Origin: Macrostomum lignano | Lineage: Eukaryota | Reading direction: 5' to 3' | NCBI GenBank assembly: GCA_002269645.1 | Contig: NIVC01000305.1 | Span: forward strand, 485,845-549,844 | DNA: 64,000 nt | Shown: piece by piece, positions 1 through 64,000 of the stretch | Position numbering within the stretch: position 1 is the first letter of the stretch | Layout of the letters: each line of letters starts with the position of its first letter | Translations under genes and position numbers: made by a program | The notes under the pieces: model-generated | What the model saw: the letters and a program-made list of their open reading frames with translations, nothing else | Database searches by the model: none | What the model was told of the DNA's origin: nothing

Positions 1-66
1 CTCACGTCGCTTCTGTTTCTCCTGGTGCTTGACTGGGTGCTGCGGACTGCTTTGCCGGACGCCTAG
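1..66 (+). mobile_element. Fragment of non-LTR (RTE-like) reverse transcriptase
   Basis: Frame 1 reads LTSLLFLLVLDWVLRTALPDA*, closely matching LAPFLFVLLLDWVLRTSLPS in the LINE RT at 12.9-14.1 kb; cut by the window edge. Confidence 0.6.
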
Positions 67-1587
67 CTGCTCTGTGGACGCTGATCCTATCAAGGTTTTA
101 CAAATTTTGTGCTGAAAAAATGAAAAAGCGCTATAAAAGCTCCTTCATTCTCCGTAAAACGTTTTTTCGCTAAAAATATGTATTCTTAAAAGTTCCAAGC
201 AGCGTCGTTTCCTGTCCTTCTACTGGGTAGTCCCGTGCACATGATTGTATATTTATAGTCTAAAATTTTATTGTTACATGTATACTGTATATACATGTAA
301 TAAATTATATACATGTTATTTTATAAGCAAATGTATGCGTATTTAAAAATACTTGTACAGTCATTTAAATCAAAGAACGTATCTCAAAGCAGAACTAAGC
401 TCAATAGCTCATATTATTAGCTTTGCATCGTCACCAGACGTCGCTACATGTAAGTTATACTTAATTAGTTGTTAAATGGCTTTAAACGGCTTAAAACGTT
501 TTCATTACAGTTTCAAACCTAAAATGTTTATTAACATTGTCCGTAATATTCACAGACATGCAAAGAACTGAAAATTTATTTATTAAATCTGCAGACTAAT
601 TGCCCTCTGTTGAGAAAACTTGGCTGATAATTTGTTATACTGATTCAATAAAAAGCTTCTTTAACTACGAATCAAAGCACTCATTCAAAGGTGGATGAGG
701 CAGGAAAATTGACTTTAATTGCCGCATAGAGAAAAAGCATGTAATTCCCTTTTAATCCGTATAACGATAAGTCTCTTAAAAAAAGTTATAACTCTAGCTC
801 CTTTTTAGGAAAATTGATTCTGCATTACTTTGAAAAACGCATGGTTTATTAATATTTTCATTTGCTCATTCTGTGATTTATGCAATGTACGGGACGCACA
901 AAATAAAATAAATTTTACATAAATTTATCTAATTACCTTGATTAAACCGAAATAAAATGATTAGCAAAAAATGTAGCATATCTGTTTCAATAATTGACAC
1001 TAATTAAAATTTTACCTGTAAAAATTATCTACATACTGAGCGAATACGCTCGTACTAGTAGCACAAACAAAACTAAATTGCATACAGCTGTACCTGACTC
1101 TGACTTGTGTTACTGTTGCTTTCTATGGACCCTCGGCCTGACTGAGCCAGTGACCTGTGTGTTCTAGCGGTGTGAGTCAAGTTTATTATATTTTTTTTTG
1201 TTCATATTTATTGTATCAGAACATTGTTAAATTGTATAATTAAAAAATGAAAGTTTTTTTAAGGATTAAAAATTTTAAGATTATTTTGTATATATCATCA
1301 GATCATACATGTTATATGCAATTAACACATATATTATTATAACACAAGCATTTTCTTAATCTTTAAATTTCATAAAATGTTTCTTGATAAAAAATCAATA
1401 ACAAAAGTTTTATCTCACATGATTGAAAATATATTTTGTATTTTCACAATCAGAAGAAAGAAAACTTCATGTTTTCTGTAATTTCAATTTCAGAGTAGTT
1501 TATATAATAATTTCCATTAGTATTTGCAAATATTACTCAACAGGAACAAAGTCCAACAATCGCTCCAAAGAAGTTGCACACCGGGAA

Positions 1588-2904
1588 ATGCTGGCCAACT
1601 GCGCTTCTGCAGCTCTGGTTGCCATAGTAACCGGCGTCTCCGCACGTCGCATAGATGGAATGGCAGCGGCGGATCAGCTGTTCCTCTCGGCATCCTCAGC
1701 CACCCGCTGGCACGCAACCCTGTGCGGAGCGGCCGTTGCTGGCCTCCTGAGCTTCGGCGTGCGGGCCCTGCGGCCTCGGGAAGGTCGAACTGGTCAGGCG
1801 GAGACGATGGCGCACTCCCAGCTGGTCAGGCACGCCCTGCTGAACGGTGCGGCGGCGGCGCAGACTTTGGCGGGTGTGGGACTGGCCTGGCTGGCAGCTC
1901 GGTCCGAGGTGAGTCACCTTCTGCTGTAGCAGCAGAAACGGCTAGTGGAGGCAGCGGTTTTGGGAAATTGATCGATAAGAAAGAAAGTTTTCTGTTACTT
2001 TCAGCACTCTCAGCTTCAGGACTATACAAGATTGCGTTTTTGGCATAGCGATATATGAGGTTTGGCCACAGACAAAACCGTGGTGGTGTTGGTGTGCGCC
2101 CCTGTCTGTTGGTTTGCGCCGTGTCTCTTTGGTGGGCGCCCCTGTCTCTTGGTTGGCGCCCCTGTCTCTTGGTTGGCGCCCCTGTCTCTTGCATGGTTGG
2201 CGCCCCTGTCTCTTGGTTGGCGCCCCTGTCTCTTGCATGGTTGGCGCCCCTGTCGTTTGGTTGGCGCCCCTGTCTCTTGGTGGGCGCCCCTGTCTCTTGG
2301 TGAGGGCCCCTGTCTCTTGGTGAGGGCCCCTGTCTCTTGGTGAGGGCCCCTGTCTCTTGGTGAGGGCCCCTGTCTCTTGGTGAGGGCCCCTGTCTCTTGG
2401 TGAGGGCCCCTGTCTCTTGGTGAGGGCCCCGTCTCTTGGTGAGGGCCCCTGTCTCTTGGTGAGGGCCCCTGTCTCTTGGTGAGGGCCCCTGTCTCTTGGT
2501 GAGGGCCCCTGTCTCTTTGTTGGGTTACCTAGATGTCCTGTCCGAAGAGTTGACTTAAATGTGTCTCCCGCATGATTTGCTCGCAGCCGCCGCACCGTCA
2601 CGTGACCAGCTGGCACGGCTGCATCGGCATGGCAGCTTCTCTAGCCCTACTCTGGCAACTGGCTGTCGGCCTGTTCCTCCGCTACTGCCTTCCGGAAGCT
2701 TCCAAACGTCGACTTGCAGTGGAATTTCTGCACGCCATGGGCGGCGGAGCGACGTTCGGTTTGGCGTCAGTTGCGCTTGGTAGCGGCCTCTTCACCGATT
2801 GGTTCCTGCGGAGATGCCCGCCTAGCCTGCTATTGGCTGGCCTGATCTGTCTGTATCTAATTGGCCTGCGGGTTTTCGCGCAAATCTGGGAGCACTATTT
2901 TTAG
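1588..2904 (+). CDS. CYB561D2: Cytochrome b561 domain-containing protein (CYB561D1/D2-like), 2 exons: 1588-1908, 2587-2904 (~212 aa)
   Basis: Phase-0 donor GAG|gtgagt (1909) and acceptor cgcag|CCG (2586) join two hydrophobic ORFs. Four His in TM context (RWH, VRH, SWH, FLH) fit b561 heme ligands. The start could alternatively be ATG 1660. Confidence 0.8.
2095..2520. repeat. Intronic minisatellite, 20-bp unit (GCCCCTGTCTCTTGGTGAGG and GGTT variant)
   Basis: About 20 tandem copies inside the cytochrome b561 intron. Confidence 0.95.
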
Positions 2905-3344
2905 ATACACGGAATTTCGGTGGCTTGATCTGTTTTCTTTTTAGAGTGTTAAATCTCCCGATCATTTTTACATAGATTCATTCTTCTGAACTGTACATTT
3001 ATCGTTCAATTTATTTAACTGAATCTAACAAATTTTCCGGTGTTAGTTGTTAATCGCATATTTAAATCAAATTAGATAACCTACTTTTGGAAATATTTTA
3101 ACATTACAAAAAATACAATAAGAAATACATAAAAATAAATTTTGTGTTCCTGAAGTTATCGAGTAGTTTCCAATCTAAAAATGTATTATTGGTTAATATA
3201 AACAGTCTTTATCATTGCTACACGTATAAAACATGTTTATTGACAAATGAATTTAAGCCATAGGCATAATTAAGTTATTCGGTTATAGTTATTACGTTTC
3301 TTTTGCACTTTGTCTCTGCTTTAATGGCTTTTTGAAAATTAACT

Positions 3345-3384
3345 GCTCTGTTTGTTAGTCTCTGTCTGTCTATTTGTTTGTCCA

Positions 3385-3451
<67 letters not shown>

Positions 3452-3462
3452 GCCTGACTGAC

Positions 3463-3523
<61 letters not shown>

Positions 3524-3572
3524 GCCTGACTGACTGTCTGTCTGTCTGTCTGTCTTTCTGTCTGTCTGTCTT

Positions 3573-3611
<39 letters not shown>

Positions 3612-3744
3612 GCCTGTCTGTCTGTCTGCCTGACTGACTGTCTGTCTGTCTGTCTGTCTGTCTTTCTGTCTGTCTGTCTGTCCATCTGTCTGTCTGTCTG
3701 CCTGTCTGCCTGACTGACTGTCTGTCTGTCTGTCTGTCTGTCTT

Positions 3745-3789
<45 letters not shown>

Positions 3790-3874
3790 ATTAGAGTCTG
3801 TTGGTCTGTCTGTATTTGTCTGTCCATCTGTCTGTCTGTCTGCCTGACTGACTGTCTGTCTGTCTGTCTGTCTT

Positions 3875-3915
<41 letters not shown>

Positions 3916-4022
3916 ATTAAAGTCTGTTGGTCTGTCTGTATTTGTCTGTCCATCTGTCTGTCTGTCTGCCTGCCTGTCTGGCTGTCTGCCTGTCTGTCTG
4001 TCTGTCTGTCTGTCTGTCTGCC

Positions 4023-4062
<40 letters not shown>
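3345..4062. repeat. (TCTG)n microsatellite with interruptions
   Basis: Visible tetranucleotide array; source of the spurious TDRQ/VCLS ORFs. Confidence 0.98.
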
Positions 4063-4066
<4 letters not shown>

Positions 4067-4660
4067 AGTTGCTGTAAAAAATTGCTGAAAAAATGAAACA
4101 AACTAACTTACTCCTATTTTAGTTAACAGTTTCGCGATAATGTGAAATTCCATGTGATCATCTGAAGGTGACATGGTGGTCAAATTACATTTATACATAT
4201 ATTTTGGTAAATATTGTGGTCCCGAGAGTGCTACCATAACTGTTAGCTGACTGAAATGTAATCACGCCTTTCAAATTATGATTTATGCAAATATCATTCC
4301 CAATAAGTATGAGCCGCTGTCCGCCACACTAAACAACACCCACTGTCATCTGCTACTCCGACCGCGAGCTCCGGATCAATCTGGAAATATCCGCGTCCTT
4401 TGGGATATTCAATCGCCGCCCCCATAATGAGGATCCCATGCGCTATGCGGGGATTAAGCAACACAAGACTGAGATCGTATGCCATGCCATATAAAAGCCT
4501 GCATGATCCGGTACGCTCCAGTTTAGACTTTGCTCTCTACTGTAGTATAAGCTGTCTGACTCTAACAGTTTACAACCTGAAAGCTTTGGGCCAGAGTCAG
4601 TAGTCTTCATTAAGCGCTATACTCACTTTAGAAGCTGAACAAACCCATTCTCATAAAACT

Positions 4661-6346
4661 ATGATTATCTTCTGCAAGATTTTCAGTCTGCTTTGGTTGG
4701 TCGTATTGAGTTTTGCAATCAAAAGTTGTGTCGCTGGTAGCGTCACCATCGTGGCTGTGCAACATCCAGGCGAACTATCGATTCCAAATTGCTACTCAAG
4801 CACTGAGCACTGCTCCAGTTATCAGGACTGCTGCGATCAAGATCGAAAAGTTCAATCGAGCAACGCTGGAATAACTTGTGAGGGCGTGTTCTTCTGTACC
4901 AATGGTACGTGTGACAGGTTGGGAGGTCGGTACTCTGTCTACATGGTGACAGCATGTCCAATTGGAAGCAATTCCAGCTCTGAGTGGCACTCACGATGTC
5001 AGTCCGCACACGAACCGGTTGCCAGTGATCGAATGGCGCTGCCTGTTTACTCAAACCGCACGGGCTTGCTTTACCGCAGTGCCTACTGCGGTCTGTGCCA
5101 CGGAGAGGCCGCTGCGTCAACAACTGCCCAGGTCGCTGTGTTCTGCAACGATTCCACCGCTACAGCCTCAAACTGCCAGTCCGTAGCTGTTATTGCAGCC
5201 CATCAAACACACGCGTGCTATCCGGACTTGGCTGATGTCACCGTGTGCAATGGCGCCTACCCGTCGCTAACCGACTCCTGCGAACGGGTGCCAACTAATT
5301 ACGAGGTGTGCGAAGGCAGGGCCTACAGGAATTCCTACTGCCGCATGTGCCAGCTGGGCTGGTACACCCCGCAGTGCCAGCGCACCGACTATCCGTTGTG
5401 GCAGCTTCGAGACAGTCTTGACCACGGCCTATTGGGCGTCTACGTCGGTTTTCGCAATTTAGCCGCCAACCTACCGGGTAGGGATTTTGGTCGACCAGGC
5501 AACAGAACGACGTCTGACAATTGGAGGCTGTCAGTAAGCGTCTGCGCGACTCACGCAGCCTCCATCGTGGCACTGTTAGTTCTCATCGCAGTGTACTTTA
5601 GCGTTCGGAGTCTGCGCAACCGGCCAGGTCTGTGCCTGTGCTGCCATTCGACCTGCGTTCTCATCTGGGAGGCTCTGGCCGTTACCATGCGATTGACAAA
5701 GCCAACAGAGACAGCCTGTCTCAGCCTCCTGTTGCTGAGCTACTTCAGCCTGATCTCCACCTTCTCCTGGGCCGCCGTGTTTGGCTGCGACCTGCTGCGC
5801 AGTTTGGTCTCAAACCTTCCAGCTCCTGGCCGTCTGTCGAAGCGGCTGATGCTGATGGTCTGGCTGGCACCGGCCGGTCTCACCGCCTGCGCTGGATGCC
5901 TGCACGTTCGACTGGGTCTGTTTGACTTGGCAGTTTGCCAGTTCGCTCCCTGTCACAAGTGGCTGATGCTGCTTCTGTCTCTGGCGCCGCTGGCAGCGGT
6001 TCTGTTTGTCAACCTGGCAGTGGCGGCTGCGGTCTGCATCGTGCTGCATCGTCGGGCCAGCAACGCACAGCAGCTGTTGGCAATGTCTACAGCGCGCAGA
6101 CATGTTGGCGCAACTGTGCGAGTGTCGGTGGCCGCGGGCGCTGCCTGGATGCCGCAGTTCATCTTGGCCAACCTCGCCGAGTCGGCTGCCATCAATCATC
6201 GAGCCGCTTCAGCGGTCGGCGAGCATCTGGCAGCCCTGCATGGCGTTCTGCTGGCCGTCTGCTTCGGGTGTGCCAGTCATCGAGTGCGTCAGCTGATGGT
6301 GAGGCAGCCGAGGCAGCGGCCGCAAGCACCAAGCGCCGTCGTCTGA
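4661..6346 (+). CDS. Intronless family-B-like (Methuselah/adhesion-type, 7tm_2) GPCR with Cys-rich, somatomedin-B-like ectodomain, 561 aa
   Basis: N-terminal signal peptide; CxxxxxxCxxYxDCCxxD motif; many extracellular Cys; seven hydrophobic segments starting ASIVALLVLIAVYFSV; SLRNRPG loop after TM1 typical of this group. Confidence 0.8.
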   Translation: MIIFCKIFSLLWLVVLSFAIKSCVAGSVTIVAVQHPGELSIPNCYSSTEHCSSYQDCCDQDRKVQSSNAGITCEGVFFCTNGTCDRLGGRYSVYMVTACPIGSNSSSEWHSRCQSAHEPVASDRMALPVYSNRTGLLYRSAYCGLCHGEAAASTTAQVAVFCNDSTATASNCQSVAVIAAHQTHACYPDLADVTVCNGAYPSLTDSCERVPTNYEVCEGRAYRNSYCRMCQLGWYTPQCQRTDYPLWQLRDSLDHGLLGVYVGFRNLAANLPGRDFGRPGNRTTSDNWRLSVSVCATHAASIVALLVLIAVYFSVRSLRNRPGLCLCCHSTCVLIWEALAVTMRLTKPTETACLSLLLLSYFSLISTFSWAAVFGCDLLRSLVSNLPAPGRLSKRLMLMVWLAPAGLTACAGCLHVRLGLFDLAVCQFAPCHKWLMLLLSLAPLAAVLFVNLAVAAAVCIVLHRRASNAQQLLAMSTARRHVGATVRVSVAAGAAWMPQFILANLAESAAINHRAASAVGEHLAALHGVLLAVCFGCASHRVRQLMVRQPRQRPQAPSAVV

Positions 6347-6511
6347 AGAAGAACCTAAGTGTATACTAAGTGTAACCTCAAGTCTTGGAATCGCGACAAG
6401 TACTCGTAAACGTAATGAGGACCCAAAAGCTTAAGAGTGTTATCTAGAACTTATTCTTGCGCTTATTGATTTTTTTTTGGGTAAAATTTATGTAAGGGTG
6501 CTATTTACCAA

Positions 6512-6524
6512 CACTCTTTCTCTT

Positions 6525-6562
<38 letters not shown>
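6512..6562. repeat. (CT)n microsatellite
   Basis: Dinucleotide run. Confidence 0.95.
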
Positions 6563-6563
<1 letters not shown>

Positions 6564-7697
6564 CTTTCTCTAATTTTTGCACTGATAAAGATTTTAATTT
6601 TCAAAATAACAACACTTCTTAGCTTTTTTGTCTCGAAATCTCAAGAGAAAATCTTGATTTTACTTTCACAATTATATGCGAAGAAGAAACCCTCGATTTC
6701 TGGCAAGAAAAGTTCTTTTTTCATGCCGCCCAATAGTTTGCTTCTTCCACGCTAAGTGAATAACAGAAATGAGTGAATAGCATTAGAGACAGCAAATTTT
6801 ACATATTGTCAATCGTACAAGTGGCATCATTCTTATTTTTTTAATATGAGACCATTGTGTCTCTATGAGCTGGCTACGAGCGTATAGCTATTTCGATAAG
6901 TAGAACTTGAGTAAGAACTGTGAATGCTGAAAAAAACTTGCATTTAAAATGTCTGAAGCGAGGTTTCCGCAATAATAAAAATCGATTAGTGCTTAACAAG
7001 TACGAGTATAAGTAGCTAGAGCAAATTTGCTAAAAATATTGTGGAGCGCGGATTCAATCGAAAAGCAACAACCAATAGCTAAGATTAATTCATTACGAGT
7101 ATAAATCGTACGATTAGCAAAGTCAGAGTCAAGACTTTCCCCTATTTAGCGAAAGCAGCGGAAAAGTTGTAGGGAGCAAAAATATCCATTTACAAAAACA
7201 GGGAACAGTTTCTTGTTACTTGTTAGTTACTTGTAGTAAGCTACATAAACACAGCAATTAAGAAAAGTTTATCGCATTCTACCAGTAGATACACTAATAC
7301 ATGTAATTGAAATATAATTAGTGTAGTTCATAATAAAACAAATTTAGATTTACGAAGTCAAATTTCCAACTTTCATTCAACATTCATGATTTCATTTCAA
7401 TCGAAATTAACGAATCAACTTAGTCTAGTGTTCGGTTTGTTCTTTTTGACTCATTTAATTATTTAGCTAGCTATTGCTTATTATTCGTCAAAACGTAGGA
7501 AAGCTTGCCTTTTAAAATGTCGTTTTTAAGTGCTTTTCAAAGGAAAAAAGTTGTAAAACTCGAAATAGTCAGGGAACTAAAGGATTTCAGACCTACCTAA
7601 AATCGATTGAAAGTTTGAATTATACTTGAACAATAAAATCATACTAGCATGTGTATGGCAAAATAATCCAGAAAGTCCTTGATTTTTAGTGTTGAGC

Positions 7698-10572
7698 TCA
7701 TCCGAATCCCAAAGTGCACGAGAATACTTTTTTAACATAGGCAAGCGACAACGAAGTCTGCTTAGCAAAAACTTCGAAGATACCATTGATTTGCTTCGCC
7801 ATTGTTTGGGCGCTGGAGACAACAGTGCAATAGCATTTCTGCACATTTGATTTAACCTGCTCCACTAGTCCGCCGACGAGAACAGCGAAGTCGAACTGAT
7901 TCAGATATCTAAGAAGAGCGGGCAAAACATTTACACTGACGCTTGTGCATAGTGTCCTAGTAGATGATGCACCAATGCAGAACCTCCAGGCAACTAATTG
8001 CGATACGGAAGAAATCAACAGCTTAAACCACTCCGTTTTGGAAGTATTCTTACTTGATGCCAAACGATACGTATCGAAGAGAATCAGAGCTACTACGATA
8101 GCAAGGCCAATCTGATCGACAGTAGAAAGGCTAGAAAACTTTTTCATCAACGACTCAACAACTTTAGAGTTTTGTCCAGTCAAGCCAGACAACTGTTCCA
8201 AAAGCGGCTTAATATGCGATGCAACAACTTCATGCAAGCCAGGCAACTGTTCCAAAAGCGGCTTAATAGGCGATGCAACAGCTTCATGCAAGCGTGACAA
8301 CTGTTCTGAAAGCGGCTTAAAATGCGATGCAACAGCTTCATGCAAGCCAGGCAACTGTTCCAAAAGCGGCTTAATAGGCGATGCAACAACTTCATGCAAG
8401 CCAGACAACTGTTCTGAAAGCGGCTTAATAGGCGATGCAACAACTTCATGCAAGCGTGACAACTGTTCCAAAAGCGGCTTAATAGGCGATGCAACAACTT
8501 CATGCAAGCCAGACAACTGTTCCGAAAGCGGCTTAATAGGCGATGCAACAACTTCATGCAAGCCAGACAACTGTTCCAAAAGCGGCTTAATAGGCGATGC
8601 AACAACTTCATGCAAGCGTGACAACTGTTCCAAAAGCGGCTTAATAGGCGATGCAACAACTTCATGCAAGCGTGACAACTGTTCCAAAAGCGGCTTAATA
8701 GGCGATGCAACAACTTCATGCAAGCGTGACAACTGTTCCAAAAGCGGCTTAATAGGCGATGCAACAACTTCATGCAAGCCAGACAACTGTTCCAAAAGCG
8801 GCTTAATAGGCGATGCAACAACTTCATGCACCAACTGCTGTGTGGACCGTTGATATTGACTGGTAGCGTGTTTGACAATGTTGTTAAACGAAACACAGAC
8901 TTTAGTTAATTCTCGTCGCAAAAGCAATTCCGCAAGTTTAAAAAATAATTTGTGATTGTCCAACAAATATTCAAGACCCATATGAAACTTTATTGACTGA
9001 ATCGATTTCAAAGCTTGAGTCGATCTATGTTTAATCGTCTCTGCAATGCTGGCAGTACATTTCAAAAGTGCGGGAGCAACTTTAGCTAATTGAAAACTCC
9101 AGAATTCGATTTGCGGACTCCTTGGTTCACCGTAAATTAAATAATAAACAAAGTTCTCGCAGTTGTTTGTACAAAGACAGTAATTTGTTTCTCCTTCCCG
9201 AGCTTTGAACCTTTCATCAACTTCACTCGGGTTGATCGGATTTTTGTGCTCAACCTTCATTAGCTGATTTGGGCCACTCACTCGAAGGAACACCTTTACC
9301 TTATTGACTCTCGGCGATGCACATTCTGCTGGGTTCTCAAACGTAACGCCAACTCCTTTCCGAGAGTCGCTGTCCCACTCGGTCAGTACAAAATGGACTT
9401 TAGAAGTTTCACCTTTCACGCCTGTTCGCTCAAGGATGATGTGATCGTATCTCTTTAGATTGCGAATTTCTTCCATACATATACATGTATTTTCAACCTT
9501 TTGCTGATTTTGCTTGATCTCACCAGGACTGGTTGGGAATAGACAAGCGACATTTTCAAGTTCCTGGTCACTAATTGCATTAGTCTTCAGAAAATAGCAG
9601 AAGTCGGAGCTCTGTACCTTAAACTTGCTGTCGTCTAAGAATGAAGCTAGCGAACCATTTACGTCGGCATTGGCTTCTAGAAATGTATAGCCCAACAACG
9701 TTTCGACTGAGGAGTCTATTGGGTTTTCGCAAGTCTGTTCTGTGTCCGACAACGTTTCGACTGAGGAGTCTATTGGGTTTTCGCAAGTCTGTTCTGTGTC
9801 CGACAACGTTTCGACTGAGGAGTCTATTGGGTTTTCGCAATTCGTTCCTGGGTACTCCACTCTCTGAACTTTTTCACGGGCGGAAAGATCCAATGACTCT
9901 TTTCTCACTGTCTTATGCTGGTGATTGTACTCGTAAATTGTAGCCTGCAGGATATCACTTCTTTTAGATAGAACGCGGCTGTCTCGAAGAAACGCTTCGT
10001 GATAGTATGGTAGTATTTTCAGAAACGATATGTGACAAGGACAGGCGTCGTTCAGTTCTTTCGCAGAACGTATCGCAACTCGATTGCTGGCATCCTGGCA
10101 TTTGGGCGGGAATGTTGCGTGACATTATTCAGAAGAAAAAATTATAGTTTTTCGATAACATAAAAAACTCTGTTTTTACACTAAAATGCACATAAAATGT
10201 TTATAGTGCATTGCAGGGTTAATGAATTGATTCTTGATGACTTGAAAGCGCAATAGCTAGAAAGTTCTGGATTATCTTTGGTGTTACGAGCGACTTAAAA
10301 AGAAATACAGTTCAACTGCCTACACTGATTCTTGTGAGTTTCCACGCGTCATCACCTTGAAACAGATCGACGATAAAATTTCGAGAAATATCTGAAATAA
10401 GCTTGAATTTAGCCCCACTTGTAAGAGTTTAAAGTGGGGCATTTGCAGCAAATTGTCTTTTTTTCGAGTCGCCTGTTATATTCTATAAAATATAGTTTAA
10501 AAAAATGAAAATAAGCATTGCAATAGTCTTCTGAAAAGCAATTCAAAATAGCATTCCTAGATAACTCACCAT
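7698..10572 (-). CDS. LRAT/PLAAT (H-NC, permuted NlpC/P60) domain protein with internal 18-aa repeats and hydrophobic C-terminus; exons 10572-10570 (ATG) and 10094-7698, ~799 aa
   Basis: YDHII...VHFVL...NYCLCTNNCENFVYYLIYGEPRSPQ matches the LRAT-domain H-box/NCEHF pattern. The frame is open upstream of the GTG at 9908 to an acceptor tgccag|GAT at 10094. An upstream ATG|gtgagt donor at 10570 splices in phase 0. Confidence 0.7.
8181..8829 (-). repeat. Coding tandem repeat, 54 bp x 12 (HEVVASPIKPLLEQLSGL)
   Basis: Twelve in-frame copies read from the ORF translation. Confidence 0.95.
9690..9842 (-). repeat. Coding tandem repeat, 54 bp x ~2.7 (ENPIDSSVETLSDTEQTC)
   Basis: Visible in DNA and protein. 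Confidence 0.9.
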
Positions 10573-10974
10573 GTTTGCACAGCACCTGACACCATGGGGC
10601 TGTTTTTCAGCGTCTTCAAATGCTCGAAATTGCTTTTCTATTAGCTATTTCAAGTCTTTTCGAATTGTAAGCTACTCGTAGTTGAATTTGTTCGCCTAAT
10701 GCTAAGTGGATGCTAGCTAGCCGTCTAGAGGCACTACTCTAGTAAAGCATCTTATAGACTGTCAGATATTGTGTTTGCTTTGGTTTCTCAGCCTTGGAAA
10801 CCGCAAAAAAACAGTCTGCGCTGCTATTTTGCCCGGGGCAGTAGGCAGAATTGTTGATGAGAGCGTAAAATTGCTGCATATCAAAATACAAGCTATTGTA
10901 CAGCTGTGATGGCGTAGAATTCAACTCTGTACAACAATTTAGAAACAGTCTGCATATTTGCTAGACCTTCTCAT

Positions 10975-11160
10975 TAGGGGCGCACTCGGGGGGGGGGGGC
11001 AGCCTCTTCGTTGCGCTGGGCCCTGAAGATTTTTTATGCGAGGCTTGGGTGCGGAGAGGAGCCAAAAATTCCGTTGCCTATTTTTGTTTTTCTTGTTCAT
11101 TTGTTATCAACGTCAAACCACTGGCCCACCCCCCTTAAGAAATTTCTGGGTGCGCCACTG
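10975..11160. mobile_element. Possible short MITE with imperfect terminal inverted repeats
   Basis: Left TAGGGGCGCACTCGG resembles the reverse complement of the right end, CAGTGGCGCACCCAG; no clear TSD. Confidence 0.3.
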
Positions 11161-12339
11161 ATTCAAATTCACTGTGTAGGCCAAGTACTCTTCTGGCACA
11201 AGTAAAGTCACTTTTCAGTCTCATATTAGGGGCATTTGTTTAAGGACTGTGCAAAACTGCTTATAGACAAGCACTACACTGCTAAGGAGCCACCCAGAGG
11301 GGGGGGGCAAAATGGCTACCATATACTAAAATGAGTTTTCGGCATCTATGTGATCGATTTCAGAACAAAAATGGCTCAACCGATTTTCTTCAAACTTGCA
11401 CCATTCGATCAGAAATTTTCCCTTGACGGTACATGCGTCTTGAAATTGCTCAATGCTAAAGGGATTAAATATTCTAAAAAACATGCTTCTTTGCAAAGGT
11501 CAAGCGGACTTTTCGACCTTGGAACTGTATTGTTCGATAAATGTTATTATAAAATGTTTTTATGCTTTTATCGAAATTTTTCGTTACATATTAAACTTAC
11601 ACATAAAAGAGACATCATGTAAAACAAAAGAAGCGTCCCGTCGAACAGAAATGATTCTTTGGGGAATGCTAAGATGTGAAAGCTCAAGGAAAATATCCGA
11701 GATCAATACTCGGGAGGAACTCCTATGAATGTTCGTGACTACGAGTATTTGGGGAGAATGATAAGATATTAAGGCTTACGGGGTATTGCAAAGATGTCAA
11801 GGCTTACTGAAGAAATTGCTGAGATGTCGAGGCCTAATGGGGGGACTCGCTGAAATGTCAAGACTTACAAGGGGGATTTTTGAGATTCGAAGGCTTACGG
11901 GGGAATTACTGAAATGTCAAGACTTATGGTATGGGGCGAAGGGTGCTGAGAGGTCAGAAGCTACATCTTAAAACAATTAAAAAGGTTGCTAAACCCAGTC
12001 AAATTCTCCGATTTTGATAAGCTGATAAAGAGTTCATGATTCAGCATAACGTAAAATCGGTCTGGAAGCCAAATATGACAGGTTTTATTTTCCTGTTATC
12101 TTCTGCTTGCATGACAGAAAGACTATATTTATGAATCTGAGTCTCACAATTCAAAACTCGCAGTACGAATATTATCCGACGTCAGTGTCTTTTTTAGTCA
12201 ACGAGGCAGAAATGCAAAGCAATTAGTCTTTTGAGAGGGGTACGTTTAGCGCTCAAGCCGTTTCTCTACCCCCTCCCCCCAAGTGTTTGCTGCGAATCTT
12301 CCGTGTCGCACAACGGCAGTCACTCGAGCTCGCATTGCA

Positions 12340-14190
12340 AATCAACAACAACAACAACAACAAAATACGCGACCCCGCATGCACAGTCAACAGTTAGAGC
12401 AGGGCGCCGCAGAGCCTGGGAGCGAACGAAGTCAGCTCCGTTGGCAGTGTCGGGCGCCCCAGCGTCGCACAGCAGGCAGTCCACGTATCGACGGGTTCGG
12501 GCTTGACCCCGCCTGAACGGACCCCGCAAGGTAAGCAGCAGGACGTCCTGAACAGGTTGGGGGCAGTAGCCCTCGGCCCGGATCACGTGGCCCGCCAGTT
12601 GAAGTCGCCGCCGGCGCAGGATGATGGACGGGCGCTGCAGCTTGGCCCGATCGTACAGGACCTCGGTCCCGACGCTCTCGTCAGCTCGAAAGGCCGCACG
12701 GAGCAGCCCTGAGTGCGCCGAGTCCAGCTGCCGCTCTAGCGTAGCCGTCAGCGTCACGTCTCGGCGTTGTATAGCAGGACGGTTTCGACCACCGCCTGCC
12801 ACAGCCGAGCCCTCTGGCGGTCGGGCAGCGCTTCGGACTGGAGGACGGCTCGGATCGAACGAAAGGCCGCTTAGGCAAGTCCTCTGCGCCGTCGGAGGTC
12901 CTCTTCCACGTGGGGCACCAAACCGCCGAGGTAGGTGAACCGCTGGCAGCGTGCGAGCCTGGTCGTCTGCCCGTCTGCGCCACGGCACGTCAAGTCCGCT
13001 GGGATGTCGGCCGGCACAGTCAGCACCTCGGTCTTCAGCGTGTTGACGATCAGACCGACGCTCGATGCCGCCTCGACCAGCCTGTCGATCTGGCGCTGGG
13101 CGCCTTCAACGGACGAGGACAGGAGGGCGAGGTCGTCGGCGTAGCCAAGCACGCTTAGGCGCTTTTCGCCATGGCGGCGATCGATGCGTCTGCGCAGCAG
13201 GAAGCCGTCATTAGCCGAGGGGAGTGAGGTCCGAAGCACCCAGTCCAGCAGCAGCACGAAGAGGAACGGCGCTAGCGTGTCGCCCTGCAGAACTCCTGAT
13301 GAAGTATCGAACAGGTCAGACAGACCGTCCGCCGTCACCACAGCAGCTCGAGTATCGCAATACAGCGCCATGACTGCGTTTACTAGCTGCTGGGGTACCC
13401 GGTAAGCTCGAAGGACAAAGGGAAGCGCGGCTCTCAACACCGAGTCAAACGCCTTTCGAAAGTCAACGAAGACAATGATCAGCATAGACTGGCGGATGCG
13501 CGCCTCCTCGATGACACGGCGGAGTGCGAGGATCTGTGTCACTGTACCGCGTTGTGGCCGGAATCCGTTCTGCTCGTACCGCAGGTACGGGTCCAGCACC
13601 GACTGCAGACGATCGAGCAGCAGCCGGTTGAAGAGCTTCGCGGTGCAGGACATCAGTGAGATCCCGCGGTGGTCTTCCTTCCGCGTTGTCCCTGCCTTCT
13701 TCGGGATCGGCACGATGTGCGCGACGGTCCACTCGGTAGGCGCAGGAGCGCCGGCGAGCACGCGGTTCATGACGCCTGTGACATGGGAGGCCACACAGCG
13801 GAGCCGCAGTACTTCGACCGGGACTTCGTCGGGGCCGAGCGCCTTGCCGCCTGATGTTTTCCGAGCGTACAGCACAACGTCCTCCGTGGTGACTGGTCTG
13901 GTGCAGAAGTCCTCCTCAGCTGGGAGCGGCTTGTCCAGTGGGAGCGCAAAGCTGGCGGGCAGCGGCGACGCGGGCGCGTTCACGATGCCGGCGAAGAAGT
14001 CGCGCAATTCATTCCTGCGTTCCTCCGGGGTGTCGCCGGCCAGGTTCAGCGCCACGCGCTTTTTGCGCCCCGTCAGAGTCCGGACGGCCGTCCACACTGC
14101 GCGGCTCTTCACGTCGGGGCCGGCAGCAGTGATGGACCTAATGGCGTCGTCGACAGCGGCCTGCTGCCGCTCGTCAAGAAGGCGCTCAAA
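12340..14190 (-). mobile_element. 5'-truncated, degenerate RTE-like LINE (RT domain and C-terminus)
   Basis: RT motifs GFRPQRGT, FVDFRKAFDSV, GVLQGDTLAPFLF, LGYADDL, FTYLGG. A premature TAA at 12871-12873 replaces W and a 1-nt deletion lies near 12755. (GTT)n 3' tail at ~12342-12365; no endonuclease domain; GC-rich against flanks. Confidence 0.93.
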
Positions 14191-14666
14191 TGCGGAAAAA
14201 AAGCGGAAAGAATAAACCGAAAAGATAAGAGAGAGGAAAGGAAAGAATGGAGAAAATAGGAGAATAAAAAAGGAAAAAACTCCTACAGTACTGGAAGTAA
14301 GTAAAGTGAAGTACAGGGAGGAGAGCGTTCATATGCCGCCGCATTAGTGTGGCTGAAAGTTCCTCATCAAATGTCTCTGTTAAAAAATTAAGCATTTGAA
14401 GGTCAAATTTAAAAATATTCCGTGAATAAAAAACTTTTTCGATTTGAACTCTTCTAAAAATAACGTTGTGATTCATCGGTACCTGCTACTATAAGTAGAA
14501 GTTAATATTTGTTCTACAATAGAAGAGCATGAATCTAAAAAAATCACTCAAATTGCTATAAATTCATTGCGGCAGAATTGTTATTTTGATTTGTAACATG
14601 TCTTTCATTTCCATCCTTAAATGCGTTGCTGTTAGAAAAGTTATGCTCGAGAAAGTGTGCAAAAAG

Positions 14667-17600
14667 CTATTCTAATTTTTCTAGAACTGCTGCACACTTA
14701 AGCCGTTGAAGTTTGCTCTCCAGCCACTGAGGCACGTCGCCGAGCATCCTGGAGCTTCTGCGCAGCTGCCGCAGCAGCTCCAGATCTGCACAACTCCAAA
14801 CTGCAGCCACCACCAGCTTCTGCTCATCCGCATCCTCCCTGTGCGCCACATCCCGTATCCAGTCTTGAGCAATGGAGTCTCCCGCCCCTAACAACTCGAA
14901 GCGGAGTGCCTGTAGCAGAGCGTCAAAGTTCACAACGTAGATGTCATTATAGCTCGTAGAAGAATCTTAATTGAAGAGGAATGGAATTGATGAAGATTTC
15001 ACTACTGAATGGAAGTTTTAGTCTACTCTCCAATTCGAAACAGAACTTCCATGCTGAGTCTCGGCTCCTCAGGTGCCGCCACACCAAGTCCCCAGTCGCC
15101 TCACTCGCCGACCTCTCAGCGGGCCAGTCGATGCCTCTGCTCGCCCTGAACGGCCTGCAGTCGTTCACGACTTTCGCTGCAGCCTCTCGGTCGCCGAACT
15201 TCAGGCAGCTCAGCGCTCTGAGAGACTCTCGCGTTGAGAAGGTGCAGTCTGGCAGCTTGCCGATCAGCTCCGAGAGACGCTGCCGGGACTCTTGGTCTGA
15301 TGTTTGGTTCAAAGTAGAGACTTGAAGTATCGCCATTTTCACAATGTCGTAGATCTCGTGGTACTCGCATTGATTGGCCGCAGGCACAGGCTCATCATAC
15401 AGGTGAGGCAGAATGAGGAACGGGTGGAAGTGGAATCGGCCCGTGTCGGTGACGGGTCGCAGGCTGTGCTCGAACTCCAGCAGCAGCTCAGGCAGCCTAT
15501 TGATCGCCTCTCTCACTGCATCGGCTGCCTCATTCAACGCTCGAGTCGCCTTCTCAGCTGATGAGGTGTCCACGCCTCTCAGGTACACAGCGGCATCGCC
15601 AAGGAAGAAGTGGTCCATGATCCTGGCGTCAGGTCCGCCTGATCTGCAGTCGCTCTCGAGCATCTGCAGCGAGCGTCTGGTGAGACTCACGAGATTCCGA
15701 GCGTCGCTCCACTGCTCAGCCGGTGTCTGCTCGAGCATTCGGAACGCGATGGTCTTTGCGTGATACGACTTGAAGCCGTTGTGTCGGACGGCCTTCTTCA
15801 GCAGCCACTTGAGCGTGACGAACAGCTGGCCCTGCAGAGTGGTGAGACTCCGCAGCAGCCGGTTCTCCAGGAAGCTGGTGCTCACTCGGAGCTGCTGGCC
15901 TCCTTTTCCGGGAGGCGCTGCGTGCACCACGTGACAGGGCGATGAAGCAGAGGTGAGGAGATGCTGGAGCGACTGCAGCACAGACTGGGGGATGCTTGAG
16001 TCGGAGACTCGGTTCTCAAGCAGCGGCGCGATGGGCGGGTAGCGGCAGAGGCGACGGGCGATCACAAAATCCACTGCTGGTCTCAGGATCGAGCCCTTGC
16101 AATTATTTGCAGGCTTTGATGCTTCGGTGATGATTCGGAAAAAAAGAAATTAAATTAGAAGTTAAATTGTTTTCCCAGTAGTAATGGCAAATTAACTAAA
16201 TAATCTGGTCAACTCACCGTATCCTGGCATGCAAACGTGTCCATTACTGTACTTAACTTTTGAAATACATGTATTGTCTTCACTACATTTGCACAGATCC
16301 TGTAGGTGGATGAGGCCAGGTAAGAGAAGCGCCAAGTCAATATCAGATTCAGGAGCTGTTGTGCCATCCAGAATTTCAAGATTGTTGCCGTAGCCTTCAG
16401 AAAAACTGCCAACCAAAAAGTAGTTTTCATATCTCAACCGCTTTCTCAAAATCTCCTGCATAACGTCGGCCACAGCGCTCTGCAAGGCGGCTCTCGAGTC
16501 CTGGAATCCCGAATTATTTAGAGCTGAGTGCAGCCTCTGACTTATTTCTGCGTCGGTATGCAGCCTGACGAATATAAAAATTGGAGAAATTCGATTTTCA
16601 TATGTATAGCATTGTTCTATCAATTTACTTGAAGAAGAGTCTTTGAATGCATCAAAGAATTAGAATTCTTGATAAAAATGTACAAACCTGTTTTGGGATG
16701 GCATCGGAATTTCGCGGCGAAGTTCGAGATTCAGTTTTAGGCACAGCAGTTCTGCAACAAGATCATTACCAAACTCTTTGGCGCAACTTAATGCGGCTTG
16801 CAACAATGCCCGACAATTGGAGAGAACTTCTGGCGTTAGCAGAAGCTCAACTATCTGATGGTGACCATTTTGAGCTGAAATCAAGATTGGATGCAAATGG
16901 GTATTCGTTGTTGAGTTGATGACGGCCTGAGCTTTGATGAGTAATCCCAGTACTAGGGGGTAACCATATTGCGATGCAATGTAGAGTGGCGACTTGCCAG
17001 AGTTGGTTGTTAGGTTCACGTCCGCTTGAGCATCAATAAGCAGCTGCACCACCTTTTAAGGATGCAACGCTTAGAGGTGACCAGCCACCCGACGCCTCTT
17101 GAAGATTGACGTCTGCTTTTGCTTTGATAAGTAACTCAACCACCTTAATGTGACCGTTTGCTGATGCTATGAAAAGAGGAGAAGAGCCATTGTTTCTTTG
17201 CAAATTAACATCTGCTCCAGATTTAATAAGTATGTCTACAACCTGACAGTGACCATTTTGAGCTGCAGTGTACAGAGGTGACAAACCTGTGTTTCGCTGC
17301 AAATTAACATTGGCTTTTGCATGCTTTGATGAGCATTTCTACAACTAGTGAATGTCCGTTGTGCGAGGCTATGTAGAGGGAGGAGCAGCCAGTGTTTTTT
17401 CTACAATTAACATTTGCATGCCCTCGAATGAGCAGCTCAACAACTTTGGAGTGACCGTTTTGTGACGCGATGTACAGTGGCGACTCACCGGAGTTCTCTT
17501 GAATATCGACTTCAGCTTGGGCTTCTATTAGAGCTTGAACGACTTCAAAGTGATCCGAAATTGATGCAACATACATGGCGGGGACTGACCGCAGTTTGTC

Positions 17601-17950
17601 CGAATATTGGCGTCCGCTTTTGCAGTAAAAAGTATCTTCACCAGCTGATGATGGCCTTGCTCTGATGCAATGTACAGAGCAGAGATTCCCTGCCTGTTTT
17701 GCCTATTGACATCTACTTTTTCTATAATAAGTTTCGACAAGAGGTCTTCCCATCCGTGTTGACAAGCCAGCATTACCGGAGTCAAATGCTCTCCTCTGAA
17801 TGCGTACAATCTGTCAAAATTCTTTCCTTGAAAAATATACTTCTCAACAACAGTAAATTTTTTGCTTCAATCGCAGCAATGAAATCATCATCAGTCACAG
17901 TCACTGTCGCAGAATCCGCGATAAAATTGCGTAGACAGCCAATGCATAGG
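14667..17950 (-). pseudogene. Ankyrin-repeat (~10) + cGAS-like Mab-21 nucleotidyltransferase (cGLR) gene, frameshifted as assembled
   Basis: ANK repeats lie at 17810-16700. An in-phase intron 16687-16565 (AG|gtttgt...tcag|G) joins them to the NTase exon 16564-16218 with GSFSEG...SDID. The Mab-21 exon (~16120-14667) has [13 protein letters not shown] and KSYHAKT. Frameshifts occur near 17810, 17578, 17320, 17050 and 14950; the 5' start is uncertain. Confidence 0.8.
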
Positions 17951-18707
17951 TAAATTACCAGGCTGACGAATGTCTGAAGGACTTCAAGCTGAATCATTTA
18001 TCGACAATTTCAATTTTGCACGCCTTGATCAGTCAGTCTACTATTCAGTCTCTTATATTTTGCTTCATCCAATGATGCAAAGGATTTTCCACGGAATTGC
18101 CTCGATCTGCATACTATTCCGTTTTTTTTCTTTCGGACAGTAGAATAATTGATGCATATGGTCGTGGGCCAATGGCTGAAGAGATCTGTTGATAGTATAA
18201 CCATAAAACTCATATCTAAACCATGAGTAAATTGCAAAGTTGATGATGAAATTATCGAAAAGATCGGTATAATAATGAGGAAGTAGAGATCCACATGTAC
18301 TCTTGCGTGTACGATCTTCAGACAGCACGGTTAGCAGTAGCTGTAAGCTATGATTTCGACTACTACATGTATATCGACTACTCGTCATCATCTCTAGTCG
18401 AATCCAGCGTCTTGACACTAACTCATATAGTCGCATTCACATGAAATCCTGCAGCTTGTACATAGCTCTCACCCAGCTCAAAGCGTCTCATCCCCCCAAA
18501 ATCTGACTGACCGTACTCATATTGGATAGAAAGTTCATCCCTCCCTTAAGTACATGTACACTACGCGTAAGTTTAGCTTGTGCACTTGTACTTTCACGAT
18601 AGACAGACTCGTAGCTAGTATATAGTAGCCACTAATCGTATATATAAAAAAGTACATGTTGTCGAGTGCGCGTGTACCGACACAGTTTGCTACTATTCGA
18701 TCAATAT

Positions 18708-18930
<223 letters not shown>

Positions 18931-20085
18931 ACAGTAAGAGCCAGCTTACTACAAAAGGCAGCGTCTGCACTCAAACCCCATCGTCTATGAATGATCTAAT
19001 ACATATGTACGGCTCGTACTATCTAAATACACTGTAGTGAGCACATTTTGCCAGAACGAGAACAATTTTGCAAATTTAGCTCTTGACACGTAAATATACG
19101 TTCCAGGGACTACTCAGGTAGTCCTTAACCGCAGATACGTGCATGTTCTCTCCAAAGGACCACTGTATAAACAGGACGTAAAACTCAAAGATCGTGTAAA
19201 TTTTAGGAGGTTGATTTCCTGGAAAAAATACACTGCGGAGATAGGAGAAAATCATTTTTTCATCATAAAGTTAATGATTGCATTTAATCTTTGGTTACAA
19301 ATGTATACAGTGGTCCTTGGTTCTCTCATTAAACATTGAAGTCCATCAGGCAAACTGCATATAGGCTTTGTAATAAACTATCTCAAATGCCGGTCTGACT
19401 TAATATAAAATTTTGACTTTGATTGAAACTTCAGCAGTTTTAAAACTACCCACGTGGATTAAGGGGGCGATTTTTGTTTTTAAATTAGAGCAGAGTAGTG
19501 CAAGCTTCTGGTAAAAACCATATTTTGCATCCCTCTAACAAAAAAACCGTCGCAAGTCCGATAGAACATTGTGATAGCTGTGATACTGTTAATGTAATTT
19601 ATTAAGTAAAAAATCGAAAAAAACTAGAAAATTAGAACAAACTAAGGCCAAATTTAGTGAAGGTATAGTTTTGGCTGTTTTATTACTCAAAAGGGAGAAA
19701 TGGTTTTCTTCGAAAAACAGGTAGTGGTTTAAAATAATTGTCTGTCCGTTTCCCCAAGTTATTTTTATTATTAGGGCCTATTCGTATTGATGTTCCATTT
19801 GTAACCACTGCAACAAAATAAGCTATATCTTGTTCAGCTCAGATTTGCATATTAAAATTTACAGATAAATTAGGGGCCTAAATTATTTGCATACACAACA
19901 AGCGTCTGTGTGAAATTTCAAATCCATAAAGCCACGCCACGCAAGTCGCAAGGCAAGGCTGAACAGCAAGGGTTTTTAATTTTAATGGTGTTCGTATTAG
20001 AAATGCATTAGCTAGCTATATGCTCAGAGTATTTAGGCCTATTAGGCCCAGAGTATGTATGCCTAGTTTGTAGCACTTGTACAGC

Positions 20086-20733
20086 TAGTGATGGAACGAA
20101 TTTCGATTTCGATTTCGATTTCATGTCAATAGGGGGCCTATTCCGAATTTCGAACCCAATTTTGGATCAAAATAATTTCGATTTCAATTTCAAATTTCGA
20201 CACCATTCTTCAAAAATCATTTCGAAATTTGGTTATTTCGGCAATTAGACCTGATCGTGATCATGCTATACAAGTAAAAAAATCTATAGGAAGTGAAAAG
20301 AAGTGCAGTTCAAAGACTCAGCGGTGGAGGCAAGAATTGCCTTTTCTATAAGAAAAGATTGTGCGGGGCACACACATTTTGATCCAGGCCTTGTCTTGCA
20401 CCCACCTCAACCTCCACAGTCCACAGAAGCCCACTACCTGAATGCATTGGTGTGGATTTTAATTGGCTAAAGACTTATAAAGCTGAATGAAATTGATGTA
20501 TAGATCTCCAGGTGTAGGCCTAAACAAAAAATGTAAGGCAAGCTAAATACATAGGGCCTATAACATGCAGTCTACAGATTTAAGGTGTTAAACTTTTTTG
20601 CATGATAAGGCCTAATAAAAATATAAAAATTTGTCAAGCTAAAAATTTCAATTTCATTTTCAATTTAAATTCAAAAGACCCTAAAATTTCTAATTTCAAT
20701 TTCAATATGAAAAATAATTTTAATCCATCACTA
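20086..20733. mobile_element. Non-autonomous hAT-type DNA transposon (MITE), 648 bp
   Basis: Perfect 10-bp TIR TAGTGATGGA...TCCATCACTA flanked by an 8-bp TSD, TGTACAGC (20078-20085) / TGCACAGC (20734-20741), with 1 mismatch. Confidence 0.8.
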
Positions 20734-21566
20734 TGCACAGCTCAGATTGGTTATAGGCCAAACTAATTTATAGATTATTGTATATAGACCTAGACCTAGA
20801 CCAATATCTAATTAATTTAAGATTTTTATTGATTTTAAAACATTTAATAAACTATATTAAATTGAATGCACCCTAAAATTTTAAATAAACAGCTTTAGAT
20901 ATAAAAAAGTTAATAAAAACCCTAAAAGAAAGTTTGATTAAAGTCTGTAAAATAGATAGGCCTAGTCTGGGTTCATAAAATAGCAAATATAAAAATTATT
21001 TTAGTCTAGGTCTGAGTCTGAGTCTGTAAATTAGGTATAACTATTTAGATTTGCTTGAAAAATTACAAAAAATTATTGCTCTATACAAAACAATTGGCTA
21101 GGCCTATCCTGTAGTTTCCTATAGTGACTGCTTTAAGCTAAGTAAGATTTACAGAATTCATTATTAATATTAAAATGGATAATAATAGGCCTATATATGA
21201 GTATGGACAATTGGGTCTATTAGGTATACAAAGTTCAATCAATGATTGACAATAGCATTGTTAGGCAGCTACTGATAGAACATCATTTATATTTTTATAT
21301 AGTTAGAGTTTTTAAGTTAAGATTTTTTGTTTTAACACTAATGCTTTTGCCATTTTATGGAATTTAAGATTTTCAATTACAATGGTGCCCAACATTGAGG
21401 GCCTAGTCATTTTTAGTAACTGGAGTTGATTCAAAGGCTTAGCCTAAGTTCTATAAAGTAATAATTAATAGGTATTGACATTGCCTTTTGGTTATTATTT
21501 ACTTAAGAATATAGATAGTTATTAATGATGCTTTGGATACATATAATATATATATTTATTCTGGCA

Positions 21567-22403
21567 TGATAACACCTGGAACTTATATTGCTACAAGAGA
21601 GCTGGGTGAGAGCGAAAGTGCTAGCTTCAGGCGATCCGAGCTGGCCGGCTAATTGATAGCAGGAGCAATCAGAGGCAGTCACGCGCAAAGTTGGGAGTCT
21701 TGGGAGTTCAGACTCAGATGCAAACTCAGCACACAAACTTAGAGTATTCGCTGGACGCAGAGAACGGTTACTCGGGAAAACGGGAGAGAAAGCGGGTTGG
21801 CAGAAAGGCTGAAAGGCTGAAAACGCTTGTCTGAGCCAATCCATGAGAGGGGCTGCATTTATAGAGAGGATCAATTGCACCATAGCACGAAAGACCCCCG
21901 CTAAGAGTCATAAGTGACTGTTGCTTTGTTTAGAAACAAACAAGCGGGCCCTGCCTCAGAGGAAGCAAAGGGGTCCGGGCGCATGTGATCTCCCCATAAA
22001 CACGAGTCTAGCGTACAATAATGAAATCATTGCACTTTGGACTAAAGAAGGAATAAGGCCTTGTCATGTGACTGGCTCACATGACAAGGGGAAAAGGCCC
22101 ACAAGTGAAGGCACTCGTGACCGTTGGACCGGAAAATTAGGACAGCACTCCAAATTTGGAGATGCCAAACAAGGAACGAAACAGAGGCAGGCCAGACCAA
22201 GCTGTCTGGACACTGCAAAACAAGAACACGAGGCAAACGAGGGCAAACGAGGACAAACAAGCAGACAGGCAAATGGGTGAGGGACAGGCCAGAGGACAGG
22301 CGGGAGGGACAGGAAACTGCCCAGCGGCAGACAGAAGCCTAGCGCGAGGGCGAGGGCAGCAGCTGACTAGTGTGGCGCCTAACTAAACTAGCGACTCATT
22401 ACA
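21567..22403 (-). repeat. 3' LTR of the Gypsy element (left boundary approximate)
   Basis: Begins TGTAATGAG directly after the PPT, contains TATAAAT at 21863-21857 (minus) and plausibly ends ...GTTATCA at 21567. No second LTR is present to confirm it. Confidence 0.6.
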
Positions 22404-22411
22404 CTCTCCCC
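22404..22411 (-). promoter_or_regulatory. Polypurine tract (GGGGAGAG) of the Gypsy element
   Basis: Minus strand reads GGGGAGAG|TGT at the LTR start. Confidence 0.7.
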
Positions 22412-22779
22412 ATTCAAATAAAGAGGCGGAGTGAAGCGGCGCGCGCTTTATTTAAAACAAGGTAACTGTGGATTTAATGACCATACAAAAGGAAACAAAC
22501 TTGAGCGTAAAAGGCTGAAAATGCGGTCTTAAAACTGCTTGGCTGGGCAGGCCATAAAGATTGTTGCCCGGTACTGCAAGGGCGCCGGCCTGCTATTAGC
22601 AAGCACCTAAATAGCACATGGTGGCGCCAGCCCACAGGAGTGATGGTGCCTAAATACGATGTGGGGGCGCCAGCCCACTAGAGAAAAAAGGGCGCCTAAG
22701 CACGCGTGGAGGCATCTGCATCCCCAACCGGGAGTGAGCTCTGGGTTGGCGAGAACACCTCAACCTGAATGAACAATGG

Positions 22780-23631
22780 TTAAAATGCGGCCCCTTCATT
22801 GTTTCGTGGCCGGGCTAGGGCTGCCGGCAGATCTGCTTTGCTGCCGCCAAGATGCCGGGCGATCTCGATCGCCGCCGGGTGTACAGCGTACTGGCAGTAC
22901 AGTTGCTGCAAGTCTGGACCGCCCAGACGAACGGCCTCTTCGAGCAGGGCCGAGCGTTCTTCAACCGTCGTCCAGCGCAGGCTGCTCCATACCGGACCAG
23001 CGAGCGCCTGGGGCCAGTGGCCATGTCGAGTCGCATCGACCAAGATGTTACGCGCTAGGCAGGCAGCGGCGGTCAGCAGCGCCGCTCGTCCCTCATCGGT
23101 GGGTAGAGCTGGCCCCGGGCCGGTCGTTTGCGTGCTAGCATCCACCAGCTGTGGCGGGCTCTCTGGCGTTGACGGCGGCGCGCGGGGCAGCTTGCGGCGC
23201 AGTGCTGCCGCCAGGCCATCCCAGAGACCTGCGGGCTCGGCTGATTCCTCCTGGCCGACCTCTGGCGGTGGGAGGCCCTGGGTCAACAACATGGGCGATC
23301 CGGCCAGGTCGTTGTGGGCCCCGAACTGGGGCGGAGGCTGGGGGTCTCCGTCCATGGCCTTGCCGCGGTCGGCCTGGCGAATGACTCACGGAGGTTCCGG
23401 ACCGGGATCTGGAAAAGAACTCCTGATGTGGCGACGGACCTCACGCAGGCCGCGGCTCAACTCCTGCTCTAACTGAGCGTAGGCAAGAGCAGCTGCCAAA
23501 CGTTGAGCCATGAGGTGCCGAACACGCGCGTTGTCCAGTGGAGAGTCGATCATCAGGTCGATGACCTCCGGGACTTCAGCCCGGGCGGTGCATTGCACCC
23601 TACAGCTTGGTTGGTTCCGTCGTGGTTCCGG
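22780..23631 (-). pseudogene. Extra Gypsy 3' ORF (env position), Pro/Ala-rich, ~280 aa with one in-frame stop at 23388-23386; function unknown
   Basis: ORFs 23386-23598 and 22780-23355 are in the same frame, separated by a single TGA. GC-rich and coding-like, between IN and the PPT. Confidence 0.55.
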
Positions 23632-24034
23632 AGATCATTGATCTGCGCTGATTGACGGACAGCTCACAAAATAGCAGAGAGAGAAATATTCAGTTTTAAT
23701 CAAACTGGAAGGTTTACAAACTTGTAGCTTTTCTCCTGAAATCATAAGGAAAGGAAAGGGGATACTTCTGCACTTTGATTGCGTGCGAAGAAGTGTACAG
23801 CAAACGGGGATGCGCAAAATCAGATGAAAACACAAAAAAACGCAATGATGTAACTGTATCGCATTGATTAAATAAGGACGCATTGATTAAATATTGACTA
23901 TTGTTGCATTAGTGTGTGCTTTTACCGCAAAGCATAAAGATCAATACAAAGCGCATGGTGCTGATTACTAAATCGCATCGAAGGAATAGCAGAATCGCAC
24001 ACTATACATGAGCATGGAAAATGGTTCAAATACA

Positions 24035-24460
24035 CTGCTTTTAGCCAGAAAGCATAAGGAAACGGCAAAAAAAATTGACAGCTGCTTTTATCCCTCAAGC
24101 ATAAGGAAAAGTACAAAATTGGCTGCTTTTTTTTCCCTCAAGCATAAGGAAAAGTACAGGAAAGTATAGCAAAATTGACACCTGCTTTTATCCCGAAAGC
24201 ATAAGGAGACAGAAATTACGGCAAAATTAAACACTTGCTTTTATCCCAAAAGCATAAGGAAAAGTACATTGAAGTTAAAATTTGACGCCTGCTTTTATTC
24301 GGAAAGCATAAGGAGACAGAAATAGCTTTTATCTCTGAAGCATAAGGAAAAGTACATTGAAATTAAAATTTGATGCCTGCTTTTATCCAGAAAGCATAAG
24401 GAGAACAGAAATTATGGCAAAATTAAACACTTGCTTTTATCCCAAAAGCATAAGGAAGAG
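24035..24460. repeat. Nine-copy array of GCTTT-N7-AAAGC-ATAAGGA motif with variable linkers, inside the Gypsy element
   Basis: Copies near 24037, 24084, 24125, 24184, 24237, 24291, 24325, 24379 and 24433. Confidence 0.85.
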
Positions 24461-25984
24461 AAAGGAAAATTGAACGGACAATTAAATTGGCTTTCAGCAC
24501 AGAGCAGGTGCAGAAAAAGCTTACGGCAAAATTAAAGTTAGAGCGCGTTTGCAAATTAACTACTAACAGTAATGCGCATAAAAAGTTAGCAACTTTGTAC
24601 AACAGAAAATTCATAGGTAAATACCTTTTCAGACTTCGATCTCCATGCCAATATCGGGCAGATCCGGGTCGCCTTCGGGCAGCACTTCTGGATGGCGCAA
24701 GCTCGGCTCGAACAATTGACTGCCGCGCAGGTCAGGCTGAGCTGCGGCTGGCTGTTCAGGAGCGGGCTGATCGGCTGGGTCAACTTCGCTTTCGTCGCTC
24801 GACTCGTAGGGCAGCATTGGCCGCTCTGTCTGGCGCGGCGGCTCCTGCGGTCGATCTGCCATCATCTGCGGCACCTTGATGACGTTATTGCGATGTACTA
24901 GCATTTCGGCTGGGCGTCCACGTCGGGCTGTTGCAGGCTGGATCCAGTAGGCTACTTCGCCGACCTTTCTGTTGACCTTGTACATGCTTTTGTACGGCCG
25001 GTGGAACTTGGGCAGCTCTCCCAATTCGAGCTTCGGATTGGCCAGGCAGACCAGGTCTCCGGGCTGCAGTTCCACGGGCTTGGGTCGGTTCTCGTAGTAC
25101 TCTTCGCGACGTTGGATCTCGGCTCGCAATCGCTGTCGCACAATCCTTTCGGTCTCGGCCAGTCTGCGCTGATGCTTCGCGATGTACTCGGGGAGGTCAG
25201 GCGATACGTCCAAGCGGTCTAGGGTGTTATCGATCGGGCACTGATAGGGCACTCCGTAGACGACGTAATGCGACGAGAAACCCGTCGTACGGTTGACAGC
25301 TGATCTCAGGGCTGTCAGAGCGGCTGGCAGCATCTTGTCCCACTGTTTATGGTCCTCGAGGAGACAAGTGAGCACCTTCTTAATGCTCTTGTTGCACGAT
25401 TCAGCTTGTCCGTTAGCCCAGGGCGAGTATGGCGGCGTCGTGTTTTGTCGAATGCCATAGACTTCGCAGAAATGTCGAAACTCATGCCCTGTAAACTGCT
25501 TGCATTGGTCCAATGGATCCACGCCGGGGTTTCCGGTAATCGGGAAGACTTGTTCTTGCAGGAGAGTTATGATCGTCTCGGCCCGCTGATTCTTCATGGC
25601 GAAGGCGAAGGGATATTTCGACGTAGTATCGACGTAGGATTTACTTATTGCCTCGGTCCGTCGGGTCTCCAGTGGGGCCCAGGATGTCGATTGCGCATCG
25701 CCCATAGAGTTCGCAGACCGAGAACGATTGTACATGCGCCGGAATTCGTCGCCGTCCTTTGCTCTGAGTGCAGGTCTGGCAGGAAGCGACATAGTCGGAC
25801 ACTGCCTTGGCCAAGGCAGGTGGCCAGAACCTCTCGCGCACCTTCGCGATGGTGAGATCTCGACCCATGTGTCCGCAGTAAAGCGAACCATGCAGGTCCG
25901 CGAACACCGTGGCGTCGAGACTCTTCGGCAGGACGATCCTCGCTGTGTCTTCTTCGCTGACATCGTCTAGATGGATGACTAATA

Positions 25985-26717
25985 CTCGTATGAATCCGAA
26001 AATCAGCATGATGTGGGTAACGACGCGTTTCGCACTCCTAGGTGCATCTTCAGGTTTATTTTTCAACAACGAAATTAAACAGGTTTTGCGAATAAATATG
26101 TGGAGTTGGTTGTAGGTAAACAAGAAAAATTAGAAAAATTATTGAACAAATCGATATTGGAGAACACATGAGTTAGTCCGTACGGCAGAGTGAAGTCCGG
26201 GGGCGGAAAGAATGTACACCCAGTACTCTCTCTCATCAAAAGACACGGAGTAGGTGACGGCGCCACTATGTTGGAGTTGTGTGTTTAGGCTGGGTGACTG
26301 GGCTTTTATGTGCATGGCCTCAAGAATTCTAAGTTTGAAGTCCGACTGACATTGGTCAATGGTTTTACGGTTTAAAGTGCTCGTTTGGGTTGCAGTTAGA
26401 GCAGCTACTACAATGCAGTAAGTGATCTTGTATAGCAGACGGTTTGAGCCAGTGCTCCCTGGTTCTAGTGTGTAGGTGTCTTTTAGTTTTCCCCACGTAG
26501 GAGACGCTCTGGTCAACAGAGCAGTTGAATTGATAGACGACACCAGCACGCAGAGCACGGGGGACACGCGATTTTAACCGGCCAACGAAATCACCGACTT
26601 TGGCAGATGGCAGTCCGAAAAACAACTGCGAAACGCGTCGTTACTTACATTATGTTGATTTTCGGATTCATTTTCCTTTTACTAGCCAAGCTAGCTACAC
26701 TACCCGGATGACTAATA
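25985..26717 (-). mobile_element. 5'-truncated Penelope-like element (GIY-YIG end + pseudo-LTR, inverted pLTR at 5' junction) nested in the Gypsy integrase
   Basis: VVYQFNC...SYVGKTKRHLHTRTREH and LEAMHIKAQSPSLNTQ. 44-bp inverted repeats at 25991-26034 and 26627-26670 (40/44 identical). 12-bp TSD GGATGACTAATA at 25973-25984 and 26706-26717; removing the insert restores DDGLLVIHLDDV in pol. Confidence 0.88.
26018..26060 (-). ncRNA. Minimal type I hammerhead ribozyme in the Penelope pLTR
   Basis: Minus strand AAUAAAC-CUGAAGA-U-GCAC(CUAGGA)GUGC-GAAAC-GC-GUC-GUU shows the conserved core, a 4-bp stem II, a palindromic ACGCGU stem III and a GUC cleavage triplet. Confidence 0.8.
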
Positions 26718-28775
26718 GTCCGTCGTCTCGGACTCGCAATAGTCAATTGCTCATAGAACGCTAGGAGATTCCTCTCGTCTCTGTCTCTCGTCAGATTCAA
26801 GCGCTGATTTAGCGGCGGTTTCGGTTGTCGACTTTCGATTAAGTTGATCATCATCGCGATGGCAGAGTCAGCACGCTGATGGGTCTGGAGCTCCTCGCGG
26901 GTGACTGGCCTCGGGATGTGATCAGTTAGATTCAATGTTTGGCGTCGGTTAGTCGAATTAGGCGGCGCGGCTTCGGCTGTGGCGGCATGGTTCTGGGTCT
27001 GGAGCTCCCTCCGCATGATCGCTACTCTGACCGATTGCCGGGCTGTTGCATTTGAAGGCCGATCCTCGTCGGTCATTTCGGCGTCATTGTCGGCAGAATT
27101 AGATTTGTCAGCAGATGAGGCCGAGGGTGAGGCAGCAGAGCTGTCCGCGTCACTGCTGAATCTCACTCTTTTCTCGAACACCGGACTGCGAGCGGGTTGG
27201 CAGCGGTCGTCGCTGGCTGCGCTGTGGTCGCTGTCCTCGTCGCCTTCAGCTAGTAGACGGCGGCTCCTTGAAGGGCAACATGTCGTGCTGCTAAAGCTGG
27301 TGGGCGACCTCTGTGAGTCTCGAAAACGGCTGGCTGATGGCCTCGGCTTCGTCGCCGGCGGGTGCAGCGCTGTCAGCGGCTCGCTGTCGGCTGTCGATGT
27401 TGCTGGCGGCGTAGCCTCGCCGTTGGACTCTTTCGGCTTCGTCGGCGGTTTTCGTCGATTCCGGCGGGTCGGTTGCTTCTTGCTTGGTGGAGGGCTACGA
27501 TGGCTGCTGTCGTGGACCTTCGGCGCCACTGCGCCCGTTATCGCGACTGGCTGCATGCTTACTTTGGTCCTCATCAGCTGTCTCGCGCTGAGCCTCCTCC
27601 ATGCATTTAGCGCCGTTCTCGGGCCGTCTCGAGAGACCGTCGGCGTTTTGATGCTGACTTGATTTTTGATGCTGATCTTGAACTCGAATTCACTGAGGCG
27701 CTGTAGCCATCGTCCAAAGATTCCTACTTGTTGAGTTCGCCTTAAGATCCAAGTCAATGCGGCATGGTCAGTTCGGCAGATGAACTTCTTGGCCAGCAGG
27801 TAGATTCGGAAGTGTCACATCCCATCTACGACTGCCAATAGTTCTTGTTTCGTAATCGGATATCGGGCTTCGGCCGGTTTGAGTCGCCGGGAGAAATAGT
27901 CAATTGGTCGCTCAACTCCATCAGCTTGGCGTTGGCTCAGGCAGGCTCCGATTCTGGTCGCAGAGGCATCCGTGTTCAGGATAAACATAACATTAGGATC
28001 CTCGCTGAACTGCGGATACGCGAGCACTGATGTTGAAGTCAAGGCTGCCTTGAGCTGGTCGAACGCGCCTTGCTGGGCTTTTCCCCATAGACAATTGAAA
28101 TTGCGGATTTTCTTCTCTTTAATTAAATCGTGGAGCGGAGCAGCAAGTAGCCAGGTACAAATTTTGCATAGTAAGCGCACGTGCAGACAAAACTTTTAAG
28201 TTGTCGCGCTGTTCTTGGTCTTGGCCAGGTTTGAATTGCCTCGATCTTAGCTGGGTCGGTCTTGATTCCATCCTTCGTTACAACATGTCCCAGATAGTTT
28301 AGACTTGCCCGAAATAGATGGCACTTCTTGCCTTTAAACTTGAGATTAGCGTCTTGGACTCGCTTGAGTACTTCTTCCATATGCCGTAGATGGTCGTTAA
28401 ATTTCTTAGAATAGACGATTACGTCATCCAGGTAGGCTATTGCACTTTTTTAGGCAATCCCGTTAAGCACAGCGTTCATGAGGCGCATGAAGCTAGCTGG
28501 TGCTGAACTTAATCCCATAGGCATAACATTTTAGGTGAATTGTCCGCGGTGCAGCGTAGCGAAAGCAGTTAGATCTTGATCTTCTGGACGCAGAGGAATT
28601 TGGTAGTAGCCGCTGTTCAAGTCAAACGTGCTGAATAGCTGGCTTCCTTCGAGGCTGGCGAATGCTTCTTCGATGTTCGGTATCGGGTACATATAAAAGT
28701 TTTCTGAGATTATATACTTCTAATTTCTCAATCCCCCCAAACTATTTCTTTCAGCTGGGGGACAGTGACAGAGAA

Positions 28776-31700
28776 ATGAATCAGCCAGAGAATCTTAACA
28801 GTGCCACTAAAGCTGCTCAAGATGATGATGAAGATTGTCCAGATCTGGTGAGTCTGGATGAAATCCCAGTAGTAGCTTAGCCAATGCTGAGCCTGCAGTC
28901 ACTGATCTGCCTCCAGTGCCTGTCACAGTGATCACTGGTTATCTGGGCGCTGGAAAGACTACTTTGTTGAACTACATTCTCACTGAGCAGCACGGCAGAC
29001 GGATTGCTGTAATTATGAACGAATTTGGCGACTCTGCCGCTGTTGAGGCGGCTCTCACTGTTGCTGAGGACAATCAGACAGGTAATTTTTGAGAGGCTTA
29101 GCGTAGAGGCTTAAGTACTATGCAGATATTTACGCAGTCATACGCACAGGCACACGCTGACACAGGAGTTTACAGCTTCCCTAACTTTATTAGCCGTTAA
29201 TTGCACGATCAGAGGCAAAGATTTCAATTTAGCCTCAAATTAATCTGACTGCACTTGGAATTGAGCCTGGGCCGCTGGCGCATTAGAGCGCCATACCACT
29301 AGAATTACTTAAATAGTGACTACTCTAGTGACTTTTTAACAACTCAAACGACTGTAATGCAACTGAGAGGCGACTGTTGAGTTACGAGCGCATCACGTGA
29401 GTTGCAGGATTTTTCGCGTGAGTTGCGAAAAAAACTACTAACTCAAGTAGACAAAATAGAGTTGCTATAAATGTGAAAGGCGATTATAATTCATAAAGTG
29501 ACGTGATGCAGATGCGCTTTAGACGCAACTCAGTGATTCTACAGATACGACTCTTTGGAATCGTAAAACCGTAAAATCCCAACGGGCATGAATATCTTCC
29601 CTAAAATTCCCCAAAATCCCATCAGAAGGGATCTTTTGCCTAAAATCCCCAAAATCCCATCTAAAGGGATCTTTTGCCTAAAATTCCACCAAATCCCATC
29701 TGAATGGATCTTTTGCCTAAAATTCCTATAAATCCCATCTGAAGGGATCTTTTGCCTAAAATTTCCCCTAATTCAATCTGAAGGGATCTTTTGCCTAAAA
29801 TTCCCAAAAATACCATCTGAAGGGATCTTTTGCCTAAAATTTCTTAAAATCCCATTTGAAAAGATATTTTGCCTAAAATTCCCCAAAATCCCATCTGAAG
29901 GTATCTTTTGCCTATATTCTCCCAAAAATCCCATCTACAGTGCTGCTCTGTTTAGCGTTGTGACTGTGACTGAGCCATTAGATCGATTAGGTGAGACCTG
30001 GGGTGTGATCTAAAGTCTATCAACTAGCTACTCACTCTCAATCCGCTCAGGCGACAGCAAGACCTCCAGCGGTGGCCAGAAGCGCTACGAAGAATGGCTG
30101 GAGCTGGGCAATGGCTGCCTCTGCTGCTCGTTGAAACATGCTGGTGTTGCCGCGATTGAACGGCTGATGGAGCGTCGAGGTCGATTTGATCACGTGCTGC
30201 TGGAGACAACTGGATTGGCTGAGCCGGGGCCCATTGCAGCTCTGTTTTGGTTGGATGAGCAGCTCGAGAGTTTGGTCTGTCTGGATGGCTTTGTCACTGT
30301 GGTGAGCTGGTTTGGAGTGGGTCTGGGTTTAAGCTGTGAGATGTGGGATCAGAGTCTATAATGGGATCAGGGATTCACGTAATGGGATCAGGGATTCAGA
30401 TGATGGGATCAGGGATTCACGTAATGGGATCAGGGATTCAGATGATGGGATCAGGGATTCAGGTAACGGGATCAGAGATTCAGATGATGGGATCAGGGAT
30501 TCAGATGATGGGATCAGGGATTCAGGTAATGAGATCAGGGATTCGGGTAATGGGATCAGGGATTCAGGTAATCGGATCAGGGTTTCAGGTAATGGGATCA
30601 GGGATTCAGGTAATGGGATCAATTATTCAGGTAATGGAATCAGGGATTCAGGTAATGAGATCAAGGATTCAGCTAATGGGATCAGGGATTCAGATAATGG
30701 GATCAGGGATTCAGATGATGGGATCAGGGATTCGGATAATGGGATCAGGGATTCTGATAATGGGATCAGGGATTCAGGTAATGGGATCAGGGATTCGGGA
30801 TTTGTAATGGTATCAGGGATTTAGGTAAAGGGACAAGGGATTCAGGTAATGGGATCACGGATTCAGATGATGGGATCAGGGATTCGGATAATGGGATCAG
30901 GGATTCGGATAATGGGATCAGGGATTCGGATAATGGGATCAGGGATTCGGATAATGGGATCAGGGATTCGGATAATGGGGTCAGGGATTCGGATAATGGG
31001 ATCAGGGATTCGGATAATGGGATCAGGGATTCAGGATTGGTAATGGGATCAGGATTGGTAATGGTATCAGGGATTCAGGATTGGTAATGGGATCAGGATT
31101 GGTAATGGTATCAGGGATTCAGGATTGGTAATGGGATCAGGATTGGTAATGGTATCAGGGATTCAGGATTGGTAATGGGATCAGGATTGGTAATGGTATC
31201 AGGGATTCAGGATTGGTAATAGGATCAGGATTGGTAATGGGATTTGTTTACCGATCCGATCCCCGAACGCCAATCAGGTGGACAGCCTGAATGCCAGCCG
31301 CCAGTGCTCAGAAGTCGAATGGCAACGCCAGGTAGCCTGCGCTGACACCGTGCTGCTAAGCAAAACCGACCTGCTATCGGATCAGTCAGCATCATCTTCA
31401 GCTGCGGAGTTGACCTCATTGGACAGTGTGGAAGCTCTGGTCAGAGGCGTCAACTCCGCTTGTAGAATCGCTAAAAGTGAGCGAGGCATCGCCCCGCTGG
31501 ATGCCATCCTAGGCCTGGGGGCCTATCGCAATGCTACCGACTTGGCTGACCGACTGCACGACACTGGCGCGAGTAGCGAGTCGCATCGAAGCAAACTGCG
31601 AGCTGATGTCGGCACTCTGGCTATCGACTTCGAGCCTGACGCCGTGTTCGAGCAAGATCGAGTTGAACGACTGCTCGGCGACCTGTTGTGGCAAAGCGAT

Positions 31701-32632
31701 AAACCAATGTTTCCCGAAGCTGCGTTTCTGAGGACTAAGGTGACAAAATATGTGTCTTTTTGTGTGAACTCATGTGTCTTTTTGTGTGAACTCATGTGTC
31801 TTTTTGTGTGAACTCATGTGTCTTATTGTGTGAACTCGTGTGTCTTATTATGTGAACTCGTGTGTCTTATTATGTGAACTTATCATGTGTCTCATTGTTC
31901 ATTGTGTGAACTCATCATGTGTCTCATTGTTCATTGTGTGAACTCATCATGTGTCTCATTGTGTTCATTGTGTGAACTCATCATGTGTCTCATTGTGTGA
32001 AATGTGAGAAAATCTCACCTGTCTATTCAGTGGACTCCCACCTGTCTATTCAGTGGACTCTCACCTGTCTATTCAGTGGACTCTCACCTGTCTATTCAGT
32101 GGACTCTCACCTGTCTATTCAGTGGACTCATCTGCCTATTCAGTGGACTCTCACCTGCCTATTCAGTGGACTCATCTGCCTATTCAGTGGACTCATCTGT
32201 CTATTCAGTGGACTCTCACCTGTCTATTCAGTGGACTCATCTGTCTAAGGCTGTATTTTTGGTTGACTCTCTTAATTGCAGTGCGTGTTAAGATGTCTCC
32301 AAAAAACCTTACAGGCTCACTGTACACAGCAATCAGTTAATTGCAATTAGTTTGTCATGATATAAGTTAGATTCTTGCAGACTAATTAATCTACTCATCT
32401 ACTCAACCAGGGCCTGCTCCGCCTCATAGACGAAAGCTGTGAAGCTTCGTCCCCAGCTCTTTACTCCGTGCAGGGGGTGTACGAGCTGTTCGAATTGCGG
32501 CCGGCTCCAGTTTCTAACGATACTGATGGTTGTTCCGCCCAGCAACAGCTGCAACGAATCGTGTTCATTGGACAGAAGTTGCCGCCAGCTGAACAACTCA
32601 AAGACCTGTTTGTTGATTGTCAAGTTTGGTGA
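28776..32632 (+). CDS. ZNG1: ZNG1/CBWD (COG0523/CobW family zinc metallochaperone GTPase); exons 28776-29081, 30051-30301, 31278-31739, 32411-32632
   Basis: N-terminal EDCPDLV; GYLGAGKTT; NEFG; GCLCC; [10 protein letters not shown]; SKTD; QGVYELFE...IVFIG. All splice phases are consistent except one missing A at ~28861 (GAAATCCC). Confidence 0.92.
29590..29940. repeat. Intronic minisatellite, ~39-bp unit (AAATCCCATCTGAAGGGATCTTTTGCCTAAAATTCCCC)
   Basis: About 9 copies in ZNG1 intron 1. Confidence 0.9.
30358..31240. repeat. Intronic minisatellite, 21-bp unit (GGGATCAGGGATTCAGGTAAT) with derived higher-order units
   Basis: Fills ZNG1 intron 2. Confidence 0.95.
31755..32245. repeat. Two adjacent intronic minisatellites (~22-bp TGTGTGAACTCATGTGTCTTTT; ~23-bp CACCTGTCTATTCAGTGGACTCT)
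   Basis: ZNG1 intron 3; switch at ~32005. Confidence 0.9.
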
Positions 32633-33361
32633 GTAATTGCTGTTGAAGTGTTTTGTTTTTTTTTTGGTTCATTATAAATAATGCATCACTAATCCACTGA
32701 TACTCGTACTAGAGCAACTAGATGGACATTTGCGTGTAAGCTACTTTCAGTTCAGTAGTAATTTAAACAGAAGCATTTTGATGTATTTTTAAAGCCAAGG
32801 CTTTTTTAATGGCTCTTACCCCCCCCCCAGATCTTAAACCCTCCAACCGCGCCGTCCCACATTACCCCCCCCCACCCCAATTTTTATTGCCTTTCTTGGA
32901 ATTCCAGCCCAAAGCTGCCATGTACACTTCAGTGGACTGGCCAATGTACATTATTGCTGAACCAATTAGCAAGTTGTTTTACGCCTGCAAGCTTGGGCTT
33001 CTGAACTTATCAAAGTCATTTCAGCTGCCTCTATTTTTATAAAATAGCTCATGTATTCTTCTTTGCTACTGAACTGAAAGTAGAAAGCTGTTTTACTGAG
33101 TATATAGAACTGAGTCGCTCATCTAGTTATTTACAATCCTATTCTGTTGACAATTGTAGATACAATGTAACAGAGCTGTGTACTACTAGATGGATGTTTT
33201 ATATTGTTTATATGTTCACACATTTATCGTAGATATTTGGTGAGTGCTCAGTTTTAGTACTTGAGAAATCCCCCGTGAGGGAGTTGCTAATGCTATTTGA
33301 GTCTGAATAATCTAAATGACTCACCTGTCAACCTCATGCCCGCAGCCAATCCCAGTCCCTG

Positions 33362-35039
33362 ATGTCAGTCATTCGTCACCACCTGCTTCTCAGCTGCACG
33401 GGCACTGCTGCAATCTCTAGCATTCAACGGTGCCACCAGCTCACCTATCGATCTGAACCGTGTGACCTTCTACTAATTTTAAAATCACAGTCTTCTAACA
33501 GATCAACTACAGATTTAATAGCTAGCATTGACAATCATCCACAATTGAAATTGATTATTGCCCGACGCGAACTCGCGACCTACTCGTCAGCAGCACCAAT
33601 TATCGCTCTGCGTTTGATATTGAATCGAGCGGTGTGCCTTTATCGAATTTTGAATGCCAAAGTTCCTCAATTGCGGCAAGATTATTCGGCAAAGTCATCT
33701 GTCAGTCCAGTGCTGTTTGTTCGCTATTATCCCGATTGCGAGTTCCGGTCTCTTCGTGCCCTGCTGTGGGGCTGTTTGGCTCATCGACTATTGAATTTGG
33801 AAGGTTTGCCTACTACTAACAGTAGTGCAAACACTGCTACTTTGAACCGCGGTGTGATTGAGTTTGACTCGAGATATCGTGACTGGCTTACTACTGACAG
33901 ACACATTTCATTAGTAGTGTCTTCTGCGTCTGATTTGCTAAATTTTACTCATAGAGATGACTCGAGGGCCCCGCGCGACTTGATAGTTGGTCCGGTAAGG
34001 ATTTGAGCTGGCGATATTTTTTCTTAAAAGTACCTAATATAGTACAATAGTAAGTAGTATATGAAGGTCAGTGAATGATTGATTCAATAATTTATGGACA
34101 AAATGAAAATTTCACTTGTGTAAGTCGCCATCACAGAAGATTCTGTCTGTGATCACCGCTTTTGAGAGTGCAGGTAAAGTCTCTCAATCTTTGCGAGTGA
34201 CGCAGCTTAGCAACGCCGCGGCAGACTTGAGTTGAGGAATGAAGCGGGGGAGCGGTGTGCGAGGTTTGGACGGATTAAAGCTAACCCCGATCAGTTTTCC
34301 CGGATCTTTTATTTCAGAATAGTCCAAGAGAAATTGTTCACTGGCACTTAGAGTTGCGACTTTTCAATGTCTTAGCAAAATTGGCATCTTGTTCTTAATC
34401 TCTTCCCAGGTCGATCCAGCCTCCTACTGCAGCCTCGCCGACTACATCGCCAAAGTGTCTTCATCAATCTCAGATCGGTGCATTGAGGACAGCAATTCTG
34501 GTGTGAGTCTGTCAAGTCGGTTAGCACAGTCGGTTTTGATCGCTGAGTTGCTCTGGTGTCGGCCTCAGGAGACGGCTAAGTTCTCGCAGGAACGTCGGCG
34601 GTCCCTGCTGTTCGCCCTGTACAACAGGGCCCGAGCTGAGTCCCTGATGCAGCGAGCTGCTGGAGTATCAGCGCCAGGTGGACTTGACGAGTTGGCTGCA
34701 TCAAGCAGATCCACTGATGAAAATTCAGTCTGGGCGTTGGCCTGGGGTCAGCTGGACACCCTGGTTGATTTATTGGCTCAGTGCCAAACTGATCTGCTGC
34801 TCAGTAATTCTGCTGATTGTTGTTGCTATCGCGATTTAAACCAGCTGGTGCACCGATTGGAGCAGCTCTGCCGAGAATTTGCCAGATTTTATCACCGAGT
34901 TCGAGTGCTGCCTGCTGCTGATGTGTCAGAGCCGGGCAGCCAACTGATGACTAACAAGATTATGTTAGTTAATAAAACTGCTCAGTGGATTGATTTGTTG
35001 AGTCGGTTGATTGGTATTGAGCGGGTGACTTCCATGTGA
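33362..35039 (+). CDS. DALRD3: DALR anticodon-binding domain-containing protein 3-like; exons 33362-33994, 34410-35039 (~420 aa)
   Basis: C-terminal LEQLCREFARFYHRVRVL...LLSRLIGIERVTSM is a DALR domain without a synthetase core; IVGP|V junction in phase 0. The N-terminus may be longer. Confidence 0.7.
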
Positions 35040-35094
35040 GGCTTATATATGTTTGATGAAGGAATAAGAAAATAGACAATAGAAAAATCAGATC

Positions 35095-36020
35095 CTAATC
35101 TCTACCTTCAAGTTTTAGCCTAAACCCTGACCTAAATCCTAACCTAAACCCTAAACTGGACCCTAACCTAGACCCTGATCTGAACCGTAACCTAAACCCT
35201 AAACTGGACCCTAACCTGGACCCTGATCTGAACCGTAACCTAAACCCTAAACTGGACCCTGATCTGAACCGTAACCTAAACCCTAAACTGGACCCTAACC
35301 TGGACCCTGATCTGAACCGTAACCTAAACCCTAAACTGGACCCTAACCTAGACCCTGATCTGAACCGTAACCTAAACCCTAAACTGGACCCTAACCTGGA
35401 CCCTAAACTGGACCCTAACCTAGACCCTGATCTGAACCGTAACCTAAACCCTAAACTGGACCCTAACCTGGACCCTGATCTGAACCGTAACCTAAACCCT
35501 AAACTGGACCCTAACCTGGACCCTGATCTGAACCGTAACCTAAACCCTAAACTGGACCCTAACCTAGACCCTGATCTGAACCGTAACCTAAACCCTAAAC
35601 TGGACCCTAACCTAGACCCTGATCTGAACCGTAACCTAAACCCTAAACTGGACCCTAACCTAGACCCTGATCTGAACCGTAACCTAAACCCTAAACTGGA
35701 CCCTAACCTAGACCCTGATCTGAACCGTAACCTAAACCCTAAACTGGACCCTAACCTGGACCCTGATCTGAACCGTAACCTAAACCCTAAACTGAACCCT
35801 AACCTAGACCCTGATCTGAACCGTAACCTAAACCCTAAACTGAACCCTAACCTAGACCCTGATCTGAACCGTAACCTAAACCCTAAACTGAACCCTAACC
35901 TAGACCCTGATCTGAACCGTAACCTAGACCCTGATCTGAACCGTAACCTAAACCCTAAACTGGACCCTAACCTAGACCCTGATCTGAACCGTAACCTAAA
36001 CCCTAAACTACACTCTAACC
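35095..36020. repeat. 48-bp higher-order repeat built of eight telomere-like hexamers (CCTAAA CCCTAA ACTGGA CCCTAA CCTAGA CCCTGA TCTGAA CCGTAA)
   Basis: About 19 copies, with 6-bp periodicity inside the 48-mer. Confidence 0.92.
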
Positions 36021-36602
36021 TAAACTGCACCTGAACCTTAACTTGAACACCATCCTAAACACACTTTACCATTCTAGGATTTTAGATTTTTTTCGAATTA
36101 AGTTTACTGTGCCGCAAACTAATGATACTGTAGGATCGCTTGCATTCTGGTGTAGTCACTTTGCAATAAAATATGAACTGTTAGGTTCTATTAAATCTGC
36201 TAGCTGTTATTGTTTAGTTTCTAATGACTTCTGATTATGTTTTGTTTTTTTTATTAATTTTTTTCTGTCTTCAGATGAGAAGTAAAAGTGCTAAGATATG
36301 CGTTTAAAGCATTAGTTGACAAAAAATCTGTAGTTTGCGAACTGGTACGAAAAGTTTCTGTACGAAAATTTGCCGGTGGGTTGTGTAATTCGCAGTCACA
36401 CCCATTTGGGCCAACCCCAAGGCACTGAGAGGGTACATGCCCTGACGATTAAAAAATGCAAGGGCCGCTGTAAAGTATTGGGGCGCTTGATCAACATTTT
36501 ATAGGTGCTAGGTGTTAAATAATTTTTTTAATCCTACGGTAAAAATAAACAAAACCTACTTTATTACTTACTTTTCAGAAATCTCATGTTAATTTGGCAG
36601 CC

Positions 36603-37172
36603 ATGCGAGTGTGGGAGCGCAGTCACGTGTTCGAGCACAGCTGGGAGACTGTGGTTGAAGCGGCTATGAATAAATATCCTAATCCAATGTTTAATGGCGT
36701 TTTAAGCCAAGATGTGGTGTCTCGGTCAGTCAGTGAGGACGGCATTCTTCGAACTCACAGATTATTCGGCCTGCTGTTTACAGGTGTGGTACACCGGTTG
36801 ACTAATTTAGGATTTTACAGACAGTTTAACTCCTTGATTGATCTGGATGTTGACGTCTGGTACGGTAGCGAGCACACTATGGTAGATCCTAGAGCTAGGA
36901 GTTACCTATTGCACAGTAAGAATATTACATTTAGCAGAGGTATTACACTTGAGGAACGCTTGGAGTATAAACCTCATCCAGACAATCCCACAGGAAGGAC
37001 AGTTCTGCAGCAGTCTGCCAGAATCTGCTGTCCTTGGTGGCCTATTGGTGGCCTAGTGGAAACTATTTTAGAAGATTTTGTGTACGACAGAATGGCTGCC
37101 AAAGGTCCCAGGGCTATTGAGTGGGTCATTGCTAATCGAATAGCAGATACCACTGCTGATGCTTCGTCCTGA
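36603..37172 (+). CDS. PRELID3B: PRELI/MSF1-domain mitochondrial lipid transfer protein (PRELID3/SLMO/Ups2-like), intronless, 189 aa
   Basis: MRVWERSHVFEHSWETVVEAAMNKYPNP...DVVSRSV...LRTHRL...LEERLEYKPHP...GPRAIEWVI. Confidence 0.88.
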   Translation: MRVWERSHVFEHSWETVVEAAMNKYPNPMFNGVLSQDVVSRSVSEDGILRTHRLFGLLFTGVVHRLTNLGFYRQFNSLIDLDVDVWYGSEHTMVDPRARSYLLHSKNITFSRGITLEERLEYKPHPDNPTGRTVLQQSARICCPWWPIGGLVETILEDFVYDRMAAKGPRAIEWVIANRIADTTADASS

Positions 37173-38280
37173 GTGATTAGTAGCTTTGGCTGAGTGATTA
37201 TTAGCTTTGGCTGAATTATTAGTAGCTTTGGCTGAGTGATTAGTAGCTTTGGCTGAGTGATTAGTAGCTTTGGCTGAGGGATTAGTAGCTTTGGCTGAGT
37301 TATTTATTTGTAGCTTTGGCTGAGGAATGAGTAGCTTTGGCTGAGTTATTTGTAGCTTTGGCTGAGTTATTTGTAGCTTAAATCTGAGTGATTAGTAGCT
37401 TTGGCTGAGTGATCGAGTAGCTTTGGCTGAGTGATTAGTAGCTTTGGGGCTGAGTGATTAGTAGCTTTGGCTGAGTGATCGAGTAGCTTTGGCTGAGTGA
37501 TAAGTAGCTTTGGCTGAGTGATTAGTAGCTTTGGGGCTGAGTGATTAGTAGCTTTGGCTGAGTGATCGAGTAGCTTTGGATGAGTGATTAGTAGCTTATG
37601 GCTGAGTGATTAGTAGCTTTGGCTGAGTGATTAGTAGCTTTGGCTGAGTTATTTGTAGCTTATGGCTGAGTGATTAGTAGCTTTGGCTGAGTTATTTGTA
37701 GCTTATGGCTGAGTGATTAGTAGCTTTGGCTGAGTTATTTGTAGCTTATGGCTGAGTGATTAGTAGCTTTGGCTGAGTTATTTGTAGCTTATGGCTGAGT
37801 TATTTGTAGCTTATGGCTGAGTGATTAGTAGCTTTGGCTGAGTTATTTGTAGCTTATATCTGAGTGATTAGTAGCTTTGGCTGAGTGATCGAGTAGCTTT
37901 GGCTGAGTGATTAGTAGCTTTGGGGCTGAGTGATTAGTAGCTTTGGCTGAGTGATCGAGTAGCTTTGGCTGAGTGATAAGTAGCTTTGGGGCTGAGTGAT
38001 TAGTAGCTTTGGCTGAGTGATAAGTAGCTTTGGCTGAGTGATTAGTAGCTTTGGGGCTGAGTGATTAGTAGCTTTGGCTGAGTGATCGAGTAGCTTTGGC
38101 TGAGTGATTAGTAGCTTTGGGGCTGAGTGATAAGTAGCTTTGGCTGAGTGATTAGTAGCTTTGGGGCTGAGTGATTAGTAGCTTTGGGGCTGAGTGATAA
38201 ATAGCTTTGGCTGAGTGATAAGTAGCTTTGGCTGAGTGATTAGTAGCTTTGGCTAAGTGATTAGTAGCTTTGGCTCAGTG
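37169..38280. repeat. Minisatellite, 21-bp unit (CTGAGTGATTAGTAGCTTTGG)
   Basis: About 50 copies; the first unit overlaps the PRELID3 stop codon. Confidence 0.97.
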
Positions 38281-38999
38281 ATGTATTTTGTAGCATTTCA
38301 TAAACTGCTATACAAATTCTATTGTTATTCTTTATTTCGGAGTAGGGTCAAGACATGCTAAAGGTCAGGAAATAAATGGTCAACTCAATTTACTGACCGA
38401 CCTCCTGCACTCACCTTTGAATGATTTGATTTTTTCCCAAAATATCACTCGCAGTGACATTTTCACAAACTTTATAATCATTCGTGAGAATATTTACTTT
38501 AACATTTTTTAATCGTTATGCTTTCGCGATGCATTTGATCGTGCTAAGCTTACAACACAATGAGTCTGTTTAAAGCTTACATATAGTATTTCTATGTAAC
38601 TAAAGAACATTAATCTTACACTTTAGACTGACTTTTGTCAGTAAACATAGTATTGTATTTTAATAATATGTTCAGCAATAGTTATTTTGCTGCATTTTCT
38701 ACTAAGCCATGCACTATTTGCGATATTTTATTGCTTAAAAATCGATTGTATTCTTACTTGTAGTTTTGCATTATTTTTTATCTTGACTAATTATTGATAA
38801 CTATTTAGTTTCTTTATTTAAGCTCCTACGTGGTGTTTAGTATCAGGATATATAATATAAGGATTCTTTTAGTATTCAAATAGTTTTTTTTGTTAAATTA
38901 GGCAAATCTTGCCTGGCAAATCATTGTTTTCCGTGTTGAATTCATTTTTATGCTTCTTAAAGTTCGTGAACTATTATTTAAGTATCTTAATGTACACTT

Positions 39000-39680
39000 G
39001 CTCTTGCTCTCCAATTAGTCAACCCCTTCCGCCAATGTAAATTTTCTCTCTAATTAGTCAACCCCTTCCCCCAATGTACATTTGCTCTCCAATTAGTCAA
39101 CCCCTTCCCCAATGTACATTTGCTCTCCAATTAGTCAACCCCTTCCCCCAATGTACATTTGCTCTCCAATTAGTCAACCCCCTCCCCCATTGTACACTCG
39201 CTCTCCAATTAGTCAACCCCCTCCCCCAATGTACACTCGCTCGCCAATTAGTCAACCCCCTCCCCCAATGTACACTCGCTCGCCAATTAGTCAACCCCCT
39301 CCCCCAATATACACTCGCTCTCCAATTAGTCAACCCCTTCCCCCAATGTACATTTGCTCTCCAATTAGTCAACCCCTTCCCCCAATGTACATTTGCTCTC
39401 CAATTAGTCAACCCCCTCCCCCATTGTACACTCGCTCTCCAATTAGTCAACCCCTCCCCAATGTACACTCGCTCTCCAATTAGTCAACCCCTCCCCCAAT
39501 GTACACTCGCTCGCCAATTAGTCAACCCCCTCCCCCAATATACACTCGCTCTCCAATTAGTCAACCCCTCCCCCAATGTACACTCGCTCGCCAATTAGTC
39601 AACCCTCTTCTCCCAATGTACAATATCTAATTAGTCAACTCCCAATGTACACTCGTTTCAATTAGTAAACCCCCACTACT
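39000..39680. repeat. Minisatellite, 39-bp unit (CCAATTAGTCAACCCCCTCCCCCAATGTACACTCGCTCT)
   Basis: About 15 copies upstream of the zinc finger gene. Confidence 0.95.
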
Positions 39681-39809
39681 CCAACGTGCACCTACCATTT
39701 AGAAGAGCTCTGAATATTATACATGCGCTTTAAAATTTGTCAATTTGTAAAATTTTAAAGGATACTCCTTATCTATTACTTACTGTAAACAGCAGAGTTA
39801 AGAAAATCG

Positions 39810-41531
39810 ATGACTGAACAGCAGCAGATGCCGGTCCCCACTAGCGACATGCTAGTGGTTAGACGAACTGCCAATCCTGACGGCTCCTCTCGTCCAGTGT
39901 TTACTATTGTACGGAAACCGTCAGTATCCAGTTCCGCTACTGCTGCCGCTCCTGAAGCTTCTCAACCATCGACTACTGCTACTGCTACATTGTCATCATT
40001 GTCTAGCGCCGGTGCTCAAGAAGACTCAAACAGCGGCGCTGACATCTATGGCGAGTCTTTCTGGATTGACGATATGGGCTGCGATCCAATTATGGACGTG
40101 GCTCCTGGGTCTGGCAGGCAGCTACAGGCTGGCACATCTGCAGCGTCGCAGTCATTCACTCATCTAGTCATTGACAGCGGCAGAGTTGGCCAAGGCTTGT
40201 CAGCATCGTCTGGTAGGCAGAGTCGCTTGCTCCGGTACAGTCTCGGTCCGGAAGGGGTCTCGTCAGGTAGTACAACAATGACTCCGCTGCCTACGCCAAT
40301 CTCTCCGAAACTCGCCGCGTCATCGGATCAGTTCAGCTCGACTAAGGTGCCGCCAAAGATGCTGCAGTGCTCCAAGTGTGGCAAGCATTTTCGCAATCTG
40401 TATTCGTTGGAGCATCATATCTGTGCGCCTAGGCGGAAACAGCTGAGCAGGCAGCAGGTATATAAACCCTATAAACACAAAATCCCTGTCCTTATAAACC
40501 CATAATTCCAGTCCCTATAAACCCAAAATCCCAGCCCCTATAAACCCGAGATCTCAGTGCCTATAAACCCAAGATCCCAGTCCCTATAAACCCAAGATCC
40601 CAGTCCCTATAAACCCAAGATCCCAATCCCTATAAACCCAAGATCCCAGTCCCTATAAACCCAAGATCCCAGTCCCTATAAACCCAAGATCCCAGTCCCT
40701 ATAAACCCAAGATCCCAGTCCCTATAAACCCAAGATCCCAGTCCCTATAAACCCAAGATCCCAGTCCCTATAAACCCAAGATCCCAGTCCCTATAAACCC
40801 AAGATCCCAGTCCCTATAAACCCAAGATCCCAGTCCCTATAAACACAAGATCCCAGTCCCTATAAACCCAAGATCCCAGTCCCTATAAACCCAAGATCCC
40901 AGTCCCTATAAACACAAGATCCCAGTCCCTATAAACCCAAGATCCCAGTCCCTAAAGCAGAATGTTAAATTAACCAGTTAAATCAGTCGGAATAGCAATC
41001 CCCATTCGCCCGGTGCAGGTGCAACAGCAGGAGGTGAACGGCATCCGGTATTACCTGTGCCCAGCCTGCTCCAAGCCGTTCAAATGGATCGGCAACCTGA
41101 CCCGACACTTTCACACGCACACTGGCGGTCGATTTTTTCGTTGCGAAATTTGCGGCAAATCATTTTTCACCTCCTACCAGGTGAAACGGCATATGAATAG
41201 TCACCTGGGTGTTCGGTACAAGTGCACTATTTGCGCTAAGCCATTCACCTGTAAGTATTCTTGCACCTGGCATATTAGGCAGCACATGCTGTCGCAGCAG
41301 GAGCAACAGCGGCAGCAGGAGCAGCAGACTGGAGCACTGCTGCTCACAGGTGACCATCACGAAATTGACATGGACGATTTAGAAGATGCCGATAGTATTG
41401 TTGATGAAGAAGAGGATATTAATCCTAGTTTACCTGCTGGTTTACCTGTGTCTGTCTCGACAGGTGAAGCACCGGTTTTAACGGCGTCGCCTGTTGCTAA
41501 GGTTACCGTGAAAACCTATTGTCCCACCTAG
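39810..41531 (+). CDS. C2H2 zinc finger protein (4 fingers); exons 39810-40457, 41019-41531 (~386 aa)
   Basis: CSKCGKHF...HHIC, CPACSKPF...HFHTH, CEICGKSF...HMNSH, CTICAKPF...HIRQH; phase-0 splice CAG|gtatat...gcag|GTG. Confidence 0.85.
40520..40955. repeat. Intronic minisatellite, 23-bp unit (CCCTATAAACCCAAGATCCCAGT)
   Basis: About 18 near-identical copies. Confidence 0.97.
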
Positions 41532-41929
41532 ATTGCTGCCTAGGCACTCAAACCAATCGAAGATTTCTATACTTAATAGTCAGTGAACAAAAATAGGTAA
41601 AGCTTACCTCATCTACGCTTTTGTTGGTGTCATTGTCAAGTAATTTGTATATTTGTATGTTTTTAAAAATAAACATATAGCAAGCACACAGTCTAGTGTA
41701 CAGGTATGTATGTTCCTCGCTTTAATATTGATGACGGCTTTCTTGATTTTCGCTGTTGAGATCAATATCGCATTTATTATTATAAGGGCTTGATATTAAC
41801 TAGCAGGAAAATTAATTAAGAAAAGTTTTATAGGATAATGCGAATTTTTTACTTCTCATAAGACATAAGAAACGGACGCAAAGGGGCATGAAGTATTACA
41901 GTTAAGATGAATGAGATCCCGACTATAGA

Positions 41930-43640
41930 GACTCTAGATAAATGAGAAAGGGACTATGGAGAGGGAAGATTGATGATAAATGAGAAAGGGACTATAGAGG
42001 CTTTAGATGGATGAGAAACTGACAATAGAGGCTCTAGATGGATAAGAAAGAGACTGTAGAGGCTTTTGAACGATGAGAAACTGACAGTAGAGGCTCTAGA
42101 TGGATGAGAAAATGACAGTAGAGGCTCTAGATGGATGAGAAAATGACAGTAGAGGCTCTAGATGGATAAGCAAGAGACTGTAGAGGCTTTTGAACGATGA
42201 GAAACTGACAGTAGAGGCTCTAGATGGATGAGAAAATGACAGTAGAGGCTCTAGATGGATGAGAAAATGACAGTAGAGGCTCTAGATGGATGAGAAAATG
42301 ACAGTAGAGGCTCTAGATGGATGAGAAAATGACAGTAGAGGCTCTAGATGGATGAGAAAATGACAGTAGAGGCTCTAGATGGATGAGAAAATGACAGTAG
42401 AGGCTCTAGATGGATGAGAAAATGACAGTAGAGGCTCTAGATGGATGAGAAAATGACAGTAGAGGCTCTAGATGGATGAGAAAATGACAGTAGAGGCTCT
42501 AGATGGATGAGAAAATGACAGTAGAGGCTCTAGATGGATGAGAAAATGACAGTAGAGGCTCTAGATGGATGAGAAAATGACAGTAGAGGCTCTAGATGGA
42601 TGAGAAAATGACAGTAGAGGCTCTAGATGGATGAGAAAATGACAGTAGAGGCTCTAGATGGATGAGAAAATGACAGTAGAGGCTCTAGATGGATGAGAAA
42701 ATGACAGTAGAGGCTCTAGATGGATGAGAAAATGACAGTAGAGGCTCTAGATGGATGAGAAAATGACAGTAGAGGCTCTAGATGGATGAGAAAATGACAG
42801 TAGAGGCTCTAGATGGATGAGAAAATGACAGTAGAGGCTCTAGATGGATGAGAAAATGACAGTAGAGGCTCTAGATGGATGAGAAAATGACAGTAGAGGC
42901 TCTAGATGGATGAGAAAATGACAGTAGAGGCTCTAGATGGATGAGAAAATGACAGTAGAGGCTCTAGATGGATGAGAAAATGACAGTAGAGGCTCTAGAT
43001 GGATGAGAAAATGACAGTAGAGGCTCTAGATGGATGAGAAAATGACAGTAGAGGCTCTAGATGGATGAGAAAATGACAGTAGAGGCTCTAGATGGATGAG
43101 AAAATGACAGTAGAGGCTCTAGATGGATGAGAAAATGACAGTAGAGGCTCTAGATGGATGAGAAAATGACAGTAGAGGCTCTAGATGGATGAGAAAATGA
43201 CAGTAGAGGCTCTAGATGGATGAGAAAATGACAGTAGAGGCTCTAGATGGATGAGAAAATGACAGTAGAGGCTCTAGATGGATAAGCAAGAGACTGTAGA
43301 GGCTTTTGAACGATGAGCAACTGACAGTAGAGGCTCTAGATGGATGAGAAACTGACAGTAGAGGCTCTAGATGGATGAGAAACTGACAGTAGAGGCTCTA
43401 GATGGATGAGAAACTGACAGTAGAGGCTCTAGATGGATGAGAAACTGACAGTAGAGGCTCTAGATGGATGAGAAACTGACAGTAGAGGCTCTAGATGGAT
43501 GAGAAACTGACAGTAGAGGCTCTAGATGGATGAGAAAGGGACTACAAAGGCTCTAGATGGATGAGAAACTGACAGTAGAGGCTCTAGATGGATGAGAAAG
43601 AGACTGTAGAGGCTCTAGATGAATAAGAAAGTAACTGTAC
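41930..43640. repeat. Minisatellite, 31-bp unit (TAGATGGATGAGAAAATGACAGTAGAGGCTC)
   Basis: About 55 copies; homogeneous core at ~42200-43270 with degenerate edges. Confidence 0.98.
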
Positions 43641-43771
43641 AGGCTCTGGATGGGTAGGAATCAGGTAATCGACTTCAATTTGTACAGGGCGATAAGAGAA
43701 CCGTGCCTTACTCCTCAATATTATAATGCTCATAAACCGTAATAATAATATTGCGGCCTATTTATTATTGC

Positions 43772-46700
43772 ATGCGCGGCCTCATAAAAGTTACAGCGGC
43801 TACGGCTGCCTCTGCACGCGGTCAGAATAAATTATTTAATCAAATAGGCGCAATTATCTCGATAATCAATAGGCAGCCGATTAAACTTTGCCACTCATCG
43901 CCAATTAGGAGTCAATATGCCAATGCCGATAGTGGCGGGACTGAGGACACTGCCAATTACTGCGGCGGCGAAGATCAAAGGCCAAGGCGAACGGGTCTGG
44001 GGTTGGCCGCCGCCACTGTTGCAGCTGTAACTTTTGGCGGTCTTGTCCTCGCTTTTCGTCGAGTTGTTCAGGCCAAGGAACTGTCTAAAGAGGACGAAAA
44101 TGTAACCAATAATGAGGCTGCCGCTTCGAAGCGAAAGAGGCTGGGCTTTCGCGAGCGTCGAATAATTGCTTACGAGGACCGAATCCGAGCTTACAGCACG
44201 CCAGACAAAATATTTCGCTACTTTGCCACGCTGCAGACTGTTGATTCTGATGGCAACACCACTGTTAGTGATTGGGATTTCTTTTGCTTCTGTTTGAAAA
44301 TCCCACATCCTCGGGTTATTTTGCGTTTCTCGGACTCTCAGGTTTTGGGATTTTCCAGATTCTCAGGTTTTGGGGTTTCCCAGATCCTCAGGTTTTGGGA
44401 TTTCCCAGATCCTAAGGCTTTGGAGTTTCCCAGATTCTCAGGCTCTGGGATTTGCCAGATTCTCAGATTTTGGGATTTCCCAGATTCTCAGGTTTTTGGG
44501 GTTTCCCAGACCTTCATGTTTTAGGATTACCCAGATTTTAGGTTTTAGGATTTCCCAGATTTTAGGTTTTGGGATTTCCCAGATTTTAGGTTTTGGGATT
44601 TTCCAGATTCTCAGGTTTTGGGGTTTCCCAGATTCTCAGGTTTTAGGATTTCCCAGATCTCGGGTTTGGGTTTTCCCAGATCCTCAGGTCTTCTGGGGAT
44701 TTCCCAGATCCTTAGGTTTTGGGAGTTTCCCAGATTCTCAGGCTTTGGGATTTCCCAGATTCTCAGGTTTTCGGATTTCCCAGATTCTCAAGTTTTGGGA
44801 TTTCCCAGATCCTCAGGCTTTGGAGTTTCCCAGATTCTCAGGCTTTGGGATTTCCCAGATTCTCAAGTTTTGGGATTTCCCAGATCCTCAGGTTTGGGGA
44901 TTTCCCAGATCCTCAGGTTTTGGGATTTCCCAGATCCTCAGGTTTTTTGGGTTTTCCAGACCTTCATGTTTTGGGATTTCCCAGATCCCCAGGTTTTAGG
45001 GGTTCCCGAATCCCCAAACTAAGACTTCAAGTCCCTCATGCTCTCACAATCCGTCCCCTCAGATATTCATGACTCCGGCAGATTTTGTTCGCAGCCTGAC
45101 TCCGGGTGTTCGTCAACCGAAGGTCTCGGGCTCGATTCCTTCGAACGCTACGACCCGGCAATTGAGAAGCCGGCTCGCCTGTTCGAACTTCGACCTCGAG
45201 ATTCGGTATTTCGAACTCTCGGCAACGAAGCTTTAATCTCGTTTAGTGACTACATATTCCTACTCACCGTGCTTAGCACTCCGCCCAGGCAATTTGAGAT
45301 TGCTTTTCGCATGTTCGACTCCAATGCGGACGGGAATTTGGATATTGACGACTTTATGCACGTGCAGGTTTGTCTCTGAGAAAACTTTCTTTCTTATCAG
45401 TAGTATAACTAGTAAATTTTGCTATTTTTTGCTGAGATAATTACGAGAATAGAAGTCTTTGAAGTGTCAAACTTGGCTTCAGATGGCGCATAAAATAAAC
45501 TTCAGGTAGCCTATGTATGTACTCGTAGCTTGCGGTATTACCAGCAATAGACTTCAGGTATTACCAGTAATAGACTTCAGGTATTACCAGTAATGAGCTT
45601 CAGGTATTACCAGCAACAGACTTCAGGTATTACCAGTAATAGACTTCAGGTATTACCAGTAATAGACTTCAGGTATTACCAGTAATGAGCTTCAGGTATT
45701 ACCAGTAATGAGCTTCAGGTATTACCAGTAATAGACTTCAGGTATTACTAGTAATGAGCTTCAGGTATTACCAGCAACAGACTTCAGGTATTACCAGTAA
45801 TAGGCTTCAGGTATTACCAGTAATAGGCTTCATGTATTACCAGTAATAGGCTTCAAATATTACCAGTAATAGGCTTCAAATATTACCAGTAATAGGCTTC
45901 AAATATTACCAGTAATAGGCTTCATGTATTACCAAGGATTAACTTGAGGTGTCACTAATAACCAAAAATGTGTTGGTAATTAAACAGGTTTAAGATTGAA
46001 TCTCTGTTAGGGCCTAAAGGAGCCCTGCGCACACCCATAACCCTTGTCTTAATCTTCAGACAATCCTTCGCGACCAGACCAATGTTGGCAAGCGTCACCG
46101 GGATCACAGCGTGACTGGCAGTACGCTGAAACCCGAATTGAACTCCGCCTTGGCGTGTTACTTTTTTGGCCAATCTGGTCATGGATTACTGAGCATTGCT
46201 CGGATGCTGGACTTTCAGGTTGGTGTTCAGTGTGCAGTTCTGTTAGATAGTTGAAATCTAACTGGCTTTAATGCAGCTAGAATTGCACCTCTGATCCCGT
46301 GTATCTACAAGCATTTTTTGATTGCTACGGAATCAGTTGAGTCATGAGTCACATCTCAGTGAGTCATTGATGAGCCACAATTAACTCTTCAGTGGTGAGT
46401 CACCTGGTTCAGTAGTTAGTCACACCTGGGTCAGTAGTGAGTCACATCTGGGTCAGTAGTGAGTCACACCTGGGTCAGTAGTGAGTCACATCTGGGTCAG
46501 TAGTGAGTCACATCTGGGTCAGTAGTGAGTCACACCTGGGTCAGTAGTGAGTCACATCTGGGTCAGTAGTGAGTCACACCTGGGTCAGTAGTGAGTCACA
46601 TCTGACGGATCTGAGTCATTATTGAATCATATCTGATGCAGTGCAATGCATTGTTTCGGTCCCAAGAATGATGTCGAGAATTATGACTCCGATGCGACTA

Positions 46701-48152
46701 TAGCTGTCAAAGAATGATCAGTCATTATTAAAATCATATTGCATAAATCAACCAATCGATTTTATTTCTCGTCCAGGCCCGACTACAACGCGAACTGAAT
46801 CGAATCGAGTTCGATCGCTACCGGCCAGATCAGCGCGACTGCATCACCGAGCTCAGCTTCGCTCGCCTCCTCATCGCTTACGCCGGTTTCCCGGACATTA
46901 AAAAGCGCAGAATGCTGCGCCGCGTTCGAGAGGCATTCGGCTCTGGCGGCGCCAGGGGCATCTCGTTCAAGCAGTACGCCGAGTTCTCCCGCCTGCTGAA
47001 GTCCATCGCTGACGTGGACACCGCGCTCACGTTTCACCACATCTGTGAGCTCGCCTCAGCGTCTCCTTGAGCTTCTCTGCTGCCCTCCCAGATCCTCAGC
47101 TGCCCTCCCAGATCCTCAGCTGCCCTCCCAGATCCTCAGCTGCCCTCCCAGATCCTCAGCTGCTGGGCCAGCCTCCCAGATCCCCAGTTACTGGGCCAGC
47201 CTCCCAGATCCTCAGTTGCTGCTGGGCCAGCCTCCCAGATCCTCAGTTACTGCTGAGCCGGCCTCCCAGATCCTCAGCTGCTGGGCCAGCCTCCCAGATT
47301 CCTCAGTTGCTGCTGAGCCGGCCTCCCAGATCCTCAGCTGCTGGGCCAGCCTCCCAGATCCTCAGCTGCTGGGCCAGCCTCCCAGATTCCTCAGTTGCTG
47401 CTGAGCCGGCCTCCCAGATCCTCAGTAGTTGCTGGGCCAGCCTCCCAGATCCTCAGTAGTTGCTGGGCCAGCCTCCCAGATCCTCAGTAGTTGCTGGGCC
47501 AGCCTCCCAGATCCTCAGTTGCTGCTGGGCCAGCCTCCCAGATCCTCAGTTGCTGGGCCAGCCTCCCAGATCCTTAGTTGCTGCTGGGCCAGCCTCCCAG
47601 ATCCTCAGCTGCTGGGCCAGCCTCCCAGATCCTCAGTTGCTGGGCCAGCCTCCCAGATCCTCAGCTGCTGGGCCAGCCTCCCAGATCCTCAGCTGCTGGG
47701 CCAGCCTCCCAGATCCTCAGCTGCTGGGCCAGCCTTCCAGAGTGTCAGTTGCTGGGCCGGCCTCCCAGATCCTCAGCTGCTGGGCCAGCCTCCCAGATCC
47801 TCAGTAACTTCAATAAGCAATTTTAAACAGACATTTTGATTAAATTTATTCTCATTTTTTCAACTCTAAATGGACAGCTGGCGCCTCCATCGACAAGGCC
47901 ACATTTCGGCACATGGCTGTTACCGTGGCGAGCATCGAGCTGGACAGTCACCTACTGGACGTCGTCTTTGTCCTGTTTGACGAAGACGGCGACGGGTACC
48001 TCAGCAACAAAGAATTCGTATCGGTGATGAAGCACCGGCTGTCTCGCGGTCTGGATAAATCGATGGACACCGGAGCTATTCGAATGCTGTCCGCCCTGAG
48101 CAGCTGTGCTCAGGAGCAGCTGTTCGATTGGATCAGAGGTGGCAATCGTTGA
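43772..48152 (+). CDS. MICU1: Mitochondrial calcium uptake protein 1; exons 43772-44263, 45063-45367, 46060-46218, 46777-47044, 47878-48152
   Basis: YEDRIRAYSTPDKIFRYFATL, IFMTPADFVRSLTP, FRMFDSNADGNLDIDDF, RHRDH...SALACYFFG, LFDEDGDGYLSNKEFVSVMKHRLSRGL. One missing G at ~45119. Confidence 0.95.
44330..45010. repeat. Intronic minisatellite, ~25-bp unit (TTTTGGGATTTCCCAGATTCTCAGG)
   Basis: MICU1 intron 1. Confidence 0.93.
45535..45935. repeat. Intronic minisatellite, 23-bp unit (CTTCAGGTATTACCAGTAATAGA)
   Basis: MICU1 intron 2. Confidence 0.95.
46410..46605. repeat. Intronic minisatellite, 22-bp unit (GTAGTGAGTCACATCTGGGTCA)
   Basis: MICU1 intron 3. Confidence 0.95.
47085..47810. repeat. 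Intronic minisatellite, ~28-bp unit (CCTCCCAGATCCTCAGCTGCTGGGCCAG)
   Basis: MICU1 intron 4. Confidence 0.95.
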
Positions 48153-48659
48153 TTTATGATTTTGAATTATAGGCCGCTTATTATAGACTCATTTAATTTA
48201 TTTTATTTTTAAGCTTTGATTTTAACCAGACAGCTGCATAGCTAGTAAACTGAAATACTGTGCAATGAATCCATTGGTATTAATACTGTTATATGCAAAC
48301 AAGTATTTATATTTATATTTTTACATAATCGGCTAATTTTATCATAGGTATCTTCCCATTCATTGTCTGTGAGTTTTTTTGAGTCCTCCTCACTACTGGC
48401 CAATATAGTTATTTTTTCAATTCGCTGTTTAGTCAGCGCCTTTTCTTAAAATCTGATGGCGGCTTTTTGCTTCTAAGTTCTTACCCATTTTATTACTATT
48501 TTGTTTTTGTTTTCAATTTGTAAAACAAAATACACAGAAACAATTTACCGGATAATGTCCCTGTAGTTGATACTGACATTGTAGTTCTTATTGTACTTTT
48601 ATTTGTATTCCTTGCTAGGTAGTTACTATCCCTGGCTACAAAATAGTGCTAAACATTGA

Positions 48660-49880
48660 TACTGTCTCCCCGCTTATCTCCTGTCTCCCTCTCTGGTCTC
48701 CTGTCTCCCTCTCTTGTCCCCTGTCTCCCTCTCTTGTCCCCTGTCTCCCTCTCTTGTCCCCTGTCTCCCTCTCTTGTCCCCTGTCTCCCTCTCTTGTCCC
48801 CTGTCTTCCTCTCTTGTCCCATGTCTCCCTCTCTTGTCCCCTGCCTCCCTCTCTTGTCCCCTGTCTCCCTCTCTTGTCCCCTGTCTCCCTCTCTTGTCCC
48901 CTGTCTCCCTCTCTTGTCTCCTGTCTCCCTCTCTTGTCCCCTGTCTCCCTCTCTTGTCCCCTGTCTCCCTCTCTTGTCCCCTGTCTCCCTCTCTTGTCTC
49001 CTGTCTCCCTCTCTTGTCTCCTGTCTCCCTCTCTTGTCCCCTGTCTCCCTCTCTTGTCCCCTGTCTCCCTCTCTTGTCCCCTGTCTCCCTCTCTTGTCCC
49101 CTGTCTTCCTCTCTTGTCCCATGTCTCCCTCTCTTGTCCCCTGTCTCCCTCTCTTGTCCCCTGTCTCCCTCTCTTGTCCCCTGTCTCCCTCTCTTGTCCC
49201 CTGTCTCCCTCTCTTGTCTCCTGTCTCCCTCTCTTGTCCCCTGTCTCCCTCTCTTGTCCCCTGTCTCCCTCTCTTGTCCCCTGTCTCCCTCTCTTGTCTC
49301 CTGTCTCCCTCTCTTGTCCCCTGTCTCCCTCTCTTGTCCCCTGTCTCCCTCTCTTGTCCCCTGTCTCCCTCTCTTGTCTCCTGTCTCCCTCTCTTGTCCC
49401 CTGTCTTCCTCTCTTGTCCCCTGTCTCCCTCTCCTGTCCCCTGTCTCCCTCTCTTGTCCCCTGTCTTCCTCTCTTGTCCCATGTCTCCCTCTCTTGTCCC
49501 CTGCCTCCCTCTCTTGTCCCCTGTCTCCCTCTCTTGTCCCCTGTCTCCCTCTCTTGTCCCCTGTCTCCCTCTCTTGTCTCCTGTCTCCCTCTCTTGTCTC
49601 CTGCCTTGCTCTCTTGTCTCCTGTCTCCCTCTCTTGTCCCCTGTCTCCCTCTCTTGTCCCCTGTCTCCCTCTCTTGTCTCCTGTCTCCCTCTCTTGTCTC
49701 CTGCCTTGCTCTCTTGTCTCCTGTCTCCCTCTCTTGTCTCCTGCCTTGCTCTCTTGTCCCAGCCTTCCTCTCTTGTCTCCTGTCTCCATTTCTTATCTCC
49801 TGTCTCCCTCACTAGTCTCCTGCCTTCCTCTGGTCTTCTGCCTCCATCTCTTGTCCCCTGTCTCCCTCTCTTATCTCATG
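48660..49880. repeat. Pyrimidine-rich minisatellite, 20-bp unit (CCCCTGTCTCCCTCTCTTGT)
   Basis: About 60 copies; almost no A on the + strand. Confidence 0.98.
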
Positions 49881-51271
49881 TCTCCCTCTCTTGTCTCCTC
49901 CTCCCTCTCACGTTTAATGTGAGTTGTTATTGCTTGTTTCTAAATTTATTGTCTCAATTCTGTCTGTCCGTGTCATTATGTTTTATCTCTCCACCTAACC
50001 TAATCAGCAGTTAGGACCTGGCCTTATCTTATTTTTCCTACGCGTCAGGTTTTTTCCAGTCAAAGCAAAATAGAAGTACTTTTTGAATTGATTGGGTAGC
50101 TACAGACGGCCAAAGCTAATAAAGTTTTTTTGTATCTGGCCAAGGACTATCTACCTAGCCTACTAAATAGTCTTTATAATCAAACAGGGTATTATCTAAT
50201 CTAGTAAGGAAATTTTCCATCAGCGTTAGCTTTATGTTGTCAACTCAGTGCGGTGACAATTAGTCTTTCACTAGCAAGAAGGGCAGTCAGTCAGTCACTT
50301 CACTTAAGGAGCGATTTTAATCTCCAGTCTAGTTGTTATCTGTTTATTACGAGCTACACACGCGTGTCACTTGAGGGGTGGGGGTGCCATTGCAATTTTA
50401 ATTTGAGGCTGTTATCACCTCGGTGCCACTCGCAGCTGTGTTTCAAATCAAAACAGGTCCTCGCGGTTAAGGTTAACTTAGTAAAAGAGAGAAAAAAGTA
50501 CAAAACTAGTTTTCTATATCTAGTGGACTTTTACAAGTTTGAAAGTTTTTATGTACAGTATCGGTAAATCATATAACTCTGTCCCACTGACTGGGTTTAT
50601 AACTTAATATTTTGGTCTCCGCATGCATTTGATGCGTGAGCGAGACGTGAACATGAATGGTATAAGCTAGCTAGCTAAGCTAAGTAGATAAGAGAAAATA
50701 AGATCTGGTCGTACTCGTTTTATGTAATCGATTTAAAATCACGCAGTTAGCACGCCAGTCCCGAGGGTTGAAGCCAAGCCACGCAGAATAGGAATGATTG
50801 ATGTGTACATAAACAAGTGAAAAACCCATTGCCGCCAAAACACGCAACCGAGCCTAAACGCAAGAATGACGAAATTCCCAGAATTTTACACTAGGATAGC
50901 ATGTGCCACGCAGCCATAGCGTGACCTTCACGCGTGCGCGACTGGACGGGGTTTCTATTTCTAGGTCATTTCAAAACCCCTGTCTACTTGTAGGGGGATT
51001 CCCGTTTTTAGTCTGTTTCTAAATATAGCACACGATGCCACGCACAGCCCACGCCGCCGGCCACCCCTCTGCTGCGTGCTTGTTTCCTTAAGCCAAGTCA
51101 GTCAGTCTGTAGGTATTGGCCTTGGTTAGCGTCTGCCTACTCCCCTTGGATTGGGCACAGTAAAAGGAGTATATAAATCACACTTGAGACCCTTGCGTTC
51201 CTTCCAAATAGATCAAGCGAAGTCAGGTCTGTCGTCAGTTTGTCAGTAAAATATAGAAACACATCATTTCG

Positions 51272-54200
51272 ATGCATCTCACTAGCGGTATTATAGCCGT
51301 GGCGCCTTTGGTTCACGCTAATGATGAAGGATCGACTGCTGTTGCTCCGTCGCCTTCGCATTATCGCCTTCTGAGCTCTACTAAACTTGCTCAGCCAAAG
51401 AAGAATGTCCTTGATAAAACACCGGAAAAATCTTCTAAGCCTTCGAATTCTACATCAAGTAGCGCCGCTGCGTCAACCGTTATTGAACGTTCTCGACCGA
51501 AGCGTCGTCATAGGCGTTCAAATTCGTTCGATTCGGTGTCTACTTTGAGTCGTCGGTCCTATCTAAACATCGATTTGAGGAGTCGTGCAAAATCGATTGT
51601 GAAATCGTCTGCCCTAGCCAATGCTGTTGGTATAGTTGGTAGGCAGTTGCTAGCGTGGCTGAAATGCGACTGGGAGCAGCAAAGCGTACCGGAAGATCAA
51701 GATGGGTTAGTTGGCCTAATTAAAATGTAGTCTGTTGTTGCTAATGAAGCAAGTCCTACCCAGCAATCAGCATTGCTGTATTACATCTTTTAAAACCTAG
51801 GACAAATCACTAGTTACCTGTGTCCGAATTCAGGATGCCAAATTTAAAACCAGGGTGCCAGAGGTATCTACTGTCTCATCTTAGGTGGTAGCTACTGTCT
51901 CTCAGATGGTAGCTACTGTCTCTTAGATGGTAGCTACATAATCTACTGTCTCTCAGATGGTAGCTACTGTCTCTTAGGTGGCATCTACTGTCTCTCAGAT
52001 GGTATCTACATAATCTACTGTCTCTCAGATGGTAGCTACTGTCTCTTAGGTGGCATCTACACTCTACAGTCTCTCAGATGGTATCTACAGTCTCAGGTGG
52101 TATCTACTGTCTCTCAGGTGGTATCTACTGTTTCTCAGGTGGTATCTACTGTCTCTCAGGTGGTATCTACTGTCTCTCAGGTGGTATCTACAGTCTCTCA
52201 GGTGGTATCTACTGTCTCTCAGGTGGTATCTACTGTCTCTCAGGTGGTATCTACAGTCTCTCAGGTGGTATCTACTGTCTCTTAGGTGGCATCTACACTC
52301 TACAGTCTCTCAGGTGGTATCTACAGTCTCAGGTGGTATCTACTGTCTCAGGTGGTATCTACTGTCTCTCAGGTGGAATCTACTGTCTCTTAGGTGGCAT
52401 CTACACTCTACAGTCTCTCAGGTGGTATCTAAAGTCTCAGGTGGTATCTACTGTCTCTCAGGTGGTATCTACTGTTTCTCAGGTGGTATCTACTGTCTCT
52501 TCAGGTGGTATCTACAGTCTCTCAGGTGGTATCTACAGTCTCTCAGGTGGTATCTACTGTCTCTTAGGTGGCATCTACACTCTACAGTCTCTCAGATGGT
52601 ATCTACAGTCTCAGGTGGTATCTACTGTCTCTCAGGTGGTATCTACTGTTTCTCAGGTGGTATCTACTGTCTCTCAGGTGGTATCTACTGTCTCTCAGGT
52701 GGTATCTACAGTCTCTCAGGTGGTATCTACTGTCTCTCAGGTGGTATCTACTGTCTCTCAGGTGGTATCTACAGTCTCTCAGGTGGTATCTACTGTCTCT
52801 TAGGTGGCATCTACACTCTACAGTCTCTCAGGTGGTATCTACAGTCTCAGGTGGTATCTACTGTCTCAGGTGGTATCTACTGTCTCTCAGGTGGAATCTA
52901 CTGTCTCTTAGGTGGCATCTACACTCTACAGTCTCTCAGGTGGTATCTACAGTCTCAGGTGGTATCTACTGTCTCAGTTGGTATCTACTGTCTCTCAGGT
53001 GGTATCTACTGTCTCTCAGGTGGTATCTACTGTCTCAGGTGGTATCTACTCTCTCAGGTGGTATCTTTTGTCTCAAGTATCAAATCTAGGACCTAGGTTA
53101 CAGGCTAATTAAGATAATGCTCTAATTTCCTTTACTTATCTTAAAATTATAATTCGATTTTATAATCTGTACAAAAATCCAAAGACCTGGGCTTGCTTTT
53201 AATTTACATGCTTAAACAACCTTAAATGAAATCTTAAATTAAATCCCATTAATTGAATATCAACATACTCAATAGTTCACCTGACGCATCTCTTCCCTGC
53301 TGGAAATGCTTCCAGGCGTCGGCAGATCCACAGTCCAGCAGACAGTCTGCTAAGTCGGCCAGGCCAATTAGGCCAAAGCAGAGGCGCTTTCAGAGGCCTA
53401 CTAAGCCCATTGCTAATCCTTCTATCGATGTGCATCGCTCGCTGTCTGTTAGAGTCCCATCTAAGATACGGCCCTCTGGCTGGAAATCCTCTTAGCTGCC
53501 TGGCTGTTGGAGGCGGTCCAGCCTGCATTGCCGGCCTGGTCTGCGTTGCTTTTGCCGCTCTGAATGCGTCTGCTTTTGCCGCTTCTTCTGGCTATCGGAG
53601 GCTCGGAGTGGCCAGCAGTGCCTGTCTGCTTCTGGTGGCTCCCGCTTGCATTGTGCTGTGGTCTAGGCCTTCGCCCAGTGAGTATTTCCTATTATCTTTA
53701 AACTTGGGTTGAGTAGTGTGTTATGAGCAGCCTTGAATACCTTGATTTAAAGCTTTTTTGAAATACTTCTCTGTACCCTTAAAACCCTGGTGTGTTAATG
53801 TACCCCATATAAAACCCAGGTGTGTTAATGCACTCCATAAACTCAGGTGTAATATAACCCTCCGTCTCGCTATTCCCGCTTCAACAGTTGTCGGCTTCGC
53901 AGGAATATCAATCAGTGTGGCTCTGTTCCTCAAGCTGACCAATTTGCACCTGCAGCGTCAGCGCATTGCTAGGCAACTCGTTGAACTTCGGGTTGTCAGT
54001 GTCAACAGAATGCTACTAATTAGCTTTGCTCAACTAGCAGGACTATTAGTTGCTATAGTGGCTCTGACTCAACAGTGGTTAATGCCTTCTCTAGCTGCCG
54101 CCTCATCTGATCCAGCTGCTAATAGCTACGAGTACAATGCGCCCTGCTGGCTGGTGATGGTTGAGAGGCAACTGCGCCTGTCGCCTCCTGTTATTGCCGT

Positions 54201-54862
54201 CTGCTTGGCTGCAGGAGCGGCAATGGATCGGATTCTGAAACTGATGGATTGCTGCTTTCAGTCTGGCAGTGACTTTGTAAGTGCTATTTCTTTATTTTTA
54301 GCTTTTCATTGTTCGTTTCTAAGTTTAGTGTAAGCTTTTAAGATTTTTAGGAATCACCCTTTGAAGTTATTTAGGAATCGCCCTTTGAAGTTATTTAGGA
54401 ATCGTCTTTAAAAGTTGCTTGGGAAATGCCTTTCCATGCCAATCATTGTAACGCAAGAATTCCACAAAAAGAAACATAAGAAATCATTTTTCACCAAAAA
54501 AATATTTTCAGCAGCAGAAACCCTCAGCTGAGGACACTACTATCAGTAGCAAACTAACTCAAACCAAGCGACTCTGGTGGAATGCTTCAAGCCTGACCAA
54601 CCTGCTGAAGTCTGTGTGGCCATCCGCAGCGGAATTCAATCTGCCTAGTCTAGCCTGGGCTCTCCTGGCCCAGCTGGTTGTGTCCGCAGTGCTTCGATCG
54701 CCCCAGCCGTGGCCTCTGCTCACTGTGGCCATCGTGCTGCCCATTCTGGATGCCGCCTGCGTCAGATTCGGCAACAATGCCTTCGTTTGGCTCTGCCTTG
54801 TGCTTGGCCTGCCAGTGCTAGCTAGACTGGGCTATGCTGACTACTGTCAGTACTATCTTTGA
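51272..54862 (+). CDS. Divergent DGAT1-like MBOAT protein, catalytic His replaced by Ala; exons 51272-51705, 53316-53677, 53888-54276, 54512-54862 (511 aa, frame intact)
   Basis: IHSPADSLLS...FRGLL...ARCLLESHLRYG, LFLKL, QQWLMP, ER-LRLSPP, WWNASSLT and GNNAFVWLCLVLGLP parallel DGAT1 motifs in order. All splice phases match (2, 1, 0). Confidence 0.8.
51860..53075. repeat. Intronic minisatellite, 21-bp unit (CTCAGGTGGTATCTACTGTCT) with higher-order blocks
   Basis: DGAT1-like intron 1. Confidence 0.96.
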
Positions 54863-55189
54863 CATTAAACTGACGTTTTCTGTGTAGATATTTGCAACGA
54901 TTGACATTATATTAGCAATATAATTTTCTGTTGTTAACTCTTTAATTTTTGTTGATTAAAATTCTATAAATAAACAATTCTGTTGGGGGCAATAAACATT
55001 TATTTTGTTTTCCTATCCATATAGACTTTCTGTATACTTTTTTGTACTATTATTATGTCTTGGATTCTAAAATGAAAGTCCATGTTAGATTTCAGGAGAG
55101 AATAGATTTGAGGGAGATTGAGTGAGTCTAGAGATGACTGTGATTAGGGAAGGTAATAGAAATGAATTGAGACTGAGTTGGAGATTAGA

Positions 55190-56620
55190 AATGGCTGGGA
55201 TTCTGAGAGAATTGAGATTAATTAAGATTAAAAGCTAGAGATGGCTGTGATTGGGGGAGAGAACAGAGTTAAATAAGATTAAAGGGGATTAGAGATGGCT
55301 GTGATTGGGGGAGAGAACAGAGTTAAATAAGATTAAAGGGGATTAGAGATGGCTGGGATTGGGGTAGAACAGAGATAAATGAGATTAAAGGGGATTAGAG
55401 ATGGCTGGGATTGGGGTAGAACAGAGATAAATGAGATTAAAGGGGATTAGAGATGGCTGGGATTGGGGTAGAACAGAGATAAATGAGATTAAAGGGGATT
55501 AGAGATGGCTGGGATTGGGGTAGAACAGAGATAAATGAGATTAAAGGGGATTAGAGATGGCTGGGATTGGGGTAGAACAGAGATAAATGAGATTAAGGGG
55601 GATTAGAGATGGCTGTGATTGGGGTAGAGAACAGAGATAAATGAGATTAAAGGGGATTAGAGGTGGCTGTGATTGGGGGAGAGAACAGAGATAAATGAGA
55701 TTAGAGATGGCTGTGATTGGGGGAGAGAACAGAGATAAATGAGATTAAAGGGGATTAGAGATGGCTGTGGTTGGGGTAGAGAACAGAGATAAATGAGATT
55801 AAAGGGGATTAGAGATGGCTGGGATTGGGGTAGAGAACATAGCTAAATGAGATTAAAGGGGATTAGAGATGGCTGTGATTGGGGTAGAGAACAGAGATAA
55901 ATGAGATTAAAGGGGATTAGAGATGGCTGGGATTGGGGTAGAGAACAGAGATAAATGAGATTAAAGGGGATTAGAGATGGCTGTGATTGGGGTAGAGAAC
56001 AGAGATAAATGAGATTAAAGGGGATTAGAGATGGCTGTGGTTGGGGTAGAGAACAGAGATAAATGAGATTAAAGGGGATTAGAGATGGCTGTGGTTGGGG
56101 TAGAGAACAGAGATAAATGAGATTGAGGGGGATTAGAGATGGCTGTGATTGGGGTAGAGAACAGAGATAAATGAGATTAAAGGGGATTAGAGATGGCTGT
56201 GGTTGGGGTAGAGAACAGAGATAAATGAGATTAAAGGGGATTAGAGGTGGCTGTGATTGGGGGAGAGAACAGAGATAAATGAGATTAGAGATGGCTGTGA
56301 TTGGGGGAGAGAACAGAGATAAATGGGATTGAGGGGGATTAGAGATGGCTGTGATTGGGGCAGAGAACAGAGATAAATGGGATTGAGGGGGATTAGAGAT
56401 GGCTGTGATTGGGGGAGAGAACAGAGATATATGAGATTGAGGGGGATTAGAGATGGCTGTGGTTGGGGAGAGAACAGAGATAAATGGGATTGAGGGGGAT
56501 TAGAGATGGCTGTGATTGGGGCAGAGAACAGAGATAAATGGGATTGAGGGGATTAGAGATGGCTGTGATTGGGGGAGAGAACAGATAAATGAGATTAAGG
56601 GGGTTTAGAGATGGCAGGGA
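55190..56620. repeat. Purine-rich minisatellite, ~54-bp unit (GAGATTAAAGGGGATTAGAGATGGCTGTGATTGGGGTAGAGAACAGAGATAAAT)
   Basis: About 26 copies between the DGAT1-like gene and SIRT6. Confidence 0.96.
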
Positions 56621-56699
56621 TTTTTTAGAGAGAATAGAGATGATTAGGGTCCATAACGTTATAGAAAAACAGTCGGTACGGCAACACACCAACAGCTCA

Positions 56700-56720
56700 T
56701 CTCCTTCCTCCCACCTCCAG
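56700..56720 (+). promoter_or_regulatory. 3' splice acceptor, probable spliced-leader trans-splice site supplying the SIRT6 start codon
   Basis: Pyrimidine tract CTCCTTCCTCCCACCTCCAG directly followed by TCG GCT AAC TAC (S-A-N-Y), i.e. SIRT6 residue 2 onward. Confidence 0.7.
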
Positions 56721-58091
56721 TCGGCTAACTACTCGGCCGGGCTGTCCGAATACTCGGACAAAGGCACTCTGGGCCTGCCCGAAACTCACGAGTCCCAAGC
56801 CGATTGGGAGTTGAAAGCTCGTCAGCTGGTGGACCTGATTCGACAGCCCGGAGCTCGAGTCGTTGTCCACACGGGAGCCGGCGTCAGCACCTCGGCCGGA
56901 ATCCCGGATTTCCGCGGCCCCAACGGCGTCTGGACTCTAGAACGCGAAGGTCGAACAGTTGAAGCCGGGGCCAAGTTTGAAGAGGCTCAGCCAACACTTA
57001 CTCACGCCGCTCTGGTTGCCTTGGAAACGGCCGGATTCGTTCACTACCTGGTGACGCAGAATGTTGACGGTTTGCACCTTCGGTCTGGATTTCCTCGCAA
57101 TCGGTTGTCGATTTTGCATGGCGATATGTTTGTTGAGCGGTGCGCCCGGTGCGGCTTGCACCGGGCGAGAGACCAACCGGTGGAGACGGTCGGTCAGAAA
57201 GCCACCGGGAGGCGGTGCGGAGCTCCGGCTAGGCGAGGCAGAAAGAAATCCGTCAAAGCCGGTGGCGATGCTGGTGACAGTGTTGACGGCATCTGCGGCG
57301 GCCAGATGCTGGACACGGTGCTAGACTGGGAGCATCAGCTGCCTCAGGTAGATCTTCGTCGAGCTCGCGAGCATTCCAGTCGGGCTACCGTTAATCTGAC
57401 TCTGGGCACCAGTTTGCAGATTGTTCCGGCCGCCGATCTGCCCACAATGGGCGGCAAATTAGTCATTATTAATCTGCAGCCTACAAAGAAAGATGCTCAG
57501 AGTTATCTGCGTATAAATGCTCGTTGCGATCTTGTCATGGCGTTGGTCTGTAGAGAACTGCTCGGCATTGATGCCGAAGAGATGCTGAGGCCGTTGCTTC
57601 GCCTGCAACCGTTGAGACTGTTTTCTAAGCATACGCGAAAGAGTGAACGGTTTCCATGGCGATTCGCCGAGTCTGATCAGAATCAAAAAATCGATAGAGA
57701 AGCTCAAAAAGAAGCTAAATGCGAGATTCCAAGTACAGAACGCACTTTGGAAAGTTCAAAATGCACTTCGGAAAGTGCACATTGTACTTCGAAAAGTACA
57801 GAACGCACTTTGGAACGCATTTCTGAAAGTACAGAACGCACTTTGGAAAGTTCAAAATGCACTTCGGAAAGTGCACATTGTACTTCGGAAAGTACAGAGC
57901 GCACTTTGGAACGCATTTCTGAAAGTACAGAGCGCACTTTGGAAAGTGCTCAACGCACCTCGTCGGAGAGTTCAAATCAAAGTATCAAAATCAAAGATGA
58001 AGTTGTCACCGATATGAAAAAGAAACTTGAACATTCGAGCGCAGATGAGTCTAACTCTGCCACCGCGACTAAACGTTCAAAGCTTGCTTAG
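56721..58091 (+). CDS. SIRT6: NAD-dependent deacylase sirtuin-6, single exon, with repetitive C-terminal tail
   Basis: SANYSAGLSEYSDKGTLGLPE, HTGAGVSTSAGIPDFRGPNGVWT, TQNVDGLH, LHGDMF, LDTVLDWE, LGTSLQI, INLQPTKKD. Confidence 0.95.
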   Translation, partial: SANYSAGLSEYSDKGTLGLPETHESQADWELKARQLVDLIRQPGARVVVHTGAGVSTSAGIPDFRGPNGVWTLEREGRTVEAGAKFEEAQPTLTHAALVALETAGFVHYLVTQNVDGLHLRSGFPRNRLSILHGDMFVERCARCGLHRARDQPVETVGQKATGRRCGAPARRGRKKSVKAGGDAGDSVDGICGGQMLDTVLDWEHQLPQVDLRRAREHSSRATVNLTLGTSLQIVPAADLPTMGGKLVIINLQPTKKDAQSYLRINARCDLVMALVCRELLGIDAEEMLRPLLRLQPLRLFSKHTRKSERFPWRFAESDQNQKIDREAQKEAKCEIPSTERTLESSKCTSESAHCTSKSTERTLERISESTERTLESSKCTSESAHCTSESTERTLERISESTERTLESAQRTSSESSNQSIKIKDEVVTDMKKKLEHSSADESNSATATKRSKLA

Positions 58092-58619
58092 CTTACATTT
58101 CTCTTGTACCGTTTGAACGTTCAAACATAGACATTTTCGCATTTATAAATATCGCTTGGTTTTGGTTTATTTATGTCTTGTACAAATACGTTCGTACCAG
58201 TATTTAACTTACAAACCAAGTAGTCTGTTAATCACTTACCAAATGCGTGTGTTTTTAGCTTTTCGTGCATGTCAATAGTGTTATACAAATCTATGCAATT
58301 ATCAGTTTTCTCTATAAAAAATTGTTGTGTTATACGTATAAAATCTCCGATAGTTTTAAGCTGTTTCGGTTATTATTTTTCCTAGTTTTATTATATTTTA
58401 AAGTATAAAATAAAATGCCTACTATCCTACTTTAAGTAGCTTAAGTAGGAATAATTTGATACATTGCTACATTATTTTCATTTTATGCCATGATATGATT
58501 TATTGCAGCTCAGTGAAACAGACTCACAACGTCGAAATCAATACAGATAGGACTCTAGGCCCCACTACCCTACATATACAACACACAGATACATGTAGGG
58601 TACAAACATAGATACAACA

Positions 58620-60760
58620 TACTAATATAGATACATCACATCATCTAGATACAATACAACACTACGCCATAGATACAGCATCACCATCTAGATACAATAC
58701 AACACTACGCCATAGATACAGCATCACCATCTAGATACAACACAACACTACGCCATAGATATAGCATCACCATCTAGATACAATACCACACTACGCCATA
58801 GATACAGCATCACCATCTAGATACAACACCACGCCATAGATACAGCATCACCATCTAGATACAATATAACATTACGCCATAGATACAGCATCACCATCTA
58901 GATACAATATAACACTACGCCATAGATACAGCATCACCATCTAGATACAATATAACACTACGCCATAGATACAGCATCACCATCTAGATACAACACCACG
59001 CCATAGATACAGCATCACCATCTAGATACAATATAACACCACGCCATAGATACAGCATCACCATCTAGATACAACACCACGCCATAGATACAGCATCACC
59101 ATCTAGATACAATATAACACCACGCCATAGATACAGCATCACCATCTAGATACAACACAACACTACGCCATAGATATAGCATCACCATCTAGATACAATA
59201 CCACACTACGCCATAGATACAGCATCACCATCTAGATACAACACCACGCCATAGATACAGCATCACCATCTAGATACAATATAACACTACGCCATAGATA
59301 CAGCATCACCATCTAGATACAATACAACACTACGCCATAGATACAGCATCACCATCTAGATACAACACAACACTACGCCATAGATACAGCATCACCATCT
59401 AGATACAATACCACACTACGCCATAGATACAGCATCACCATCTAGATACAACACCACGCCATAGATACAGCATCACCATCTAGATACAATATAACACTAC
59501 GCCATAGATACAGCATCACCATCTAGATACAATATAACACTACGCCATAGATACAGCATCACCATCTAGATACAATACAACACTACGCCATAGATACAGC
59601 ATCACCATCTAGATACAATATAACACTACGCCATAGATACAGCATCACCATCTAGATACAACACCACGCCATAAATACAGCATCACCATCTAGATACAAT
59701 ATAACACTACGCCATAGATACAGCATCACCATCTAGATACAATACAACACTACGCCATAGATACAGCATCACCATCTAGATACAATATAACACTACGCCA
59801 TAGATACAGCATCACCATCTAGATACAATACAACACTACGCCATAGATACAGCATCATCATCTAGATACAATATAACACTACGCCATAGATACAGCATCA
59901 CCATCTAGATACAACACCACGCCATAGATACAGCATCACCATCTAGATACAACACCACGCCATAGATACAGCATCACCATCTAGATACAATACAACACCA
60001 CGCCATAGATACAGCATCACCATCTAGATACAACACCACGCCATAGATACAGCATCACCATCTAGATACAACACCACGCCATAGATACAGCATCACCATC
60101 TAGATACAATATAACACTACGCCATAGATACAGCATCACCATCTAGATACAACACCACGCCATAGATACAGCATCACCATCTAGATACAATATAACACTA
60201 CGCCATAGATACAGCATCACCATCTAGATACAATACAACACTACGCCATAGATACAGCATCACCATCTAGATACAATATAACACTACGCCATAGATACAG
60301 CATCACCATCTAGATACAATACAACACTACGCCATAGATACAGCATCATCATCTAGATACAATATAACACTACGCCATAGATACAGCATCACCATCTAGA
60401 TACAACACCACGCCATAGATACAGCATCACCATCTAGATACAACACCACGCCATAGATACAGCATCACCATCTAGATACAATACAACACCACGCCATAGA
60501 TACAGCATCACCATCTAGATACAACACCACGCCATAGATACAGCATCACCATCTAGATACAATATAACACTACGCCATAGATACAGCATCACCATCTAAA
60601 TACAATACCACACCATAGATACAGCATCACCATCTAGATACAACACCACACCATAGATACAGCATCACCATCTAGATACAACACCACACTACGCCATAGA
60701 TACAGCATCACCATCTAGATACAACACCACGCCATAAATACACCACCACCCCATAGATGC
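58620..60760. repeat. Minisatellite, 38/43-bp variant units (GCCATAGATACAGCATCACCATCTAGATACAA[TATA]ACAC[T/C]AC)
   Basis: About 50 copies with a constant core and a few recurring tail variants. Confidence 0.97.
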
Positions 60761-60932
60761 AACACGAACCTAAAACCCTATGCGTCACAGACTCGCAGAT
60801 GTAAGAATATCGTACGTCTTAGGTACTTCTTAGGTACTCGTGCTTCTACTCTCGTCGTACAGAGCACGCCTTATTCACCTGTAACCCATCCAACCCATTA
60901 TCTCATGCCAGTCAAGCAGCTCCAACAGACAA

Positions 60933-62872
60933 ATGGCATCCCCAGTCAAGAGCAGCAGCATGCTGCAGTCCATGAAGTCGCTCGGTACTAAAGCCGCAGC
61001 CGCAGCTCTTGACTGGCTAGGCTCAAACGAAGCAACCAATATTCTCAACGATTCCACGGCATCCATGGAATTCGAACTTCGCCTTGCCGAACGAGTGCTT
61101 GCCTCGATTGATTGGTCTAACTATGCTGCCAGAAGTGCCACCGTCTGGACAAAGCATCAGCGTCCGTTGCCTAGCGACGCCAAGAGTCCAGCTCGCCTAG
61201 CGGAAGCTCGTTCGGCCGGTCTGGAAGCCCTCGACTGCGGCCTGCTGCGTTTAGCGGCGCTGCGATTTTCTGAATGCATCCGGCACGCCCAGCCAGGTAG
61301 CTCGGATCTTGCCGTGGCTTTCGCCAACCGTTCGCTGGTGTTCAAACGTCTCGGTTGCTATGCGGAAGCCATAGCCGATGCTGAAGCGGCTCTACGGTTG
61401 CCGTATGGCGACGAGCGGGCCGGTAAGCTGACAGGTCGCATCGCTGACTGTCAGAAGAGAATGTCAGTGTCGAAATCCTCAAGTGTTTCCCAGCCAGCAG
61501 CAGCATCTCAATCGTTGTTGCGGGATTTTAATCCCCAGCTGCCGCACGCCAGCGCCAAGGTGCAGCTCGCTCTGGCAGACGAAAGTCGCGGTCGCTGTCT
61601 TCTTACTCTTGAAGACGTCGATGTTGGAGACCTGTTGGTCTCTGAGCCGGCTTTTAGCGCCATTCTGCTGTCAAATCTTCGCGATAGTCACTGCTCAGCC
61701 TGCTTGGCACCTTGCCAACGGTTGCTGCCCTGTAGCGACTGCTCAGTTGTTGGCTTCTGCTCGGAGACTTGTCGGGATAACGACCCGGTCCACAGGGTGG
61801 AATGCGGATGGCTGGCTGGATGGCTGGACTCGGCATTCAATGCGAGCATTGGTCGGCTCGCTTTGCCACCGTGATCGCCGCTGGCGGTCCGGTTTCCGTT
61901 GCTCAGGCTGTTGCTAAGGCGAAGAATTTCAAAGATTTCGAATCGGTTTCGGATCTGCTGGCGATTATCAATCGGTGCTGGCTTTGGTAGCTGGAGAACG
62001 ACAGCGAGAGAGTCGCGATTTGGCTCAGCGAGTCGCCGTTGCCTGCCAGATGGCTCTGCTGCTCAGTGTTGAGTCTGAGTCAAATTCTCAGCTAGATGTA
62101 GCCGCCCCACTTGTTGCAGCACTGCTGCGCCATCTGATGCTGGTGCCGTGCAATGCTCACGATGTAACTGCATTGTCCGCTCCGCCGAGTAGGCTGACTA
62201 CTAGTAGTAGTACTGACAATGGCAGTTCGTAGATATTTCTGCCTGACTATCAGAGACATTGGGTCGGCTGTGTATCCTACGGCCAGTTTAATTAATCATT
62301 CTTGCGATCCGAATGTATCGCGAGTCACTTGTCCCGGTTTGAGACTGGAGATTCGAGCTCTCCGACCGATTGCTAAAGGCGAGGAGCTCCTTGACAACTA
62401 CGGTTGGCATTGGGCTGTGCATCCGAAACAGCAGCGCCAAGAAAGTCTTGCAGCTCAGTATTTGTTCGACTGCGACTGTGTTGCTTGCACCAATGAGTGG
62501 CCACTGTATGATGGCTTGTTGGCGTTGGAGCCTAGATGGATTGATGCGATTGCTAAGGACGATAAGAGCGAAGTCGAGGGTGCCGATAAAAACAATTTAG
62601 ACGATGTTGCCAATTTTGTTGTCGATCCAACAATCAAAGCCGAGGTGGAATCAACTGTCGGGGTTGTAGCCGAGTTCGTGTCCTCATTCTCCACTTCCGC
62701 GCCACTCTTAGCTAACGAGCTGAACTCGCGTTTCGAGGCCCGACTGTTGTCGCTAATCCGCCTGCTGCAGCGTCGTGTCAGACGGCCGCATCGGTGGTTT
62801 AACGACGCCGAAGAGTGCGTCAAGATGGTGTGGAGCGCGCGGGGCTGCTTGGACACCGGCGGGACTGACTGA
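60933..62872 (+). CDS. SMYD4: SET and MYND domain protein (SMYD4-like): TPR, split SET, MYND; three frame breaks as assembled (~61865, ~61958, ~62230)
   Basis: TPR LAVAFANRSLV; SRGRCLL...VGDLLVSEP; CSACLAPC...PCSDC...FCSETCR...HRVEC; CNAH; GSAVYPTASLINHSCDPNV; ELLDNYG; YLFDCDCVAC. Confidence 0.82.
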
Positions 62873-64000
62873 ATGCTGGTTGTGATGGATTGACAATCAA
62901 CTTCTATGCCATCTGTGCGTTTTTAATGCCATCTCAGCTAAAAGAATTGTTATTTGCAATGTCAGTAGTCCTGTTCTGGTATTTGCATGAAGTCTTTATC
63001 CTATCATATCAGTATTATTGTTTGCAGTGAAACAACAGGTGTATGTGCATCGAATTTTTTATGACGCTCTTTTTCTATATTTTAGCTTTGGAATAAGTCA
63101 ATAAAATCAATATTGTGTGCTCCGTTTTTTGGCCAGATTTTTTAATTGCATGATTCATGACTTATTAATACTTAGTTGCGAAATTTTGACACCGACAACT
63201 GATTATTCACCTTTATTACTTATTATATATTGCTACTAATATTGTACATCATTATTTATTTAGTAAGCATTTTACCCCTGTTTTACCATCACTTTTTCAG
63301 CTTTTTCTACCTGTTATGCTACAAATATTTGGCTCCAAAAGAATTTGTGCCTTCTCTTTAATCTGGTTTAAGCATGAATGCAAACATATCGAATTTTTTT
63401 AAAAATCACTAAGGGAGAGTTTTAGCATCAGTTGTTTTGCAAGCAGTTTTTATGGATAAATTTTACCGTGTGTATTAATTTGTTAATTAATATTTGCTAT
63501 GCTAAATAATATAAATTTTCGCAGATTGTCCCGAAGCTAACAAAAGCTTCCGAGTTGTGCAACTTGTTGGCGAATTCATTCATTAAATTTTATTTAAAAA
63601 ACTGGCAGTATGATTAAAAAATTGTGTAATTCTGTAGCTTTTCTTCAAGCTCACAGCCAGCTACTGACGGAAATTCACTGAAGGCACAGCACTCATACAC
63701 AGTTTTAAGAAAACAACCTTGATCATTTCTATGCAATCCTTGAGCCAGGCTCTTGGCAATTCTTGGCCAACAAAACCAGCTCATTAAGTAGAATGCATGC
63801 CAGACTTTTGTTTATTGGTAGGGAAAATATCCAGTTAGTCTAATTTATAAACAGGGCGTTTTTAGCAGGTTTTTAATCTTGTAAACTTGTTGTTTTTGTT
63901 GGAGAAGCACTTAGTTTTGTTTCGGCTTGCAGTCCGCTAGGGTGTTCGTTTTCATTCCTTGCGTTAGCCTAAATATAGTTGATAAGGTTGACATTATAAT

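Follow-up and report, generated by a model that had tools for sequence, protein, structure and literature searches.

A run of co-oriented genes in Macrostomum lignano, probably SL trans-spliced and transcribed as a few polycistronic precursors

We analyzed a window of 64 kb that forms the terminal part of contig NIVC01000305.1 in the Macrostomum lignano assembly Mlig_3_7 (GCA_002269645.1). As the initial annotation had proposed, eight conserved genes follow one another on the plus strand. Seven of them are identified by Pfam, in the order cobW/CobW_C (ZNG1), DALR_1 (DALRD3), PRELI, zf-C2H2, EF-hand (MICU1), SIR2 and SET, and the eighth is a 362-aa DGAT1-like gene. A ninth gene on the same strand, encoding phosphomevalonate kinase (PMVK), lies just past the window end. 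The absence of an opposite-strand gene from the run also held: the minus-strand coding ORFs between 28.7 and 64 kb (non-coding transcripts lie outside such a search) gave no Pfam match, and the CDS accessions are consecutive. The cluster proteins are likewise numbered consecutively on a paralogous contig (PAA52719-52726), so no further CDS is annotated between the cluster genes. Gene order and strand are identical in all three paralogous copies. Several apparent frameshifts (in SMYD4, probably also in MICU1 and ZNG1) are 1-bp differences of the assembly type. Upstream, the run in the window copy is bounded by a 5′-truncated LTR retrotransposon remnant on the minus strand (24632-28720; Pfam RVT_1, RT_RNaseH(_2) and rve, with frameshifted RT, RNase H and integrase ORFs), which lies 35 to 60 bp upstream of the ZNG1 acceptor. 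At L006, a paralogous locus whose similarity to the window sets in only at 28691, the remnant is absent, and in the paralogue the 10 kb upstream of ZNG1 contain no annotated gene. A promoter for the run was not found.

ZNG1, a CobW/COG0523 GTPase gene (28755-32632; Pfam cobW, 1.7e-37), has exons at 28755-29081, 30051-30301, 31278-31739 and 32411-32632, and its window copy is frameshifted by one A missing at about 28865 relative to the paralogue. The candidate SL acceptor TTTCTTTCAG (28745-28754, plus strand) fits the published [T/C]TNCAG motif and would place the SL AUG in frame. In the paralogue, the partial ZNG1 CDS PAA67572.1 begins immediately after the identical TTTCTTTCAG. At the other end of the gene, the stop codon TGA lies within a consensus 5′ splice site, TTTG/GTGAGT (32626-32634, plus strand), which is also present in the paralogue, and splicing at this donor takes out the stop codon. 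Annotated CDSs of two copies use it. At L006 it is joined to AACAG (at about 33173), which yields TG/A, and in the window it is joined to 33345, where our splice model reproduces exactly the single 806-aa CDS (PAA85774.1) under which ZNG1 and DALRD3 are annotated together. The DALRD3-like gene (33346-35039, plus strand; exons 33346 or 33356-33994 and 34410-35039; own ATG at 33362; candidate acceptors at 33345 and 33355) figures in the annotation solely as the 3′ half of this CDS, and neither a separate DALRD3 CDS nor an own annotated 5′ end was found in the three copies. Its DALR_1 match (2e-5) scores 25.1 bits against a curated cut-off of 22.3, and a PDB search returned no relative. Neither AATAAA nor ATTAAA occurs in the 713-nt spacer between ZNG1 and DALRD3.

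The three genes that follow are also on the plus strand. The single-exon PRELID3/SLMO-like gene (36579-37172; Pfam PRELI, 3e-25) has its exact 197-aa product on record at these coordinates. The annotated CDS opens at 36579, directly after CTTTTCAG, and an SL AUG would add eight in-frame codons upstream of the genomic ATG at 36603. The C2H2 zinc-finger gene (39810-41531, 386 aa) has a unique splice model identical to PAA85776.1 (Mlig009362g2) and a satellite within its intron at 40458-41018. The gene has an ATG of its own, and 15 to 18 nt upstream of it, at 39792 and 39795, are good acceptors. MICU1 (43772-48152; exons 43772-44263, 45063-45367, 46060-46218, 46777-47044 and 47878-48152) is a member of its family by its full-length match to human MICU1 in the PDB (E=6e-117, residues 1-372 against 15-386) and by Pfam EF-hand_8. 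A 1-bp gap near 45118 shortens the annotated CDS of the window copy to 252 aa from 45311 (PAA85777.1, Mlig009362g1), and the full-length paralogue has 497 aa (P0143). The annotated 5′ end of the paralogue follows TTGCATGC, with no AG before the start. An exact 10-nt match to the SL 3′ end overlies the MICU1 start codon (43765-43774).

The sixth gene (53326-54862, plus strand; exons 53326-53677, 53888-54276 and 54515-54862) encodes a divergent, DGAT1-like 362-aa membrane protein, and its unique canonical model equals P0123/PAA85778.1. Without a genomic ATG, the CDS opens on 'IHSP' directly behind the CAG that ends at 53325. The protein gave no match at E ≤ 10 in Pfam, the MBOAT profile included, or in the PDB, where DGAT1 and SOAT structures have been solved, and a HMMER search with the last exon against 1.8 billion representatives returned only the query itself. 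A Smith-Waterman comparison with a human DGAT1 sequence scored 103 against 39 ± 5.7 for shuffles (z = 11), and this alignment is collinear (residues 2-357 against 68-476). Opposite the histidine of the DGAT1 FFHEY motif stands 'LAQLV', which suggests loss of the catalytic residue. The AlphaFold model (pLDDT 47) is too poor for use. The plus-strand ORF of 157 codons at 51257-51730 is an unannotated candidate: it has no Mlig_3_7 CDS and no Pfam match, and an older ML2-based UniProt model (A0A1I8G4D6) takes it as the first exon. Neither its sequence, which shows no DGAT1 similarity (51257-51727), nor the annotation, in which the DGAT1-like gene starts at 53326, supports the ORF as the beginning of that gene.

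SIRT6 (56721-58091, plus strand, a single exon of 456 codons; Pfam SIR2) owes its assignment to about 50-58% identity with proteins named SIRT6. It starts with 'SANYSAGL' after CTCCAG ending at 56720. This start aligns with position 2 of seven homologues, all of which begin MS(V/L)(N/D)YA, so that only the M is absent here. Since the CDS begins right after CTCCAG without a Met, the initiator Met would be expected to come from the SL. The SMYD4-like gene (60933-62872, plus strand, a single exon of 646-647 codons with TPR, MYND and SET; Pfam SET) matches SMYD2, SMYD3 and SMYD1 in the PDB. Its sequence places it in the SMYD family, and length and architecture would favor SMYD4 over the other SMYDs. 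The window copy has four 1-bp deletions relative to the overlapping contig; L001 and L002 carry the gene intact. Its annotated CDS begins past the genomic ATG at 60933-60935 (after ...ACAAATG), and no AG precedes the start. In PMVK, the annotated Met-less CDS starts directly after GCAG, and the protein aligns with its homologues from residue 2 (residue 8 against human residue 9).

Satellites detected by TRF make up 61% of the spacer DNA. This bears out the proposal that satellites inflate the spacers, which consist for the most part of minisatellite, as published for M. lignano operons. We measured spacers from stop codon to next start and subtracted tandem repeats (TRF arrays) only. The DALRD3-PRELID3 spacer (1539 bp, 618 bp without the repeat) holds a 48-bp minisatellite (35123-36043). 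The PRELID3-zinc finger spacer (2637 bp, 910 bp without repeats) holds two within 37169-39622, of 21-bp (37169-38282) and 39-bp units (39006-39622). A 31-bp minisatellite of 54 copies (41937-43653) fills most of the zinc finger-MICU1 spacer (2240 bp, 523 bp without it), a 54-bp one of 26 copies (55236-56622) lies between the DGAT1-like gene and SIRT6 (1858 bp, 471 bp without it), and a 43-bp-unit one of about 50 copies (58608-60750) lies between SIRT6 and SMYD4 (2841 bp, 698 bp without it). The MICU1-DGAT1-like spacer shrinks from 5.2 kb to 2695 bp after tandem-repeat subtraction, and the SMYD4-PMVK spacer from 3.1 kb to about 2034 bp. The in-window series of repeat-subtracted spacers is 713, 618, 910, 523, 2695, 471 and 698 bp, and six of eight spacers, SMYD4-PMVK included, fall below the 1 kb of repeat-adjusted intergenic distance used as the operon criterion (Ustyantsev & Berezikov 2021, PMC8629364). 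One array varies from 226 bp to 4 kb among the paralogous copies. The minisatellites have expanded in spacers and introns, and the arrangement of the genes is unbroken.

The M. lignano SL has 35 nt, ends in ...TTGCATG and uses the acceptor motif [T/C]TNCAG (PMC8629364). The plus strand of the region contains that motif 95 times, which makes an acceptor-like site close to an ATG uninformative alone. When the annotation was built, gene 5′ ends were cut only at SL-read peaks and poly(A) sites, and ORFs were then called by TransDecoder (PMC5730564). By this procedure, a Met-less CDS whose first base directly follows an AG would mark an SL site. Starts of this kind are found in PRELID3 (36579), the DGAT1-like gene (53326), SIRT6 (56721) and PMVK, and for ZNG1 (TTTCAG) in the paralogue; none was seen for DALRD3 or the zinc-finger gene. 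SL trans-splicing of five or more genes of the run has support at the level of the annotation, from whose build the SL sites are read. Five acceptors had been proposed in the initial annotation. Three coincide with GenBank Met-less CDS starts: 28754 through the paralogue, 36578 as the base preceding 'KSHV...' and 56720 as the base preceding 'SANY...'. The site at 33355 is present and conserved, but the sole annotated splice there goes to CCCGCAG at 33345, and 51256 is unsupported, as the annotated DGAT1-like gene starts at 53326 after CAG. The claim that an SL AUG would be in frame with the ORF at all five stood. A genomic ATG is lacking in SIRT6, PMVK and the DGAT1-like gene, which would have to use the AUG that ends the SL. 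For these genes, the annotation and the N-terminal alignments together predict initiation at the SL AUG; a statement of such initiation was not found in the M. lignano SL paper (PMC8629364).

Locus names give a view of the precursors. We read a common prefix as one transcriptional unit, or precursor RNA, following the GenBank naming rule (PMC5730564), with the caution that StringTie/TACO units may merge adjacent genes through read-through or repeat-derived reads. The prefix Mlig009362 covers ZNG1 (g4), PRELID3 (g5), the zinc-finger gene (g6) and MICU1 (g8) on one contig, and MICU1 (g1) and the zinc-finger gene (g2) in the window. Mlig005864 joins the zinc-finger gene (g1) and MICU1 (g2), Mlig002561 joins SMYD4 (g4) and PMVK (g5), and Mlig029511 joins SMYD4 and PMVK on two contigs. 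In every copy the DGAT1-like gene goes under a separate unit name (Mlig015824, Mlig030436). Several non-homologous genes under one prefix, together with the joint ZNG1-DALRD3 CDS, support polycistrony for sub-blocks and not for all eight genes. The idea of a polycistronic SL unit survives to this extent; the extension to all eight as one unit is not supported, given the separate name of the DGAT1-like gene and the 2.7 kb that its spacer to MICU1 keeps after tandem-repeat removal. The supported units are ZNG1(-DALRD3)-PRELID3-zinc finger-MICU1 and SMYD4-PMVK, the latter probably including SIRT6, and the DGAT1-like gene between them may be linked to either or neither.

We consider it probable that the region is a block of SL trans-spliced M. 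lignano genes transcribed as a few polycistronic precursors, with SL sites and precursors both deduced from the annotation. RNA polymerase II would transcribe through several genes, and 3′-end formation of each preceding gene would free the downstream cistron. Trans-splicing would then add the 35-nt SL at an acceptor of the [C/T]TNCAG type immediately upstream of each coding region. The SL would provide the cap, and its AUG would be the initiator of SIRT6, PMVK and the DGAT1-like gene and would also be in frame for ZNG1 and PRELID3. The suggested grouping of the genes by function (mitochondrial/lipid; chromatin/tRNA) found no support, the neighbors of SIRT6 in Echinococcus being unrelated and on mixed strands.

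All eight window genes and PMVK could instead form one nine-gene operon with a single promoter upstream of ZNG1, the unit breaks being mapping artefacts of the satellites. Three paralogous copies show the run co-oriented and without interruption, the DGAT1-like gene is only 471 bp from SIRT6 once the satellite is removed, and the 10 kb upstream of the paralogous ZNG1 hold no annotated gene. Transcriptional units also tend to break in repeat-rich operon spacers, and two nine-gene operons have been published (PMC8629364). Even so, two spacers (MICU1-DGAT1-like and SMYD4-PMVK) keep at least 2 kb after tandem-repeat removal, the DGAT1-like gene is named as a separate unit in every copy, and no annotated transcript links it to MICU1 or to SIRT6. 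We regard the single operon as possible but rather unlikely. Doubtful, too, are three further readings: that the nine-gene array ranks among the largest M. lignano operons, that DALRD3, for which none of the three copies has an annotated SL site, is expressed only through the ZNG1 transcript, and that the SL end at MICU1 is a relic. In the second, DALRD3 would be made either as an in-frame fusion through the stop-overlapping ZNG1 donor or from a bicistronic mRNA in which it is the second cistron. In the third, the SL 3′ end at the MICU1 start could stem from a reverse-transcribed SL-mRNA that gave MICU1 its own AUG.

Each gene might also be SL trans-spliced individually from its own spacer promoter, with unit names and fusion CDS produced by occasional read-through or assembly merging. 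About 60% of M. lignano genes with SL trans-splicing lie outside operons (PMC8629364), up to 2 kb of upstream sequence was enough for faithful expression of the genes tested (PMC5730564), and the raw spacers of 0.7-5.2 kb could hold promoters. This explanation is improbable against the sharing of units, which recurs independently in three paralogous loci and two sub-blocks, the stop-overlapping ZNG1 donor, which is annotated in two copies and leads into the DALRD3 region, and the non-repeat spacer, mostly 470-910 bp including the 3′ UTR. That the strand run is mere chance is very improbable: the quoted probability of 1/128 per gene block is arithmetically right but was chosen post hoc, and such runs are expected somewhere among tens of thousands of genes, yet the annotation-level SL sites, the multi-gene transcriptional units, the cross-gene splice and the 15% of M. 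lignano genes in operons (PMC8629364) all speak against it.

The run of genes, probably transcribed as a few precursors, is a real feature of flatworm genome organization, recognizable from raw sequence, and it adds little to the published genome-wide M. lignano work. Its local value lies in corrected gene models for one large cluster, in three genes predicted to depend on the SL start codon and in a stop-overlapping splice donor that joins ZNG1 to DALRD3. With transgenesis working in this species, the locus could be a test bed for how operons cope with spacers that satellites have expanded on the scale of kilobases.

Read-through or conjoined-gene transcripts can splice out a stop codon. The annotated CDS resembles them in that a 5′ splice site over the ZNG1 stop fuses ZNG1 in frame to DALRD3; it differs in its setting, a probable SL operon whose downstream acceptor would ordinarily take the SL, and the fusion protein is putative. 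In C. elegans, with which PMC8629364 draws a comparison, operons of two to eight mostly functionally unrelated housekeeping genes are transcribed polycistronically by Pol II, and 3′-end formation is coupled to SL2 trans-splicing of the downstream gene; the region as read here would be similar in these respects. Those operons are resolved by SL2 and have spacers of about 100 bp. In M. lignano a single SL is known, with no dedicated SL2, and the minisatellites bring the raw spacers here to kilobases. The flatworm SL, unlike that of C. elegans, bears a usable AUG. More than 40 Schistosoma cDNAs need it as initiator, according to the passages of PMC9851317 and PMC3772001 that cite Cheng et al. 2006 (J Biol Chem 281:733), and S. 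mansoni Sirt7 is a published example. SIRT6, PMVK and the DGAT1-like gene resemble these in beginning at an acceptor with no genomic start at the conserved N-terminus; the mechanism is experimental in Schistosoma, and for this free-living macrostomid we infer it from annotation and alignments.

The closest parallel is the set of SL operons of M. lignano itself (Wudarski et al. 2017, PMC5730564; PMC8629364), with which the run shares the species, the SL, the acceptor motif, co-oriented conserved genes, probable multi-gene units and repeat-inflated spacers, six of eight of which drop below 1 kb after subtraction. It departs from them in the two spacers above the 1-kb threshold, for which only tandem repeats were subtracted. 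In this species, 30% of genes are trans-spliced and 15% lie in operons, 75% of which have two genes, and operons reach nine genes and have repeat-inflated spacers (PMC8629364). Since SL operons with such spacers are already published for M. lignano, the finding is correct and known in kind. No difference in kind separates the run from these operons, and eight or nine genes would put it at the top of their size range.

Scanning all plus-strand ORF pieces between 28 and 64 kb against Pfam, we obtained, in order, cobW/CobW_C, DALR_1, PRELI, zf-C2H2, EF-hand, SIR2, and SET matches, and the same scan of the minus-strand ORFs of this region returned zero matches. Thus, the gene list of the initial annotation (28750-62872; ZNG1, DALRD3, PRELID3, a C2H2 zinc-finger gene (ZnF), MICU1, a DGAT1-like gene, SIRT6, and SMYD4) and its common plus strand hold. 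MICU1 is identified across its full length (E=6e-117), the SET protein matches the SMYD family (E=5e-25), and the SIRT6 identity is backed by named homologues. The overlapping and paralogous contigs place the phosphomevalonate kinase gene (PMVK) next on the same strand, and the GenBank accessions run consecutively across all nine genes. Enumerating canonical introns to reproduce the annotated product lengths, followed by exact-sequence look-up, gave models with exact database matches for ZnF (386 aa), a MICU1 fragment (252 aa), the DGAT1-like gene (362 aa), and ZNG1-DALRD3 (806 aa). An Rfam search of the whole window yielded no RNA gene, and the spliced leader (SL) RNA gene is absent from it, as no 12-mer of the SL is present.

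An 832-aa UniProt model from the ML2 assembly, A0A1I8GTW3 (P0121), maps to about 32411-44263 and chains the last ZNG1 exon, DALRD3, PRELID3, ZnF, and the first MICU1 exon, entering PRELID3 exactly at the 36578 acceptor and ZnF at 39792. Gene finders that merge the genes of an operon typically yield models of this kind. The SIRT6 coding region holds a 96-bp tandem repeat (57731-57947) that encodes a repeated C-terminal tail, 'STERTLE...SKCTSESAHCTS'; the SIRT6 of the third paralogue is 93% identical, shorter, and carries no GenBank annotation.

The DGAT1-like gene (53326-54862) encodes a multi-helix protein of 362 aa with no Pfam or PDB relative. A HMMER search of its last exon against 1.8 billion representatives detected no relative outside M. 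lignano, and a single-sequence AlphaFold prediction gave a poor model (pLDDT 47). Its alignment to human DGAT1 is collinear, with a score of 103 versus 39 ± 5.7 for shuffles; in this same alignment, the position of the conserved catalytic histidine is not kept. The DGAT1 label here stands for a very divergent, probably non-catalytic relative. The ORF at 51257-51727 was rejected as its N-terminus, having no similarity and no good in-phase donor. This ORF forms the first exon of an older UniProt model of the gene, A0A1I8G4D6, named 'GPI ethanolamine phosphate transferase 3'. The annotated 5′ end of the gene shifts slightly between paralogues (362, 361, and 357 aa).

The window is the final 64 kb of NIVC01000305.1. 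Three contigs of GCA_002269645.1, which is the Macrostomum lignano Mlig_3_7 assembly (PMC10733133), carry a 456-aa protein identical to the SIRT6 ORF of the window (56721-58091), and GenBank and UniRef likewise name the cluster members 'Macrostomum lignano'. Paralogous copies of the whole locus lie on NIVC01003194.1 and NIVC01001474.1, in line with the reported presence of three subgenomes in M. lignano (PMC10733133). Outside repeats, these copies share 98-100% identity, and their comparison is therefore uninformative on selection. A 27.8-kb contig overlapping the last 15.9 kb of the window differs at 22 positions; single-base indels, mostly within short homopolymer runs, account for 21 of these. 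Several disruptions of reading frames in the window are gaps of one base relative to this contig or the paralogues: four in SMYD4 (61862, 61947, 62229, and 62242, against the overlapping contig), one in ZNG1 exon 1 (about 28865), and one in MICU1 (about 45118, against the other copies). They account for the missing or truncated GenBank CDSs of the window contig, and those in SMYD4 are almost certainly assembly errors at the contig end, apparently of the consensus. A mini-intron as the cause of the ZNG1 frameshift was rejected, since the paralogue directly shows a 1-bp difference.

In M. lignano, the SL has the sequence CGGTCTCTTACTGCGAAGACTCAATTTATTGCATG, and [T/C]TNCAG is the enriched trans-acceptor motif (PMC8629364). 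The Mlig_3_7 annotation cut transcriptional units (TUs) into genes only at SL-read peaks and poly(A) sites, and ORFs were then called by TransDecoder (PMC5730564). We therefore infer that a GenBank CDS that lacks Met and whose first base directly follows an AG marks the footprint of an SL site. Such plus-strand starts occur at PRELID3 (36579, after CTTTTCAG), SIRT6 (56721, after CTCCAG), the DGAT1-like gene (53326, after GGCAG), and PMVK (beyond the window, after CCGCAG). On NIVC01001474.1, the annotated ZNG1 CDS also starts without Met, at the base after the TTTCTTTCAG matching window 28754. Of the five acceptors initially proposed, those at 28754, 36578, and 56720 are thus supported. The CCCAG at 33355, upstream of DALRD3, is conserved in the paralogue together with a stronger CCCGCAG (33345), but the only annotated use there is a cis-splice to 33345. 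The acceptor at 51256 found no support; the ORF it precedes (51257-51727) lacks DGAT1 similarity.

The alignment of SIRT6 with seven homologues begins at their second residue, and that of PMVK with the human enzyme likewise begins past the initiator Met. Both would need the AUG that terminates the SL. Dependence of three ORFs on the SL AUG would be an unusual detail of this locus. Papers citing Cheng et al. 2006 describe the SL AUG as an established initiator in Schistosoma; the M. lignano SL paper does not discuss such initiation (PMC8629364). An SL-initiated PRELID3 ('MKSHV...') was sought in assembled public RNA, and none was found.

The window has a single exact match to the last 10 nt of the SL, TTATTGCATG (43765-43774; about 0.12 exact matches expected by chance), and the ATG of this match is the MICU1 start codon. 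With one mismatch, five matches were found versus 5.6 expected, which is chance level. The exact match could have arisen by chance, could give rise to false SL-read calls, or could be what remains of a reverse-transcribed SL-mRNA. The annotated SMYD4 CDS is 5′-partial in all three copies and begins with the codon that directly follows a genomic ATG, CAACAGACAAATG|GCATCC (60927-60936), a sequence identical in the overlapping contig and a further SMYD4-bearing contig. No AG directly precedes this start; the closest, 7 nt upstream, would set the SL AUG out of frame.

The naming of the genes bears on how they are transcribed. All TUs that cluster at 95% identity carry a common name prefix, and suffixes (g1, g2, etc.) number the individual genes cut from them (PMC5730564). 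Mlig009362 comprises ZNG1 (g4), PRELID3 (g5), ZnF (g6), and MICU1 (g8) on NIVC01003194.1, and MICU1 (g1) and ZnF (g2) in the window. ZnF and MICU1 share Mlig005864 on NIVC01001474.1, and SMYD4 and PMVK share Mlig002561 and Mlig029511; from the numbering, SIRT6 probably also belongs to Mlig002561. On the simplest reading, the RNA-seq assembly yielded transcripts spanning these genes. The shared prefixes and the Met-less starts support an array of SL trans-spliced genes divided among two or more multi-gene TUs. The initial observation is thus largely correct, and the operon first proposed is right in kind. The DGAT1-like gene carries a prefix of its own (Mlig015824 or Mlig030436), not common to its neighbours. 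A single operon of eight or nine genes is a possible arrangement. The proposed grouping of mitochondrial/lipid with chromatin/tRNA-modification functions gained no support, and in the synteny check, the neighbours of Echinococcus SIRT6 are unrelated and lie on mixed strands.

At the ZNG1-DALRD3 junction, a consensus 5′ splice site, TTTG|GTGAGT (32626-32634), contains the ZNG1 stop TGA, and annotated transcripts of two paralogous copies use this donor. In the window, splicing joins it to 33345, so that ZNG1 and DALRD3 are read in frame as a single CDS of 806 aa (PAA85774.1). In the NIVC01001474.1 copy, the same donor (about 18480) is joined to AACAG (about 19002), about 170 nt upstream of DALRD3, and the stop is recreated. 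The 713-nt spacer contains no AATAAA or ATTAAA, and a separate DALRD3 CDS is absent in every copy. A stop-overlapping donor linking the two genes would be a second unusual detail, and the SL-like 10-mer at the MICU1 start codon a third.

The same-strand run starts at ZNG1, as a minus-strand retrotransposon and mixed-strand genes lie upstream, unlike in the cluster. The element, a 5′-truncated, degenerate LTR retrotransposon (RT, RNase H, and integrase; 24632-28720), lies directly upstream and stops 35-60 bp short of the ZNG1 acceptor. Beyond it are a secretin-family GPCR ORF (4604-6343, plus), an LRAT-domain ORF (7701-10124, minus) that contains a 54-bp minisatellite in frame (8181-8830), a LINE-type reverse transcriptase (12874-14328, minus), and an ankyrin-repeat gene (14950-17900, minus). 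The paralogous locus lacks the retrotransposon, and its homology to the window begins only 64 bp before the acceptor, indicating that the outron or promoter region of the window copy was replaced. No promoter could be located by this analysis.

Tandem repeats make up 44% of 28750-62872, 63% of its intron DNA, and 61% of its spacer DNA, so the spacers are indeed inflated by satellites. With these repeats removed, the distances from each stop codon to the next start are 713, 618, 910, 523, 2695, 471, and 698 bp, and the SMYD4-to-PMVK gap is about 2.0 kb. Six of the eight gaps thus fall below 1 kb with tandem repeats alone subtracted; the published operon rule sets <1 kb after subtracting simple repeats and transposons (PMC8629364). 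The arrays are labile: a 23-bp minisatellite in ZNG1 intron 3 spans 226 bp (10 copies, 32013-32238) in the window versus 4,069 bp (177 copies, 14027-18095) on NIVC01001474.1, stretching the annotated ZNG1 range there to 9 kb.

Our finding is already known in kind, since earlier work on M. lignano had described SL trans-splicing, operons with as many as nine genes, and operon spacers inflated by repeats (PMC8629364), and the public annotation of this locus already encodes its unit structure. The spacers of the window resemble those of M. lignano operons genome-wide, for which Ustyantsev & Berezikov reported repeat inflation.

What the first reader, a model, noticed from the sequence alone, without database searches (positions are those of the whole stretch)
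51272..54862. Intact DGAT1 paralog with the catalytic His replaced: candidate MBOAT pseudoenzyme
Seen: four exons splice in frame to 511 aa without stops. LAWALLAQLVVSAVLRSPQPW aligns ungapped to human DGAT1 [21 protein letters not shown], so the His415 equivalent is Ala (GCC, 54668-54670). FYRDWWN is reduced to KRLWWN, the Asn378 region reads LLKSVWP, and ~25 aa after it plus the APTLCYELNFPR block are missing. Established: His415 is essential for DGAT1 acyl transfer, and DGAT1 oligomerises. Inference: a catalytically dead regulator, scaffold or lipid sensor retained in a housekeeping cluster, with a long Ser/Arg-rich N-terminal tail.
Basis: partly seen in the sequence, partly recalled or inferred. 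Interest (0 to 1): 0.76.

Follow-up and report, generated by a model that had tools for sequence, protein, structure and literature searches.

The report
Catalytically dead DGAT1 copy in flatworm
This flatworm (Macrostomum lignano) gene is an extremely diverged duplicate of the fat-making enzyme DGAT1 that has lost the parts needed for catalysis but still looks like a maintained, transcribed membrane-protein gene, making it a rare candidate non-enzyme descendant of this enzyme family.

Summary
The window is Macrostomum lignano (G000:C305). Exons 51272-51705, 53316-53677, 53888-54276 and 54512-54862 (+) join through GT-AG sites into a stop-free 511-codon frame. Pfam and PDB sequence searches find nothing. 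DGAT1 ancestry is nevertheless solid:
- Two colinear BLASTP matches to the species' own DGAT1 (E 2.5e-6 and 5e-4).
- Smith-Waterman z = 14.
- hhalign probability 97.8%, E 7e-13, over 322 columns.
- One intron at the identical residue and phase, and another within three codons in the same phase.

His415 is Ala (GCC 54668-54670, the same in all four genomic copies) and Glu416 is Gln. Gln465 is Leu, the acyl-CoA tunnel segment and the whole APTLCYELNFPR loop are deleted, and FYxDWWN is reduced to WWN. Acyl transfer by the MBOAT mechanism is therefore excluded.

A canonical DGAT1 with the His exists elsewhere (C1141, C4070). The gene looks maintained:
- 0 stops in frame against 18-33 in the other five frames.
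- No exon indels between copies, while intron lengths change up to fourfold.
- Nonsynonymous divergence below noncoding divergence (p = 0.0045).
- RNA-seq-based NCBI models at three syntenic loci.

- Asn378 is probably kept (FNLP).
- The real exon-4 acceptor is probably 54515.
- Exon 1 is not in any RNA-based model.

No ortholog was found outside this species, and the function is untested.

The parts
51170..51177 (+). TATA-like box (TATATAAA) about 95 nt upstream of the first ATG
   Evidence: Read directly from the sequence. It is unchanged in the C3194 and C1474 copies. There is no ATG between it and 51272.
51272..51705 (+). Putative exon 1. It encodes a 145-residue Ser/Arg/Lys-rich low-complexity N-terminus. 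Donor is GG|GTTAGT, phase 2.
   Evidence: It joins exon 2 in frame. It is not part of the three RNA-based NCBI models. UniProt ab initio models join it to acceptor 53466 instead. It shows no significant similarity to the DGAT1 N-terminus.
51706..53315 (+). Intron 1 (phase 2). It holds a 21-nt tandem array at 51863-53074.
   Evidence: Canonical M. lignano DGAT1 intron 1 has the same phase and lies within three codons of this position.
53316..53677 (+). Exon 2. It covers the DGAT1 N-terminal docking segment (H-x3-DSL-x-S...RG), TM1 (FRGLL...LILL...R..LE...YG), TM2 and TM3.
   Evidence: BLASTP residues 151-296 against DGAT1 65-222, E 5e-4. hhalign. The RNA-based models begin at 53326-53341.
53326..53326 (+). 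Possible spliced-leader trans-splice acceptor (GGCAG|ATC). The spliced leader ends in ATG and would start M-IHSPADS in frame.
   Evidence: Idea only. Protein PAA46109 starts exactly at this codon. The spliced-leader sequence comes from PMC8629364.
53678..53887 (+). Intron 2 (phase 1)
   Evidence: It lies at the homologous residue (P|I against P|F after the PxP motif) and in the same phase as canonical DGAT1 intron 2. It is 905 nt long in the C1474 copy.
53888..54276 (+). Exon 3. It covers TM4 (LFLKL), the site of the IL1 deletion, TM5 (LTQQWLMP), ERQLRL, and a degenerate TM6.
   Evidence: Canonical intron 3 is absent here.
54277..54514 (+). Intron 3 (phase 0). It has no counterpart in canonical M. 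lignano DGAT1. The acceptor is NAGNAG (54512/54515/54518).
   Evidence: RNA-based models use 54515. The intron is 911 nt long in the C1474 copy.
54515..54862 (+). Exon 4. It covers the polar replacement of TM6/IL2, then WWN, FNLP, a truncated TM7, TM8, TM9, and the TGA stop at 54860-54862.
   Evidence: BLASTP residues 305-506 against DGAT1 301-504, E 2.5e-6. The exon encodes no His.
54575..54583 (+). WWN, the only surviving part of FYxDWWN (the motif reads TKRLWWN)
54668..54673 (+). GCC CAG = Ala448-Gln449, at the position of catalytic His415-Glu416
   Evidence: The codons are identical in all copies.
54969..54996 (+). Two AATAAA polyadenylation signals, 107 and 129 nt after the stop codon

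Best explanation
The locus is a Macrostomum-lineage duplicate of the DGAT1 gene, made by DNA-level duplication because introns are shared. It has diverged to about 26-28% identity with DGAT1. It has lost the His-Glu catalytic pair, Gln465, His382, the Ser411/Tyr390/Lys400 acyl-CoA tunnel segment, the aromatic acyl pocket, and the whole cytosolic loop IL1. It therefore cannot make triacylglycerol by the MBOAT mechanism (shown by sequence; activity not assayed).

It is still a maintained, transcribed gene. It encodes a polytopic, presumably ER, membrane protein with about nine hydrophobic segments in DGAT1 order.

What it keeps best are the N-terminal docking segment, TM1, the QQWxxP helix, WWN and TM9. 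In human DGAT1, the N-terminal segment, TM1 and TM9 build the domain-swapped dimer, and FYxDWWN contacts the partner's N-terminus. My preferred mechanism, which is inferred and not shown, is a non-catalytic partner. It would pair with itself or with active DGAT1 by inserting its N-terminus and TM1 into the partner. This would modulate or sequester DGAT1, by analogy with HHATL, which lacks the catalytic His and is proposed to dampen HHAT-driven palmitoylation.
For: Homology:
- BLASTP E 2.5e-6 and 5e-4, colinear, with Smith-Waterman z = 14.
- hhalign probability 97.8%, E 7e-13, 322 columns spanning query 1-357.
- The SOAT-like protein gives only z = 2.
- Intron 2 is at the identical residue and phase. 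Intron 1 has the same phase within three codons.

Loss of catalysis:
- H415A, E416Q, Q465L and H382L.
- S411, Y390 and K400 deleted.
- W334C, F337A, F338I, F342M, F373L and W374L.
- 0 of 16 invariant IL1 columns kept and 10 of 33 core columns kept.
- H415A and E416L each abolish human DGAT1 activity (10.1101/2020.01.06.896332).

Maintenance:
- 0 stops in frame against 18-33 in the other five frames.
- All copies are intact with zero exon indels, while introns 2 and 3 differ fourfold in length.
- dN 0.011 against noncoding 0.027, Fisher p = 0.0045.
- Exon identity of 98.6% lies within the range of the neighbouring genes' exons (97.7-99.6%), and synteny is kept.
- NCBI models at three loci come from a genome-guided RNA-seq assembly.

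Retention pattern: DGAT1-invariant columns kept are 8 of 13 in the N-terminus/TM1, 8 of 12 around TM5, and 8 of 15 in TM8-TM9.

Fold: an AlphaFold2 model built with a 122-sequence alignment has human DGAT1 as its three best PDB matches (E about 3e-5, TM 0.48-0.50), followed by plant DGAT1, ACAT2 and ACAT1.
Against: - dN/dS between copies is 0.57 and not significantly below 1 (13 nonsynonymous to 8 synonymous changes, p = 0.15).
- No ortholog was found in 1.84 billion representative proteins, so long-term constraint is inferred only from the open frame.
- The AlphaFold2 models have low confidence (pLDDT 61-62). The 25-sequence alignment gave no DGAT1 match. The better model rests on an alignment made of DGAT1 sequences.
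- IL1 and TM6, which in human DGAT1 receive the partner's N-terminus and TM1, are deleted or degenerate. Any heterodimer would therefore be asymmetric.
- The retained regions are also simply the most conserved non-catalytic parts of DGAT1, and the regional grouping is post hoc.
- Expression level, tissue and the true 5' end are unknown. The gene ID was not found in the supplements of four M. lignano papers.
Confidence: 0.62

Rival explanations
1. It is a transcribed relic. The duplicate lost its function and is drifting. The open frame and splice sites persist only because the last inactivating step is recent, or because transcription and splicing are tolerated.
For: - dN/dS of 0.57 is not significantly below 1.
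- The amino-acid composition is skewed: Ala 13.7% against 6.0% in DGAT1, and Phe 3.0% against 7.5%.
- The branch length is saturated in the tree.
- Two functional blocks are deleted and one TM helix is replaced by polar sequence.
- Pfam does not recognise the protein.
- No ortholog is known.
Against: - The divergence from DGAT1 is near saturation, yet 511 codons, or 365 in the homologous part, are free of stops (chance about 5e-7).
- Three GT-AG introns are intact in all copies.
- There are no exon indels, while the introns gained or lost hundreds of bases.
- dN is below the noncoding rate (p = 0.0045).
- The hydrophobic-segment pattern and 36 of 97 invariant DGAT1 positions survive.
Confidence: 0.2
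2. It is a neofunctionalised active protein. The DGAT1 scaffold would have been re-used for another activity, such as a lipid transporter or scramblase, a channel, or an acyltransferase with different catalytic residues, rather than as a non-catalytic partner.
For: - The Asn378 equivalent, WWN, QQWxxP and the GxP kink of TM9 are retained.
- About nine hydrophobic segments could still enclose a membrane cavity.
- The frame is maintained.
Against: - There is no His anywhere in residues 287-511, and Glu416 and Gln465 are also lost.
- The acyl-CoA entrance and tunnel are deleted.
- No precedent and no supporting motif were found.
Confidence: 0.12
3. The resemblance to DGAT1 is chance similarity between hydrophobic membrane proteins, or the gene model is an artefact of stitching open frames together.
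For: Pfam MBOAT and PDB phmmer give no hit even at E = 10. Searches of the genome with PF03062 and with human DGAT1 do not hit this contig.
Against: - Colinear full-length hhalign match, E 7e-13.
- Smith-Waterman z = 14 against composition-preserving shuffles.
- Shared intron position and phase.
- The independent RNA-based NCBI models use the same exon 2-3-4 junctions.
Confidence: 0.02

Closest known systems
DGAT1 (acyl-CoA:diacylglycerol O-acyltransferase 1; DGAT1/ACAT branch of the MBOAT superfamily). Examples: human DGAT1 (PDB 6VP0) and M. lignano BOX15_Mlig000493g7.
   Same: - It descends from DGAT1.
- The order of segments is colinear from the His69-equivalent to the C-terminal DYY.
- It keeps the H-x3-DSL-x-S...RG N-terminal segment, TM1, LFLKL, QQWxxP, ER-L-L, WWN, NxP, LR...W, GN..VW..L..G.P and DY.
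- It shares two intron positions with the species' own DGAT1.
- It has about nine hydrophobic segments.
   Different: - His415 is Ala, Glu416 is Gln, Gln465 is Leu and His382 is Leu.
- A 27-28-residue deletion removes Ser411, Tyr390 and Lys400.
- IL1, including APTLCYELNFPR, is deleted.
- TM6 is replaced by polar sequence.
- FYxD of FYxDWWN is lost.
- Identity is only about 26-28%.
- The Pfam MBOAT model does not detect it.
HHATL (hedgehog acyltransferase-like, mammalian Gup1)
   Same: It is an MBOAT-family paralog in which the invariant catalytic His is replaced (by Leu in HHATL). It is thought not to act as an acyltransferase, and is proposed to be a negative regulator of its active paralog's reaction (PMC5831804).
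   Different: HHATL derives from the HHAT/Gup1 branch, not from DGAT1. It keeps the homologous regions around the lost His and is conserved across mammals. The flatworm protein has also lost whole structural blocks and is so far known from one species only.
SOAT/ACAT (sterol O-acyltransferases)
   Same: They are the sister enzymes of DGAT1 and rank below DGAT1 among the structural matches of the model. M. lignano has SOAT-like genes of its own.
   Different: There is no significant direct similarity (Smith-Waterman z = 2, best BLASTP E 0.02 over 13 residues). The DGAT1-specific N-terminal and QQW motifs point to DGAT1, not SOAT.

Membership tests
MBOAT superfamily (as an enzyme family) | Match to the Pfam MBOAT model PF03062 above its cut-off | tested here: not met
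   hmmscan at E <= 10 returned 0 families. A PF03062 search of the whole genome returned 56 hits, none on contig C305.
MBOAT superfamily (as an enzyme family) | Invariant catalytic His in a hydrophobic helix (His415 of human DGAT1) | tested here: not met
   Ala448 (GCC 54668-54670) lies opposite the His in hhalign and in two MAFFT alignments. There is no His in residues 287-511. The codon is the same in all four copies.
MBOAT superfamily (as an enzyme family) | Conserved Asn/Asp/His 30-50 residues upstream of the catalytic His (Asn378) | tested here: inconclusive
N438 in FNLPSLAW aligns with Asn378 of WNIPVHKW in three alignments. After the deletion, the spacing to position 448 is only 10 residues.
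DGAT1 (by descent) | Significant full-length sequence similarity to DGAT1, stronger than to other MBOATs | tested here: met
   BLASTP E 2.5e-6 and 5e-4, z = 14. hhalign E 7e-13 over 322 columns. The SOAT-like protein gives z = 2.
DGAT1 (by descent) | Gene structure shared with the species' own DGAT1 | tested here: met
   Intron 2 is at the identical aligned residue, phase 1. Intron 1 is phase 2 and within three codons. Canonical introns 3 and 4 are absent, and the window gene has one intron of its own.
DGAT1 (as an enzyme) | SxxxHEY, FYxDWWN, the APTLCYELNFPR/IL1 block, and the acyl-CoA tunnel residues | tested here: not met
   SxxxHEY reads -...AQL. FYxDWWN reads TKRLWWN. IL1 keeps 0 of 16 invariant columns. 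Y390, K400 and S411 are deleted, H382 is Leu and Q465 is Leu.
DGAT1 (as an enzyme) | DGAT1/MBOAT fold | tested here: inconclusive
   With a 25-sequence alignment, AlphaFold2 gave pLDDT 61 and pTM 0.39, with no DGAT1 match. With a 122-sequence alignment it gave pLDDT 62 and pTM 0.50, and the top matches were human DGAT1 at TM 0.48-0.50. The alignment consisted of DGAT1 sequences.
DGAT1 (as an enzyme) | Acyl-CoA:diacylglycerol acyltransferase activity | not testable with these tools
   This needs a TAG-deficient yeast complementation test or a microsomal assay.
Pseudoenzyme (maintained dead paralog, HHATL-like) | An active paralog is present in the same genome | tested here: met
   Canonical DGAT1 lies at C1141 and C4070, with fragments on C2568 and C1140, and carries [19 protein letters not shown]. 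It is annotated as BOX15_Mlig000493g7.
Pseudoenzyme (maintained dead paralog, HHATL-like) | Purifying selection on the dead copy | tested here: inconclusive
   dN/dS is 0.57, p = 0.15. dN is below the noncoding rate, p = 0.0045. There are no exon indels and the frame is intact. No cross-species orthologs are available.
Pseudoenzyme (maintained dead paralog, HHATL-like) | Expression as a spliced mRNA or a protein | tested here: inconclusive
   This is indirect. Three NCBI proteins with the exon 2-3-4 junctions come from an annotation built from RNA-seq. No reads or expression values could be inspected.
Pseudoenzyme (maintained dead paralog, HHATL-like) | Physical or functional interaction with the active paralog | not testable with these tools
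   This needs co-immunoprecipitation, co-expression assays or a multimer prediction.

The most novel reading that the evidence does not exclude
A DGAT1-derived non-catalytic subunit that forms an asymmetric, domain-swapped heterodimer with active DGAT1. It would donate its N-terminal segment and TM1 but be unable to receive the partner's. It would thereby tune triacylglycerol synthesis or lipid-droplet formation in Macrostomum. This would be the first dead-subunit regulator of a neutral-lipid-synthesising MBOAT.
Probability: 0.15. Interest if true: 0.72.

Novelty: new variant of a known kind. Interest (0 to 1): 0.48.

Why it matters
A 2016 review called HHATL the only MBOAT-family member found so far without the invariant catalytic His (PMC5831804). 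My literature searches found no description of a dead DGAT1 paralog.

Here the scaffold of a central fat-storage enzyme has been stripped of the catalytic pair, the acyl-CoA tunnel and a whole cytosolic loop. It still keeps an open, spliced, transcribed frame and the elements that build the DGAT1 dimer.

If it is functional, it would show how a polytopic enzyme can be turned into a non-catalytic membrane protein. It would also offer a natural tool for probing the role of DGAT1 dimerisation. M. lignano has transgenesis and RNAi, so this can be tested.

The case also shows that database annotations miss such genes. This one is labelled 'hypothetical protein', 'Transmembrane protein', or, spuriously, 'GPI ethanolamine phosphate transferase 3', because family HMMs are centred on the catalytic core. 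The limits are that it is known from a single species, has no measured expression and has no functional data.

Tried and rejected
- Pfam hmmscan at E <= 10 and phmmer against PDB chains returned nothing. Homology became visible only with pairwise BLASTP against the species' own DGAT1 and with a profile.
- Whole-genome searches with PF03062 and with human DGAT1 did not hit contig C305.
- phmmer of the 362-residue NCBI protein against 1.84 billion representatives found only itself. The word-indexed search found only M. lignano entries. No cross-species dN/dS was therefore possible.
- An ML tree with 24 DGAT1 sequences and a SOAT outgroup saturated the branch at 10 changes per site and joined the protein to the outgroup by long-branch attraction. 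It cannot date the duplication.
- AlphaFold2 with a 25-sequence alignment gave a model with no meaningful structural match.
- Exon 1 against the DGAT1 N-terminus was not significant (z = 1.3), so homology of the tail is rejected as unsupported.
- SOAT ancestry is rejected.
- The canonical DGAT1 copies were too similar to each other (0.3% divergence) to serve as a dN/dS baseline, and the small contigs carry 1-nt gaps.
- The gene IDs Mlig015824 and Mlig030436 were absent from the full-text library and from the held supplements of PMC5730564, PMC5816591, PMC7336406 and PMC12896417.
- Rfam and tRNA scans of the window were empty.
- An early count of 12 nonsynonymous to 9 synonymous changes was wrong. 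The corrected count is 13 to 8.
Full report
**Origin and gene model.** The window is contig C305:485845-549844 of a 764-Mb assembly. Identical proteins in public databases identify the organism as the flatworm Macrostomum lignano. On the + strand, segments 51272-51705, 53316-53677, 53888-54276 and 54512-54862 are bounded by good GT-AG sites. They join into a 511-codon frame ending in TGA. A TATA-like box sits at 51170 with no earlier ATG, and two AATAAA signals follow the stop. The frame has no stop, whereas the other five frames of the same spliced sequence have 18-33. From base composition, 365 stop-free codons have a chance of about 5e-7. Intron 1 carries a 1.2-kb array of a 21-nt unit.

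**What the databases hold.** NCBI has three 'hypothetical, partial' proteins:
- PAA46109/PAA85778 for this locus and its identical twin on C5049.
- PAA52722 for C3194.
- PAA67568 for C1474.

They follow exactly the exon 2-3-4 junctions, but all use acceptor 54515 (DFQKPS). They start 10-25 nt into exon 2, at IHSPADS, HSPADS or DSLLS. This annotation was built from a genome-guided RNA-seq assembly that is cut at trans-splice and poly(A) sites (PMC5730564). I take that as indirect evidence that exons 2-4 are transcribed and spliced.

Exon 1 appears only in two UniProt ab initio models. These join it to another acceptor (53466, giving ...EDQDG-YGPLAG). The C1474 copy has lost the AG before 54512 (TTTCAA), which agrees with 54515 being the real acceptor.

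The M. lignano spliced leader ends in ATG (PMC8629364). Trans-splicing at GGCAG|ATC (53326) would therefore give M-IHSPADS in frame. That protein would begin exactly where the similarity to DGAT1 begins. This is an idea, not a result.

**Is it DGAT1-related?** Family and structure-sequence libraries say nothing:
- Pfam at E <= 10 returns no family.
- PDB chains at E <= 10 return no hit.
- Whole-genome searches with PF03062 or with human DGAT1 do not touch this contig.

I checked my recalled human DGAT1 sequence against PDB 6VP0 and it is identical over 488 residues. I then rebuilt the canonical M. lignano DGAT1 from C1141. The rebuilt protein is 100% identical to NCBI BOX15_Mlig000493g7.

Against that protein, the window protein gives two colinear BLASTP matches: residues 305-506 against 301-504 (E 2.5e-6) and 151-296 against 65-222 (E 5e-4). 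The Smith-Waterman score lies 14 standard deviations above 1000 shuffles. Values for human DGAT1 are similar. A 24-sequence DGAT1 profile aligns with 322 columns of the protein, query 1-357 against profile 49-473 of 489, at probability 97.8% and E 7e-13. The M. lignano SOAT-like protein gives only z = 2.

Gene structure agrees:
- Intron 2 interrupts the homologous codon after the P-x-P motif, in phase 1, in both genes.
- Intron 1 is phase 2 in both genes and lies within three codons.
- Canonical introns 3 and 4 are missing, and the window gene has one intron of its own.

The gene is therefore a DNA-level duplicate of DGAT1, now at about 26-28% identity.

**What is lost.** All three alignments put LLAQ opposite FFHE. 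His415 is Ala448 (GCC 54668-54670) and Glu416 is Gln. The other changes are:
- Gln465 to Leu, with the Pro466 kink kept.
- His382 to Leu.
- Ser411, Tyr390 and Lys400 fall in a 27-28-residue deletion.
- The aromatic acyl pocket becomes small aliphatic residues or Cys (W334C, F337A, F338I, F342M, F373L, W374L).
- FYxDWWN reads TKRLWWN.
- IL1 with APTLCYELNFPR is gone.
- TM6 is replaced by polar sequence.

In human DGAT1, H415A and E416L each abolish activity, and W377, N378, H382 and S411 mutants lose more than 80% (10.1101/2020.01.06.896332).

There is no His in residues 287-511. The three His of the homologous part lie before TM1, at the end of TM1, and after TM4. The codon is identical in all four assembled copies, so a base-call error is excluded.

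**What is kept.** Of 97 columns invariant in 24 DGAT1 sequences, 36 survive:

| Region | Invariant columns kept |
|---|---|
| N-terminal segment, TM1 and EL1 | 8 of 13 |
| TM2-TM4 | 2 of 8 |
| IL1 | 0 of 16 |
| QQWxxP/TM5 region | 8 of 12 |
| TM6-IL2-TM7 core | 10 of 33 |
| TM8-TM9 and C-terminus | 8 of 15 |

A hydropathy scan finds about nine hydrophobic segments in DGAT1 order. AlphaFold2 gave low-confidence models. With 25 aligned sequences nothing matched. With 122 sequences (pLDDT 62, pTM 0.50) the three best PDB matches were human DGAT1 (E about 3e-5, TM 0.48-0.50), followed by plant DGAT1, ACAT2 and ACAT1. This is weak and partly circular support, because the alignment consisted of DGAT1 sequences.

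**Is it maintained?** The genome holds four copies: the window, an identical one on C5049, C3194 (4 differences) and C1474 (21 differences). The copies sit in the same block, zinc finger - EF-hand - this gene - SIR2, so they are homeologous or allelic blocks of this neopolyploid and redundant assembly.

All copies keep the frame and the splice sites. Exon lengths are identical, while intron 2 is 210 against 905 nt and intron 3 is 235 against 911 nt. The aligned noncoding sequence has 28 gap positions.

Window against C1474:
- 13 nonsynonymous and 8 synonymous changes.
- dN 0.0114, dS 0.0202, dN/dS 0.57. This is not significantly below 1 (p = 0.15).
- dN is lower than the noncoding rate of 0.0274 (Fisher p = 0.0045).
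- Exon identity of 98.6% lies inside the range of the neighbouring genes' exons, 97.7-99.6%.

The strongest argument is the open frame itself at near-saturated divergence. A neutrally drifting copy would have been broken long ago. No ortholog outside M. lignano was found, and a tree was useless because of the branch length. The age of the duplication and the long-term omega therefore remain unknown.

**Interpretation.** I conclude, with about 0.6 confidence for the whole statement, that this is a maintained, transcribed, catalytically dead descendant of DGAT1.

How it works is inference. In human DGAT1, TM1 crosses over to pack on TM6 and TM9 of the partner. Residues 64-80 dock on the partner's IL1 and IL2, and FYxDWWN touches the partner's N-terminus. 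The flatworm protein keeps its own N-terminal segment, TM1, WWN and TM9, but has lost IL1 and TM6. It could therefore donate to a partner but hardly receive from one. This suggests an asymmetric complex with active DGAT1, or a self-complex, with a modulatory or sequestering role. The comparison is HHATL, in which the catalytic His is Leu and which is proposed to dampen HHAT-driven palmitoylation (PMC5831804).

Rivals:
- A drifting transcribed relic (0.2).
- A scaffold re-used for another activity (0.12).
- Chance resemblance (0.02).

**Verdict.**
- The core of the interpretation, a dead DGAT1 paralog alongside an active DGAT1, is supported.
- 'Retained pseudoenzyme' is favoured but not proven.
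- The proposed roles, the 'housekeeping cluster' and the N-terminal tail are not supported by evidence.
- It is a new variant of a known kind, an MBOAT without the catalytic His. It is of moderate interest, limited by single-species distribution and by the absence of expression and functional data.

Noticed in passing
window 43000-43653, 44336-44997, 45534-45934, 46389-46604, 47144-47805, 48662-49909, 51863-53074, 55236-56622, 58627-59998: There are nine long tandem arrays with units of 19-54 nt (up to 210 nt) in 17 kb, mostly in introns and intergenic DNA. The introns of canonical DGAT1 on C1141 hold similar arrays. Array length accounts for much of the intron-size difference between copies.
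   Followed up: partly
window 54505-54520; L038 (C1474 copy): The exon-4 acceptor is a triple NAGNAG (CAG|CAG|CAG at 54512, 54515 and 54518). The C1474 copy has CAA at the first position.
   Followed up: yes
window 53316-53346: The 5' ends of all three RNA-based NCBI models fall 10-25 nt inside exon 2, among a cluster of AG dinucleotides. The M. lignano spliced leader ends in ATG, and at 53326 it would be in frame. This suggests a trans-spliced isoform of about 363 residues without exon 1.
   Followed up: partly
UniRef100_A0A1I8G4D6 and A0A1I8GF47 (same gene, earlier assembly): One ab initio model of this gene is named 'GPI ethanolamine phosphate transferase 3'. I found no domain or similarity that supports this name. 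The other model contains a frame-shifted internal segment (LPPHLIQLLIATSTMRP), which comes from an alternative predicted intron.
   Followed up: partly
window 56589-58091 (+), repeat at 57731-57947: The downstream neighbour is a SIR2-family gene read as a single 500-codon open frame. Its C-terminal part contains an in-frame 96-nt tandem repeat (ESTERTLERIS...).
   Followed up: no
G000 contigs C493, C2730, C2729, C4183, C3352, C215, C421 and others (L008-L012): The PF03062 search gave 56 hits in the genome. They include a multi-copy set of open frames of about 350-360 residues that keep a His (for example SFAFVSIYHG in L008). This looks like an expanded MBOAT subfamily of unknown type.
   Followed up: no
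G000:C2568 and C1140 (L015, L021, L022): Short contigs carry canonical DGAT1 exons with single-base gaps relative to C1141. These are either assembly indel errors or decaying extra copies.
   Followed up: no
G000:C5049:2500-7500 (L039): A 28-kb contig carries a copy of the gene with all four exons 100% identical to the window. This is probably assembly redundancy rather than a separate locus.
   Followed up: partly
G000:C67:986840-987918 and C2092:177341-178078 (L026): This is a third DGAT1/ACAT-like locus, besides the intronless 547-residue SOAT-like gene on C1310, C27 and C938. It carries YFLFAPTLVYRDAYPQ, FGDRQFYRDWWN and SSLFHEY. One search hit reports a TGA inside the frame.
   Followed up: no

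Follow-up and report, generated by a model that had tools for sequence, protein, structure and literature searches.

The DNA analysed here, a stretch of 64 kb (64,000 nucleotides; the window), matches contig NIVC01000305.1 of the Macrostomum lignano assembly Mlig_3_7 (GCA_002269645.1) exactly and reaches the contig end. Window position 56721 corresponds to position 542565 of this contig. M. lignano is a free-living flatworm that serves as a model for ageing and regeneration. Its genome has been described as a recent polyploid with redundant copies (PMC8629364).

All genes found in the window lie on the + strand. The locus under study holds an intronless SIRT6 gene, preceded by a gene that we call g362 and followed by a SET-domain gene (Table 1). 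From the stop codon of g362 at 54862, which is followed by AATAAA signals at about 54970-54995, a spacer of 1858 nt leads to the candidate splice acceptor of SIRT6. The 54-bp satellite in this spacer is presumptively the outron or upstream region of SIRT6. The intergenic spacers flanking SIRT6 are filled by three different satellites (52013-53074, 55236-56622 and 58627-59998), with units of 21 bp, 54 bp and 43 bp. An Rfam scan of the whole window gave no match, and no SL (spliced leader) RNA gene was found in the window.

Table 1. Features of the SIRT6 locus. Coordinates are those of the window unless a copy of the locus (L number) is named.
Feature	Coordinates	Strand	Remarks
Upstream gene g362, 362 aa	53326-54862; copies L004:6565, L008:3716
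54-bp satellite, about 26 copies	55236-56622	.	TRF; 49 ATG triplets; upstream of the acceptor
In-frame ATG no. 1	56589-56591	+	Rejected start; within the degenerate final satellite unit; extension would be 44 non-homologous residues
In-frame ATG no. 2	56640-56642	+	Rejected as main start; 18 nt beyond the array; would add 27 non-homologous residues
Second in-frame CAG, aaaaacag/TCGGTAC	56670-56672	+	Weak candidate acceptor; no pyrimidine tract; would add 16 residues
Polypyrimidine tract, 22 nt, ctcatctccttcctcccacctc	56696-56717	+	3' splice site
CTCCAG, candidate trans-splice acceptor	56715-56720	+	Fits [T/C]TNCAG; CAG at 56718-56720, AG ends at 56720
SIRT6 coding sequence, single exon, without initiator ATG	56721-58091	+	456 genomic codons + TAG
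First in-frame genomic ATG, codon 136 (HGDMFVE)	57126-57128	+	Start there removes the Rossmann NAD-binding motif
96-bp tandem repeat, 2.3 copies	57731-57947	+	TRF; in the non-conserved C-terminal tail of SIRT6
SET-domain gene	About 60933-62870; L004:14213-16156; also L005:12857, L008:10001

The SIRT6 open reading frame (ORF) runs uninterrupted from 56721 to a TAG at 58089-58091. Its codons from 56721 are TCG GCT AAC TAC TCG GCC GGG CTG TCC GAA TAC TCG GAC AAA GGC, and the translation begins SANYSAGLSEYSDKG (SANYSAGLSEY). The product contains a Sir2 domain (Pfam PF02146, E = 1e-20). The NAD-binding GAGxS...GIPDFR motif and the catalytic HG are present; the corresponding segments, GAGVSTSAGIPDFRGPNGVW and LHGDMFVE, align to human SIRT6, as do the catalytic and zinc-binding residues. 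When the ORF was compared with PDB structures by phmmer, human SIRT6 was matched with E = 8e-79 and SIRT7 with E = 6e-43. The best relatives are animal SIRT6 proteins, with ~50% identity over the catalytic domain, and among the 120 database matches listed every named one is SIRT6, the rest being unnamed or called 'hypothetical protein'. By its sequence, the gene is the M. lignano orthologue of SIRT6, a class IV sirtuin.

The 96-bp coding repeat in the SIRT6 tail (STERTLE.SKCTSESAHCTS...) differs in copy number among the genome copies. The label SIRT6 is carried by a different gene family in the ageing study of Mouton et al. 2018 (PMC5946080). There the 'SIRT6' qPCR target is genes Mlig005493.g1-g3 (supplementary file 6), and the 'SIRT6' qPCR primers gave no match to the 56721-58091 locus or its copies.

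The extreme N-terminus of SIRT6 is conserved as M-S-x-N-Y-A-x-G-L-S, and the M. lignano ORF matches it from residue 2. In the phmmer alignment to PDB, residue 2 of human SIRT6 pairs with the Ser at 56721, and SANYSAGLS corresponds to residues 2-10. In 111 of 119 retrieved SIRT6 orthologues, S-x-N-Y follows Met1 directly. Seven of the remaining eight, which look over-extended, also have a Met directly before S-x-N-Y; the last is an N-terminally truncated model without the motif. Because orthologue N-termini place Met directly before S-x-N-Y, the position of Met1 is well defined. In M. lignano the codon at this position is CAG, and the Met is not genome-encoded. Initiation at the next in-frame ATG downstream (57126) would lose the NAD-binding motif GAGVSTSAGIPDFRG. 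A sequence-only reading of the window had put the end of the pyrimidine tract and CAG at 56720, started the SIRT6 codons at 56721, aligned them from residue 2 and noted that Met1 has no ATG. All of its coordinates proved correct, and so did the alignment and the missing ATG.

The stretch 56660-56760 reads ...ggcaacacaccaacag ctcatctccttcctcccacctc cag, followed by TCG GCT. The M. lignano SL has been given as the 35-nt sequence CGGTCTCTTACTGCGAAGACTCAATTTATTGCATG, which ends in ATG (PMC8629364); its 3' part reads ...TTATTGCATG or, in another excerpt, ...CAATTTATTGCATG. The motif described as most enriched at M. lignano trans-splice junctions is [T/C]TNCAG (PMC8629364). Within 56301-56900 this motif occurs once, exactly at 56715-56720, where pyrimidines make up 17 of the 20 nt before CTCCAG. 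In the whole 64-kb window, the motif preceded by 20 nt with at least 80% pyrimidines is found at three sites on the + strand. The strongest acceptor-like site of the region falls exactly at the boundary between codons 1 and 2 of SIRT6.

If the SL were joined at the CTCCAG acceptor ending at 56720, the AUG at the end of its 35 nt would be placed in frame directly before Ser-Ala-Asn-Tyr. The modelled junction is ...TTGCATG/TCGGCTAAC, and the modelled mRNA reads ...UUGC AUG UCG GCU AAC, which gives M-S-A-N in frame. In this model the SL AUG is the sole AUG in the first 375 nt, and the next in-frame AUG is that at 57126. Since the SL AUG would be in frame, the mature mRNA would have a 32-nt SL-derived 5'UTR and encode the canonical N-terminus MSANYSAGLSEY in a protein of 457 aa. 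The predicted N-terminal peptide is (Ac-)SANYSAGLSEYSDK or MSANY.... Trans-splicing would also discard the SIRT6 outron, including the satellite sequence with its many ATGs. Its removal is plausibly useful, because a leader that included the satellite would contain 49 ATGs. According to Wiberg et al., the final ATG of the Macrostomum SL probably serves as the translation start codon (PMC10468722). We consider it very likely that SIRT6 pre-mRNA is SL trans-spliced at the acceptor ending at 56720 and that the SL AUG supplies Met1.

The deposited SIRT6 protein has 456 aa, begins with S and is present on three contigs of GCA_002269645.1. Its model is a 5'-partial CDS that starts exactly at 56721 in three genome copies, with no upstream exon in any of them. 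GenBank lists the product merely as a 'partial' hypothetical protein, and neighbouring genes have products called 'hypothetical protein BOX15_Mlig..., partial [Macrostomum lignano]'. Neither M+ORF nor the forms beginning at ATG 56589 or 56640 were found in the protein collection by exact look-up.

In the annotation of Mlig_3_7, as outlined in PMC5730564, those RNA-seq reads that contain the SL were extracted, trimmed and mapped. Transcriptional units were then cut at SL-read peaks (TBONE), after which ORFs were called by TransDecoder. Because the ORF call starts at the first base after the CAG, the transcript model probably begins at 56721. A model reaching farther upstream would have taken in the open frame as far back as ATG 56589. 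The deposited start speaks indirectly, and specifically, against the refuting scenario named in the sequence-only reading, in which transcripts run unspliced into the ORF from ATG 56589 or 56640. From this published method, rather than from a read track, we infer an SL-read peak at 56721; SL-containing reads would define this position, and ribosomes would start at the SL AUG. An SL-supplied start is already implied by the 5'-partial model in the public record. As a caveat, the 5' ends of neighbouring deposited models wobble somewhat and do not in every case coincide with an AG. When the N-terminal 124 residues, upstream extension included, were used in a protein search, no M. lignano transcript-derived fragment was returned, and the SL/exon junction was not found in a scan of metagenome contigs.

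Three copies of the locus (L001-L003) are a single substitution apart in the 130 nt upstream, and because they are nearly identical there they are uninformative on conservation. The whole locus is present a fourth time, in more divergent form (L008), on NIVC01001474.1, with SIRT6 at L008:7700-9174. The CTCCAG acceptor is identical in 4/4 genome copies, and the CAG at the Met position is likewise found in all four. L008 lacks a deposited SIRT6 model though the sequence is present and the ORF intact (435 codons, without one 21-codon repeat block of the C-terminal tail). Because no model is deposited there, this copy may be poorly or not expressed. Between L008 and the window copy, 14 codons differ synonymously and 12 non-synonymously overall; in the catalytic domain, where dN/dS is roughly 0.2, the numbers are 9 and 6. 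L008 SIRT6 also carries a P>S change within the conserved NLQPTK motif.

The main alternative is that translation starts at genomic ATG 56640 or 56589 without trans-splicing, so that a protein with the 27- or 44-residue extension is the main or a substantial isoform. The frame of the SIRT6 ORF is indeed open from a stop at 56586-56588 through both ATGs, and both ATGs are found in all copies, L008 included. In the three near-identical copies the frame is open from either ATG, so a minor unspliced isoform might exist. However, 44 open codons in a row are unremarkable by chance (about 0.12). The extension, which joined to the ORF would read ...SSPSSHLQSANY or ...HLQSANYSAGLSEYSDK, has no homology to any SIRT6, whose N-termini are nearly always M-S-x-N-Y; none of the 44 upstream codons aligns to human SIRT6 (phmmer against PDB). 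A leader running through the satellite would bear up to 49 upstream ATGs, and, as set out above, the deposited ORF would reach 56589 if the transcript model ran upstream.

The divergent copy bears most directly on the upstream frame. In L008 three inserted nucleotides (ATT) give rise to a TAG in this frame (L008:7816-7818), which precedes the acceptor by 16 codons, and no ATG lies between this TAG and SANY. Because the TAG separates them from the ORF, the upstream ATGs of L008 cannot serve SIRT6. The upstream frame behaves as non-coding, since the TAG interrupts it, whereas acceptor and ORF stay conserved. We regard a start at either upstream ATG as quite unlikely.

Cis-splicing could also join an upstream 5' exon, one that ends in ATG or contributes a short stretch of coding sequence, to the acceptor at 56720. 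The acceptor alone cannot tell cis- from trans-splicing, and parasitic flatworms use common acceptors for both (PMC12582326). However, no ATG/GT donor is present in the entire 1858-nt spacer back to the upstream gene, and the sole GT[AG]AG donor in it, at 55122, lies within satellite-like sequence. These two results argue against a cis-spliced ATG exon, as do the deposited models, which have no upstream exon in any copy, and such an exon is very improbable. The sequence-only reading had likewise seen no ATG/GT donor exon upstream. It had also placed the in-frame ATGs 56589 and 56640 in or beside the satellite, as they are (the first inside the last unit, the second 18 nt past the array), and had expected from them a non-homologous extension, in agreement with the alignment of 0/44 codons.

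A further variant keeps trans-splicing and moves the junction. SL addition at 56672/56673 would give M+SVRQHTNSSSPSSHLQ+SANY..., in frame after aaacag/TCGGTAC, and CAGTCGG is common to this and the main site. The sequence before it, atagaaaaacag, however, has no pyrimidine tract, and the 16 added residues have no homologue. Deposited ORFs begin at 56721, though TransDecoder extends 5'-partial ORFs to the transcript end. We give this site a very low probability.

It is just as hard to credit that the locus is a pseudogene, a non-functional or untranslated copy in which the missing ATG reflects decay. Redundant copies are expected in a recent polyploid genome as described for M. lignano (PMC8629364), and the adjacent SET copy in the window is frameshifted. 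However, the SIRT6 ORF is intact in four copies, and its catalytic and zinc-binding residues align to human SIRT6. Synonymous changes exceed non-synonymous changes per site between the divergent copies (rough dN/dS ~0.2 in the catalytic domain), and CAG at the Met position is conserved with the acceptor in 4/4 copies. A retrogene, that is an intronless copy of an SL-bearing mRNA, was also considered and rejected; no SL-like sequence was found before the ORF.

The proposal that Met1 comes from the SL AUG, already made in the sequence-only reading together with the statement that flatworm SLs end in AUG, is supported on several sides. The M. lignano SL does end in ATG in the published description (PMC8629364), and the acceptor motif, the deposited start, the TAG in L008 and the position of the downstream ATG all favour an SL-supplied Met1.

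Neighbouring genes were compared with SIRT6. In sister copies of the locus, a phosphomevalonate kinase gene lies two genes downstream (L004:19630-19700; L008:15059), and its genomic ATG is absent. Its model starts after ctgcag/TCG GCC, which gives (M)SASNCSLKPRQLLLISGKRKSGKD (SASNC...); residue 9 of the human phosphomevalonate kinase chain 3ch4_B is matched by residue 8 of this product. The architecture is the same as the SL-AUG arrangement proposed for SIRT6, which makes this gene a second example within a few kilobases. The phosphomevalonate kinase and SET genes have a common transcriptional-unit prefix (Mlig002561g4/g5; Mlig029511g3/g4), and this one prefix suggests a polycistronic precursor resolved by the SL.

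In the SET-domain model (PAA52720.1 and others; 646 aa, labelled 'partial'), the first base directly follows a genomic ATG (caaATG/GCATCC). Candidate acceptors acag and gccag lie 7 and 24 nt before this base, and the omitted Met may be an SL-trimming artefact of annotation. The copy of this gene in the window has two frameshifts near 61810-62243 and is without a gene model.

The product of g362 has no Pfam match; in UniRef, a related entry bears the name GPI ethanolamine phosphate transferase 3. Its model starts at cag/ATC, cag ATC/CAC or ccagCA/GAC depending on the copy, 3 and 15 nt apart and involving two adjacent AGs. The SL AUG would be in frame from one of the adjacent acceptors and out of frame from the other. 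Farther upstream, the EF-hand gene at window 45311 has a normal genomic ATG start. A pyrimidine-rich cag at window 36579 has, 8 codons further on, what looks like an N-terminus of PRELI/MSF1 type; this gene would be one that keeps a genomic ATG shortly after an acceptor.

Near the locus, a genomic ATG is clearly missing from SIRT6 and phosphomevalonate kinase, and an acceptor directly precedes the start of the g362 model. That conserved trans-spliced M. lignano genes as a rule take their start codon from the SL is a tentative idea, and we think it rather doubtful. If it were true, a large set of housekeeping and stem-cell genes, the longevity-associated SIRT6 among them, would be translated strictly in dependence on trans-splicing, which could then be a global control point, for example in neoblasts. 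In neoblasts, 85% of genes have been reported as trans-spliced.

For SIRT6 itself, replacement of the lost initiator by the SL AUG would make functional expression obligatorily coupled to trans-splicing. Gene finders that require an ATG would truncate the protein at Met136 or extend it into satellite-derived sequence. For cloning, expression, tagging or knock-in of M. lignano SIRT6, an ATG has to be added, and the upstream ATGs should not be taken as the start.

SIRT6 of M. lignano is an ordinary case of a flatworm mechanism established since 2006, with a sirtuin precedent in SmSirt7. Every reported flatworm SL ends in ATG (PMC12582326). Use of the Schistosoma SL AUG as initiator was described by Cheng, Cohen, Ndegwa & Davis 2006 (J Biol Chem 281:733), as cited in PMC9851317 and PMC12582326. 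According to PMC9851317, that study found that 28% of trans-spliced S. mansoni mRNAs have the SL AUG in frame and that more than 40 cDNAs require it. The M. lignano gene resembles these S. mansoni genes in that the SL ends in AUG, the acceptor abuts codon 2, the genomic ATG is absent, and the SL AUG would be in frame and needed for the full-length protein. They differ in that S. mansoni is a parasitic trematode with experimental evidence, whereas M. lignano is a free-living macrostomorph whose case is read from sequence. It would add one more clean example, from an early-branching free-living flatworm, of an SL AUG that can substitute for a lost genomic initiator.

The sirtuin precedent is SmSirt7, whose initiating ATG was shown by full-length cDNA to come from the SL (Lancelot et al. 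2013, PMC3772001). Like M. lignano SIRT6, it is a flatworm class IV sirtuin with an SL-supplied start codon. However, SmSirt7 is the paralogue Sirt7 and documented by cDNA, whereas the M. lignano SIRT6 start is deduced. SmSirt6 was cloned by RACE in the same work, with the SL unmentioned (PMC3772001).

Within M. lignano, 45% of genes with a human homologue are given as trans-spliced (PMC5730564; PMC8629364). SIRT6 resembles the trans-spliced genes of Mlig_3_7 in having the same SL and the same [T/C]TNCAG motif, and in a model that begins at the acceptor. In the passages searched, Wudarski et al. 2017 (PMC5730564) and Ustyantsev & Berezikov 2021 (PMC8629364) discuss neither a role of the SL AUG as start codon nor SIRT6 specifically.

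The Echinococcus granulosus orthologue (P0089; locus L007) has the same N-terminal motif, MSLDYASALSEYENKG. Its own genomic ATG is retained, 4 nt after a ttccag, and introns are present. Because E. granulosus SIRT6 keeps its ATG, loss of the genomic ATG is lineage-specific and took place within flatworms, not in all of them. The slORFs reported with slORFfinder (PMC9851317) are like SIRT6 in that the leader gives the start codon in trans. In nematodes, Oikopleura and trypanosomes, slORFfinder is aimed mostly at non-canonical NUG starts and novel ORFs. In contrast, the canonical AUG proposed for M. lignano SIRT6 would restore the ancestral N-terminus of a conserved protein.
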